A stretch of 36,779 bases of DNA from an uncultured virus (IMG/VR IMGVR_UViG_3300037010_004438) (lineage: Duplodnaviria > Heunggongvirae > Uroviricota > Caudoviricetes). Location: IMG/VR virus record IMGVR_UViG_3300037010_004438; one strand, 5' to 3'. The notes below the pieces were generated by a model that ran no database searches, had not been told where the DNA came from, and saw only the letters and a program-made list of their open reading frames with translations. This document shows, piece by piece, positions 1 to 36,779 of this stretch; the first letter of the stretch is position 1, and every line of letters begins with the position of its first letter. The position numbers were made by a program, and so were the translations under genes.

Positions 1-414
1 CTCGATCGCGACCCGTCTTTCGCAATGCGCGTCGATCTCCTCTCCGGCGTTCGTGAGGACGGCGAACGTCGCGCGCAGCAGCGCGAACAAATTCTTCAGC
101 TCGCGCCGGCTTTCATCGCCGCTTGCGAGATCAGCCGCCTCGCCTGGGACGACGTCCCAGACTTCCTCGACGAGGAGCTGTTCCCCGAAAAAAGGACCAT
201 CAAGAAGATCGGAAGGCGCACCGATACCGGGGCGCGCCCTGATCTCTTCTCCATGCCCTATGAAGAATCGCTGTTCGCGCCCGTCGAAGTCGCAGCAGCC
301 CCGCCACCGCCGAGATTTGCTATGCTCGATCTCCGAACGACGAAGGAAGAGCGCGACGACCTCGCGAAGAATCCTCCGAAGCGATCCGAACACGGCCGTA
401 AACCTCACATGTGA
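1..414 (+). CDS. Hypothetical protein, 3' part (frame open from position 1)
   Basis: Frame 1 has no stop from 1 to TGA at 412-414; codon usage matches neighbouring genes. Confidence 0.6.
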   Translation, partial: LDRDPSFAMRVDLLSGVREDGERRAQQREQILQLAPAFIAACEISRLAWDDVPDFLDEELFPEKRTIKKIGRRTDTGARPDLFSMPYEESLFAPVEVAAAPPPPRFAMLDLRTTKEERDDLAKNPPKRSEHGRKPHM

Positions 415-421
415 AGATTTC

Positions 422-568
422 ATGGACCGCGCAGCGCTCGACTTTCTCCATCCCGGATCCATCGTCCTACCCAAGTACCAGAGGTACTGGGGCCATGGCG
501 ATGTGGGAGCGCGCGTCCCCGTCGCCGAGGCGAACTCGCTCATCCGCCGCCTGCACGAAATGCGCTGA
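422..568 (+). CDS. Small hypothetical protein (48 aa, MDRAALDFLHPG...)
   Basis: ATG at 422, 7 nt after the previous stop; fills the gap before 583; 3' end of ORF 53..568. Confidence 0.5.
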   Translation: MDRAALDFLHPGSIVLPKYQRYWGHGDVGARVPVAEANSLIRRLHEMR

Positions 569-582
569 ACCGAAAGGACACC

Positions 583-804
583 ATGCCCGCCCACGACGCC
601 CTCGCTCGCCTGCGCCTCCAGCCCGCCTCCGCCTTCTCTGCCACCGTCGCGACTGGCGCGGAGCCGGGCGCGGAGGTTACCTGGGCGAGCAACCCTCTCA
701 AGTTCATCACCACGCTCGGCGTCGGCATTGCCGTCGGTTACAGCATCGAGCACTTCGCCCACAAATGCGACGGCCCGAAGGAGTCCTCCTTCTCGCACGG
801 ATGA
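583..804 (+). CDS. Small membrane protein with HDxLxxLR...TVATG leader
   Basis: RBS AAGGA upstream; hydrophobic segment FITTLGVGIAVGY; N-terminus resembles that of CDS 5171. Confidence 0.75.
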   Translation: MPAHDALARLRLQPASAFSATVATGAEPGAEVTWASNPLKFITTLGVGIAVGYSIEHFAHKCDGPKESSFSHG

Positions 805-935
805 GCGCGCCTCAACGTTTCGGGCGCAGGAGCCCTTCACGCCGCAGAACCGTCCTCACCCGCGCGAACGCCGGATCGCCTCCCCACAGGTCCCGCGCGA
901 TCCTTCCCGCCGACGGAAACTTCGCGCTGCGATGA
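801..935 (+). CDS. Possible small Arg-rich protein (44 aa)
   Basis: ATGA overlap with the stop of 583..804; MSAPQRFGRRSPSRRR...; could be spurious. Confidence 0.3.
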   Translation: MSAPQRFGRRSPSRRRTVLTRANAGSPPHRSRAILPADGNFALR

Positions 936-1020
936 AACCCGGCGCTTTCCGATCAACTGCGCGCCTTCGAAAGTAGCTGTACATACGTATCCGCGCGTCA
1001 CATCCACGGAGCATCATCTC

Positions 1021-1776
1021 ATGCCCTTCCACGACAAGTACCTCCCTCTCGGCAAGAGGGTCGCGCGTCACGACCCTCGCACCCTGCAGCTCGTGAAGTA
1101 CCTCACGTCGCTGCCCAAACCGCCGGACACGCTCGCGTGGTCGATGAAGACCGACAAGAAGTGGCCGATGTTCAAGAACGACGTCGTCGGCGACTGTACG
1201 TGCGCGGCCGCCGCGCACATGATCGAGGTCTGGACCGCGGCCGGGCAACTGAAGGAGGTCGAGGTTCGCGACGAGGACGTCCTCGCCCTCTACACCCTCG
1301 TCACCGGATACAATCCGAAGCGCCCCGAGACCGATCAGGGGGCCGTCGTCCTCGACGTGCTCAACAAGTGGCGCAAGGTCGGCCTCGCGGGGCACAAGAT
1401 CGGGGCGTTCACCACGATCTCTCCGATGAGCAAGACGATCACCAAGGACGCGATCTACCTCTTCGGGGGCGTCTACACGGGCTTCGAACTCCCCGAGTCG
1501 GCGCAGGATCAAGCCGTGTGGGACGTCCCCGCGGGAGGCCTGCGAGGCCCGGGCGAACCGGGGAGCTGGGGCGGCCACGCCATCCCGATCGTCGACTATG
1601 ACGACCGCACGCTCACCTGCATCACCTGGGGCGCCGCGAAGAAGATGACGTGGGCCTTCTACCGCGCCTACTGCGACGAGGCGTACGCCATCATCTCGCA
1701 GGACTTCCTCTCCGGGAACAAGGCGCCGAACGGCTTCGACCTCGCGACGCTCCAGACGGATCTCGCGCTCGTGTGA
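1021..1776 (+). CDS. Papain-like (C1-type fold) cysteine peptidase
   Basis: GDCTCAAAAH (catalytic Cys context), WGGHAIPIVDYD (His), CITWG (equivalent of papain NSWG); RBS GGAG. Confidence 0.8.
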   Translation: MPFHDKYLPLGKRVARHDPRTLQLVKYLTSLPKPPDTLAWSMKTDKKWPMFKNDVVGDCTCAAAAHMIEVWTAAGQLKEVEVRDEDVLALYTLVTGYNPKRPETDQGAVVLDVLNKWRKVGLAGHKIGAFTTISPMSKTITKDAIYLFGGVYTGFELPESAQDQAVWDVPAGGLRGPGEPGSWGGHAIPIVDYDDRTLTCITWGAAKKMTWAFYRAYCDEAYAIISQDFLSGNKAPNGFDLATLQTDLALV

Positions 1777-1800
1777 ACCTCGCCCCGAGAAGAACATGAG

Positions 1801-1834
1801 CAAAGGGTCTCTGCCGAAAGGCAGAGGCCCTTTG
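1801..1834 (+). terminator. GAAA-tetraloop hairpin, probable intrinsic terminator
   Basis: CAAAGGGTCTCTGCC-GAAA-GGCAGAGGCCCTTTG, 25 nt after the peptidase stop. Confidence 0.7.
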
Positions 1835-1972
1835 TCCATTCGCGCAGCCATTCACCCTTCGACAGCCTCATCTCTCCTTGTTTCTCGTGCAGAAAGTCTC
1901 CATCATAGAGATGACTTCCTGGAAGTTCGCGGCCCCAAGAGCGGGGAAGGGCCGAGATGAGGAGACGCTCCC

Positions 1973-2443
1973 ATGAGCGCCTGGACGAACGCGAACGAGG
2001 GCGCGATGCCGGTCGTCGAGAGTGCAGCGGCAGAGTTGGTGAAGACGGGAGTGCTCGGCGCAGCGCTCATCCTCATCGGCGCGTACGCGTTCTGGGTCAC
2101 GCGCGAGTGGAACAAGACGCAGGGCGCCCGCGTGGAGGATCAGCAGAAGGTCACGACGACGCTCGTCGACTTCTCGAACAACATGAAGGACGTCATGCGC
2201 GACCTCAAGAACGCCATCGATGCCCTGAAGACGGCCACGGATGAGGAGCGCAAGGCCATCGCCATCCTGGACACAGCCGTCAAAGAGGTCGACCGTACCG
2301 TCGAGTCGCACACCAAGAGCATCGAAGCCGTCCGTACCACCGTCGACGGCATCAAGACCGTCGCGGAAGATGGAAGACGCGCGCACGAGACCATCCAACG
2401 CACCGTCGACGACGTTCAGCGCAGGCTGCCCGGTCCTCGGTAA
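1973..2443 (+). CDS. Holin-like membrane protein (single TM + coiled coil)
   Basis: RBS GAGGAG; LVKTGVLGAALILIGAYAFWV followed by a heptad-rich tail, an architecture seen in BhlA-type phage holins. Confidence 0.6.
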   Translation: MSAWTNANEGAMPVVESAAAELVKTGVLGAALILIGAYAFWVTREWNKTQGARVEDQQKVTTTLVDFSNNMKDVMRDLKNAIDALKTATDEERKAIAILDTAVKEVDRTVESHTKSIEAVRTTVDGIKTVAEDGRRAHETIQRTVDDVQRRLPGPR

Positions 2444-2454
2444 AGAGCCTTCTC

Positions 2455-2709
2455 ATGCAGTGGCTTCGCATCATTTCCCTGCGCAAGCAGCAAGAGTCGA
2501 AAGACAAGTTCGACGACGCCATCGAGGAGATGGGCTCCGCGAAAGCTGTCTTCGAAGAGCTTTGCTCGACCCTGAAGGACATTCGGACGGAGATCGCCAA
2601 GGCCGAAGAGGAACGATTGAAAAACAGCGTGCCGCCTCCGGAAGGTCGTCTACGCGGCCATTCAGGACAGTCCCATCTTCAAGGGACGCCTCGCCGCGCG
2701 CATTCGTGA
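2455..2709 (+). CDS. Hypothetical helical protein
   Basis: Starts 11 nt after the holin-like gene; charged, helical sequence. Confidence 0.6.
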   Translation: MQWLRIISLRKQQESKDKFDDAIEEMGSAKAVFEELCSTLKDIRTEIAKAEEERLKNSVPPPEGRLRGHSGQSHLQGTPRRAHS

Positions 2710-2952
2710 AACGCGCGACGCCTCCTTCGAGGCGAAGGAAGCCTGCGCGAAAAAACATGACAAAGAGGCTCTCGCGCATGCGCGCGTGGCGGAGCGGAGA
2801 GGCAGTCTCGGGCAACCTCCTCTTCGGCACGCTCTACTTCCTGATGTACGGCGATGGTGTTTGAACACGGCGAGAGCCGCTCGCCCGCTCCGCAGTCCGC
2901 AAACCGCCTGACCTACTAGAAGCCAGGCACTTTCCAGGCTACTCTCCCATCC

Positions 2953-3105
2953 ATGCAAGAGAGCGCCAAGATCCTCCTCGGCTCCGTCGCCGTCATCGGC
3001 ATCGGATACCTACTGCCGCGCAAGGACGAGAAGGGACGGCCCATCAGCGCTCGACCGGCCGTTCTCGCCGGGTACGGGCACGGGCACGGGAGGTCGGCAT
3101 GGTAA
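2953..3105 (+). CDS. Small N-anchored membrane protein (50 aa; not in the supplied ORF track)
   Basis: Manual translation MQESAKILLGSVAVIGIGYLLPRK...AVLAGYGHGHGRSAW*; anchor resembles CDS 4063 and 4678; overlaps the start of 3099. Confidence 0.7.
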   Translation: MQESAKILLGSVAVIGIGYLLPRKDEKGRPISARPAVLAGYGHGHGRSAW

Positions 3106-3686
3106 GCGGACCTGTCACAGCTGCGGCGGGACTCTTCGAAACGGACAGCGACGTCCGCCTCTACGCGGGCCGTGTCGACGCCCAAATCACGGGCCTCGAC
3201 AACGACCTGCGCGCCTCCTTTCGGGCGAAGTACGGTCCGAGCGGGCTTGGCGGCACCGCCGTCGACAATGCGGCGCTCGCCGAGCAAAAAAGCGACAAAG
3301 CCTTCTACGACTCGTGGTCGCCGTTCCTTCTTGCCTGGCAACAAACGAAGAGGGACATCGACGAGAGCTTCTTCATCGTGCTGTCGGCGAACAAGTACCG
3401 AGAAGTGGAGAAGTACGACGTCGACTCGCAGGCGTGGAGGGCGAGGATTGCCAAGCGCGGCGTCCACTTGAACACGCCTCCCCTCACGCAAGGCGGGGCC
3501 ATCCCGGGCATCACGGCTCCGCAGAACCCGGACGTCCCGCAGCAAGAAAGCCTCGCCGGCGCCATCGTCGGCGACCTTGTCCGCGCCAGCTTGATCGCCG
3601 GTGCGGGCTACCTCGCGTTCCAGTTCATCTCGAAGAAAATCAAAGAAAGAGGGAGCGCCGCGCCCGCGTTGAAAAACTCCCTCTAA
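3099..3686 (+). CDS. C-anchored membrane protein, paralogue of 5171
   Basis: RBS GGGAGG; WRARIAKRGV and IAGAGYLAFQFISKK match 5171 WKAKLVDVGV and IAGIGYLSFLYVSKK. Confidence 0.85.
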   Translation: MVSGPVTAAAGLFETDSDVRLYAGRVDAQITGLDNDLRASFRAKYGPSGLGGTAVDNAALAEQKSDKAFYDSWSPFLLAWQQTKRDIDESFFIVLSANKYREVEKYDVDSQAWRARIAKRGVHLNTPPLTQGGAIPGITAPQNPDVPQQESLAGAIVGDLVRASLIAGAGYLAFQFISKKIKERGSAAPALKNSL

Positions 3687-3841
3687 ACGTGCACGTACGC
3701 GCGCGACCGCCAAAGGCAGACGCGCGGCCAGGCAACGACATCGCGAAAATCGATCTCACGACGTCAAAACTGACGGCTCCGTCCTCCGCGAGAACCTTGC
3801 CCTCCGCACAGGTCGCGCGCCCCTCCCTCACGGCCGCGGCC

Positions 3842-3886
3842 GCTCCTTTGACGGTTGCTCCTTTGACGGACGCTCCTTTGACGGTC
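3842..3886. repeat. 3 x 15-nt tandem repeat (core GCTCCTTTGACGG)
   Basis: Copies start at 3842, 3857 and 3872. Confidence 0.9.
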
Positions 3887-3910
3887 GCCTCCACTCGCTG
3901 ACCTCCTCTT

Positions 3911-4003
3911 CCTTGCTGTCGGTCGCCGCTCCTTGCTGTCGGTCGCCGCTCCTTGCTGTCGGTCGCCGCTCCTTGCTGTCGGTCGCCGCTCCTTTGCTGA
4001 CGG
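3911..4003. repeat. 4 exact 20-nt tandem repeats CCTTGCTGTCGGTCGCCGCT plus a degenerate fifth
   Basis: Copies at 3911, 3931, 3951, 3971; intergenic; unit length not a multiple of 3. Confidence 0.95.
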
Positions 4004-4062
4004 CCGTCGATCCGCGCCGACTTGCTGGAAGTCAGAAGCCGATCGAGGTACGCTCTTCTCCC

Positions 4063-4638
4063 ATGGACAAGAACGCGAAGATCGCTCTCGGTGTCGTGGC
4101 CGCCGGCGCCGTCGGCTACCTCCTCCTCAAGAAGGGCGACAAGGCGCCCGTCGTCGCACAGCCAGCTTCGCCCGGCGCGCCTTCGTCGCCTTCATCGCCC
4201 TCGGCGCCTTCGGCCGTCTACATGCCGACGGACACCGGCTACCAGGACTCGAACCCGAACGCCGTCATCGATCCGATCTCCCGGTCGTTCGCCGACGAGG
4301 CCGCGAAACGCCTCGACACCTATCTCGCGAACTACGCAGTCGCCTCCACGCAAAACGTCGCGCTCGACACCTTCGCCGTCGGCGCGATGAAGCTGCCTCC
4401 CGGGAAGGCCGTCAGCGATCCGAACAGCCTCGTCCCCGCCGCCGTCCGCCTGCTCGTGCAGAACGGCTACGACGTGCTCGTCGCCTACGACGTCGGACAG
4501 GCTGTCATGGCGGAGGATCCTTCGAAGGTGACGCAGAACATCGCCATGTTCGCGACCAAGAACCCCGCGATGGTGCAGACCCTCTTGCACCGAGGCGCCT
4601 ACGTCTACCGCACGGGCGCAAAGACGCTCACGACCTGA
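4063..4638 (+). CDS. N-anchored membrane protein with Pro/Ser linker (191 aa)
   Basis: MDKNAKIALGVVAAGAVGYLLLKK; likely start is ATG 4063 within ORF 3913..4638, whose upstream part is the repeat array. Confidence 0.85.
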   Translation: MDKNAKIALGVVAAGAVGYLLLKKGDKAPVVAQPASPGAPSSPSSPSAPSAVYMPTDTGYQDSNPNAVIDPISRSFADEAAKRLDTYLANYAVASTQNVALDTFAVGAMKLPPGKAVSDPNSLVPAAVRLLVQNGYDVLVAYDVGQAVMAEDPSKVTQNIAMFATKNPAMVQTLLHRGAYVYRTGAKTLTT

Positions 4639-4677
4639 TTTCGGGCTCCCTCAAGGCTGCTCGACGCGGAGACAATC

Positions 4678-5145
4678 ATGAAGTTCGCCACCAAGATCCT
4701 CATCGGCGTCGGCGGCCTCGCGGCCGTCTACCTCATCGCCTCGACCGCGGACTCCGCGCCCGCGATCCCGTACAACGACCCATCGAAGAAGCCGTCGAAG
4801 TTCGAGAAGCCGTGGACGGAGAGGCTCCGCATCATGCTCGCCAAGCGCATGACGAACCTCTCCGATGCGGACATCCGCGAATTTGCGGACGGACACGCCC
4901 CGTCCGCTTCCATGGGCGTCATGGCCTATCGGTTCGGCACCGAGGCTGCCCGGAAGAACTCCACCGCCGGCTCGCGCCTCATGGCCGAAGTGATCGGGCT
5001 GCTCGACGAGAGCAAGCTCTACATGCACGTTCCCGCCAAGTACAAGGACCCTTCGGTCGGGTTCGACGACGCCATCAAGGTGTACATCACCGGCGAACAA
5101 GGGAGCGCGCCCGACTCCGCCGGCGACTACATCATCCTCGCCTGA
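4678..5145 (+). CDS. N-anchored membrane protein
   Basis: RBS GGAG; MKFATKILIGVGGLAAVYLIA. Confidence 0.85.
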   Translation: MKFATKILIGVGGLAAVYLIASTADSAPAIPYNDPSKKPSKFEKPWTERLRIMLAKRMTNLSDADIREFADGHAPSASMGVMAYRFGTEAARKNSTAGSRLMAEVIGLLDESKLYMHVPAKYKDPSVGFDDAIKVYITGEQGSAPDSAGDYIILA

Positions 5146-5170
5146 CCCTCCCGAACCCGCGAGGCCTCCC

Positions 5171-5860
5171 ATGCACGACACGTTGTCCGCTCTTCGTCGA
5201 ACCGCCACGTTCGCGACGGCCTCTGCGCCTTCCACGGCCGCGACCGGCGCGACGGTCGTGACCGTAGAGGAGGAATCGAACTACATCAAGTCGCTGGTCG
5301 AGTCCGCCGAAGAGGCCGAGGCCGCCATCAAGCCCCCGACCAACGCCGCGCAATCGCAGACGATCGGCGAATACCGCAACTGGGTCGCCGGGGTCCAGGC
5401 GCATGAGATGGAGTGGCAGGCGAGTATCAAGAGCGAGCTGATTCGCCTCGCCTCGCCGCTTCCCTACACGCTCTGGATCAACAGCTGGGCCTCGGACACC
5501 TCGCGCCTCTTCAGCGAGCTGGAGGGCTGGAAGGCCAAGCTCGTCGACGTCGGCGTCGTGCCTGCCTCGAAGATGCCGAAGACGAAGAAGGACGAACCAA
5601 AGAGCTGGTGGAACTCCGCGTTCGAAGGCGACTTCGGACTCAGCGAGACGGTCATCCATCCCGTTCTCAAGATCGCGGCGATCGCGGGCATCGGCTACCT
5701 CAGCTTCCTGTACGTCTCGAAGAAGGTCGAAGAGGGCTCCTTCAAAAACGCGCTGGGCAAGCTCGAAGCCTCCTCCGCCGCTCCTGCCGCTCCTCGCGTG
5801 GAGGTCAAGCAGCTCCCGGCAAAGCCCGTCTCCGTCGAAGCCGAACTCGTCGAACGCTGA
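5171..5860 (+). CDS. Membrane protein with HDxLxxLR...PSTAATG leader, paralogue of 3099
   Basis: RBS GAGG; TM segment LKIAAIAGIGYLSFLYVSKK near the C-terminus. Confidence 0.85.
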   Translation: MHDTLSALRRTATFATASAPSTAATGATVVTVEEESNYIKSLVESAEEAEAAIKPPTNAAQSQTIGEYRNWVAGVQAHEMEWQASIKSELIRLASPLPYTLWINSWASDTSRLFSELEGWKAKLVDVGVVPASKMPKTKKDEPKSWWNSAFEGDFGLSETVIHPVLKIAAIAGIGYLSFLYVSKKVEEGSFKNALGKLEASSAAPAAPRVEVKQLPAKPVSVEAELVER

Positions 5861-5872
5861 CAAGCCGTCGAG

Positions 5873-5944
5873 GCGCGACATCGTTCCAATGCGCGACATC
5901 ATTCCAAAGCGCGACATCGTTCCAAAGCGCGACGTCGTTCCAAC
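5873..5944. repeat. 4 x 18-nt tandem repeat (GCGCGACATCGTTCCAAA consensus)
   Basis: Copies at 5873, 5891, 5909, 5927 with 0-2 mismatches. Confidence 0.9.
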
Positions 5945-6080
5945 GGCCGCGGAGAACGTCATCCGCGCCGACGTCGAACAGAAGATCGGGCGCATAATCG
6001 TCCTCTCCAAAGGGCGGCATGAGGTGCTCGACAAGCTCATGCAGGCCTCCGCTAGTCTCACGAGACTCTCCCTTCAGTAA
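5889..6080 (+). CDS. Possible small protein with RD[IV][IV]P repeats
   Basis: Repeat variants give conservative I/V changes in this frame; no clear RBS. Confidence 0.35.
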   Translation: MRDIIPKRDIVPKRDVVPTAAENVIRADVEQKIGRIIVLSKGRHEVLDKLMQASASLTRLSLQ

Positions 6081-6270
6081 GAAACTGAAAAGCCTTTCGC
6101 GACTCTCAATAAAGAAACAAGGCGCTCTGAGGAAGAGTTCCTGTTTCCTTGCCAAGAAAGTACCGTTCGCGGAAGCTCTCTTTCAGATCAACCGTAGCCG
6201 CTTCTCATTTTCGAGACAGAACGGTTGCGGGGCTCGAAGACTCGACGCCTTCGAGGCGAGGGGAGAGAGA

Positions 6271-6645
6271 ATGGTTCAGAAAATGACCAGCGCAGAACGT
6301 CTCTGCGCGACGCTTCTGTTCTACTTCGCGTCCGGAATGGACGCGAAAAAGGTCGTCGATTCTGGAGGGCGCAGCGTCGGCGTTCGCAGACCGACCGACG
6401 AAGACCTCGAAAACGTCCTCCACACGACTCCTGTCGCCGTCTGGAACAGCGCGTTCGAAGTCGCGAAGGTTCTCGTCGAGGACATCGTCGCGAACGAGCC
6501 TCGCGACGCCATCACCGTCTTCAAGGAGGCGGCCGGCGCCATGAAGCGGGGCAAGGACTTCCTCGACTCCTTCGTCGCCCCAAACGGCCTGAAGCCTCTC
6601 TCCGATCTCGTCGACTCGGGCAAGAAGAAGGGGCAGCGGAAATGA
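6271..6645 (+). CDS. Hypothetical protein
   Basis: Purine-rich RBS (GGGGAGAG) before ATG 6271; ATGA-coupled to 6642. Confidence 0.75.
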   Translation: MVQKMTSAERLCATLLFYFASGMDAKKVVDSGGRSVGVRRPTDEDLENVLHTTPVAVWNSAFEVAKVLVEDIVANEPRDAITVFKEAAGAMKRGKDFLDSFVAPNGLKPLSDLVDSGKKKGQRK

Positions 6646-7574
6646 TCAACCGCCCGGACCTGATCAAGTGGCTGCGCCTGCAGATCGAGGTTGGCAAGAA
6701 CAACCTCGTCGCGAACGTCGTCCAGCTCGTGCAGAAGGGGCAGGGCACCTCGGCCGAGGAGGTCGAAGAGTGGCAGCGTCCATTCCCTGAGATCAAGGAT
6801 CTCGCGACGAAGATCGAGGAAGCGGTCAACCGCCACTCCGTCGGCAGCGAAGATCCGATCACGATCTACCAGGTCCGCCCTTACTTCGGCGACAACACGA
6901 AACCCTCCGGCGCGTATCCGATCCGCGTCGAGAACGTGAATCTCTCGGACCCGGAGACCTCGACCTTCCTCCCCGAAGAGGGCGTGCACGCGAAGGGGCT
7001 CCTCGCCCAGACGCGCCGCCACCTCGAAGGCATGTGGAAACTCACTGCGGGATCCATCAACGAGTCGATGCGATCGCTCCGCGAGCAGAACCTCGCCCTG
7101 CTCGAAGACAACCGCAAGCTGCAGGAGATGCAGCTCGAAAACTTCCGCCTGCAGCAGGAGCTGCTCGATCGGAAACAGGAGCGCCAGATCAAGGCGATGA
7201 AGGAAGCGGCCGCGCAGCGCCTCAAGGAGCGCATGCTCGAAAACCTCCTTCCGATGCTCCCGCTCGTCATCAACAAGATCCAGGGCCAACGCGTCCTTCC
7301 CGAGATCGTCCACCCCGACGTCGAGCAGTTCAAGCTCTTCCTCGCGACAATCAAGGAAGAAGAGTTCCCGCATCTGATGGCCATGTTCGGGCCTCGCTTT
7401 CTCCCGCTTCTCGATCTCATCAAGAAGTACAAGGAGGAGTTCGAGGCCTCCGAAGCGAAGAAGGCGGAGCAAATCGAAGGCATGATGCCGCAGATCCCGA
7501 AGCTCCACGACATGGCCCGAGGAGGCGAGAGCGATGACGAAGACCTCGGCGGAGGTCTCGTTCCCCTCGGATAG
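6642..7574 (+). CDS. Coiled-coil hypothetical protein (310 aa)
   Basis: ATGA overlap; central Q/E/L/R heptad region followed by amphipathic LENLLPMLPLVINK. Confidence 0.85.
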   Translation: MINRPDLIKWLRLQIEVGKNNLVANVVQLVQKGQGTSAEEVEEWQRPFPEIKDLATKIEEAVNRHSVGSEDPITIYQVRPYFGDNTKPSGAYPIRVENVNLSDPETSTFLPEEGVHAKGLLAQTRRHLEGMWKLTAGSINESMRSLREQNLALLEDNRKLQEMQLENFRLQQELLDRKQERQIKAMKEAAAQRLKERMLENLLPMLPLVINKIQGQRVLPEIVHPDVEQFKLFLATIKEEEFPHLMAMFGPRFLPLLDLIKKYKEEFEASEAKKAEQIEGMMPQIPKLHDMARGGESDDEDLGGGLVPLG

Positions 7575-7578
7575 GACC

Positions 7579-7692
7579 ATGAGAAAAAGAGAAGACTCGA
7601 CCAATTCGATCCGTCTGGGGGATCTCGCGGCGCTCGCTCAGTTCATCGACTACGTGAAGCGGGAGCGAGAGTTCCGCGAAAAAGCAAAGTAG
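7579..7692 (+). CDS. Small hypothetical protein (37 aa)
   Basis: AGGA RBS; MRKREDSTNSIRLGDLAALAQFIDYVKRE...; fills the gap between two genes. Confidence 0.45.
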   Translation: MRKREDSTNSIRLGDLAALAQFIDYVKREREFREKAK

Positions 7693-7695
7693 CCC

Positions 7696-7980
7696 ATGAA
7701 CACCTGCACGCTCCCCGTCAAAACCTGCGCCTTCTGCAGTCGGCGCGGGGAGCGTCGCCTCGTCTTCATCGAGGAGAGGCTGACTTCCCGTAAGCCCGTC
7801 TACGAGCCGCGCTGCCTTCCCGTCTGCCGCGCGCACGCCGACCCCTTCTCGCAAGACGACTTCGGGAGAATCCCGCAGATGATCCTTGCGACGCTGGAGG
7901 ACGGCAGTCGCGCCGTCATCGTCGCCCTCGCGAGAGACTTTGTCGGAGGGTACGGAGCGCGAAGGCGTTCCTTCACATAG
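7696..7980 (+). CDS. Small putative Zn-binding protein
   Basis: CAFC ... VCRAH motifs. Confidence 0.6.
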   Translation: MNTCTLPVKTCAFCSRRGERRLVFIEERLTSRKPVYEPRCLPVCRAHADPFSQDDFGRIPQMILATLEDGSRAVIVALARDFVGGYGARRRSFT

Positions 7981-8064
7981 AGTCTGTCGCAAAAGAGAGT
8001 CATGGCTCGCCAGGCGCGTCCGGCTTCCGACGTCGAGCAAGGCGTGGGGAAGGCGCATCTCCTG

Positions 8065-8073
8065 TGATAGATT
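8065..8073 (+). promoter_or_regulatory. Extended -10 element (TGATAGATT)
   Basis: Matches TGnTAnnnT, 34 nt upstream of ATG 8108. Confidence 0.4.
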
Positions 8074-8107
8074 CCGAGTCAGCTCACACCTTCCACGGAG
8101 TCATCCC

Positions 8108-9202
8108 ATGGCCATGACCGGCTCGCAGTTCCTCAAACAGATCAAAGACGTCCGCAACCCGGTCCTCTCGCAGCTCGCGCTCAAGCAGATGCTTGACGGG
8201 AACATGCCGGATTTCAACAGCGGCACGCGCATGATCGACTGCACGACAGAGGCGGTCATCGACGGACTGCACTACGTCTGCACCTACCGCGTCAAACCGC
8301 AGTACCTCTCGATCGGCGTCGACGACGACTTCATCCAGTGGCCGCTCACGTTCATCGATCTGCAGGCCTTCTGCGACGCGCACATCCTCACCTCCGAATC
8401 CGACGGGTCGAAGGTCCAGCAGTGGTTCATCCCCAGCAAGAAGATCGTCAAGAACACCTGGCTCTGGACGACGCGTAAGGGGTGCGCCATCGAGGCTATC
8501 CCGATGGGGCCCTCGGACGACATGACCTGGCCGGTGAAGATCGACCTGCAGCAGCAAAAGATCAACGCGGCGATGAAGGCGAAGGGATGTCCCATCACCG
8601 CGTTCAGCCGCGCGAAGAAGGCCTACATCACGGCGCCCAACATGGTCGGCACGGGCGGGCCGATGAACAACGGCTATCTGCACTTCACCGGCTGGTACAA
8701 GCTCGACGGCTTCGGCTGGCAGGACCAGGGGTACAAGCCCGTCGACGCGACCGGAGGACACGAAGCCTCCTATGCCGACTACAGTCACGGCTGCGACCTC
8801 GTCTACTACAACTGCGACGTGAACGGGACGCCGTACACCTACGACGAACTGTGCAACCACCCCGTGCTCTGGCCACTCGTGAGCGATCAGGGGCCGTTCA
8901 ATCCGCGTTTTCCGAACACCGGCTCCGGCGCCAAGGAGGTCATGAACAAAACCGACCGAATGCCGCGCGGAGAAGCGCCTCCCGCGTCCTACAAGGGTCC
9001 GACGTTCGCTACGACGGCCGGCGTCGTGAAGATGTCCGCCGGCGCCGATCCGACGACCGAGAAGGTCGTCGACGTCGCCCCCTACGCAGGAGACGTCGCC
9101 GAAGGCGGCTCGTCGAAGCTGCCGCTCATCCTCGGCGGGGCGGGTCTCGCCGCCCTCGGCTACTTCCTTTGGAAGAACCGCGAGCAGGGGCCGGCGTACT
9201 GA
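8108..9202 (+). CDS. C-anchored protein with YLxIG..DDF / YxDYSHG domain, paralogue 1 (364 aa)
   Basis: RBS GGAG, MAMTGSQFLKQ; motifs QYLSIGVDDDF, PSKKIV, HEASYADYSHG; C-terminal TM LILGGAGLAALGYFLWKNR. Confidence 0.9.
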   Translation: MAMTGSQFLKQIKDVRNPVLSQLALKQMLDGNMPDFNSGTRMIDCTTEAVIDGLHYVCTYRVKPQYLSIGVDDDFIQWPLTFIDLQAFCDAHILTSESDGSKVQQWFIPSKKIVKNTWLWTTRKGCAIEAIPMGPSDDMTWPVKIDLQQQKINAAMKAKGCPITAFSRAKKAYITAPNMVGTGGPMNNGYLHFTGWYKLDGFGWQDQGYKPVDATGGHEASYADYSHGCDLVYYNCDVNGTPYTYDELCNHPVLWPLVSDQGPFNPRFPNTGSGAKEVMNKTDRMPRGEAPPASYKGPTFATTAGVVKMSAGADPTTEKVVDVAPYAGDVAEGGSSKLPLILGGAGLAALGYFLWKNREQGPAY

Positions 9203-9302
9203 TCGGCAACTCGAAAGCGAACGCGTGCCTGGCTCGCCGTCCTTCGGCCGTCTCGCACGCGGACGCGGGACGGGCCTTCCGATACCGGCAGGAGACGTTT
9301 TC

Positions 9303-10469
9303 ATGGCCATGACTGGCTCCGAATTTCTCAAGCAGATGTGGGACGTCGTCGACCCGCATCGCGACGCGCTGGCGCTCAAGCAGATGCTCGACGGCAACAC
9401 GCCGAACTTCCTCAACAACATGAGGGCGTGCACGACCGAAGCGATCATCGACGGGAAATACTACCGCTGCACCTACCAGGTGATGCCGCAGTACCTCGCC
9501 ATCGGTTCTGACGCAGACTTCGTCCTCTGGCCGCTGACGCAGCCGTCGCTGCAAGCCTTCTGCAACGCGAAGATGCTCACCTTCAGCGACGGCTCCTCGG
9601 CGCAGCGCTTCTACATCCCGACGAGGAAGATCGTCAAGAACACCTGGAAGCAGAGCGACTGCAAGATCATTCCGCAGCCGATCTCCCGCGTCTCTTCGTC
9701 GAACCCGACGGGCCATCCCGGGACGAAGACGGAGACCATTGCGACCGAGCAAAAGATGATCAACGCGGCAATGATGGCCGCGGGCTGCAACCTCCGGGCG
9801 TTCAGTCGTCCGAAGAAGGCGTACATCGTCCGCCCGAACCTCGACGGGCGGCACATGGCTTTCGGCGGATGGTTTTATCCGGGCGGCAACGCGACCGCGT
9901 CCGGCAAGCCCTTCCTCCTCTCAGGCGACCCTCCCTACCGCACCGACGTGAACCTTGGCGGAGGGAGCTACGGGAGCCAGATCCAGCCATGGGACTCGGA
10001 CTTCCACGAGGACACTTACGAGGACTACAGTCACGGCTGCGACCTCGTCTACTACCAGTGCGACGTGAACGGGATGTCCTTCACGTTCGACGAGCTGTGC
10101 AACCACCCGAAGCTGCACGTCCTCGTGAGCGACGAAGGGGCCTTCAACCCTCGCTTCCCGAACGCCGGGCCGAACGCTCTCCCCGCCTTGAACAAGACCG
10201 GCCGGATGCCTCCGGCAGAGACGGTCGCGGAAGCGAAAACCAACGTCGCATCCTACGCGGCCAATGCAGCGAGCGGCGCGGTCGAGGCCCTGAACCAGGT
10301 CGAACAGGACAGCTACCCGACCGCCGAGGCCCCGCTCGGCATCGACGGCACCGCCCGCGCTGGCGCGGAGCCGAACGAAGGCGTCTTCAAGATGTTCCTC
10401 TTTGGTCTCGGCGCGAGCGCTGTCGGGGCATACCTCATTCATCGAGCGAAGAAGGAAGACGTGCGCTGA
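9303..10469 (+). CDS. C-anchored protein with YxDYSHG domain, paralogue 2 (388 aa)
   Basis: RBS AGGAG, MAMTGSEFLKQ; same motifs as 8108; C-terminal TM MFLFGLGASAVGAYLIHR. Confidence 0.9.
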   Translation: MAMTGSEFLKQMWDVVDPHRDALALKQMLDGNTPNFLNNMRACTTEAIIDGKYYRCTYQVMPQYLAIGSDADFVLWPLTQPSLQAFCNAKMLTFSDGSSAQRFYIPTRKIVKNTWKQSDCKIIPQPISRVSSSNPTGHPGTKTETIATEQKMINAAMMAAGCNLRAFSRPKKAYIVRPNLDGRHMAFGGWFYPGGNATASGKPFLLSGDPPYRTDVNLGGGSYGSQIQPWDSDFHEDTYEDYSHGCDLVYYQCDVNGMSFTFDELCNHPKLHVLVSDEGAFNPRFPNAGPNALPALNKTGRMPPAETVAEAKTNVASYAANAASGAVEALNQVEQDSYPTAEAPLGIDGTARAGAEPNEGVFKMFLFGLGASAVGAYLIHRAKKEDVR

Positions 10470-10887
10470 GGGGAAACGGCAAGACTTCCCGCCTACGTCC
10501 ACGCGCGCCGCCGAAAGCGGCACGAGAGCGAGACAGGAGGGGAGAGGGTCCGCCTTCGGCGGGCAGGGGAGGGAACGGGAGCGGGGTCGGGAAAGGGAAA
10601 GATCGCTCGCCCGCTCTGCGGGCTCACGGGCGAACGCGGACGGAGCGTGAAGACCTCGAAGAGCGCGAATCTTGTCAGACTAATTTTGGGGCAAAACATC
10701 GGGCAGCGCCAAATAAACCGCGATCTCGCGCAAAGAGACCCGCGAAGAACGAGAGAGGGCCTCGACTTCCAGGAAGCCGGGGCTTTACTCTTCTCGCTTG
10801 ACAGCCCTTCGTGCTGTAGACTCCCTCCATCCACAGGACGAAGCGGCCGTCACGGGCCCCGTCCGCCGAAGACGAAAGAGGACCTCC

Positions 10888-11250
10888 ATGGCCGCCAAGA
10901 AGCACCACGCCAAGAAACACCCCGCGAAGTCGGGCTCGAAGAGGACGGCAAAGAAGCACCGCAAGCCGAGCGCCTACAACGTCGCGATGGGCAAGCTGCG
11001 CCGTCAGCACCCGGGATGGACGATGAAGCAGTGCCACGCGTACCTCAAGGCGCACGGCTACGGCAAGAAGACCGCGAAGAAGCGCGCGGCGAAGAAGGGC
11101 GCGAAGAGCGCGAAGCACGCGCCGAAGAAGCACGCGAAGCGCGGGACGAAGAAGACGGCGAAGCACGGGACGAAGAAGACGGCGAAGCGCGGCGTGAAGA
11201 AGACCGCCTCGCACGCGAAGAAGCTCGTGCGCAAGTTCAAGAAGCACTGA
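10888..11250 (+). CDS. Lys/His-rich basic DNA-binding protein with HMG/YABBY-like core (120 aa)
   Basis: RBS GAGGA; AKK/TKKTAK repeats flank RKPSAYNVAMGKLRRQHPGWTMKQ. Confidence 0.85.
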   Translation: MAAKKHHAKKHPAKSGSKRTAKKHRKPSAYNVAMGKLRRQHPGWTMKQCHAYLKAHGYGKKTAKKRAAKKGAKSAKHAPKKHAKRGTKKTAKHGTKKTAKRGVKKTASHAKKLVRKFKKH

Positions 11251-11384
11251 CGTTCGCGCGCCGACTCGAAGGCTGCTCAGCCTCCTCGGCGCCCTGACCG
11301 ACCCCGCGGCGGAAAGTTCCGCGTCGCGGCAAGACCTCAAGGCGCCGAGCTTCGGCGCGAAGAAAACGACAAGGAGAAGCCTCC

Positions 11385-11996
11385 ATGGCACGTAGGACGA
11401 AGAAGTCGGCCAAGAAGCACAGCCGCAAGCTGTCGACCTGGCAGAAGTTCCAGAAGGCCCACGCGGGCAAGGGCATGAGCGTGAAGGAGATGTCGCGTCT
11501 CTTCCACTCGAAGGGCCTCGGCAAGAAGAAGGCCCCGAAGAAGGGCAAGAAGAAGGCGAAGCGCGCCCGCTCGGTCAACACGTCGAGCAAGCGCTACCGC
11601 GACTACGCGCGCAAGTTCCGCGAGAACGTCATCAACGAGCTGGTCGCCGAGGGCCTCTCGCTCGCGACGGCGAGGAAGCAGGCCTCCGAGATGCTCAAGG
11701 ACGCGGTCGGCGAGGACGCCGTGATCCAGGGCTACAAGGCGGAGTACCAGACCGAGCGGTCGAAGGACGCCGAGAAGCGCGCCGCCGAGCGCCAGAAGCA
11801 GCGCGACGCCGAGGACGCCAAGCGCGACGCCGCCGCCGCCAAGCGCGCTGCCGACCGCGCCAAGGCCGCAAAGAAGAAGGCCGAGGAGGACGCCGAGGAC
11901 GCGAAGAGGCGCGCCGAGGAGAACGAGGCCTTCCGCCGCGACATCCAGCGCAAGATGAAGGACCTTCAGGAAGCCGATTTGTCGTTCTCGCCCTGA
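11385..11996 (+). CDS. Basic DNA-binding protein with charged coiled-coil tail
   Basis: RBS AAGGAG; Lys-rich N-terminus, RKLSTWQKFQKAHAGKGMSVKEMSRLF, E/K/R/A-rich helix. Confidence 0.85.
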   Translation: MARRTKKSAKKHSRKLSTWQKFQKAHAGKGMSVKEMSRLFHSKGLGKKKAPKKGKKKAKRARSVNTSSKRYRDYARKFRENVINELVAEGLSLATARKQASEMLKDAVGEDAVIQGYKAEYQTERSKDAEKRAAERQKQRDAEDAKRDAAAAKRAADRAKAAKKKAEEDAEDAKRRAEENEAFRRDIQRKMKDLQEADLSFSP

Positions 11997-12037
11997 CGAA
12001 AGCGTACAGGCTCCGCTCTAACGTGTAGGAGGGGCGC

Positions 12038-12220
12038 ATGGAAGGACCCGACCACCGTTCGCTCATCGCAGCGTCTGAAGTCGGGCTCTCCATGCCGAAG
12101 CCGCTCGGCGTCTTCTTCGCCATGTCTTCGACGCTGATTACGGTTGGCGCCTTCTTCTACAAACGGCAAGCTCAGAAAGAGGAAGAGAAAAAAGCTTATT
12201 CGAGCAAACAGTCTCGATAG
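12038..12220 (+). CDS. Small membrane protein
   Basis: RBS AGGAGG; hydrophobic segment ending GAFFYKR. Confidence 0.6.
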   Translation: MEGPDHRSLIAASEVGLSMPKPLGVFFAMSSTLITVGAFFYKRQAQKEEEKKAYSSKQSR

Positions 12221-12238
12221 GCCATTATCTTCCGCGAG

Positions 12239-12276
12239 ACGCCTTCCGACGCCAGTCGGGAGGCGTTATCGTTTTT
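12239..12276 (+). terminator. Hairpin with T-rich tail immediately before radA-like gene
   Basis: ACGCCTTCCGAC-GCCA-GTCGGGAGGCGT then TATCGTTTTT. Confidence 0.5.
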
Positions 12277-13420
12277 GAACATGCCGATTGCCGACACGAA
12301 AAGCGCCGTCCGAGCGCTCATCGAAAAGGTCAAAGCTCCTCTTCTCGAAAAGAAGGCGAAGACGTCTCTTCTCGAAACGGAGACTGCGAGGAACGCCCCT
12401 CCGAAGGAGCGCAAGGCGGGCATCGTCTACCAGTGCAAAGCCTGCGAGGAATTCACCAAGGTCCTCTCCCCTTCGTGCCGCTGCTGCCAGACGCCGAACG
12501 GCTACCAGCCAACCCCTCCAGGCACGCGAATGCCGAAGAAGAAACACGGCTACGTGAAGCAGGCGGGAGGGTTCGGATCGGCCTTCGGCGGCGACGACTT
12601 CGGCGGCGGAGGCGGCAAGAAGGGCGATGGGGACGAAGAGGATTTCGATCCTGACGACGCGCCCGAGGTCCTGACCATCGACGACGTCGAATCCGAGGAC
12701 CGCTATCGCATCTCGACCGGCATCGTCTCGCTCGATCGCGTGCTCGGCGGCAACGAGAAGGAAGGATACGGCATCGTCGCCGGCTCCTCGGTCCTCATCG
12801 ACGGAACGCCCGGCATCGGCAAATCGACGCTCCTCATCCAAGCGCTCGCGAAACTCGCCGAGGAGGGGACCGTCCTCTACGTCACGGGCGAAGAGTCCGC
12901 TTCTGACATCAAGGCGCGCGCCGAGCGCCTGAAGATCCTCAACCGCAAGAACAAGAAGCGCATCCTCGTCGTCGAGACGACCGACACCGACCACGTCATC
13001 AACATCATCGAGGAAGAGGAGCCGATCGCGGTCATCCTCGACTCGGTGCAGATGTTCGCCTCGGAGGAGGTTCCGGGTCAGGCCGGGAGCGAACCGCAGT
13101 GCAAGTACATCCTCGAAGAGATGATTCGAGGGACGTGTAAGCCGATGGGGATCGCGCTCTTCGTCGTCTCACAGGTCACCAAAGACGGAGACGCGCGAGG
13201 ACCGATGACCATCGCGCACATGGTCGACGCGCACCTCAAGTTCGAGAGCGCCGACCCGAAGAACCGCGGAGAGACCAAGCGCGTCCTGCACGCGAAAAAG
13301 AACCGCAACGGCGACATCGCCATCTTCCGCTACTTCCGCATGTCTTCGGAGGGGCTCAAGGGTCTCAAGCCGACGAGGGACATGGTCGCTCCGGGAGAGG
13401 CCGAAGACTCATTCTTCTGA
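12275..13420 (+). CDS. radA: RadA/Sms-like recombination ATPase lacking the C-terminal Lon-like domain
   Basis: Zn finger YQCKAC..CRCC, STGIVSLDRVLGG, Walker A GTPGIGKST, YVTGEES, DSVQ, HMVD, KNRNG (KNRFG-like). Start is TTG 12275 or ATG 12281. Confidence 0.85.
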   Translation: MNMPIADTKSAVRALIEKVKAPLLEKKAKTSLLETETARNAPPKERKAGIVYQCKACEEFTKVLSPSCRCCQTPNGYQPTPPGTRMPKKKHGYVKQAGGFGSAFGGDDFGGGGGKKGDGDEEDFDPDDAPEVLTIDDVESEDRYRISTGIVSLDRVLGGNEKEGYGIVAGSSVLIDGTPGIGKSTLLIQALAKLAEEGTVLYVTGEESASDIKARAERLKILNRKNKKRILVVETTDTDHVINIIEEEEPIAVILDSVQMFASEEVPGQAGSEPQCKYILEEMIRGTCKPMGIALFVVSQVTKDGDARGPMTIAHMVDAHLKFESADPKNRGETKRVLHAKKNRNGDIAIFRYFRMSSEGLKGLKPTRDMVAPGEAEDSFF

Positions 13421-13603
13421 TTCTTCTCCCCACAGACTCTCGAAAACACCTCTCGCGTGTTCGGTTGGCAATGTGCCAAGCCCCTCGCTGATTGCAAGAA
13501 AGGGGCGCGCGCGCGATACTTCGAGCCGAAGGCGGCAAAGGGCGCGCATCCGTCCCGCGAAGAGGCGAGCGCCCGCTCCCGACGAAAGGGTCGCTGAAGC
13601 GTC

Positions 13604-14344
13604 ATGCCCATCATCTCCATCATCAAGCCTGACGTCGTCGACGACCCGAACCCGAACGTGGTCGCGCCCGATCCGTCGCGCGTCTTTCCCATCTCGTTCT
13701 TCATGTTGAACGGCGACATTGCCGATCGGCAGCTCTTCAAGTCGCGCGCGCTCGCCGTCTCTCCCACCAAGGACTCGCCGAGCGCTGTCGGCATCACGAC
13801 GTTCGACGTGCAGCTCTTCACAAACCTGACCGGAACGTGGGAAGGCGTGGGACCGACGCTGCGCAACGTCGCGAGCAACCGACTCGCCTCCGTCCTCCTG
13901 CCCACCGTCGACACCATGAACGCTGCGGGCTTTCTGCAGCTGACGAACATCACCGCCGCGGCCGATGCGATCGGGTTCGAGCAGGTCATCTACGACGCCG
14001 ACCAAGTCGAGTTCGCGCCCAGAAGCTCGCGCGGCTTTCCGGAAGTCGGCCTTCCGCCGTTGGAGTCCTGGGGCACCGTCGGCAACAAGACCGCGCCCGA
14101 CGGAGCGAACCCTCCCGAGCGCATCGTCAACGACGCCGTCTTCTGCGAACGGTTCTTCCTCCTCCAGGCGGACGTTGGCAACCCTCCCGGCTCCTTCATC
14201 GAGATCCTCGGTCCGACCGGCTTGGCCGGCACAGGCATCCAGCTCGAGCCGGGCGACTCGATGGAGGTCCCCGTCTACGACATCCGCCGCATCTACTGCC
14301 ACGGGAACGCCGCCGGCCTCATCCTCCACATCGCGAAGTTCTGA
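13604..14344 (+). CDS. Beta-rich putative virion structural protein
   Basis: First gene of the structural run; C-terminal LQADxxN...GIQLEPGDS...IY pattern typical of small viral beta-sandwich domains. Confidence 0.7.
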   Translation: MPIISIIKPDVVDDPNPNVVAPDPSRVFPISFFMLNGDIADRQLFKSRALAVSPTKDSPSAVGITTFDVQLFTNLTGTWEGVGPTLRNVASNRLASVLLPTVDTMNAAGFLQLTNITAAADAIGFEQVIYDADQVEFAPRSSRGFPEVGLPPLESWGTVGNKTAPDGANPPERIVNDAVFCERFFLLQADVGNPPGSFIEILGPTGLAGTGIQLEPGDSMEVPVYDIRRIYCHGNAAGLILHIAKF

Positions 14345-14353
14345 GAGAGCACC

Positions 14354-15427
14354 ATGCCGACCGTTCGACGCAGCCCGCGAAACAGGACCGATGTCGATGC
14401 AGCCCATGTCGGAAAGCAGGGGCGTCCCGGCATCGAAGGGCCTCCCGGGAAAGAAGGGAAGAAGGGGGGTCCAGGCGACAAAGGGCCGCTCGGCGACAAG
14501 GGGCCTCCCGGAGAAAGGGGACCTGCAGGGCTGAGGGGTCCCGCTGGCGACAAGGGCGAGCGCGGCGACAAGGGGCCCCCGGGCGACAAAGGCTTGCCCG
14601 GCGACAAGGGGCCTTGCGGCGACAAGGGGCCGCCTGGCGATGGTGCGGAGGGAAAGCAAGGGCCTCCGGGACAGCGCGGCGAACCGGGACCGCGCGGCGA
14701 GCCTGGACCGTGCGGAGAGGTCATCGTCGTCGCGGCTCCTCGCCGCCCGCCCGCTGGCGCGACCCACGTCTACTACCTCGGGGAGGTCGAAGGACCTTTC
14801 AAGAGCGCCGTCGAAGGCGCACCGGACCTCCTTCTGACCGAGCCCAGCGAACCCGTCGTCCGAGGGTCGACCGGCCTCTTCTTCCGCGGCACTCCCGCGC
14901 TCCGCCTTCGCGGTCACTCGCCGCTCTCCGGCGCCGTCGCCACGAACGCTGGCGCAGACGGGTCGAAAGGCGCGACGCTCGAAGTCTCCTTTCGCGCCGC
15001 CGAAGACGACGCCCGAGGGCGCTACATCATCGAGGTCGCGAGCGCGATGGTCGGAGGCCGAGCTGCGCTCCTGTCCCTCGCGCAGTTCGGCAAATCGATC
15101 CGCGCGCACCTCATCACCGGCGGCGGAGGCAAGCCCTTTGCTTCCTACGCGCTCGACGCCCCGTTCACGCCCTCTCACCGGACGCACGCCGCCGTCACCT
15201 TCAATCCGGCGACGGAGAAGATGCGCCTCATCATCAACGGAATCGAAGAGGCCAACTGCGCCGCGCACGGCGCCTTGCTCCTTCCTCTCGATTTCTTCGC
15301 CGTCGGGCGGAGCGCGTACGGCGCCCATCCTTCCTGGCGAGGACTCCTCGGCGACGCGCGCTTCTCCCCGAAAGAGCAGGGCGCGTCCTACTTCCAGGAA
15401 GCCGACCGAGCCCAGGGGCTCCTCTGA
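14354..15427 (+). CDS. Collagen-like fibre with C-terminal LamG/ConA-like domain
   Basis: About 100 aa of G-X-Y (many GDK/GPP) at ~14411-14719; THAAVTFNPATEKMRLIING is a LamG-type signature. Confidence 0.85.
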   Translation: MPTVRRSPRNRTDVDAAHVGKQGRPGIEGPPGKEGKKGGPGDKGPLGDKGPPGERGPAGLRGPAGDKGERGDKGPPGDKGLPGDKGPCGDKGPPGDGAEGKQGPPGQRGEPGPRGEPGPCGEVIVVAAPRRPPAGATHVYYLGEVEGPFKSAVEGAPDLLLTEPSEPVVRGSTGLFFRGTPALRLRGHSPLSGAVATNAGADGSKGATLEVSFRAAEDDARGRYIIEVASAMVGGRAALLSLAQFGKSIRAHLITGGGGKPFASYALDAPFTPSHRTHAAVTFNPATEKMRLIINGIEEANCAAHGALLLPLDFFAVGRSAYGAHPSWRGLLGDARFSPKEQGASYFQEADRAQGLL

Positions 15428-15485
15428 TTGGCGCCCCGCGGCCCCATGAACCCCTGACCGCCCTCCGCCCGGAAAGAGCGCCTCG

Positions 15486-16070
15486 ATGAGCCACTCCCCC
15501 GTCCTCTACTGCGCGTCTTTCCCGAACGCGGCTCTGCTGGCCGCGTCTCGCGGAAGGTGGAACAGCGGCGACTTCGCCTTCTCGGGGGACACCTTCGGGT
15601 ACTACACGTACTACGAAGTTCCGCCGCCGGTCCCTCCCCCCGGATCCGTGCCGAGCATCGAAGGGGGCGTCTGGGTCCCCTTCTCGTCGAGCGGTCCTCC
15701 CCCTCCCGCCACGACCGCCTACGTCGAAGACCTCTTCAACTGCACTCTCGCAACGAGCGTTCTCGACGTCGTGTTCGTCTCCGCTCCCGGAACCGTCGAT
15801 CGCGCAAGCGCAAGTTCGCTGAACGATGAGGCGGCCATCGGAATCGTGTCCAGCAAACCGACTCCGACGACTGCCTACGTTCGCTACCTCGGGAGGCTGT
15901 CAGGGTTTGCGGGATTGATCCCCGGCAAGACCTACTACGTCGGCAATTCACCAGGTACACTGCTGCTCACGCCGGTCGACGCTCCTGGGTACGTCGTCCA
16001 GAAGGTCGGAGTCGCCGTCGCCTCCGACACGCTCGACGTCAACGTGAGCCCCAACACCACGGTCCTCTGA
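15486..16070 (+). CDS. Putative virion protein with the shared 'QKVG' C-terminal domain
   Basis: AIGIV...GLIPGKTYYV...GYVVQKVG; domain shared with 16433 and 18611. Confidence 0.8.
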   Translation: MSHSPVLYCASFPNAALLAASRGRWNSGDFAFSGDTFGYYTYYEVPPPVPPPGSVPSIEGGVWVPFSSSGPPPPATTAYVEDLFNCTLATSVLDVVFVSAPGTVDRASASSLNDEAAIGIVSSKPTPTTAYVRYLGRLSGFAGLIPGKTYYVGNSPGTLLLTPVDAPGYVVQKVGVAVASDTLDVNVSPNTTVL

Positions 16071-16143
16071 AACAGAGACGACGCTTCGACGCCGTTCCCT
16101 CGACTCGGCCCGCCGGAGGCCCCATCCGGCCAAGGAGACGCTC

Positions 16144-16362
16144 ATGGCGCGATACAAGTACCTCGGCGAGCCGCCTCGACCGGGGCTCACGTACAAGGCG
16201 ATGACCCAGATCCGCGGCATCGGAATGCACGGCTCGGTGGACCTCTTTCCCGTCCCGCCCGCGACCGAGTTCGAGGCCGGCAAGGACATCGGTCACGACA
16301 TCGACGACCCGATCCTCATCCAGGCGTTCGACGCCGATTCGCGCTACCAGCGCATCCCCTGA
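16144..16362 (+). CDS. Small hypothetical protein
   Basis: RBS AAGGAG; typical codon usage. Confidence 0.8.
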   Translation: MARYKYLGEPPRPGLTYKAMTQIRGIGMHGSVDLFPVPPATEFEAGKDIGHDIDDPILIQAFDADSRYQRIP

Positions 16363-16432
16363 CCCTCCCTCCCACATCCCGAGCGCGCGTCGCTCGCGCT
16401 CCTGAACCCTCGACTCCAAAGGAAGCACCACC

Positions 16433-18505
16433 ATGGCCGCATTGACGCGCGCTCTTACGATTCAGTCCGGAACCACTCGCCGCATCCAGCAAGCCCAGGT
16501 CCTCGACGTCGCCGCCGGCATCGTCGCCTCGAACGACGCGGGATCGGCGCAGGACCTCTCGATCGAAGCTGCCGTCGGCGGTTCGATCAACATCGGCACC
16601 ACCGCCGCGACCGGCACGATCAACATCGGCCAGGCCGGCGCGACCGTCAACTTCCCCGGCCTCGTCAACTTCACGTCGACCACCGCCGCGCCGAACGTCG
16701 TCTTCCAGGGAGACGTCACGATCGGCGACGCCTCGTCGGACCGCCTCTACATCAACTCCGAGGTCGGGACCGACCTCGTCTTCGCGAACGGCGCCCAGCG
16801 AGTCATCAGGATCGTGGGAAGCGCGGGCGCCGGCGACATCCTCTCCATCGCCGCGGGGTACGGCGGGACAAGCGGCGGACTGCTTGCCATGTCGGGGGGC
16901 GACGGCGCGGCTGGAGCGTCGGGCGGCTTCATGATCGGCGGCGGTGAGGCGACCGGCGGCAACGGCGGCAACGGCACCATCTGGAGCGGGTCGTCGACGA
17001 CTGGCGCTTCGGGCAACATGACGGTCGACGCGGGGGACTACGTCACGACGGGCGGCATCCTCTATCTCGGCACGACATACGCGTCGGCGGTGAACATCGG
17101 CAACAGCGGAGCGACGACCTCGATCACCGGCTCGGCGAACAGCGTCACCGGCGACACGACCTTCGCCGACGACATCTTCTTCGCCGCCGGCGTCGCGCAC
17201 GTCATCCAGGTGAACAGTGGCGCGGGTACGGGCGGAACGCTCTCGATCGCGGCCGGCGGAAGCACCACGGCGGCGGGCGGGGCGCTCTCCATCGCCGCGG
17301 GCAGCAGCGCGGTCGGCGCCGGCGCGGACGTCACGATGCGCGGCGGTCAGGGCGGCAACAACGCGGCGGGCGGCGACGTCCACCTGAAGGGAGGCCTCGC
17401 CGGCGCGGGCGTCTCGACGTACGGCAACGTCTACCTCGGCGAAGACCAGACCTCGAACGTCTACATCGGATCGGCGACCGGCGCGGGCGTCTGGATCAAC
17501 TACGGAGCCCCGGGCAACCCGCAGAAGTTCAACATCTGCTCAAGCACGCTCTCCTTCATGGGCGGAGCGACCCCGCACGAGATTATGATCGTCGACCAGG
17601 CGATCGCCGACGCGAACGGCACCAAGCTGTCCGTCGTGGCCGGCAAGGGCAACGGCCACGGCGACGGAGGCGAGCTTCGGCTCATCGGAGGCGCCGGCGT
17701 CAACGGAGGTAGCACCATCCTCCTCGGCGGCGACGCTCTCGCGGCAGGCGCGGGCGGCGCGAGCGCCGTGAAGGGCGGCGACTCGCCGAGCGGCGCGGGC
17801 GGCGACGTCTTCCTGGCGGGCGGCGAGGGCGGAGCGTCGAACGGCGTCGTCCGCATCGGGCAGGCGAGCACGAGCGCGATCAACCTCTACGCGAACACTG
17901 TCGTGCAGAGCGGCGCGACGCTGTCGGCCGCCGCGGGCGGCATGATCGACCTGCCGCAGAACTTCGAGATCGCCGGCGCGGCCACCGCGTTCTCGAACCC
18001 GGGGACCGGGCAGGTCACGGCGCCGAACCTCAACACCCTGACGGCGGGCCCGACCTCGAACGCCGACGCCCTGCACACGCACTCGGCCCTCTCGGCCGCG
18101 GTGACCGTGTCGGGAACGACGGGCGAGGTGATCGACTTCGCGGGCATGGTGCTCGCGTGGTACGACAGGGGCACGGGCCCCCTCGTCTTCAAGAGCAACG
18201 CGACGAGCGGCTCGAACTACAGGAACGCGGTCGGCCTCGCCTACGCTGCGTACGGCTCGGGCGTCACGGGGCAGGCCATCGTCGCCGGCCCGGCGACCGT
18301 TTCGATCGCGAACGTCTTCGACGGCCCGCTCTCGGCGGACGACGTCGGCAAGCCGTGCTGGATCTCGAAGACGGCGGGCAAGCTCACGCGCAACGTGAGC
18401 GGCTACACTGCGGGCGACGTCGTCCAGAAGGTCGGCATCATCACCTCGGTCGGCGGAGGCAACGCCTCGATCGCGGTCCAGGTCGGCGACGCGGTCACGC
18501 TCTGA
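16433..18505 (+). CDS. Gly-rich fibre/spike protein 1 (690 aa)
   Basis: GGx[LIV]x[LI]x[AG]G repeats; NLNTLTAGPTSNADALHTH; C-terminal QKVG domain; RBS AAGGA. Confidence 0.85.
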   Translation: MAALTRALTIQSGTTRRIQQAQVLDVAAGIVASNDAGSAQDLSIEAAVGGSINIGTTAATGTINIGQAGATVNFPGLVNFTSTTAAPNVVFQGDVTIGDASSDRLYINSEVGTDLVFANGAQRVIRIVGSAGAGDILSIAAGYGGTSGGLLAMSGGDGAAGASGGFMIGGGEATGGNGGNGTIWSGSSTTGASGNMTVDAGDYVTTGGILYLGTTYASAVNIGNSGATTSITGSANSVTGDTTFADDIFFAAGVAHVIQVNSGAGTGGTLSIAAGGSTTAAGGALSIAAGSSAVGAGADVTMRGGQGGNNAAGGDVHLKGGLAGAGVSTYGNVYLGEDQTSNVYIGSATGAGVWINYGAPGNPQKFNICSSTLSFMGGATPHEIMIVDQAIADANGTKLSVVAGKGNGHGDGGELRLIGGAGVNGGSTILLGGDALAAGAGGASAVKGGDSPSGAGGDVFLAGGEGGASNGVVRIGQASTSAINLYANTVVQSGATLSAAAGGMIDLPQNFEIAGAATAFSNPGTGQVTAPNLNTLTAGPTSNADALHTHSALSAAVTVSGTTGEVIDFAGMVLAWYDRGTGPLVFKSNATSGSNYRNAVGLAYAAYGSGVTGQAIVAGPATVSIANVFDGPLSADDVGKPCWISKTAGKLTRNVSGYTAGDVVQKVGIITSVGGGNASIAVQVGDAVTL

Positions 18506-18518
18506 TCTCGTGACGAGT

Positions 18519-18551
18519 GAAGGAGGGGAGCGCGGGCCGCTCCCCTCCTTC
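18519..18551 (+). other. Perfect 14-bp intergenic hairpin
   Basis: GAAGGAGGGGAGCG-CGGGC-CGCTCCCCTCCTTC between the two fibre genes; no T-tract. Confidence 0.65.
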
Positions 18552-18610
18552 CATCCTCCCTCTCCTCCCCAACTTCCCGCAAGCCGCAGCCTCTACAAAG
18601 GAACACCGCC

Positions 18611-21379
18611 ATGGCCGGAGCCGTCGACTACAATCTCCCGCTGACGAGTCAGCAGGGCCTCAACAAGCGCCTCCAGCCGGGCGACTACCTCACGCTCTAC
18701 TCGGGCGCGATGTCCTTCGGCGACATGAACCTCGCGGCCTCGTCCGGCATCGGCGTCAACGATCCCGGGTTTGTCGCTTCGCTCCGCGCCGGCAACGGAC
18801 AAGGGGTCGGGGACGGCGGCGCGCTCGGCCTCACGGCCGGAAACGCGGACGGCACGGGCAACGGCGGAACGATCGAGATCATTTCCGGGCGGGGCGCCGC
18901 ATCCGGCGAAGTGCACATCTACACGGCAGCGTCGAACAACGGCGCCGGCGGGGCGATCCATATCGCCGCCGGCCCCGGCGGCGGCAACAACGACGGAGGT
19001 CCCATCGAGATCCTCGCCGGCGACGGCGGGGACGGCGAACTCGGCAACCCAGGCAACGGTGGAGACCTCAGCCTCAGGAGCGGCAACGGCGGCTCCGTCC
19101 TCGGCTCCGGAGGCGACGTCGCCATCGCCGCGGGGAGCGCTTCCACGGAAGGGTCTGGAGGCAACCTCTCCCTCGCCGCCGGTTCTGGCCTCGTCGGTGG
19201 TGCGGCCGGCTCGGTCCTCGTCAACGCCGGCGATGCCGGGTCCGGCTCCGTGCAGGGCGGCGACATCGCCTTCACGGCCGGAACGGCAGGTTTGGCGGGC
19301 GGTGCCGGCGGGCACATCACGCTGCAAGCCGGCTCCTCCCCCAACGGCGTCGGAGGCGCCATCACGGTGTCGTCCGGAAAGGGCGGCCCGACGGCGCCTG
19401 GCGGCGATCTCAACCTCGCCTCCGGCAATGGCGGCCAGAAGAGCGACGGCGGCACCGCCAGCCTCACGGGAGGCCGCGGCGGACAGACTTCCGGCAACGG
19501 AGGGCGCGTCCTCCTTCACGGAGGCAACGCCCAGGGCGGCGGCAACGGCGGCGACGTCTCGGCGTACGGCGGCGTCGCCGTCGGCGCTGGCAAGGTTGCG
19601 GGAAGCCTCTTCCTCGACGCCGGGCCCTTCTCCGGCGGCGCGACGGCGGGGACGATCGGCATCGGCGGCAACTCTCTCGCGACCGCCGCGAAGGCTTCTG
19701 CCGTCTACATTGGCGACTCGGGCGCGAACGCGGTCTACCTGCAAGGCGCCGCTCCCGGCAACAATGGAGGACTCTTCATCGGCGCGAAGGCGGCCCTCTT
19801 CCTCGCCGGAGCAGCCTCCGCATACAAGTTCGGCGTGCAGGATCCGGGCTCGGGCGACGGCACGGACCTTCAGGTCTTCGCCGCCAACGGCGTCATCGGC
19901 AACGGCGCGTCGCTGTACCTTCACGGAGGCGCAACCGAGGGGGCCTTCCACGCCGGCAACGTCGTCATCGAGGCGGGAGGCGCGAAGAGCGGCGCGACGC
20001 CAGGCTTCGTGGGCGTCGCTACGGACAATGCCGCGAACGTGTACATCGGAGGCTCCGCCCACAGCACGAACCTCAAAACGATCATCCGCGGCACGCAGGT
20101 TACGACGACCGGCCATGTCGCCGAGGGCGGCGACGTCGAAATCTACGGAGGCCTCACCTCCGGCGACGGCATCACGGGCGCCATCAAGATCCAGACGCCC
20201 GACGCCTTCGCCGGTTCGAGCCAGGGAGGTACAGGACGGATCCGGATCTCCACCGGCAACGCGCAGGGAAGCGGCGCTCCTGGCGCAATCGCGCTTACGG
20301 CCGGCGATGCCGGGACACAGGGAAGCGGTGCGGGCATCTACCTCGCCGCAGGTGGAGGACGCCAGAATGGAACTGGCGGCGACATCTCCATCGCCTCGGG
20401 AGACTTCCTCGATCCGAACGGGACCGGCGGCGAGATCGACATCGTTTGCGGAGCCTCCGCAGGAGATGCGAACGGCGCGGTCCTGACCCTTCGCGCCGGC
20501 ATGGGGGCCGGCACGGGCACTGGCGGCACGTCCTACCTTCTCGGCGGAGACGGCGAATCCGCGGGCGGAGACGTCGTCATCAAGGGCGGCGCCGTCGACG
20601 CCGGCGTCAACTACGGATCCGTGTTCATCGGCGTCGACCCCTTGGGACTCGGACTCACGCAATTTGTCACCATCAACTCGACCGCCGGGACGATGCTCCA
20701 GGCGAACGAGTCCAATGCGCTGCGCGTCTGGGACGACACTGGCGTCATCAGCATCACGGTTCAAAACGGCGCCTTCCTCGCCTGCGACGTCGATGGCATG
20801 ATCAACCTGCCGCCGAACTTCATGATCGACGGCAAAAACACGAGCGTCAACGGGACTGCCGGCTCCTCGTTCACCTCCGTCGGCGTCACCGCGAACAACC
20901 TGAACGTCCTCACCCAGGGGCCGACGTCCGACGCGTCGCAGCTCCACACCCACACGGGCATCTCGGGAGCGACGAGCGTCGTCTTCGACATGACCGCGAA
21001 CGAGGCCATCGCCGTCGGTGCCCCGGTCGTCGCGTTCGACAGCGGCGGCGCGAACAACGCAAAGAACGGCAACGCGACGACGGGCGTTGCTTCGGGGGGC
21101 GACGTCGTCGGCCTCGCCTTCAGCGCTGCGGCGGGATCAGGTTCGACGTTCAAGGTGCAGACCTCGGGTGCCCTGCCGTTCTCGACCGGCATCTTCGACG
21201 TCGCCCCGTCGAACGCGAGCCGAGGCAAGCGCGTCTACTGCTCGACGACTTCCGGGAAGTTGACGCTCACGCCTCCATCGGCCGCCGGCAACTTCATCCA
21301 GAAGGTCGGCACGATCGTCTCCGTCGTCGGAGCAACCGTCACCGTGAACGTCCAGATCGGCGACCAGGTCATCCTCTGA
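18611..21379 (+). CDS. Gly-rich fibre/spike protein 2 (922 aa), paralogue of 16433
   Basis: Same Gly repeats; GMINLPPNF, NLNVLTQGPTSDASQLHTH, C-terminal QKVG domain. Confidence 0.85.
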   Translation: MAGAVDYNLPLTSQQGLNKRLQPGDYLTLYSGAMSFGDMNLAASSGIGVNDPGFVASLRAGNGQGVGDGGALGLTAGNADGTGNGGTIEIISGRGAASGEVHIYTAASNNGAGGAIHIAAGPGGGNNDGGPIEILAGDGGDGELGNPGNGGDLSLRSGNGGSVLGSGGDVAIAAGSASTEGSGGNLSLAAGSGLVGGAAGSVLVNAGDAGSGSVQGGDIAFTAGTAGLAGGAGGHITLQAGSSPNGVGGAITVSSGKGGPTAPGGDLNLASGNGGQKSDGGTASLTGGRGGQTSGNGGRVLLHGGNAQGGGNGGDVSAYGGVAVGAGKVAGSLFLDAGPFSGGATAGTIGIGGNSLATAAKASAVYIGDSGANAVYLQGAAPGNNGGLFIGAKAALFLAGAASAYKFGVQDPGSGDGTDLQVFAANGVIGNGASLYLHGGATEGAFHAGNVVIEAGGAKSGATPGFVGVATDNAANVYIGGSAHSTNLKTIIRGTQVTTTGHVAEGGDVEIYGGLTSGDGITGAIKIQTPDAFAGSSQGGTGRIRISTGNAQGSGAPGAIALTAGDAGTQGSGAGIYLAAGGGRQNGTGGDISIASGDFLDPNGTGGEIDIVCGASAGDANGAVLTLRAGMGAGTGTGGTSYLLGGDGESAGGDVVIKGGAVDAGVNYGSVFIGVDPLGLGLTQFVTINSTAGTMLQANESNALRVWDDTGVISITVQNGAFLACDVDGMINLPPNFMIDGKNTSVNGTAGSSFTSVGVTANNLNVLTQGPTSDASQLHTHTGISGATSVVFDMTANEAIAVGAPVVAFDSGGANNAKNGNATTGVASGGDVVGLAFSAAAGSGSTFKVQTSGALPFSTGIFDVAPSNASRGKRVYCSTTSGKLTLTPPSAAGNFIQKVGTIVSVVGATVTVNVQIGDQVIL

Positions 21380-21434
21380 TTCGCGCCTGAAGAGCGCTCT
21401 CCAAACGCTCTTTCGGCCATCGAAAAGATCGAGT

Positions 21435-21482
21435 ATCCTCTCGGCGCCTCCTCTCCGGAGGCGCTGAGGGGATTTCTCGTTT
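21435..21482 (+). terminator. Probable terminator hairpin
   Basis: ATCCTCTCGGCGCCTCC...GGAGGCGCTGAGGGGAT followed by TTCTCGTTT. Confidence 0.5.
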
Positions 21483-21538
21483 GTGGAGAGGCGCCTTTGG
21501 GGCCGACGCTCCGCCAAACGCAGGGAAGAGAGAAAACG

Positions 21539-21889
21539 ATGGGAAAGAAGACCGAGCCGAAGAAGACCTCCGCCAAAACCCGCCTGCACGCCGTGCCGGC
21601 GCCGCCGCCTCCGTACGAACCCGCGCCGAAGCTCTCCGACGCGCAGCTCGAAGAGCTTCGCGCGCACAATGGGGGCTTCCTCGACGCGCGCTCGAACCTC
21701 GGCGCCCTGACCGCGCAATACGAGGTTCAGAAGGCGCAGCTCGTTCGCGCCATGGGCGAGCATCAGAAGGCGCTCGGAGAAAAGGCGAAGGCCTTCGGGA
21801 CCGCGCTCGGACTCGACATGGAGAAGGAGAACTGGACGCTGAACTTCCAGACCGGCGAGTACACGAAGGTCGAGAAGCCGAGCGTCTGA
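21539..21889 (+). CDS. Small coiled-coil protein (possible fibre chaperone)
   Basis: ATG 21539 after a purine-rich tract; helical; lies directly after the fibre genes. Function inferred from position only. Confidence 0.7.
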   Translation: MGKKTEPKKTSAKTRLHAVPAPPPPYEPAPKLSDAQLEELRAHNGGFLDARSNLGALTAQYEVQKAQLVRAMGEHQKALGEKAKAFGTALGLDMEKENWTLNFQTGEYTKVEKPSV

Positions 21890-21906
21890 TCGACCTCGCG
21901 GCGCCA

Positions 21907-21949
21907 GAAGGGGCGGCTCTCTCGAAAGAGAGTTGCCCTTTCGCATTTT
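21907..21949 (+). terminator. GAAA-tetraloop intrinsic terminator
   Basis: GAAGGGGCGGCTCTCTC-GAAA-GAGAGTTGCCCTTTC then GCATTTT. Confidence 0.7.
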
Positions 21950-22051
21950 AGAAAGAGGCACAATCTCCTCGCGCAAAACACGCATGGTACGATGACGGCG
22001 AAGACGTGACGCCCGCTCGCGAGGCGGCACGACTCCGAGAGGTCTTCGCCC

Positions 22052-22510
22052 GTGGCCGATCGCAAAGCACTCGTCGAAATCTCCGGCTTCAAACAGGTCC
22101 CCGACACCGATCGCGTATCGGTCGGCGCAGGGGTCGCCTTCGCCGATCCTGCCGCGAAGATCGACGCTTCTGGAGGCGTCCTCACGCTCCAAGACGCGAG
22201 CGGCACGAAGAGCCTCGACAAGATCCCCATCGCAGGGACAGGCGAGATCGACTTCGGCGCCTTCCCTGGCGCGAACACCTCCTCCGTATTCATTCCCGAT
22301 CCGACCATCGAGGCCGGAAGCATCGTCGACGCGAAGATCGTCGCAAAGGCGACGGTCGACCATTCCGCCGACGAGCACATCGCAGACGCCCCCGACCTCT
22401 TCGCGGGCAGCGTCGTCGCTGCCGCAGGCTTCTGGGTCTACGGAAGCTTCACCAAGAACCTCGGGCCGACGACGTACGGAAAGTGGGCCTTCATGTGGAC
22501 CCGCACCTGA
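22052..22510 (+). CDS. Putative virion structural protein
   Basis: GTG start, RBS GAGG; N-terminus RKALVEISG resembles the fibre N-termini. Confidence 0.75.
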   Translation: MADRKALVEISGFKQVPDTDRVSVGAGVAFADPAAKIDASGGVLTLQDASGTKSLDKIPIAGTGEIDFGAFPGANTSSVFIPDPTIEAGSIVDAKIVAKATVDHSADEHIADAPDLFAGSVVAAAGFWVYGSFTKNLGPTTYGKWAFMWTRT

Positions 22511-22597
22511 AGCGGACGAAGCCGGCCCCCAAGCCCAAAGCATCCTCCTAACAAGCAGCGCGAAGCTGACGAAGACGAACAAGGATAGACACTCGCC

Positions 22598-24073
22598 ATG
22601 GCCCTTCAAATCATCGGTCTTCCCGGCTCCGGCGGAAACATCGCGGACGTCGACGCCGCGAACAACCTGAAGGTCAACCTTCCGACGACCTCGGAAGGCT
22701 TCGCTCCTTCGTTCGGCCCCGGATTCGCGGCCATGCTCTGCGAAGCCGATCCAGGCTCGATCTCAGGACAGCGCTACCTCATCCCTCCAGAGGCCGACGA
22801 CGACTTCCGTCTCCGCGTCGGAGAAGACAATCTCATATTCACCGAGGCGTGGGCCGGCGCCACCATCAGCGCCAACGCGTGGAAGCTTACTGCCTCGACC
22901 ATGCAGGCGTCGGCGTCCGGCGGCTACGCGCGCGTCAACTCGGCGAACTCCAACGCGACCGGCAACGTCGCACGCCTCGAAACCCTCCGAACGTTCGCCG
23001 CCTACCAGTCCTTCCCGCTGTACGTCGAGTTCGACATGCAGGTCACGGCGAAGGCTATCGTCGGCAACGTGTGGGAGATCGGCCTCTTTCTCTCGAACGC
23101 GGGAACCGGCTCGGTCACCGACGGCGCCTTCATTCGCATGAACGCGGCGGGCGAGTTCCGCCTCGTCTCCAGCTACAACGGCGCGGAAACGCAGAGCGCC
23201 CCGATCGACATCAGCGGATTCGACGTCAACGCCAACTACGCCTGCCTCATCTCCATCAGCACCGACGAGTTGGAGCTGTGGATCGATGGCGTTCTCTACG
23301 CGAAGGTCATGACGCCCGCCGGCGTCACCGGCTTCACGCAGTCGAGCGCGCTGCCCTTCGCCATTCGCAACATGAACACGGGCGCGCCCATCACGCCCGT
23401 CCAACTGCTCGTCGGCCCCGTCACCATCAGCTACGGAGGCATGAACAACGCTCCAGACTTCCGCGATCGTTGTGCGCTCAGCGAGCAGGGCTCCTACCAG
23501 ACGCAGTCGGGCGTCGCCGGCGCGCAGACCGCCAACTGGACGAACTCCACGGCTCCCGCAACCGCGACGCTGTCGAATGCGACGGGTGGATACGCGACCT
23601 ACGGAGGAAAGTTCCTCTTCGCCGCTCCCGCGGGCTCGGAGACCGACTATCTCCTCTTCGCCTTCCAAGTTCCTGTCGAGAGCCTCTCCACCCCCTCCAT
23701 GAACCGCAACCTCATCATCCGAGGCGTGCGCATCCATGCGGGCAGCGTCGGAGCGACAGTCGCGACCACGCCGACCGTTCTCGAATGGGCCATCGCCGTC
23801 GGCTCGAACGCGCAGTCGCTCGCGACGGCCGACGTCACGTCGACCACCTCCATCCTCAAAGGCCCTCGTCGCAAGGCGCTCGGCATGCAGGGCTTCGTCG
23901 TCGGCGCACTCGCTGGCACGGTTGCAATGCCCGTCATCGCCGAATTCCCTGACTCCGCGCTCGTTGCCGAACCCGGTTCGTGGGTTCAGGTCATCGTCCG
24001 CGTTCCCTACGGCACCGCCACCGGCGGACAGCTGATCCGCGGCTCAGTCGACATCGACGGGCAGTACGAGTGA
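22598..24073 (+). CDS. Beta-rich protein with ConA/lectin-like region
   Basis: RBS AAGGA; ISISTDELELWIDGVLYA pattern; Ala/Thr/Gly-rich beta-type sequence. Confidence 0.75.
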   Translation: MALQIIGLPGSGGNIADVDAANNLKVNLPTTSEGFAPSFGPGFAAMLCEADPGSISGQRYLIPPEADDDFRLRVGEDNLIFTEAWAGATISANAWKLTASTMQASASGGYARVNSANSNATGNVARLETLRTFAAYQSFPLYVEFDMQVTAKAIVGNVWEIGLFLSNAGTGSVTDGAFIRMNAAGEFRLVSSYNGAETQSAPIDISGFDVNANYACLISISTDELELWIDGVLYAKVMTPAGVTGFTQSSALPFAIRNMNTGAPITPVQLLVGPVTISYGGMNNAPDFRDRCALSEQGSYQTQSGVAGAQTANWTNSTAPATATLSNATGGYATYGGKFLFAAPAGSETDYLLFAFQVPVESLSTPSMNRNLIIRGVRIHAGSVGATVATTPTVLEWAIAVGSNAQSLATADVTSTTSILKGPRRKALGMQGFVVGALAGTVAMPVIAEFPDSALVAEPGSWVQVIVRVPYGTATGGQLIRGSVDIDGQYE

Positions 24074-24099
24074 ACGCGTAGGCGCTCCGAGGAAAGACC

Positions 24100-24930
24100 A
24101 TGCCGCACCAGAACATCACATTCAACGCATCCGCGCTCGTCGATCTTCGATGGGAGGACATGAAGGCCGTCCTCTCGAAGAAGAGTCTTCGCCATCAGTC
24201 CAGCGAAAACGAAGACACGCTCACCGTCTTCGCGGTCGACGGACCCATCCTCTACTCGACGCTCTTCATCAAAACCCCCGCGTCGGACAGCTACCCCTTC
24301 GGCGAAAGCTACACGAAGGCGAACAACGACGCGGACCTCGCCGACTACGAGGCGAACTACAAGGCGTCGGAAAACAACGTCCTCGACTTCCGTACGAGCG
24401 ACGGGCGCCTCACCGTCCGCGACTCGACGGCAAACCGAACGTCGAACTTCAAGCTGCGCGTCTTCAGTTTCAAGACGGCTGCCGCGGGGAGCGTCCACAA
24501 CGTGAACCCCGTCACCGACGCGGACTACGGCGACGCGGCGATCTCGTTCTTCGACGTCTCCGGCGCGCCGTGCGCGGAAGCCGATGCCGTCAAGACCGTC
24601 GTCGACTGGGAGCCGCACTACAACTACGAGATCATCGGCGGATACATGGACGTGCCGTCCGCGATCAAGGACGGAACCTCCGACGCCTGGTACCTCTCGG
24701 TCATCGGCGTCCCCGACTACCCACCGGAGATGTTCGGATCGGTCGACTACATCTCCGAAGTGAACCTCGAAGCCGTCTCGACGCAGAAGATCATCTCCAA
24801 CGGCCGCGCCGTCTCGTACATGCCGTACAACTACGGGGGCGCGCCCCACACCAACCGCCTGCGATTCATCGTCAAGCACCCAAAGGGGGCGCAGCAGCGC
24901 TTCCAGGTCTACATCGAGCACTTCTCCTGA
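24100..24930 (+). CDS. Hypothetical (putative structural) protein
   Basis: RBS GAGGA; typical codon usage. Confidence 0.85.
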   Translation: MPHQNITFNASALVDLRWEDMKAVLSKKSLRHQSSENEDTLTVFAVDGPILYSTLFIKTPASDSYPFGESYTKANNDADLADYEANYKASENNVLDFRTSDGRLTVRDSTANRTSNFKLRVFSFKTAAAGSVHNVNPVTDADYGDAAISFFDVSGAPCAEADAVKTVVDWEPHYNYEIIGGYMDVPSAIKDGTSDAWYLSVIGVPDYPPEMFGSVDYISEVNLEAVSTQKIISNGRAVSYMPYNYGGAPHTNRLRFIVKHPKGAQQRFQVYIEHFS

Positions 24931-24975
24931 ACCTCATCACCGCTCCCTTCTCTGAGAGGGGCGAAAGGTTCTCCC

Positions 24976-25281
24976 ATGCCCACATGGTTCCTCGGCAGGA
25001 CCGGATACTCGTTCTTCGATGTGTGGTCGCTCGTTCACTTCGCGTTCTGGATCTTCGCCGGATCGTGTCTGTGGGCCGCGAAGCTCCGGATCGGCTACGC
25101 GCTCGCCGGATCGGTCCTGCTCGCTCTCGCGTGGGAGTGTTTCGAGCGCGTCGCGGAAAAGAAGTGGCCGGACTACTGGCTCCACCCAGAGTCCTGGTGG
25201 AACTCCTGGGCGAGCGACGTCCTCATGTGCGCCCTCGGCGTCCTTCTCATCTGGCGCCTGCTCGACGCCTATGCGAAGTAA
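24976..25281 (+). CDS. Small integral membrane protein (DUF2585-like motif)
   Basis: DVWSLVHF...LAWECFE...ESWWNSWASDVL with about 3 TM segments. Confidence 0.7.
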   Translation: MPTWFLGRTGYSFFDVWSLVHFAFWIFAGSCLWAAKLRIGYALAGSVLLALAWECFERVAEKKWPDYWLHPESWWNSWASDVLMCALGVLLIWRLLDAYAK

Positions 25282-25288
25282 GGTGGCG

Positions 25289-25765
25289 ATGTCCGTTTCC
25301 ATCGGGTTCTCGACGAAGAGGGGGAGCTTCCTCTCCTCCATCATCCGATGGGCGACCGGCTCGAAGGTCAGTCACATCTGGATCCTCTCGGACATCTTCG
25401 GCGTGCCGTGCGTCGTCGAGGCCTCCGAGAAGGGATTTTTCCCGTCCTCGTCTCTCGCTCGCTTCGAGAAGGACAACGAGGTCGTGTTCCTCTTCCCTGT
25501 CGAGCACGACCTCTCCGAAGGGCTCAGGTGGGCCGCAAACCACTTCGGCGAGCGCTACGACTTCGCAGGCCTCTTCGGTATGATCCGCGTCCTTCTCGGC
25601 CGCCTCTTCCACAGGAGGTGGAAGAACCCGTGGAACAACCGCAAGGCGCTCTTCTGCGCAGAGGCCATCGCCGAAGTGCTCAAGCGAAGCGCCTACCCAA
25701 AGTCGGAGGCTCTCCGCCCAGCGGACGTCGGTCCGGAGGACATCCGCAAGTTCCTGTCCGAATGA
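25289..25765 (+). CDS. Permuted papain-like amidase (YiiX/YebB, C92-like)
   Basis: IIRWATGSKVSHIWI, VVEA, GERYDF, LFCAEAIA, P near the C-terminus; His precedes Cys. Confidence 0.8.
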   Translation: MSVSIGFSTKRGSFLSSIIRWATGSKVSHIWILSDIFGVPCVVEASEKGFFPSSSLARFEKDNEVVFLFPVEHDLSEGLRWAANHFGERYDFAGLFGMIRVLLGRLFHRRWKNPWNNRKALFCAEAIAEVLKRSAYPKSEALRPADVGPEDIRKFLSE

Positions 25766-25868
25766 GCGTCTCGACTTACCAGAAGTCGAAGAGCTTGCTA
25801 CTCTACATTGGAAGCGTCCGTCTGCTTTCGCGCCCGTTCAAGACTGCCACCGCTTCTCGGAGCTGCCC

Positions 25869-27407
25869 ATGTCCGTCGTCCCTTACCCCGGGTTTCTCTT
25901 CGTCGACACCATCTGCGAGCTGGCGGGCGCCGACGTCACGAAGCTCAATCAGGGATGCCTCGCGTACGTCGGCAATGAAGACGCATACTTCCGTCTCACG
26001 GCAAAGACGCCTCCCGTCTCCCCGAACGGCGTCGACGTCATCTCCGTCCCAGGAGGGCCGCAGACGCCCGGATGTCCGCCCGCCACGACCGGCGCGGACG
26101 TTCGTCGCTGGATTCTCACGAACATCGCCGACGCCATCGGAACGAGCGCAAACTCGCTCGCATGGTACGTGAATGCCGTCAGTGGAAACGACGCGAACAT
26201 CGGCACCGATCCGCTCTTCCCGGTGAAGACCGTCCGCGAGGTCGGCGAACGTTGGGAGCGCGGGGCCGGGTATAACACCGCCGGCGCCGTGCACGTCTAC
26301 ATCCAGAGCGATCACCTCCTGCCGACTGACACGATCCTCGTCAAGCGCCCTGTCGTGAACGGCAACCCCATCATCTTCCACGGGACGCGCGCGAGCGGCT
26401 CTCCTCCGATCAGTCCTCCCATCGTCTCCGCGACCGACATCCACCGCCCGAACAACCAGATCGTCACCCTCGCGTTCGCAGGGCCCGCCCTCCCCGCCAT
26501 CGGTAGCTACATCCACATCCTCTCAGGACCGCTCGCCGGCTACTGGGCGCGCATCGCCAAGGCCGATCCGACGAACGCGCTCGCGCGCGACTGCACCCCA
26601 TTCGTCATCCAGCCGAACCCCTCCGACGCGCAGCTCACGATCGCGTCCTCCGTCTCCGCAAACGTTCCGGGTGCGAGCTACGAGATTCTCCACGCCGGAT
26701 GCTCCATCCCGGAAACCTTCGTCATCGACATCGACCCGCTCGCGGAGGTCTGGTTCTACGACGTCAAGGTCCAAAACCCTGGCGTTCCCCCGAACCCATT
26801 CTACCAGCCGATCATCAAGAGCGGAGCCGTCCGCTTCTTCCGTTCGGAGGGAGACACGGGCTCGCCCGCTACGTTCATCATCGCCTCCGCGGGCTCGATC
26901 TACTTCTCCGGGTCGACCTCGGAAGGGTTCGTCATCCACTCCGTCGGCGAGCAAGTCGAATTCGACGCCTCCTACGCGGACCTTCCCCAGAACTGCGTCC
27001 TCAAGGCTCTGACCCTGAAGAACGACACTCTCGTCTCGCCGGCGTGGAGCGTCCGAACCGAAGACGGGCAGCTCTGCATCCTTCGCGACGTCGCCGTCAA
27101 CGGAAACGGTCCTCAGCCGACGTTCTTCGTGGGCAACGCCATCCTGAAGATCGACGGAGCCCTCTACGGCAAGGACAACATCGCGCCCATCCTCAAGCTT
27201 CGGCGCTGGGCCCGGGGGTCGTACGCCGACCAAGCCTCGCTCACGATCGCCAAGGCTGGAGGAGCTGCCTATAGCGGCGAGATCGATTTCGGCCTCCCTG
27301 CGCCGATGAAGACCTTCGACGCCATCGACATCCCCTTCGTGTCCATCGCCACGGGCAACTCTTCGCAAGCAGGGCTCATCGAGGCAGACGCTCCGTCACC
27401 TCCCTGA
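25869..27407 (+). CDS. Spike-like protein with pectin-lyase/beta-helix-associated motif
   Basis: WYVNAVSGNDANIGTDPLFPVKTV (DUF1565-type motif) followed by a beta-rich region. Confidence 0.7.
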   Translation: MSVVPYPGFLFVDTICELAGADVTKLNQGCLAYVGNEDAYFRLTAKTPPVSPNGVDVISVPGGPQTPGCPPATTGADVRRWILTNIADAIGTSANSLAWYVNAVSGNDANIGTDPLFPVKTVREVGERWERGAGYNTAGAVHVYIQSDHLLPTDTILVKRPVVNGNPIIFHGTRASGSPPISPPIVSATDIHRPNNQIVTLAFAGPALPAIGSYIHILSGPLAGYWARIAKADPTNALARDCTPFVIQPNPSDAQLTIASSVSANVPGASYEILHAGCSIPETFVIDIDPLAEVWFYDVKVQNPGVPPNPFYQPIIKSGAVRFFRSEGDTGSPATFIIASAGSIYFSGSTSEGFVIHSVGEQVEFDASYADLPQNCVLKALTLKNDTLVSPAWSVRTEDGQLCILRDVAVNGNGPQPTFFVGNAILKIDGALYGKDNIAPILKLRRWARGSYADQASLTIAKAGGAAYSGEIDFGLPAPMKTFDAIDIPFVSIATGNSSQAGLIEADAPSPP

Positions 27408-27429
27408 AAAAAGCAGCGACAGAAACGCG

Positions 27430-27457
27430 AAAGGGGAGGCCAAAGGCCTCCCCTTTT
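27430..27457. terminator. Bidirectional terminator
   Basis: AAAGGGGAGGCC-AAA-GGCCTCCCCTTTT between convergent genes. Confidence 0.8.
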
Positions 27458-27486
27458 GCGTCGCGTCGCGCTGCGCGCCGTCGCCG

Positions 27487-27792
27487 TCAGTCGATGACCT
27501 CAGCTTTCGTTTTGTGGCTCTTGAAAAACCAGGTCGAGCCCTTGTGCGAGGCCATCAGCTGCTTGCCTTTGTAGCTGAACGGGCCGAAACTGCCGAGCGT
27601 CTCGCAGAGGACTCGAATGTGCTCGCTGAGGTCTTCCTTCGCCGCCTTCAACTCGACTTCGAGCTTGCTCGCCTTGTCCGACTTCGCCTCGTAGGACTCG
27701 AAGAGCGCACGGCGCGCCTCTCGACTCACCTCAGGAGCGTTCTTCTCGGCTCCCTCCGCCGAGTCGTCGTTCTTTTTCGCCTTGTCGCTCAT
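27487..27792 (-). CDS. Small hypothetical protein
   Basis: RBS AAGGAG on the minus strand; ends at the shared terminator. Confidence 0.8.
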   Translation of the reverse strand: MSDKAKKNDDSAEGAEKNAPEVSREARRALFESYEAKSDKASKLEVELKAAKEDLSEHIRVLCETLGSFGPFSYKGKQLMASHKGSTWFFKSHKTKAEVID

Positions 27793-27867
27793 GCTCTCTC
27801 CTTGTCTCCGCCGAAAACAAACGGAAATCTAGGACCTGAGGAAGGCCCTTCGTGATAGCCTACCACA

Positions 27868-28134
27868 ATGGGCGACGAATACAACGATTTCAAACGAGGG
27901 TTTCTGTTTCAGAAGCCCAAATGCAAAGAATGCAAGAAGAGAGACCGCGTTCCGTGCCCCGAAGAGCGCAGCCGCGCGATCCTTGAGCGACTCGACGCCC
28001 GAGCGAAGGACCCCTCCGCCCTCACCCGCGCGGAGGTCGACCTGCTCAAAGTGCAGCGCGCGCACGCGGAGAAGGTGAAGAAGGGCGACTACTGCGCGAT
28101 CTGCATCGAGAAGATCGATCTTTGGGTTCGGTGA
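27868..28134 (+). CDS. Small Zn-finger-like protein, probably leaderless
   Basis: CKEC...C...CAIC; TGATAGCCT ends 6 nt before the ATG. Confidence 0.7.
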   Translation: MGDEYNDFKRGFLFQKPKCKECKKRDRVPCPEERSRAILERLDARAKDPSALTRAEVDLLKVQRAHAEKVKKGDYCAICIEKIDLWVR

Positions 28135-28424
28135 ACGCGCGCCTTCGCGCTACGATAGGCGTCGTGACGACACGACCCTCCCCGACTGCCGCGATCGGGC
28201 AGTGGAAGAAGTGCGAACGAGAAGGCTGCGACGAGGTCTTTCTCGTCAAGCCGCGCAACGCTCGCCAGAAGTACCACGATCGTTCTTGCGGCGACGCGGT
28301 ACGCAAGCGCTGGCTTCAACCGAGCCGCCAGCGATACATGCGCGAGTACATGGCGGGCTACATCCGCCTTGCAGAGCCCGCCGAATCAGACGCGCCCGAA
28401 GCAGAAGCCCGCAAGAGCGCATAA
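28131..28424 (+). CDS. Small putative Zn-finger DNA-binding protein
   Basis: GTGA overlap; CEREGC...KYHDRSC followed by a basic helix. Confidence 0.6.
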   Translation: MNARLRATIGVVTTRPSPTAAIGQWKKCEREGCDEVFLVKPRNARQKYHDRSCGDAVRKRWLQPSRQRYMREYMAGYIRLAEPAESDAPEAEARKSA

Positions 28425-28463
28425 GTGCCCCCCGACTTTCCATAAGCCAGCAGGAAAAAGCCC

Positions 28464-31268
28464 ATGCTCGCGCGCCGTGCTCGCTACGTCCCCATCCATC
28501 CCTACGTCATCACTCCCACCGCAACGGCCGGATTTCTTGAGGGCCTCATCCATGCCGCGGAAGGGGCCGTGAGCGGCGCTATCCATGCCGTGGAAGGGGC
28601 CGCGAGCGACGTTGTCCACTGGACCGAGGGGGCTGCCGACGACTTCGGCAAAGCCGTCGGAGACGTTGGGCACTGGATCGGCGAAGGCGCCAAAGACATC
28701 GGCGGCTACATCGCCGACGGCGCCAAATGGGTCGGCAACGGCGTCGGCGACGCCGCCAAATGGGTCTACGAACACGACCCCATCATGCAGCTCGCGTCCA
28801 AGGTCGCGAGCGGCGAAAACGTCTGGCAGGCGCTCAAGGAAACGGGCGCCATCGTCACCGAGGACGTCAAAATCTTCGGGCCGTACGTCGCCTACATCCC
28901 AGGCATCGGGACTGCGGCTGCCATGGCCATCGCCGCCGGCGTCGCGCTCGCGAACGGAAAGCGCCTCGACGAAATCGCTCTCGATGCGGCGCGCGGCGCC
29001 CTTCCTCCCGGCCCTGCGCTCATCGCCTTCGACGCCGCCAATGCGCTCGTACGCGGCAAGGGCATCACCGACTCCGCGCTCGCGGGCCTCAAAGGGGTTC
29101 TTCCGGAGGAAATGGGGGGCGCCGTCGACGCAGCCATCTCCATCGTCAAGGGAGGCAACGTCACCGAGGCCGCGCTCCGCGCGGCGCGCGGCGCTCTCCC
29201 CGAAGAGGCGCAGGGCGTCTTCGATGCGGCCGTTTCCGTCGCCAAAGGAGGTAGCGTCACCGACGCCGCACTCTCCGCCGTCCGCGGCGTTCTGCCCGAG
29301 GAGGCGCTCGCTGCGTACGACACGGGCGTCGCTCTCGCGAAGGGCAAGCGCGTTCAAGACGCGATCTCCGATGGCCTCCGCGGTTATCTTCCTCCGGAGT
29401 ACCAAGAGGTCTTCGATGCCGCGCGCGACATCGCGAACGGCAAGAACGTCCTCGACGTCGCCATCAAAGAAGCAAAGGCCCACCTCCCGCCCGAGGCACA
29501 AGCAGCCGCCGACGCCGCCATTACGATCGCCAAGGGAGGCAAGGTGCAGGACACCCTGCTCTCCGCCGCCCGCATCGCCGTCCCTGGCGAGTATGTGCGC
29601 TACTTCGACATGGCGACGGGCCTTCTCCACATGGACAAGAGCAAGGCCGTCGCCGAGGTCATGGCGCAGATCCCTCCCGGGACCCCGGTCGCCGAAGCCT
29701 ACGAAATGGCGAAGAGGATCCAGAAAGAGGGCGTCGCAGGCGCCTCGCATGCAGCGGACGCCGCAAGCCTCTTCAAAGGCCTGGACAAGAGCTTTGCGAT
29801 GGGGTTCGTCGCAAACCTCAGAGCCTCCGTTCACGGAGGCGACCCCTCCACAGCCGCTACTGGCGCCCCCTCCACAGCCGCTACTGGCGCCCCCTCCACA
29901 GCCGCTACTGGCGTCCCCTCCACGGCCGCTACTGGCGCCAGCGCCTACGTGAACGTCGCTCTCGATCTCGCCATCGAAGAGCTTCGCAAGCAGCTTCCTA
30001 GCGATCCGATGGCCGTCGCCGCCTTCGACGCCGCCGTCGACATCGTGAGAGGAAAGAGCATCGAGGACATCGCCTCCGAAGTCGCAAAGCAATACGTGCC
30101 GAAGGAGTACAAGGACAAGGTCGAGACCGCTGTCAAGGCCGTCGACTCCGCCATTCACGGAGGCAACGTCGGCGACGTCGCCATCGAAGCTCTGAAGGGA
30201 CAGCTTCCTCCCGAGCTTAGCGGATACGTCGATCTCGGCGTCGGGATCGTGAAAGGCGAAAAGACGCAGGACGCCGCGATCGCTGCCGCCAAGGCCGCCC
30301 TTCCGAAGGAGCTTTCGAGCGCGTTCAACGCGGCCATGGGCATCGTGAGCGGCGACTACCGCGACGCTCTCAAGAGCGCCGTCGCAGGACAGATGCCGGA
30401 GGGTCTGCCCCTGCAGGACGCCTACTCGAAGGCCCTCGAACTCGGACAGGGTCTCTTCCCTGCCGACGTCATCGCGTCGGCGAGAGCTTCGCTCGGAAGC
30501 GATGCGCTCCGCGACGCATTCGACAAGATCGCACTCCTCGCCAAGGGCAAGGCCATCCAAGAGATCGCGACCGATCTCATCAAGGGGTACATCCCTCCGG
30601 AGGCCAAAGACGCCTACATGAAGGCCGCGACCATCGCCGATCACGCGAACCCGAGCGAGGTCGCGATGGGCGTCGTTCGTGCGCAGCTCCCGCCCTCCGC
30701 GCAGCATGCCGTCGACGGTGCTACTGCCATCTTCAAGGGCAAGGCTCCTGAAGAGATCGCCAACGACGAACTGGTCAAGGGCGCCATCGCTCGCACGCTC
30801 GCACTCAAGCGTGCGGCCGGCGAAATTCCTCCCGCCCCCGTCCACCTCATCGACGGCTCGAAGATCGCCCAAGGCGGACTTCGCGCCGCGGGCATTGCTG
30901 CCGCGGCCCAGTCCTCGAAAACGTCCTTCGCCAAGGTCGCCGGAATGATGGACGCGTCGAACGTCCTCGCCTTCAGCGACGGGGTCAAGAACTTCGTCAA
31001 GAACATGCAGGACGACGCTCGCATCTTCGAGCAAGCCATCGACGACATCGCGATTCGGCGCGCGTCGCTCGGCGCCTCCAACCCCTACACGGGCCCCGCG
31101 TTCGACCCGGCTTTCCAAAAACTCGTCGACCAAAAGACCGCGGAATACGCGCCGAAACCCTCACCCTCACCCTCGCCCTCCGCAACCCCACTCCTCGTCT
31201 TCGGAGGCGCCGCCGTCGCCGCCGCATCGGGCTATCTTCTCTGGAAGAAGCATCTCAAAAAAGCGTGA
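28464..31268 (+). CDS. 934-aa Ala-rich helical-repeat protein with amphipathic N-region and C-terminal TM anchor
   Basis: 11-mer amphipathic repeats, ~32-aa LPxE...DAA...KG repeats, PSTAATGA x4, C-terminal VFGGAAVAAASGYLLWKK. Confidence 0.9.
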   Translation: MLARRARYVPIHPYVITPTATAGFLEGLIHAAEGAVSGAIHAVEGAASDVVHWTEGAADDFGKAVGDVGHWIGEGAKDIGGYIADGAKWVGNGVGDAAKWVYEHDPIMQLASKVASGENVWQALKETGAIVTEDVKIFGPYVAYIPGIGTAAAMAIAAGVALANGKRLDEIALDAARGALPPGPALIAFDAANALVRGKGITDSALAGLKGVLPEEMGGAVDAAISIVKGGNVTEAALRAARGALPEEAQGVFDAAVSVAKGGSVTDAALSAVRGVLPEEALAAYDTGVALAKGKRVQDAISDGLRGYLPPEYQEVFDAARDIANGKNVLDVAIKEAKAHLPPEAQAAADAAITIAKGGKVQDTLLSAARIAVPGEYVRYFDMATGLLHMDKSKAVAEVMAQIPPGTPVAEAYEMAKRIQKEGVAGASHAADAASLFKGLDKSFAMGFVANLRASVHGGDPSTAATGAPSTAATGAPSTAATGVPSTAATGASAYVNVALDLAIEELRKQLPSDPMAVAAFDAAVDIVRGKSIEDIASEVAKQYVPKEYKDKVETAVKAVDSAIHGGNVGDVAIEALKGQLPPELSGYVDLGVGIVKGEKTQDAAIAAAKAALPKELSSAFNAAMGIVSGDYRDALKSAVAGQMPEGLPLQDAYSKALELGQGLFPADVIASARASLGSDALRDAFDKIALLAKGKAIQEIATDLIKGYIPPEAKDAYMKAATIADHANPSEVAMGVVRAQLPPSAQHAVDGATAIFKGKAPEEIANDELVKGAIARTLALKRAAGEIPPAPVHLIDGSKIAQGGLRAAGIAAAAQSSKTSFAKVAGMMDASNVLAFSDGVKNFVKNMQDDARIFEQAIDDIAIRRASLGASNPYTGPAFDPAFQKLVDQKTAEYAPKPSPSPSPSATPLLVFGGAAVAAASGYLLWKKHLKKA
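29844..29939 (+). repeat. 4 x 24-nt in-frame tandem repeat encoding PSTAATG[AV]
   Basis: CCCTCCACAGCCGCTACTGGCGCC at 29844, 29868, 29892, 29916 with 0-1 mismatch each. Confidence 0.95.
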
Positions 31269-31341
31269 GACTCGCCGCTCCGCCTCCCCCGTCGCACGAT
31301 CCCTTTTTTCCGTGTAGGCTTCCGGAAAGCTGAAGGTCCCC

Positions 31342-31689
31342 ATGCCCCGCAATCCCTACCCGATCGACGAAAAGGACCTGACCGAGTGTGATCGCCGGCA
31401 AGGCTTCGCGATCCAGCAGGCTTTCCTCCCGAAGTCGAGCTTCCCGATCACCTTCCCGGCGCCGAACTTCCAGGGACTCTCCGTCACCGAAGGTCTCGTC
31501 GACGGGATCATCAACCTCTACGTCATCTGCGGATCGGACGGCATCCTCGAATACATGCTGTTTCGCGATGGCGGTCCAGACGCGTTCATCCAGCTCCCCG
31601 TCCGCCAAGGACAGCGTGTCGACGGCCAGTTCAAGCGGTTCGGACCCAACACGACCGTCTACCCGCTCATCGCCTACGTCAACGGATGA
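31342..31689 (+). CDS. Small beta-rich hypothetical protein
   Basis: RBS AAGG; typical codon usage. Confidence 0.8.
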   Translation: MPRNPYPIDEKDLTECDRRQGFAIQQAFLPKSSFPITFPAPNFQGLSVTEGLVDGIINLYVICGSDGILEYMLFRDGGPDAFIQLPVRQGQRVDGQFKRFGPNTTVYPLIAYVNG

Positions 31690-31717
31690 ACCAAGAAACG
31701 ATCAAGGAAACAGAGCC

Positions 31718-32140
31718 ATGACCCTCCGGATGAAGCAGAACCTCCTCGCTGCCGCGCCGCTCATCTTCTCGATCCTGGTCAGCGGAGCGGCACTCGCGGC
31801 GACCCCCGGATGCGTCAACGGCAGCGCCGGCAAGACGGTGCAGACCGTCCTCGACGTCGGCGACGCGGTCTGCGACGCGCTCTCGGCGAACGACGTCGAG
31901 AACGACGACGTTCAGCTCGTCTGCAAGTACATGAACCAAGTCGACGGACTCGCGCACGTCTTCATTGCGAAGATTCCGGCGACGCAGGCCGCCAAGATGG
32001 GCATCAAGACCCCAAAGACGCTCGCGATGACGGCGCCCGCTCCTTCAGCGACCGCCTCCGCATCTGCGTCCGCACCGCCCGCGTCGTCCGCTCCGCCGAC
32101 GAGCGCTCCTTCCACGAAGCCGTCGAGCGGAAAGAAGTAG
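31718..32140 (+). CDS. Secreted or membrane protein with Pro/Ser/Ala tail
   Basis: RBS AAGGA; hydrophobic N-terminus LLAAAPLIFSILVSGAALA; three Cys. Confidence 0.75.
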   Translation: MTLRMKQNLLAAAPLIFSILVSGAALAATPGCVNGSAGKTVQTVLDVGDAVCDALSANDVENDDVQLVCKYMNQVDGLAHVFIAKIPATQAAKMGIKTPKTLAMTAPAPSATASASASAPPASSAPPTSAPSTKPSSGKK

Positions 32141-32268
32141 TCTCTGATCGCCGCCGCAATCGGCGCCGATGAGAAGGCTTCATGAGCGGCGCCCGACCAA
32201 GAGCGCCTAAGAACGCCGACCGAGAACGCCGAAAGGCGCTGAAGACCTCGAAGCCTCACGGAGAACCC

Positions 32269-33402
32269 ATGGCCTGCCTCAACCCCAACTGCCGCACCAA
32301 CAAGCACACGGGCGTTTGCCGCGCCGGCGAAGCGCAGGCTCCGCTGCCGATCGCGCCCGCCCAGCTCGTCCCCGCGCCCGCGATGTCACGCCCCGTCGAG
32401 GCTACCCTCGGAAGGTACGACGCCGTGCTCGCCGAAACTGCCCCGGCCGAGGCTGCGCGCCCCGATCGTCTGCGTCCTCGTCGCCCAGGCCCCGAACAGT
32501 CCCCGTCGGCGATGCAGCTGATGGAGGAGCGCTTCCAGCGCGAACGCGAAGGGCTCCTCGCCCAGATCCGCGCACTCAACGAACAGCTCAGCGCCGAGAC
32601 CTCGCGCCGCCGCGCCGCGGAGCAGCGTCCCGAGAGCTGCCCCGAATGCGCGCCGCAGCAGGCGTGCCCTCCGCCCGAACCGTGTCCCGTGTGCCCCTCC
32701 TGCGGAACGCCGCAGGCCGAAGTTCCCTCGATGGGACCCGCGCACATCATCAATCCCTCCGTCATCGGACGTTTCATCGGCGAGGCGGTCGGACCCGTCT
32801 ACACCGAAAGTCCTTCGGAGTCGAACACGATCGCGGGGCCGGGAGCGGGCGCTGCAGCGGCTGCCCCCTACACGCAGGACACTCAAACGACCGCTTCCGA
32901 TCCTCCGAACTATTCCGTCGCTGCGGCTCCGAACCATCAAGCGCTCGCGGCTACCCCCTACACGCAGGACGCTCGGACGACCGCTTCCGATCCTCCGAAC
33001 TATTCCGTCGCTGCGGCTCCGAACCATCAAGCGCTCGCGGCTGCGGCCGTTCGGCCAGGCGTTCGCATAGCCGTGAACAACCCCGCCCTCCGCGCCGCCC
33101 TCGCGGCGAAGCTTCCCCCTCCGACCAGCGGTATCCAGGGCAACTGCAAGAACTGCGGCAACGCCGTCTCCGTCGGGCGCGGCATCGACGCTGCAGTCGG
33201 GGCCTACCAATGCCCCCACTGCGGCTACGCTCACGTCGGGGCGCCGCGCTTCGTCCCCTCGCCCGCGTGCTCGGACTCTCGCGTCCGCAGGGTCGTGAAG
33301 CAGTACCGCACGAAGCTCCTCTCTCTCGCCCAGGCGAAGAACATCCTCTCGCGCAAGTTCAACCTCTCGCCCGCCGACGTGGCCTACTGCCTGTCGCGCT
33401 GA
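32269..33402 (+). CDS. Cys/Pro-rich protein with coiled coil, CPxC cluster and Zn ribbon
   Basis: RBS GGAG, MACLNPNC; CPEC..CP..CPVCPSC; CKNC...CPHC; internal 30-aa duplication. Confidence 0.8.
   Translation: MACLNPNCRTNKHTGVCRAGEAQAPLPIAPAQLVPAPAMSRPVEATLGRYDAVLAETAPAEAARPDRLRPRRPGPEQSPSAMQLMEERFQREREGLLAQIRALNEQLSAETSRRRAAEQRPESCPECAPQQACPPPEPCPVCPSCGTPQAEVPSMGPAHIINPSVIGRFIGEAVGPVYTESPSESNTIAGPGAGAAAAAPYTQDTQTTASDPPNYSVAAAPNHQALAATPYTQDARTTASDPPNYSVAAAPNHQALAAAAVRPGVRIAVNNPALRAALAAKLPPPTSGIQGNCKNCGNAVSVGRGIDAAVGAYQCPHCGYAHVGAPRFVPSPACSDSRVRRVVKQYRTKLLSLAQAKNILSRKFNLSPADVAYCLSR
32857..33042 (+). repeat. 90-nt in-frame tandem duplication
   Basis: Two near-identical copies encoding PYTQDxxTTASDPPNYSVAAAPNHQALAA. 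Confidence 0.95.
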
Positions 33403-33409
33403 GGGCTTC

Positions 33410-33895
33410 ATGAACAACAAGAACCAGAAAGCGGCCACGGGCTGCGCTTGCGGCGGAGGGTGTGGTTACGGCAGGCGCGCTCCTCGCCGCAAAGAGACCG
33501 ACCTCGAACGCCAGCTGCGCATGCGCCGCGAGGCGCACGAAGCGGGTCCGCCGCAGCCCTTCCGCACGAATCGCTACCCCGCGTCGAAAGATCCCTACGT
33601 CGAACATCTTCGCTACGGGCTCGCGAAGGGGCTCATCTCGGCGAGCATGCTCACGCAGATTGGTCTCGACGCCATGCGGTTCCTTCCGGAGCGTCCGAGA
33701 TTCGTTTCCACCGCGCAAGGGCTCGTGATCGCCGGAACGCGCACCGACGCCGCGCCAACCTCCCCAAAACCGTACGCATGCAAGAGCGACGTCATCGCCT
33801 CGATTGCGTACGGGCTGAAGTACGGCGTTCTCACCTACGACACCGTGGCCGCGATGGGGCTCGATCCCTACGCCATCCGAACCTGCCTTCCCTGA
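33410..33895 (+). CDS. Hypothetical protein with duplicated YGLxxG...GLD motif
   Basis: LRYGLAKGLISASMLTQIGLDA and IAYGLKYGVLTYDTVAAMGLDP; N-terminus KAATGCACGGGC. Confidence 0.75.
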   Translation: MNNKNQKAATGCACGGGCGYGRRAPRRKETDLERQLRMRREAHEAGPPQPFRTNRYPASKDPYVEHLRYGLAKGLISASMLTQIGLDAMRFLPERPRFVSTAQGLVIAGTRTDAAPTSPKPYACKSDVIASIAYGLKYGVLTYDTVAAMGLDPYAIRTCLP

Positions 33896-33912
33896 CGCGA
33901 CGAGGATCCATC

Positions 33913-34758
33913 ATGGAAAAGAAGACTGCAATGATCCTGGGAGGCGCCGCGGTCGCGGGCCTCGGACTCTATCTCTGGCAGAAGAGCAAGACCGCCAGCG
34001 CCGCAACGCCGCAAAAGCCTGCGGGCGCGGACGTGCAGTCGCCGCGACTCGGAACTCCCACCGTCCCGGTTTCGCCAAATCCGACTGCGTCGGCTCCGAC
34101 GGATCCGATCGTGACCAAACCGGCAGCGTCGGCTCCGACGGATCCGGCCGTGACCAAGCCGGCGATCCCTTCGCCGACAGCGTCGGCTCCGACGGTTCCG
34201 GTCGTGACCGTGCCGACACCGACGCCGGCCGCAACCGTCCCGGCACCGGCCGGAGTCTCCTTCAACGAGATGACGCCCGACGGAAAGCTCCAGCTCTGGA
34301 CCGCCGTCACCAAGGGCACGCTGAAGACGGACACCTCGAACTCGAACTTCTACGTCTACGACGCCACGCCCGCGAAGACGCTCGACGAGTCCGGATCGAT
34401 GATCCTGATGCAGCGCAACGACGCCCAGGGAGGCGACGCCCTGTACATCCTCGCCTCCGTCTCCAACTCCGAGGCCCCGGTCTTCTGGGCCGCCGCCGAA
34501 AGCGACGCGGTCGCGATGGCGTCCGGGCCCAGCGCCGCGTGGACGGTCTTCCTTCGACCGAACGAGTGGCGAACGATGGCCGAGAACGCGTGGTCGGCAG
34601 GACAGACGTCTCCGTCGGGCTCGACGTCCTCCGTCCCTTCCACGGGCAGCCCCGCCCTCGACCAGTTCGGCCAAGGGTTGCAGGGTCAGCTCTCGCAGGC
34701 GGCTTCTCAGGCGGACCTGCCGAGCAACTCCTTCAACCTGGGCTCGTTCAAGCTCTGA
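33913..34758 (+). CDS. N-anchored protein, WxxFLRPxE family member 1
   Basis: RBS GAGGA; MEKKTAMILGGAAVAGLGLYLWQK; Pro/Thr linker with three ASAPT repeats; WTVFLRPNE. Confidence 0.85.
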   Translation: MEKKTAMILGGAAVAGLGLYLWQKSKTASAATPQKPAGADVQSPRLGTPTVPVSPNPTASAPTDPIVTKPAASAPTDPAVTKPAIPSPTASAPTVPVVTVPTPTPAATVPAPAGVSFNEMTPDGKLQLWTAVTKGTLKTDTSNSNFYVYDATPAKTLDESGSMILMQRNDAQGGDALYILASVSNSEAPVFWAAAESDAVAMASGPSAAWTVFLRPNEWRTMAENAWSAGQTSPSGSTSSVPSTGSPALDQFGQGLQGQLSQAASQADLPSNSFNLGSFKL

Positions 34759-34777
34759 ACGAAGAAAGCTCGCGCCC

Positions 34778-35371
34778 GTGAAACCCTCGACCGCCTTCTG
34801 GATCGGAAGTGCTGCGTTCGTGGGCCTTCTCCTTACGGTCCGAAGGAGTGCCGCCGCGACCGCGACGGCCTCCTCTCCCAGCGCGCTCCGACCCTCTTCA
34901 GGAAGCGAACGCTCCGACTCCGAGGTGAGCGCCGACGAGTTCGAAGAAATCCTTCCTGAAGAGAAGATGCGCGCCTGGATGTCGCTCTACTCCGTGAAGC
35001 TCGTTCCCGCGTCCTTTTCGCAAGCGTCTTTCTCGCAAGCGTCCGTGCGCGGCGCGCCCATGAGCGACAAAATCGACAAGCCCGTCACCGAAGCGCCGCT
35101 CGCCGTCGCGAAGCTCGACGAAGGCGCCAAGATCGAAGACACGGGCGCCTACCTCCTCGCGAAAAAGAACATGAACATGCGAGGGAAGCACTACATCCTC
35201 ACGCAGGCTTCGCCGAACGGCATCTTCTTCTGGCCGACGAACGTCGAAGACGCGGAGAAGTACGCGTCGCCAGGGGGCAACTGGAAGCTCTTTCTCCGCC
35301 CCGACGAGGCGTGGGATCTCATCCGAGCTGCCGGCCCTGCCTATACGATGAACGTCCCCGTCCTCGAATGA
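34778..35371 (+). CDS. N-anchored protein, WxxFLRPxE family member 2
   Basis: GTG start; N-terminal TM; WKLFLRPDE. Confidence 0.8.
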   Translation: MKPSTAFWIGSAAFVGLLLTVRRSAAATATASSPSALRPSSGSERSDSEVSADEFEEILPEEKMRAWMSLYSVKLVPASFSQASFSQASVRGAPMSDKIDKPVTEAPLAVAKLDEGAKIEDTGAYLLAKKNMNMRGKHYILTQASPNGIFFWPTNVEDAEKYASPGGNWKLFLRPDEAWDLIRAAGPAYTMNVPVLE

Positions 35372-35397
35372 AGGACCCTGACCCAAGGAACACGAAC

Positions 35398-36363
35398 ATG
35401 TCCTCGAAAGCGCCCGTCATTCTCGGAGGCCTCGCGATCGCAGGCGTCGCCGCCTACTTCCTGACGAGGAAGACGGCCGCCAAGACCGCGTCCGCTTCCG
35501 CGCCTCCCACGTCCACTTCCGCGCCTCCCGCGTCGAAACCTCAGACCGCGACCAAGTCCATTCCGAAGGTCGAAAACCCGACCGAATGGACCCCTCCCGT
35601 CGGCTACCCGAAACTTCCTTCTGGCTGGCAGCTTCCCACCTCCATCGTACCTCCTGCCGGCTGGATTCCGCCCATCAACTGGCAGGCCCCGGCCTGGATC
35701 GAGGCGCTCGGTTGGAAGGCTGGGCAGCCCATCCCCGGCATCGTTCTGCCTGCCCCCGCCGTCGCCCCCGGGACTCCGACCGTGCAAGCCATCGCGCCCG
35801 GCCCGCGCGGCGCGGTCCCCGTCCAGCGCGCCTACAAGCTCGGGTTCGACGACGGACAGCCGGCCGCATGGGGGCTTCCTGGCGTGCCGTTCTCTCTGCC
35901 CAACATCAGCTCCGTACTTCCGGGCGTCGTCGCCATGACGCCGACGGAAGCCGAAGAGCCTCGTGAAATGGGCGAGGACGACAAGTTCGCGCTGTGGAAG
36001 TCCCTCTTCCACAACGTCTCAAACGTCCTCGACTACTGCTACGACCCGGCCGGCGGGTGCATGCAGGCGCACGCGATGATCGGAGAGGCGCGCAAAGAAG
36101 ACGACAAGCGCGTCGTCATGGCCCAGGACATCGCCAACCTCAACGACTCGACCCCTCCCCGGGACAACTACGACAACCCGGGATGGATGGTGCTCTACTC
36201 CCCGTCGACCGAGGTCTTCTGGCTCCTCGAAGAAAAGCCCGCCCTCGAAGCGGTCAAGAAAGATGACTGGGTCATCTTCCTGCGCCCGAACGAGTACCAC
36301 AAGATGCAGGAACGAGGAGGTCCCGACTACACCGTGCCGGACGACCTGCCCGCCGCCTCCTGA
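35398..36363 (+). CDS. N-anchored protein, WxxFLRPxE family member 3
   Basis: RBS AAGGA; MSSKAPVILGGLAIAGVAAYFLTRK; Pro/Trp-rich linker; WVIFLRPNE. Confidence 0.85.
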   Translation: MSSKAPVILGGLAIAGVAAYFLTRKTAAKTASASAPPTSTSAPPASKPQTATKSIPKVENPTEWTPPVGYPKLPSGWQLPTSIVPPAGWIPPINWQAPAWIEALGWKAGQPIPGIVLPAPAVAPGTPTVQAIAPGPRGAVPVQRAYKLGFDDGQPAAWGLPGVPFSLPNISSVLPGVVAMTPTEAEEPREMGEDDKFALWKSLFHNVSNVLDYCYDPAGGCMQAHAMIGEARKEDDKRVVMAQDIANLNDSTPPRDNYDNPGWMVLYSPSTEVFWLLEEKPALEAVKKDDWVIFLRPNEYHKMQERGGPDYTVPDDLPAAS

Positions 36364-36383
36364 GCGAACCGTGAGAAAAGGCC

Positions 36384-36719
36384 CTACTTCCGAACGACGG
36401 AAGTGGGGTCTTTCTCCGTGATCGGTTCCTCTTCCTCTTCCCGAAGCAAAGGCGCCGCTTTTCTCGGCAAAAGAGGCTCCGCCGAAGAGATGAATTCCGC
36501 CATCGGTGCGAGAGCTTCGACCCTCGACGTAAGCGCTTCGTCCTCGCTCTTAGGAGGGAAAATCTCGTCTCGCTTTTCGCGGAGTTCCTCCAACGCCTTG
36601 CGCAGCTCGTCGAGATGGATGGCTCTGGGAGACGAGGGACGCGTGACCGCCTTGCGCGCCGACGAAGGAGCGGGCACCTCTTCGCGAGGGGGTTTCGCGG
36701 GCGGCTTTCCGAAAGTCAT
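36384..36719 (-). CDS. Small hypothetical protein, probably leaderless
   Basis: TGGTACGAT (minus strand, 36735-36727) ends 7 nt before the ATG; charged sequence. Confidence 0.6.
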   Translation of the reverse strand: MTFGKPPAKPPREEVPAPSSARKAVTRPSSPRAIHLDELRKALEELREKRDEIFPPKSEDEALTSRVEALAPMAEFISSAEPLLPRKAAPLLREEEEEPITEKDPTSVVRK

Positions 36720-36755
36720 CGCCCCAATCGTACCATTCGGACTCGGAGAGATCTC

Positions 36756-36779
36756 ATGAGCAAGTGGATCAAGACCGTG
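36756..36779 (+). CDS. Start of the next gene (MSKWIKTV...), truncated by the window edge
   Basis: RBS GGAGAG then ATG at 36756. Confidence 0.45.

Follow-up and report, generated by a model that had tools for sequence, protein, structure and literature searches.

The DNA examined here, a stretch of 36,779 nucleotides (IMGVR_UViG_3300037010_004438; "the window" throughout), encodes many proteins that appear to be tied to a membrane in one and the same manner. This raises the question of whether its virus carries lipid in the particle or belongs to the tailed phages.

Origin of the window

About 46 proteins are encoded in the window, which is probably a block of late genes and comes from an uncultivated virus of bacteria with a genome of roughly 200 kb; the GC content of the window is 60–71% throughout. 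A 160,779-bp contig on record carries the window's own proteins. The IMG/VR genome G001 (202,518 bp) is a syntenic relative, distinct from the window's own genome; its CheckV completeness is 94%, and about 6% may be missing. Because 28 of the 46 window proteins have matches in G001 at 148–190 kb, in the same order, the window is viral DNA of a large GC-rich element and not host chromosome conserved in synteny, an origin that an earlier note on this DNA had named as fatal to its reading. The 286 ORFs called in G001 are co-directional and occupy 85% of the sequence (largest uncalled gap at most 1,075 bp), which ends without terminal repeats, inverted ones included. An unrelated tailed jumbo phage, G002 (60% GC, 202 genes), served as the tailed control.

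The shared membrane anchor

The earlier note had pointed to about a dozen proteins with a common style of anchor. We recognized 14 among the roughly 46 window proteins. Each has a single helix rich in Gly and Ala, located N-terminally in some proteins and C-terminally in others; an aromatic residue, usually Tyr, precedes the first Lys or Arg by three to four positions. Helices were predicted by a crude hydropathy scan, not by DeepTMHMM, and their DNA positions (in brackets below) were derived from residue numbers of the ORFs.

583..804, + strand: 73-aa protein, loose anchor (697–747)
1973..2443, + strand: 156-aa coiled-coil protein, N-terminal anchor (2048–2098)
2953..3105, + strand: 50-aa protein, N-terminal anchor (2965–3015)
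3099..3686, + strand: 195-aa protein, C-terminal anchor (about 3552–3641)
4063..4638, + strand: 191-aa protein, N-terminal anchor (4078–4128)
4678..5145, + strand: 155-aa protein, N-terminal anchor (4696–4746), without Lys/Arg directly after the helix
5171..5860, + strand: 229-aa protein, anchor near the C-terminal end (5663–5713)
8108..9202, + strand: 364-aa protein with globular domain, disordered linker and C-terminal anchor (9119–9169)
9303..10469, + strand: 388-aa protein, C-terminal anchor (10392–10442)
12038..12220, + strand: 60-aa protein, loose anchor (12104–12154)
28464..31268, + strand: 934-aa protein with 32-residue tandem repeats, C-terminal anchor (31191–31241)
33913..34758, + strand: 281-aa protein, N-terminal anchor (33925–33975)
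34778..35371, + strand: 197-aa protein, loose N-terminal anchor (34790–34840), paralogue of 33913
35398..36363, + strand: 321-aa protein, N-terminal anchor (35416–35466), paralogue of 33913

The twelve starts given in the earlier note (583, 2953, 3099, 4063, 4678, 5171, 8108, 9303, 12038, 28464, 33913 and 35398) are all start codons of ORFs whose frame has the highest third-position GC, and a single hydrophobic segment was found in every one of these ORFs, at the end named there. The variants described as looser, 583 and 12038, are indeed loose, and so is 34778. The genes at 1973–2443 and 34778–35371 are two anchored ones beyond those twelve.

Several of these products depart in detail from the common design. 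The best-scoring 17-residue span of the 3099 product contains charged residues, that of the 5171 product (residues 165–181 of 229) is followed by 48 further residues, and the 934-aa repeat protein has an additional internal hydrophobic segment. Neither the latter nor the 583..804 product has a family match in Pfam or PHROGs. The 1973..2443 product shows weak matches to Rz-like spanins (phrog_739, E 3.2e-6; Pfam matches all under the curated cut-offs).

At a Kyte–Doolittle threshold of 1.6 over 19 residues, a single segment was detected in 12 of 46 window proteins and more than one in none. Just one protein passes at 1.9, so the helices are weakly hydrophobic. A strict pattern (core with at least 35% Gly/Ala, a small residue, an aromatic residue, then Lys/Arg a few residues on) occurs 6 times among the 39 automatically called genes of the window, as compared with a mean of 0.43 and a maximum of 3 in 200 residue shuffles, which preserve amino-acid composition. 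It occurs in 26 of 286 G001 genes (shuffles: mean 1.67, maximum 5) and in 2 of 202 genes of the tailed control. When the helices are aligned on the first Lys/Arg, position -4 is aromatic in 54% (window), 44% (G001) and 17% (G002) of cases, and is Tyr in 29–38% in the window and G001 versus 11% in G002. The Gly/Ala share over positions -13 to -5 is 42–53% in G001 and 17–39% in G002.

With the anchors masked, BLASTP grouped only {8108, 9303} and {33913, 34778, 35398}; the 14 anchored proteins therefore represent at least 11 unrelated families, and the common anchor style is more than paralogy. The anchors are real and non-random, occur across the lineage, are spread over unrelated families and exceed the level in controls. 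The share of single-pass proteins is 26% in the window and 18% in G001 versus 10% in the tailed control, and it is near the values for membrane-containing viruses: 33% (Bam35); 29% (an autolykivirus); and 20% (MetSV). On this point the reading of the earlier note finds support.

Lys/Arg is denser after than before the helix in 11 of the 14 window anchors, which, under the positive-inside rule, would place the domains of the N-anchored proteins in the cytoplasm. The one anchor may act as a common sorting signal for a viral membrane.

The family of the 8108..9202 product illustrates the association of the anchor with viruses. This protein starts without a signal peptide, and its model (pLDDT 82.9) has only a weak likeness to C-type lectins and FGE (its best Z, 6.5, does not reach the noise bar of 8). 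The 9303..10469 product is its paralogue (50% identity across 319 columns). A C-terminal anchor and a direct start of the domain are present in 21 of 21 viral-type members of the family, whereas the anchor is absent from all eight bacterial-type homologues aligned, of which seven have an N-terminal hydrophobic leader and one a long N-terminal extension.

Anchored proteins of G001 include a PG_binding_1 protein, an endolysin-like peptidase, two GDSL lipases, a transglycosylase-like protein, a B-lectin and a thioredoxin-like domain. Signal peptides are lacking from the wall hydrolases, lipases and lectin-like domains that bear the anchor, which speaks for lipid in the particle.

Other genes of the window

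The following further features were identified.

1021..1776, + strand: 251-aa protein without anchor (phrog_19005, E 1.2e-38)
10798..11996, + strand: two Lys/Arg/Ala-rich basic proteins, histone-H1-like by composition (10798–11250; 11385–11996)
12275..13420, + strand: RadA/Sms-like RecA-fold ATPase (RadA 5lkm, E 4.8e-36, residues 137–366)
14354..15427, + strand: fibre protein with collagen repeats (E 1.5e-14) and a LamG/ConA-like domain (Laminin_G_3, E 2.4e-8)
22052..24073, + strand: two-gene cassette, 152 aa and 491 aa
24100..25281, + strand: 276-aa conserved protein and 101-aa protein with three hydrophobic segments

The 1021..1776 product shares 66% identity with its G001 counterpart, and in one record of an uncultured phage its tblastn match falls under a gene labelled "cysteine protease...". 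Basic proteins similar to the H1-like pair (26–38% Lys+Arg) are present in G001; such proteins are unusual in motor-packaged tailed phages. The sole clear P-loop ATPase of the window, encoded at 12275..13420, also matches KaiC-type ATPases (51.4 bits; cut-off 26.6). Because the RadA match ends at residue 276 of 452, the protein probably lacks a Lon-like domain. It is RadA-like, not an A32/FtsK-type packaging ATPase.

The model of the 491-aa protein consists of two beta-sandwiches, the first ConA/GH16-like (Z 18.7, rmsd 2.7, 181 aligned). Its best PDB match by Foldseek is the receptor-binding domain of TM4 gp23, and its BFVD matches are tailed-virus proteins, including minor tail proteins of actinophages. 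This family ends tail-fibre modules of tailed (pro)phages: of 14 MAG loci inspected, 11 have tail genes ahead of it, and the 152-aa partner was found (E ≤ 1e-6) in 6 of 51 MAG loci. Of 10 IMG/VR loci inspected for the 276-aa family, at least 7 have terminase, portal, head, sheath or tape-measure genes less than 10 kb away, and the 276-aa/101-aa pair is likewise adjacent in G002. The placement of the 491-aa and 276-aa families in structural modules of tailed phages counts against lipid in the particle. The N-terminal ~90 residues encoded at 25869–27407 recur at eight more sites in G001, a pattern also shown by branched tail-fibre sets.

Search for tailed-phage and membrane-virus genes

None of the 46 window proteins matched a large terminase (Pfam, PHROGs). 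Tail tube, sheath, tape-measure and baseplate proteins were also unmatched in the window, where matches were of fibre type only (collagen, 491-aa cassette). Terminase, portal, major head, protease, connector, sheath, tube, tape-measure and baseplate families were all unmatched in G001, of which 233 of 286 ORFs were scanned with PHROGs and 108 with Pfam. Six-frame searches of G001 with PF03237 and phrog_2 yielded nothing, the G001 searches gave no P-loop protein resembling a terminase, and 85 unannotated ORFs (82 of at least 180 aa and three at tile boundaries) rescanned at E ≤ 0.05 matched no head, packaging, connector or tail-shaft family. The same methods readily recovered terminase, head and tail genes in control phage loci. 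Tailed-phage morphogenesis genes thus went undetected in G001; the terminase result applies to a relative that is 94% complete and to HMMs that may miss extreme divergence. HK97 capsid and portal profiles, which may miss a diverged HK97 fold, had no match in the window or G001. The earlier note had held that HK97 capsid, terminase and portal genes would contradict a membrane-containing virus; profile searches of this near-complete relative revealed none of them.

The hallmarks proposed there for such a virus did not come to light either. Neither Pfam nor PHROGs gave a match to a jelly-roll capsid protein (double or vertical single) in the window or G001, and the two of about 46 window proteins that were folded are both lectin-type. 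An A32/FtsK-HerA ATPase was not found in the window or G001, although small diverged ATPases could be missed. A six-frame search of G001 with PF04665 was empty, and the ATPases of three membrane-containing viruses (Bam35, an autolykivirus, MetSV) had no phmmer match there at E ≤ 10. The absence of both hallmarks from these searches, with a window ATPase that is RadA-like and two folded proteins that are lectin-type, also speaks against lipid.

The polymerase was the sole G001 match to the proteins of these three viruses in phmmer. It is the only DNA polymerase detected in G001 and belongs to the protein-primed family B (PF03175, E 2.1e-26, 93.3 bits; cut-off 25.8). The 20 tblastn records matched by it comprise Bacillus tectiviruses (12), Vibrio autolykiviruses (4) and MetSV (4), with no phi29-like phage. 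Its gene lies outside the G001 stretch matching the window; the protein-primed type is thus known from the relative only.

Nature of the virus

The virus probably infects a Gram-negative, GC-rich bacterium and probably has a linear, protein-primed dsDNA genome of about 200 kb. With many anchors of the same style and no tail, head or packaging gene detected in G001, a lipid-containing phage of very large size is one possibility, in favour of which also speak the high share of single-pass proteins, the protein-primed polymerase of G001, the H1-like basic proteins and the anchors of the 8108 family. We consider lipid in the virion quite possible, if short of probable. The large membrane-containing virus of a GC-rich bacterium postulated in the earlier note is partly supported: as a large GC-rich viral element, but not in its capsid and ATPase hallmarks.

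A scheme can be proposed in which about one-third of the window proteins, from at least 11 families, would be tethered by one weakly hydrophobic helix (Gly/Ala-rich, with an interfacial Tyr followed by Lys/Arg, at either protein end and without a signal peptide). They would share a signal-peptide-free route of insertion into the host inner membrane, with globular domains staying at the cytoplasmic face, and would build a virus-specific membrane patch. The particle could take up this patch as an internal membrane or an envelope, so that wall hydrolases, lipases and lectin-like binders would end up on its membrane for entry. The topology, the patch and the virion lipid are what we infer. The complete picture, a tailless, lipid-containing, protein-primed bacterial virus of about 200 kb with DNA condensed by H1-like proteins, is put forward tentatively. 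If true, this virus would exceed every known prokaryotic virus of the PRD1/PM2 type about tenfold in size. It would stock its membrane by one anchor with some 40–50 proteins, entry enzymes and lectin-like binders among them, and would in effect be to bacteria what the giant membrane-containing viruses are to eukaryotes. The prokaryotic double-jelly-roll viruses recovered in a metagenomic survey measured "roughly, between 7 and 18 kb" (PMC5894146). A 200-kb member would have no precedent, which counts against this picture.

A highly divergent tailed jumbo phage, with head, packaging and tail proteins beyond the reach of profile HMMs or in the unassembled part, is only slightly less likely. Its anchored proteins would remain in the host inner membrane, outside any viral membrane, and serve lysis (endolysin, lipase and spanin-like proteins, with weakly hydrophobic, release-prone helices like those of SAR endolysins), superinfection exclusion or assembly. 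Every known bacterial virus of comparable size has a tail. Tailed phages typically carry collagen-like and multi-copy fibre proteins, and these count against lipid; the collagen/LamG protein and the repeated 25869–27407 N-terminus agree with a tailed phage, as do the module contexts of the 491-aa cassette and 276-aa family, the structural matches of the 491-aa model and the Rz-like spanin matches. The Gly/Ala-rich helices also resemble SAR domains, but the basic cluster after the helix opposes the N-in topology of SAR endolysins. A tailed phage is further at odds with the lack of head, packaging, connector and tail-shaft matches in 233 G001 ORFs where controls were easily detected, the lack of a terminase-like P-loop protein, the tectivirus-like protein-primed polymerase and the mere two anchors in the control.

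It is unlikely that the element is a lipid-free virus with an undescribed particle, or a linear, plasmid-like replicon with lysis and fibre genes of phage origin that the IMG/VR pipeline scored as viral. Protein-primed polymerases occur on linear plasmids too, capsid genes of any known type were undetected and most genes are without known relatives; however, conjugation, partition and integrase genes were not seen in G001 (PHROGs, Pfam) except for weak ParB-like (E 0.003–0.026) and ParA-like (E 2.6e-4) matches, and dense, co-directional coding is combined with a phage-like make-up of endolysins, spanin-like proteins, fibres and nucleotide-metabolism genes. That the anchor is an ordinary GC-rich product with nothing specific to it (Gly/Ala helices, aromatic belt, positive-inside rule) is very improbable: GC-rich coding favours Gly and Ala, and membrane proteins in general have Tyr and Lys/Arg at the ends of their helices, but the 60%-GC control, the composition-keeping shuffles, the Tyr frequency at -4 and the 8108 family all contradict it.

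Comparison with known systems

The lineage is unusual whether it is lipid-containing or tailed. Jumbo Caudoviricetes share with it genome size, nucleotide-metabolism and sigma-factor genes, endolysins, a spanin-like protein and collagen-like fibres, as well as receptor-binding cassettes common to tailed phages. G001 differs from them in the protein-primed polymerase and in that terminase, portal, HK97-type head and tail-shaft proteins were undetected; uniform anchors are about 13 times more numerous per genome than in G002.

Tectiviridae (PRD1, Bam35) and Autolykiviridae are tailless phages with an internal membrane. The family-B polymerase of G001 has matches in the phage collection only to these and to MetSV, and the high share of small single-pass proteins is another common trait. 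Membrane-anchored wall hydrolases also have counterparts in PRD1 P7 and the Bam35 hydrolase. The genome, however, is about 13–20 times larger (202 kb versus 10.6–14.9 kb), many fibre-like proteins and a RadA-like ATPase are present, and a double-jelly-roll capsid protein, penton and small packaging ATPase were undetected.

SAR endolysins and Pf3-type coat proteins possess Sec-independent, Gly/Ala-rich single helices, and the helix described here resembles them in being weakly hydrophobic and rich in Gly and Ala. In the Pf3 coat, a short N tail lies outside and the helix is followed by basic residues, an arrangement also predicted here; in SAR domains, the basic cluster does not follow the helix as it does here. 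Unlike in both systems, the helix is found at one end or the other of dozens of unrelated proteins, some of them 364–934 aa long. Cystoviridae (phi6) are small viruses with segmented dsRNA, and the likeness to them, with no homology seen, may be one of envelope logic: an intracellular envelope of their style would expose cytoplasm-facing domains to the outside and would fit anchored lectin-like and lytic domains made without signal peptides.

Origin and gene content of the window

The window, 36,779 bp long, has a GC content of 60-71% and carries about 46 ORFs, chosen by third-position GC, all except one or two of which lie on the + strand. Neither a tRNA gene nor an Rfam match was found in it. 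Pfam matches above the curated cut-off were obtained for three of the 46 proteins:

Window proteins with Pfam matches above the curated cut-off
12275-13420, KaiC/RecA-type ATPase
14354-15427, collagen plus LamG protein
28122-28424, CGNR zinc finger

PHROGs profiles (E <= 0.01) matched six of the 46 proteins, none of these six being a head, packaging or tail-shaft protein. Megablast of the region 12000-28000 against the phage collection gave no match.

The 491-aa protein (22598-24073) and the ATPase each pointed to the same IMG/VR contig, G001, which is 202,518 bp long, has a GC content of 65%, is classed as 'linear' and has a CheckV completeness estimate of 94%. Matches to G001, with 23-72% identity, were found for 28 of the 46 window proteins, and gene order was kept over 148-190 kb of this contig. 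The window's own proteins are also on record from a contig of 160,779 bp. Both observations identify the window as part of a large virus-like element rather than of a host chromosome conserved in synteny, the alternative named in the earlier note. The lineage is a rare one, represented in IMG/VR by G001 and two short close relatives; scans of this database with the G001 polymerase and with a 934-aa window protein (28464-31268) returned G001 as the sole match. No description of such a lineage was found in the titles and abstract openings searched, which is weak evidence of absence. G002, a 202-kb tailed jumbo phage, was rejected as a relative, the proteins in common being 7 of 286.

The genes identified in G001 include those related to nucleotides and RNA (dNMP kinase, RtcB, nucleotidyltransferase, and thymidylate-synthase-like genes), those for DNA handling (HNH nucleases, methyltransferase, helicase, SSB, and 5'-3' exonuclease), sigma factors, and several endolysin-type proteins. 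At 92572-93519, 146462-147616, and 153977-154597, G001 encodes a PLD-like protein (PLDc_2, E 6.8e-41) and two GDSL lipases of the GDSL/SGNH hydrolase type; both hydrolases bear the membrane anchor described below. All three are possible lipid- or wall-modifying enzymes. The sole DNA polymerase identified in G001 is of the protein-primed type (PF03175). All 20 phage records matching it come from Bacillus tectiviruses (12), Vibrio autolykiviruses (4), and MetSV (4). Reference polymerases match this gene (L015; 38680-40778) in two frames that overlap, one at 38680-40524 and the other at 40041-40778; a frameshift, a misassembly or a gene split in two could account for this.

Several window genes have counterparts in G001. 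An acidic, coiled-coil-looking protein, with a composition reminiscent of scaffolding proteins, is encoded at ~6650-7574 (in the frame of ORF 6225-7574) and is duplicated in G001 (162794-164251; 54% and 32% identity). Lys/Arg/Ala-rich proteins with short basic repeats and H1-like composition occur at 10798-11250 and 11385-11996, and in G001 at 164600-165220, 165554-166546, and 126658-127758 (Lys+Arg 26-38%); these may act in DNA condensation or in silencing of the host nucleoid. The anchored 934-aa protein contains 32-residue tandem repeats, with a run of seven beginning at residue 180 and at least four more beginning at residue 545, and shares 42% identity across its length with an 860-aa G001 protein. 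It is possibly a membrane-tied ruler or scaffold; an Atlas search with it gave no usable match.

Membrane anchors

About a dozen window proteins had been claimed to share one style of membrane anchor: a Gly/Ala-rich helix that ends in [GAVL]-Y-[LF] and is followed by Lys/Arg. Helices were predicted by a Kyte-Doolittle hydropathy scan, which found one hydrophobic segment at the named end of each of these proteins and added two more, those starting at 1973 and 34778. At a threshold of 1.6, 12 of the 46 window proteins pass, and at 1.9 one does, which characterizes the helices as weakly hydrophobic. In the window anchors aligned on the first Lys/Arg, Gly and Ala make up 31-69% of the core and an aromatic residue occupies position -4 in 54%. 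The strict form of the pattern matched six times in the window, versus 0.43 times on average and never more than 3 times in 200 shuffles, and in 26 of 286 G001 genes (shuffle mean 1.67, maximum 5), versus 2 of 202 genes in the control genome, a tailed jumbo phage of 60% GC. Once the anchors were masked, the only paralogues remaining were {8108, 9303} and {33913, 34778, 35398}; the style thus spans at least 11 unrelated families, and the claim of a shared anchor stands.

In G001, the anchor is attached to PG_binding_1, endolysin-like peptidase, GDSL lipase, transglycosylase-like, B-lectin, and thioredoxin-like domains. Modelling of 8108-9202, an anchored protein of 364 aa, was confident (pLDDT 82.9) but gave weak fold matches, the best of which (Z 6.5, rmsd 4.9, 159 aligned) lies below the noise bar. 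They are mostly of the C-type-lectin/FGE type, including variable proteins of diversity-generating retroelements, and since they fall below this bar the assignment of 8108-9202 to that type is a lead from the model. In all 21 viral-type members of the family, the domain begins at the very start of the protein and the anchor is at the end. Among eight aligned bacterial-type homologues none has the anchor, seven have an N-terminal hydrophobic leader, and one has a long N-terminal extension. In the viral-type members, then, a bacterially exported domain has been re-tethered without a signal peptide. Bacterial-type homologues occur in at least 582 stretches of JGI metagenomes, on contigs of up to 1.2 Mb; the metagenome scan with this family did not extend the ends of G001 because it was swamped by them (identity <=31%). 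The anchored domain, which has an invariant D-Y-S-H-G motif, is part of a large family (metagenome loci L118-L197) of bacterial proteins of unknown function, most of them with the hydrophobic leader at the N terminus. Neither a Pfam family nor a close solved fold was found for it.

Search for capsid and morphogenesis genes

PHROGs profiles covered 233 of the 286 called ORFs of G001 and Pfam covered 108. The 53 ORFs outside the PHROGs scan comprise 49 of less than 85 aa, two small ones at tile borders, and two examined with Pfam only. Within this coverage, we detected no match to a terminase, portal, major head protein, protease or connector, and none to a sheath, tube, tape measure or baseplate protein. 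Six-frame searches of G001 for PF03237, phrog_2, and PF04665 gave no match, and the largest uncalled gap is at most 1,075 bp. In control loci, the same pipeline picked up tailed-phage morphogenesis genes at once. HK97 capsid, terminase and portal genes, the presence of which was to count against a membrane virus, therefore have no profile match in a relative that is ~94% complete.

The 491-aa protein was taken as a capsid candidate because its relatives fall into 143 or more clusters, uniform in length. Its model (pLDDT 75.5, pTM 0.77) consists of two beta-sandwiches, the first resembling GH16 glucanases and legume-type lectins (Z 18.7, rmsd 2.7, 181 aligned). The top Foldseek match in PDB was the receptor-binding domain of mycobacteriophage TM4 gp23 (E 2.4e-8), the BFVD matches were tailed-virus proteins, and a profile match linked the protein to microvirus spike protein G (E 4.9e-5); tblastn against the phage collection gave no match. 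With a ConA/GH16-like fold and no capsid protein among the matches listed, it was rejected as a capsid protein and is part of a receptor-binding cassette. The gene was found at 51 MAG loci (L054-L104). Fifty of these matched the window, with at most the cassette in common apart from one locus where the shared N-terminal domain of the fibres was matched too; the remaining locus gave no match. The gene for the 152-aa partner, upstream of the 491-aa gene, was detected in six of the 51. In 11 of 14 annotated loci, the 491-aa gene lies downstream of tail genes (tape measure, phrog_778, phrog_4271, tail fibre). This lectin gene is widespread: (pro)phages that carry it were found in bins of Alphaproteobacteria, Myxococcales, Gemmatimonadota and others, and it usually closes a GTA-like tail module. 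The cassette (22052-24073) looks like a mobile receptor-binding module.

The first ~90 residues of the 512-aa protein 25869-27407 are repeated at eight further G001 sites, in the regions 84268-86202 and 129554-133535, before differing C-terminal parts, like a common attachment domain for a set of fibres or spikes.

Neither of two other capsid candidates was retained. Distant homologues (22-36% identity) of the 276-aa protein 24100-24930 lie in structural modules of clear tailed phages at no fewer than seven of ten loci, and they adjoin annotated head proteins, which rules this protein out as the capsid; its profile had no match in PDB, and confidence in the Atlas model was low. Together with a small protein with three hydrophobic segments, which could be a holin-like partner (pair at 24100-25281), it also occurs in the otherwise unrelated G002 (74302-75413), where the two proteins are 46% and 52% identical to those of G001. 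The 246-aa protein 13604-14344, which adjoins the ATPase and has 27-29% identity to G001, was set aside with 13 relatives among 1.8 billion representatives.

The ATPase itself is RadA-like (5lkm, E 4.8e-36) and not A32/FtsK-like. This RadA/Sms-like protein has an N-terminal Cys-containing stretch, is located amid late genes, and shares 53% identity with its G001 counterpart. The match ends well short of the C-terminal part of RadA, so the Lon-like domain is probably absent.

Nature of the virus particle

Of the 14 window anchors, 11 have more Lys and Arg after the helix than before it. By the positive-inside rule, the bulk of the N-anchored proteins would be left in the cytoplasm. In PRD1, as outlined in PMC6356626, the host membrane receives viral membrane proteins and the patch is then pinched off. 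If a viral membrane budded inward, envelope-acting domains on the cytoplasmic face would come to lie on its outer face, which would explain why they are kept there.

We tentatively favour a lipid-containing particle, as the earlier note had proposed, though at less than even odds. In its favour are how many and how uniform the anchors are, the tectivirus-like polymerase of G001, and the fact that not one tailed-phage morphogenesis gene is detectable in this near-complete relative. The two hallmark proteins expected with it did not appear: no A32/FtsK ATPase was found in the window or by the PF04665 search of G001, and no jelly-roll capsid protein was found with 2 of ~46 window proteins folded, both lectin-type. 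The prior also counts against it, since the prokaryotic double-jelly-roll viruses of the survey reported in PMC5894146 are 'roughly' 7-18 kb. A highly diverged tailed jumbo phage, to which the fibre and receptor-binding genes point, is only slightly less probable. Another kind of element is unlikely, and the shuffles and the control genome make it very improbable that the anchor style is a composition effect.

Whichever holds, a lineage now almost wholly 'hypothetical' would be better annotated. If tailed, the virus would be a jumbo phage with a protein-primed, tectivirus-like polymerase, with ~15% of its proteins membrane-tethered in a single style and with every morphogenesis gene beyond the reach of current profile libraries. 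If the particle contains lipid and lacks a tail, the uniform anchor would be a readable targeting code for the viral membrane, and bacterial viruses with a membrane would span a range of sizes about tenfold wider.

Follow-up and report, generated by a model that had tools for sequence, protein, structure and literature searches.

A conserved helical-repeat protein of a divergent jumbo phage, possibly a membrane-anchored rod in the host periplasm

Introduction

What is the large helical protein encoded near the right end of a genome fragment from an uncultured tailed virus (IMG/VR record IMGVR_UViG_3300037010_004438), and where might it act during infection? The DNA analysed, here called the window, is 36,779 nucleotides long and represents part of a jumbo phage genome, very divergent and about 160–200 kb in size. 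An earlier note had read the gene product as a candidate membrane-penetration or DNA-delivery protein, activated by a protease and possibly split in two at an internal repeat.

Results

A conserved phage gene

The open reading frame (28464–31268, plus strand, stop codon included) begins with ATG, preceded by an AGGA 8 nt upstream, and has GC fractions of 0.69, 0.49 and 0.80 at the three codon positions. Its 934-aa product, P0001, has six full-length relatives at 33–48% identity, whose N-termini can be aligned with its own and whose lengths (741 to 934 aa) differ by whole repeats and linkers. The reading frame is real and conserved. No signal peptide was found in P0001, and a tblastn search of 50,697 phage records gave no match. 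Searches of Pfam and PHROGs returned no tape-measure model even at E ≤ 1, so the homology to ordinary tape-measure proteins that had been named as a possible counter-argument did not appear; Pfam, at E ≤ 1, likewise gave no homology to apolipoproteins, synuclein or protein VI.

The architecture that had been proposed, with an 11-mer period, a hydrophobic segment, two blocks of 32-aa repeats and a C-terminal transmembrane (TM) helix, is borne out in every element. AF2 models of the full-length protein and of residues 100–420 both predict an all-helical protein. In the shorter model, built with 114 sequences, the pLDDT is 74 and each repeat forms one helix hairpin; global confidence is low, with a pTM of 0.30 and 0.35 in the two models. 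Fold searches retrieved nothing beyond generic alpha-solenoids and designed repeat proteins. Comparison with ejection proteins in Foldseek gave non-significant rows (E 0.7–1.6), and the best BFVD match had an E of 0.4.

Helical repeats, linker and C-terminal anchor

Repeat block 1 (aa 171–383; 28974–29612, plus strand) comprises seven 32-aa helix-turn-helix repeats, recognised by a repeat profile and by the AF2 helices, with the consensus ..A+G.LPpEa...FDAA..IAKG..v.D. Block 2 (aa 500–760; 29961–30743, plus strand), recognised by the profile, holds five copies at i-E < 0.01 and a weaker one (533–557), and is the best-modelled section of the full-length AF2 model. A profile built from five copies found 12 copies at i-E < 0.01, seven of them outside the training set, and two weaker ones, while 20 shuffles gave no matches. 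Conserved Pro/Gly turns recur every 16 residues. Furthermore, a 96-bp duplication (2.0 copies, 29117–29307) amounts to one additional 32-aa repeat that is absent from the relatives.

Between the blocks lies a low-confidence linker (aa 424–496; 29733–29951, plus strand) with pLDDT below 50, which is shorter or absent in relatives. Its repeat had been described as four copies of PSTAATG; the repeat is there, but the unit is eight residues, GAPSTAAT, rather than seven (24 bp × 4.2, 94% matches, nt 29838–29939). This linker is confined to the window protein and recently expanded, and is therefore not a sign of a conserved split. The suggestion that the protein is divided in two at the repeat is thus not supported.

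A conserved C-terminal region identified in alignments (aa 840–895; 30981–31148, plus strand) contains the invariant residues A863, R865, R866, L869, G870 and N873. It is followed by a Pro/Ser linker (896–907), a TM helix (908–928) and a basic tail, KHLKKA, together at 31149–31265 on the plus strand and assigned by hydropathy; the 19-aa Kyte–Doolittle average peaks at 1.57 over aa 908–926. The TM helix and K/R tail are seen in all eight of the close relatives displayed, and a C-terminal TM helix in 17 of 155 family members.

A family-defining core with a Gly/Ala-zipper helix

Invariant alignment columns delimit a family-defining core (aa 104–166; 28773–28961, plus strand) that consists, in order, of an HDP..Q..K..GENVW helix, an FGPY.AYIPG turn and a hydrophobic Gly/Ala-zipper helix (aa 145–165; 28896–28958, plus strand), IPGIGTAAAMAIAAGVALANG, in which small residues occupy alternate positions. 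The 19-residue Kyte–Doolittle mean has its maximum of 1.81 at aa 145–163. Across the family the corresponding median for the core is 1.57, with values of at least 1.6 in 73 of 155 members and below 1.6 in 82, and the uncharged run in the core has a median length of 30 aa. The hydrophobic segment pointed out previously is present, but it is the conserved core of a large family and looks like an initial, degenerate copy of the repeat; the repeat profile places the second half of the helix on a repeat, although weakly (i-E 0.08). Of only borderline hydrophobicity, the zipper helix could simply lie buried within the solenoid. According to PMC10240207, the T6SS effector Tde1 permeabilises and crosses membranes by means of glycine-zipper TM motifs, and such motifs also occur in Burkholderia prophage tape-measure proteins.

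Links to the cell wall and to bacterial islands

A profile search gave 929 representative matches at E ≤ 1e-3, 520 of them at E ≤ 1e-10, which puts the core family at 929 or more representative clusters (50% identity), that is, at least 929; most of the best 150 of these 929 matches align with the core and first repeats. The core family has no match in Pfam, PHROGs, NCBIfam, PADLOC, PDB or BFVD. A domain scan of 75 representatives found five PG_binding_1, one OmpA, one LysM and one Amidase_2 domain in six proteins, whereas 67 were without a Pfam domain and two had sub-threshold B_lectin; one additional family member carries GH25 and PG_binding_1. Domains that bind or cut the wall lie N-terminal to the core in P0024, P0031 and P0061 and C-terminal to it in P0014, P0042, P0043 and P0051, so that one fixed single-pass topology cannot fit both arrangements. 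Eight other viral loci were examined, and in six of them a gene on the same strand nearby encodes Phage_lysozyme2, SLT or PG_binding_1, but these neighbours could equally be lysis cassettes. By fusion and by neighbourhood, the family is linked to domains that bind or cut peptidoglycan.

A profile of the phage proteins retrieves proteins of conserved sigma-54-associated bacterial islands, and the reverse search does likewise. Common to both are the GxNV helix, the PGxGTG Gly/Ala helix and the LPGG..AFD..KG repeats. The islands hold several paralogues of the family, contain no tail genes and encode a putative HExxH metalloprotease. Their partner genes, for an HExxH protein of ~450 aa, a ~650-aa protein, an aminotransferase-like protein and a sigma-54 activator, were found at 28, 27, 19 and 13 of 44 bacterial loci, respectively, and homologues of these partners at none of the viral loci searched, namely the window and 15 further viral or metagenome loci (L057–L071). 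A conserved acidic EELDxFLG motif precedes the core in 28 of 34 island proteins and likewise in 25 of 155 representatives, compared with about one expected, and in bacterial relatives it mostly lies about 45–115 aa before the core (range 3–116). In the window protein, G-F-L-E-G stands 75 aa ahead of the core, without the acidic run of EELDxFLG.

The N-terminal motif and an acidic amphipathic stretch

Alignments define an N-terminal motif in residues 1–23 (28464–28532, plus strand), M..R.RY.PIHPY, closing with G23 and a following aromatic residue. P13 and G23 are nearly invariant among close relatives (G23 in a 10-sequence alignment), the twin Arg is not conserved, and the hydrophobic core of a signal peptide is absent. 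The letters of the supposed leader ending TATAG are present, but only G23 and the aromatic residue after it are conserved; TATAG itself is not.

From F24-L-E-G onwards an acidic, His/Gly/Ala-rich amphipathic stretch (aa 24–105; 28533–28778, plus strand) has an 11-residue period. Its identity autocorrelation is 0.38 at lag 11 versus about 0.03–0.12 at most other lags; smaller peaks, about 0.18–0.27, stand at lags 7, 18, 22 and 29. Summed across the 82 residues at 98.2 degrees, the hydrophobic moment comes to 0.388, whereas 2000 shuffles gave 0.079 ± 0.041 (z 7.5), and the best 22-aa window reaches a muH (100 degrees) of 0.58. This calculation, which the earlier note had proposed as a check on a membrane-active helix, hence returned a high moment and not a low one. 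The stretch is partly the product of recent DNA duplication, a tandem repeat of 33 bp × 2.7 (77%) at 28677–28766 making up part of the 11-mer periodicity. Its composition (8 Asp, 6 Glu, 4 Lys, 0 Arg and 5 His) gives a net charge of −10, which is a poor fit to binding anionic bacterial membranes. Among six close relatives the amphipathic signal has z ≤ 0 in four, and the stretch is wholly missing from P0006 and P0007; family-wide, a stretch directly before the core scores z > 3 in 48 and z > 2 in 89 of 151 members. Of the lipid-binding 11-mer that had been suggested, the period and the coherent moment stand, whereas the charge and the lack of signal in these four relatives speak against the binding.

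Genomic neighbourhood

Directly upstream are two small overlapping Zn-finger ORFs (27868–28424, plus strand), one at 27868–28134 (CxxC..CxxC) and the other at 28122–28424, with a zf-CGNR match (E 1.1e-5, 25.6 bits against a cut-off of 24). The same zf-CGNR-like segment forms the N-terminal extension of the relative P0007. The pair overlaps in a −1 arrangement, and no canonical slippery heptamer (XXXYYYZ) was seen in the overlap. Collagen-like, Gly-rich and beta-helix-like fibre or spike genes precede the P0001 gene. They include one for a 512-aa protein (25869–27407, plus strand) that structure comparison places nearest to Beta_helix/pectate-lyase-like clusters at TM 0.45–0.49; we regard its likeness to a right-handed beta-helix tailspike or depolymerase as a lead only.

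Downstream, where none of the genes could be assigned to a known type, sequence comparison identified three paralogues (33913–36363, plus strand; 33913–34758, 34778–35371 and 35398–36363). Each has an N-terminal TM helix, which resembles the C-terminal one of P0001, a Pro/Thr linker and a C-terminal domain ending in W.(I/L/V)FLRP(N/D)E, and the last of them is conserved in G001. The sole recognisable lysis gene in the window, for an Rz-like spanin (1973–2443), is 26 kb from the P0001 gene. The virion context of P0001 is weak, because no head, tail-tube, sheath or terminase gene is recognisable near its gene or in a related 202-kb record. No protease was recognised in the window or G001. Phage genomes each carry one protein of the family.

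Discussion

We think it somewhat probable that P0001 is a helical rod, anchored in the membrane, that reaches across the host periplasm and does its work at the cell wall. The zipper helix of the conserved core would be a weakly hydrophobic membrane-inserting element, and the rod would be made of about 13–15 helix-turn-helix repeats of 32 aa in two blocks, with a floppy linker between them. Both hydrophobic helices would lie in the inner membrane of the host, leaving the two termini on the cytoplasmic side, so that the repeat rod, about 740 residues, would project into the periplasm and work at the peptidoglycan; this placement agrees with the wall-binding and wall-cutting domains that relatives carry or adjoin. 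We infer topology, membrane insertion and site of action against the background of the architecture, conservation, family and cell-wall-domain link described above. In outline, the earlier idea of a membrane or DNA-delivery protein agrees with the membrane-type features, the envelope-linked family and the adjoining tail-fibre/tailspike-like genes, but its specifics are not supported.

Tentatively, the rod may be made and inserted in the infected cell together with the three downstream paralogues, for egress, lysis control, envelope remodelling or exclusion. Only slightly less likely, it would instead travel with the virion and enter the membrane from outside, forming part of a DNA conduit, by analogy with ejection and tape-measure proteins.

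A soluble helical-repeat scaffold with no membrane role, its Gly/Ala helix buried, is an unlikely alternative to the anchored rod. It would serve as an adaptor in the cytoplasm or the virion, with its C-terminal helix as the only tether, and might for example bind cell-wall fragments or partner proteins. The fold searches, with their generic alpha-solenoids and designed repeat proteins only, fit this alternative. The alignment of the borderline hydrophobic zipper helix as the tail of a repeat fits it too, and wall domains on either side of the core are most readily accommodated by a protein lying entirely within one compartment, as endolysins without a signal peptide do. However, an uncharged run of 30 aa is what the family conserves most strictly, amphipathic stretches recur directly before it, the C-terminal TM helix is kept in all close relatives as well as in the 17 members counted above, and the neighbours are membrane-anchored paralogues.

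We consider it distinctly improbable that P0001 is a canonical tape-measure protein, which would fill the tail lumen, set tail length and be expelled at infection, its hydrophobic segments entering the membrane. Its 934 residues are almost wholly helical in the AF2 models, length changes among relatives by whole repeats or linkers, there is a single such protein per phage genome, and fibre and spike genes are near; its glycine-zipper-type segments also match those reported in prophage tape-measure proteins, and family members are fused to wall hydrolases, as many tape-measure proteins are described to be. Yet no tape-measure model was matched, the upstream pair encodes Zn-finger proteins rather than chaperones and shows no slippery heptamer, and tube, sheath and hub genes are not recognisable nearby. 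Pro/Gly turns every 16 residues predict hairpins and not a long coiled coil, the relatives' paralogues sit in bacterial islands without tail genes, and the C-terminal TM helix, basic tail and Pro/Ser linker look like an ordinary membrane anchor.

Very improbable indeed is a lytic factor like protein VI, in which a viral protease would cut off the 23-aa leader, the 11-mer helix would rupture the membrane and the protein would possibly be split at PSTAATG: the high coherent moment of aa 24–105, the nearly invariant G23-aromatic pair, the position of F24-L-E-G 75 aa before the core, similar to that of bacterial EELDxFLG, and the putative HExxH metalloprotease of the islands argue for it, but the stretch is acidic, without signal or missing in the relatives named above and partly a recent duplication, the linker repeat is window-specific, the window and G001 have no recognised protease, the island protease has a homologue in no viral locus searched, homology to protein VI, apolipoproteins and synuclein was not found, and T-A-T-A-G|F does not have the Met, Ile or Leu that the adenoviral protease consensus has at P4. 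With no protease or protein-VI-like cleavage context found and TATAG not conserved, the protease-activated, cleaved leader has no support.

The membrane-anchored rod may also be seen more widely, in a view that we hold improbable with its mechanism included: core and repeats would be a self-inserting, membrane-breaching module common to a lineage of jumbo and temperate phages and to sigma-54-switched bacterial islands. They would carry signal-less proteins, wall hydrolases included, across or into the inner membrane. A segment upstream (EELDxFLG in bacteria, G-F-L-E-G after the N-terminal motif in phage) would mask the amphipathic helix, and processing would free it, by the island HExxH enzyme in bacteria and by some other enzyme in phage. 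The 934-aa phage protein would be the giant, periplasm-spanning form of a new envelope-breaching class, and activation by cleavage would be revived on another footing.

P0001 gives a phage face to a large family that the libraries leave unnamed. Should the module be what brings such wall domains into or through the membrane, it would newly explain how signal-less wall enzymes and phage DNA conduits get across the inner membrane, a long-standing question, and would offer a handle on a jumbo-phage lineage without recognisable terminase or capsid and on a widespread sigma-54-associated bacterial island. If P0001 is merely an anchored helical scaffold, it provides a useful new domain definition of modest interest.

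Comparison with known systems

The 11-mers of apolipoproteins and alpha-synuclein, together with adenovirus protein VI, share with aa 24–105 an 11-residue period and a coherent moment on a 3-11 helix. In class A 11-mer repeats, basic residues lie at the interface of the polar and non-polar faces. The stretch in P0001 is acidic and not Lys-flanked, has no homology to the apolipoprotein or synuclein repeats and is not conserved in close relatives; unlike protein VI, P0001 comes with no cleavage machinery found in the window or G001.

Holin/SAR-endolysin cassettes and the sigma-54 island proteins resemble P0001 in their weak, Gly/Ala-rich hydrophobic helix, and its family in the associated wall hydrolases without signal peptide. 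In contrast to holins, P0001 is far larger, at 934 aa, and lies outside the lysis cassette of the window; unlike the sigma-54 island, the viral loci searched are without the HExxH, ~650-aa and aminotransferase-like partners.

Tape-measure proteins such as lambda gpH, TP901-1 TMP and T5 pb2 are, like P0001, long and nearly all helical, with tandem repeats that alter their length, and occur once per genome. They are also described as having hydrophobic or glycine-zipper segments and as often fused to peptidoglycan hydrolases, as in the P0001 family. P0001 differs in having no sequence or profile homology to them, no upstream chaperone pair, predicted hairpin repeats, a C-terminal TM helix with basic tail and relatives in tail-less bacterial islands.

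The podovirus ejection proteins (P22 gp7/gp20/gp16, T7 gp14–16 and the phiKMV type with lysozyme) are described as a helical periplasmic conduit with a wall hydrolase, and their genes as adjoining tailspike or fibre genes. P0001 has no homology to them in PHROGs, and its locus has the beta-helix-like protein upstream (a lead only) and no wall hydrolase nearby; genes of shorter viral relatives of P0001 likewise adjoin tailspike or fibre genes.

Finally, the zipper of P0001 is Ala-rich and internal and is followed by 32-aa repeats, in which it differs from that of Tde1, to which it is likened by motif description. According to PMC10240207, Tde1 and the Burkholderia prophage tape-measure proteins have, as does P0001, a small-xxx-small run over a weakly hydrophobic helix, and zippers of the Tde1 type, like that of P0001, adjoin domains that have to pass through or breach a membrane.

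Architecture of P0001

P0001, a protein of 934 residues, is encoded on the plus strand at 28464–31268 from an ATG with AGGA 8 nt ahead of it, and its N-terminus aligns with those of its relatives. With GC at the three codon positions of 0.69/0.49/0.80, the ORF has the profile of a real gene for a window of 64% GC, and the antisense ORF at 28386–31133 is the usual high-GC shadow of this gene.

An earlier note had described 11-residue amphipathic repeats near the N-terminus. Residues 24–105 do show an 11-residue period (lag-11 identity 0.38), and the hydrophobic moment, summed over the full 82 residues at an angle of 98.2 degrees, is high, at 0.388 against 0.079 ± 0.041 for shuffled sequences (z 7.5); the best 22-residue window has a muH of 0.58. 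The stretch is strongly acidic, with 8 Asp, 6 Glu, 4 Lys, 5 His and no Arg (net −10), and a 33-bp DNA repeat in 2.7 copies underlies part of it. Between 28533 and 28640 (residues 24–60), His and Glu three residues apart recur every 11 residues (H-A-A-E, H-A-V-E, H-W-T-E); on one helix face, these pairs are a possible, putative metal- or pH-sensing feature.

The hydrophobic segment and C-terminal transmembrane segment (TM) that had been noticed correspond to peaks at residues 145–163 and 908–926, with Kyte-Doolittle 19-residue means (KD19) of 1.81 and 1.57. Two blocks of helical repeats of about 32 residues were likewise recovered, at residues 171–383 and 500–760, by a profile built from five units, which found 12 copies at i-E<0.01 and two weaker ones against none in 20 shuffles. 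A linker repeat had been given as four copies of PSTAATG; the repeat is present, but its unit has eight residues, GAPSTAAT, and not seven (24 bp in 4.2 copies, 94% matches). One 32-residue repeat is duplicated in the DNA (96 bp in 2.0 copies) and both this extra repeat and the GAPSTAAT run are recent and confined to the window.

Conservation among close relatives

Six full-length relatives were found in metagenomes, at 33–48% identity, and one more in an IMG/VR record. The invariant part is the core, residues 104–166, in which HDP..Q..K..GENVW is followed by FGPY.AYIPG.GTAA.M..AAG.ALA.GK and which includes the Gly/Ala helix of residues 145–165. Conservation extends to the repeat skeleton LP..(E/Y)...FD..A...KG, to A.RR..LG..N near the C-terminus and to the C-terminal TM with its K/R tail. 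The leader ending in TATAG is there in P0001, but only P13 and G23 with an aromatic residue directly after it are nearly invariant. A Tat signal was dismissed, since the relatives do not share the twin Arg, and so was a lipobox or unimolecular spanin, since the N-terminus has no Cys. The 11-mer stretch is not conserved: it is missing from two relatives and altered in the rest, reaching an amphipathic z>3 in only one of six.

A family defined by the core

Searches with P0001 gave no significant match in Pfam or PHROGs (best TPR_16, E 0.053, in Pfam; E 0.28 in PHROGs) and none in NCBIfam or PADLOC. Among 50,697 phage records, neither the protein (tblastn) nor window positions 12000–36779 (megablast) had a match. 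An alignment of the close relatives matched nothing in a scan of genome contigs and only three short loci in metagenomes. A profile of seven proteins matched 929 of 1.84 billion cluster representatives at E<=1e-3, and 520 at E<=1e-10. Among the best 150 of these 929, most matches cover just the core and first repeats, in proteins of 240–1305 residues. The alignments give the module order as an amphipathic stretch, a G(E/Q)(N/R)(V/I) helix, the motif AP(Y/F).Q.V..(V/I)PG.GTG..AA..AG.ALA.G.PI and n copies of LPGG/LPPE..A..AFD.A...AKG.

The Gly/Ala helix carries a small residue at each second position, and its second half aligns weakly with the repeat end in the repeat profile (i-E 0.08). Its median KD19 is 1.57, with at least 1.6 in 73 of 155 members, and the surrounding uncharged run has a median of 30 residues; a C-terminal hydrophobic tail is also found in 17 of the 155. 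The amphipathic stretch just ahead of the core reaches z>3 in 48 and z>2 in 89 of 151 members, is usually Lys-rich in the bacterial ones, and is a recurrent but non-universal family trait.

A Pfam scan of 75 representatives found cell-wall domains in six (PG_binding_1 in five; OmpA, LysM and Amidase_2 in one each), sub-threshold B_lectin in two and no domain in 67. One more member combines GH25 with PG_binding_1, and one cluster mate, from an Acidobacteriota MAG, is named N-acetylmuramoyl-L-alanine amidase. The wall domains are N-terminal to the core in three members and C-terminal in four, and no signal peptide was found among the members examined. In the family member P0021, an acidic N-terminus leads into some 40 residues that are nearly all Arg or Lys, after which come the amphipathic stretch and core; it shares a basic beta-type C-terminal domain with P0036, P0040 and P0059, and has the look of a variant that binds nucleic acid or is packaged.

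Bacterial and viral members

Searching with the bacterial subfamily returned 44 loci, L002–L045, from Acidobacteriota, Verrucomicrobiota, Caballeronia, Rhizobium, Methylocapsa, Bradyrhizobium, Polyangia and others, which form a conserved, unannotated island (for example L024:100-10927). Two to four family paralogues are accompanied there by a protein of about 450 residues in which HExxH is invariant (28 of 44 loci), a Trp-rich protein of about 650 residues (27 of 44), an aminotransferase-like protein (19 of 44) and, nearby, a sigma-54 (PspF-like) activator (13 of 44). Profiles of the ~450- and ~650-residue proteins found nothing in a PDB sequence search at E<=1, and neither protein matched PADLOC; homologues of the island partners were absent from the window and from the further viral and metagenome loci L057–L071. 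In the larger paralogues, which lack a signal peptide, an EELDxFLG motif is found together with domains that bind or cut the wall. Of 34 island proteins, 28 have this conserved acidic motif ahead of the core, mostly by about 45–115 residues (range 3–116); among the 155 representatives 25 have it, where about one would be expected.

Two further scans yielded ten more IMG/VR contigs with shorter members (278–626 residues, one per contig); genes on these contigs were called with a GC3 heuristic, and some of the contigs may be misclassified cellular DNA. A wall-enzyme or wall-binding gene lies beside the member on the same strand in six of the eight viral loci examined: Phage_lysozyme2 in L060, SLT transglycosylase in L067 and L068, and PG_binding_1 in L063, L064 and L071, the last with a transglycosylase in addition. 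L061 and L062 lack such a neighbour. Other genes at these loci include a beta-helix tailspike (L063), a collagen fibre of 1814 residues (L061) and integrases (L060 and L061). The neighbours are as compatible with a tail-tip or ejection module as with a lysis cassette at the end of a late operon.

Genome context

The window is a fragment of a longer phage genome: 24 of its 38 proteins match G001, a related IMG/VR record, at 141–197 kb and mostly in the same order (tblastn, E<=1e-5), and a contig of 160,779 bp is recorded as the source of one of them. A search for terminal repeats, direct or inverted, found none. G001 is linear, with 202,518 bp and 65% GC (CheckV, 94% complete), and encodes a dNMP kinase, RtcB, thymidylate-synthase-like proteins, a helicase, SSB, an exonuclease, a sigma factor, endolysins and a spanin. 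PHROGs recognised no terminase, portal, major capsid or sheath protein among its 142 ORFs, and Terminase_6N, Phage_sheath_1 and Phage_capsid from Pfam had no match in its six frames at E<=0.1. Sequence is effectively unable to annotate the structural module of this lineage. With this gene content and these absences, G001 is a highly divergent jumbo phage whose host is Gram-negative. Each phage genome has one family member.

Upstream of the P0001 gene lie a collagen and laminin-G fibre (14354–15427) and two Gly/Ala-rich, fibre-like paralogues of 690 (16433–18505) and 922 residues (18611–21379). The paralogues share a C-terminal domain, ..QKVG.I.SV....V.VQ.GD.V.L, have no match in PHROGs or Pfam, and look like beta-helical fibres. 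Between the genes for proteins of 276 and 512 residues, a Trp-rich multi-pass membrane protein of 101 residues (24976–25281) is 72% identical to its G001 counterpart. The Atlas model of the 512-residue protein (25869–27407) resembles right-handed beta-helices at a TM-score of 0.45–0.49, which we treat only as a lead. One small gene on the other strand separates it from two overlapping ORFs directly upstream of P0001, a CxxC..CxxC ribbon (27868–28134) and a zf-CGNR ORF (28122–28424). A chaperone-frameshift identity for this pair was ruled out, both ORFs being Zn-finger. A zf-CGNR-like segment is again upstream in G001 and is an N-terminal extension in the relative P0007, so its pairing with the P0001 gene is conserved.

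Downstream follow, in turn, genes for a 115-residue protein, a 406-residue Zn-ribbon/coiled-coil protein, a 161-residue protein and three paralogues. Several CxxC pairs occur in the 406-residue protein (32182–33402), along with a coiled-coil stretch and a pair of nearly identical repeats of about 30 residues (APYTQD..TTASDPPNYSVAAAPNHQALAA); a search of the protein collection recovered no sequence but its own. Each of the paralogues (33913–34758, 34778–35371 and 35398–36363) joins an N-terminal TM (for example ILGGAAVAGLGLYLWQKSK) through a Pro/Thr linker to a C-terminal domain common to all three, and none matches a family. This domain ends W.(I/L/V)FLRP(N/D)E, and their TM resembles the C-terminal TM of P0001. 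The sole lysis-type gene in the window, an Rz-like spanin, is 26 kb from P0001. Two Arg-rich, low-complexity ORFs of odd composition, at 31810–32172 and at 25348–26172, are probably not genes; the latter overlaps the frame of the 512-residue gene.

Structure prediction

As the earlier note had proposed, the protein was modelled with AlphaFold2. The full-length model, from a shallow alignment of 10 sequences, is all helical; at pLDDT 54.1 and pTM 0.30 its quality was too low for fold searches, which used a model of residues 100–420 (114 sequences; pLDDT 74.0, pTM 0.35), in which each repeat is one helix hairpin and confidence is lowest at the IPGIGT turn. No specific fold match was found for this region (best E 0.17 in the PDB with Foldseek, 0.40 in BFVD). 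The best VIA-align wide match was a designed helical repeat protein at Z 6.5, below the level that is meaningful for helical repeats, and all matches were generic alpha-solenoids or designed repeat proteins. The ESM Atlas offered nothing usable on P0001, and a complex prediction with four copies of residues 100–234 gave no verdict (score 0.00).

A possible role in the cell envelope

These data establish the architecture, conservation, family and cell-wall association of P0001. With regard to function, we lean slightly towards a membrane-anchored envelope protein with a periplasmic rod. P0001 would be an inner-membrane protein with its C-terminus inside the cell, because a Lys-rich tail follows the TM, a Pro/Ser linker precedes it and neighbouring proteins are anchored alike. 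With the C-terminus inside, the repeat rod would be periplasmic and the Gly/Ala helix would make the first pass through the membrane; 13–15 hairpins could give such a rod the length to reach the peptidoglycan layer. A published study (PMC10240207) reports that glycine-zipper helices of this type permeabilise membranes and carry the T6SS effector Tde1 across them, and that prophage tape-measure proteins contain them too. Insertion from inside the infected cell is a tentative version of this reading, and delivery by the virion a somewhat more doubtful one.

Against the anchored rod stand the just borderline hydrophobicity of the Gly/Ala helix, the occurrence of wall domains on both sides of the core and the acidity of the window's amphipathic stretch. 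A soluble scaffold, which a borderline helix and solenoid repeats might suit but which sits poorly with the conserved C-terminal TM, is unlikely. A true length-ruler tape measure is rather improbable for P0001. The protease-activated, protein-VI-like membrane-lytic factor of the earlier note, with the high hydrophobic moment in its favour and the poor conservation of the 11-mer stretch against it, is very hard to sustain.

P0001 belongs to an undescribed family and would be a membrane-active helical envelope protein. In function it comes closest to tape-measure and ejection proteins and to glycine-zipper translocation segments; by the tests run it belongs to none of these families.
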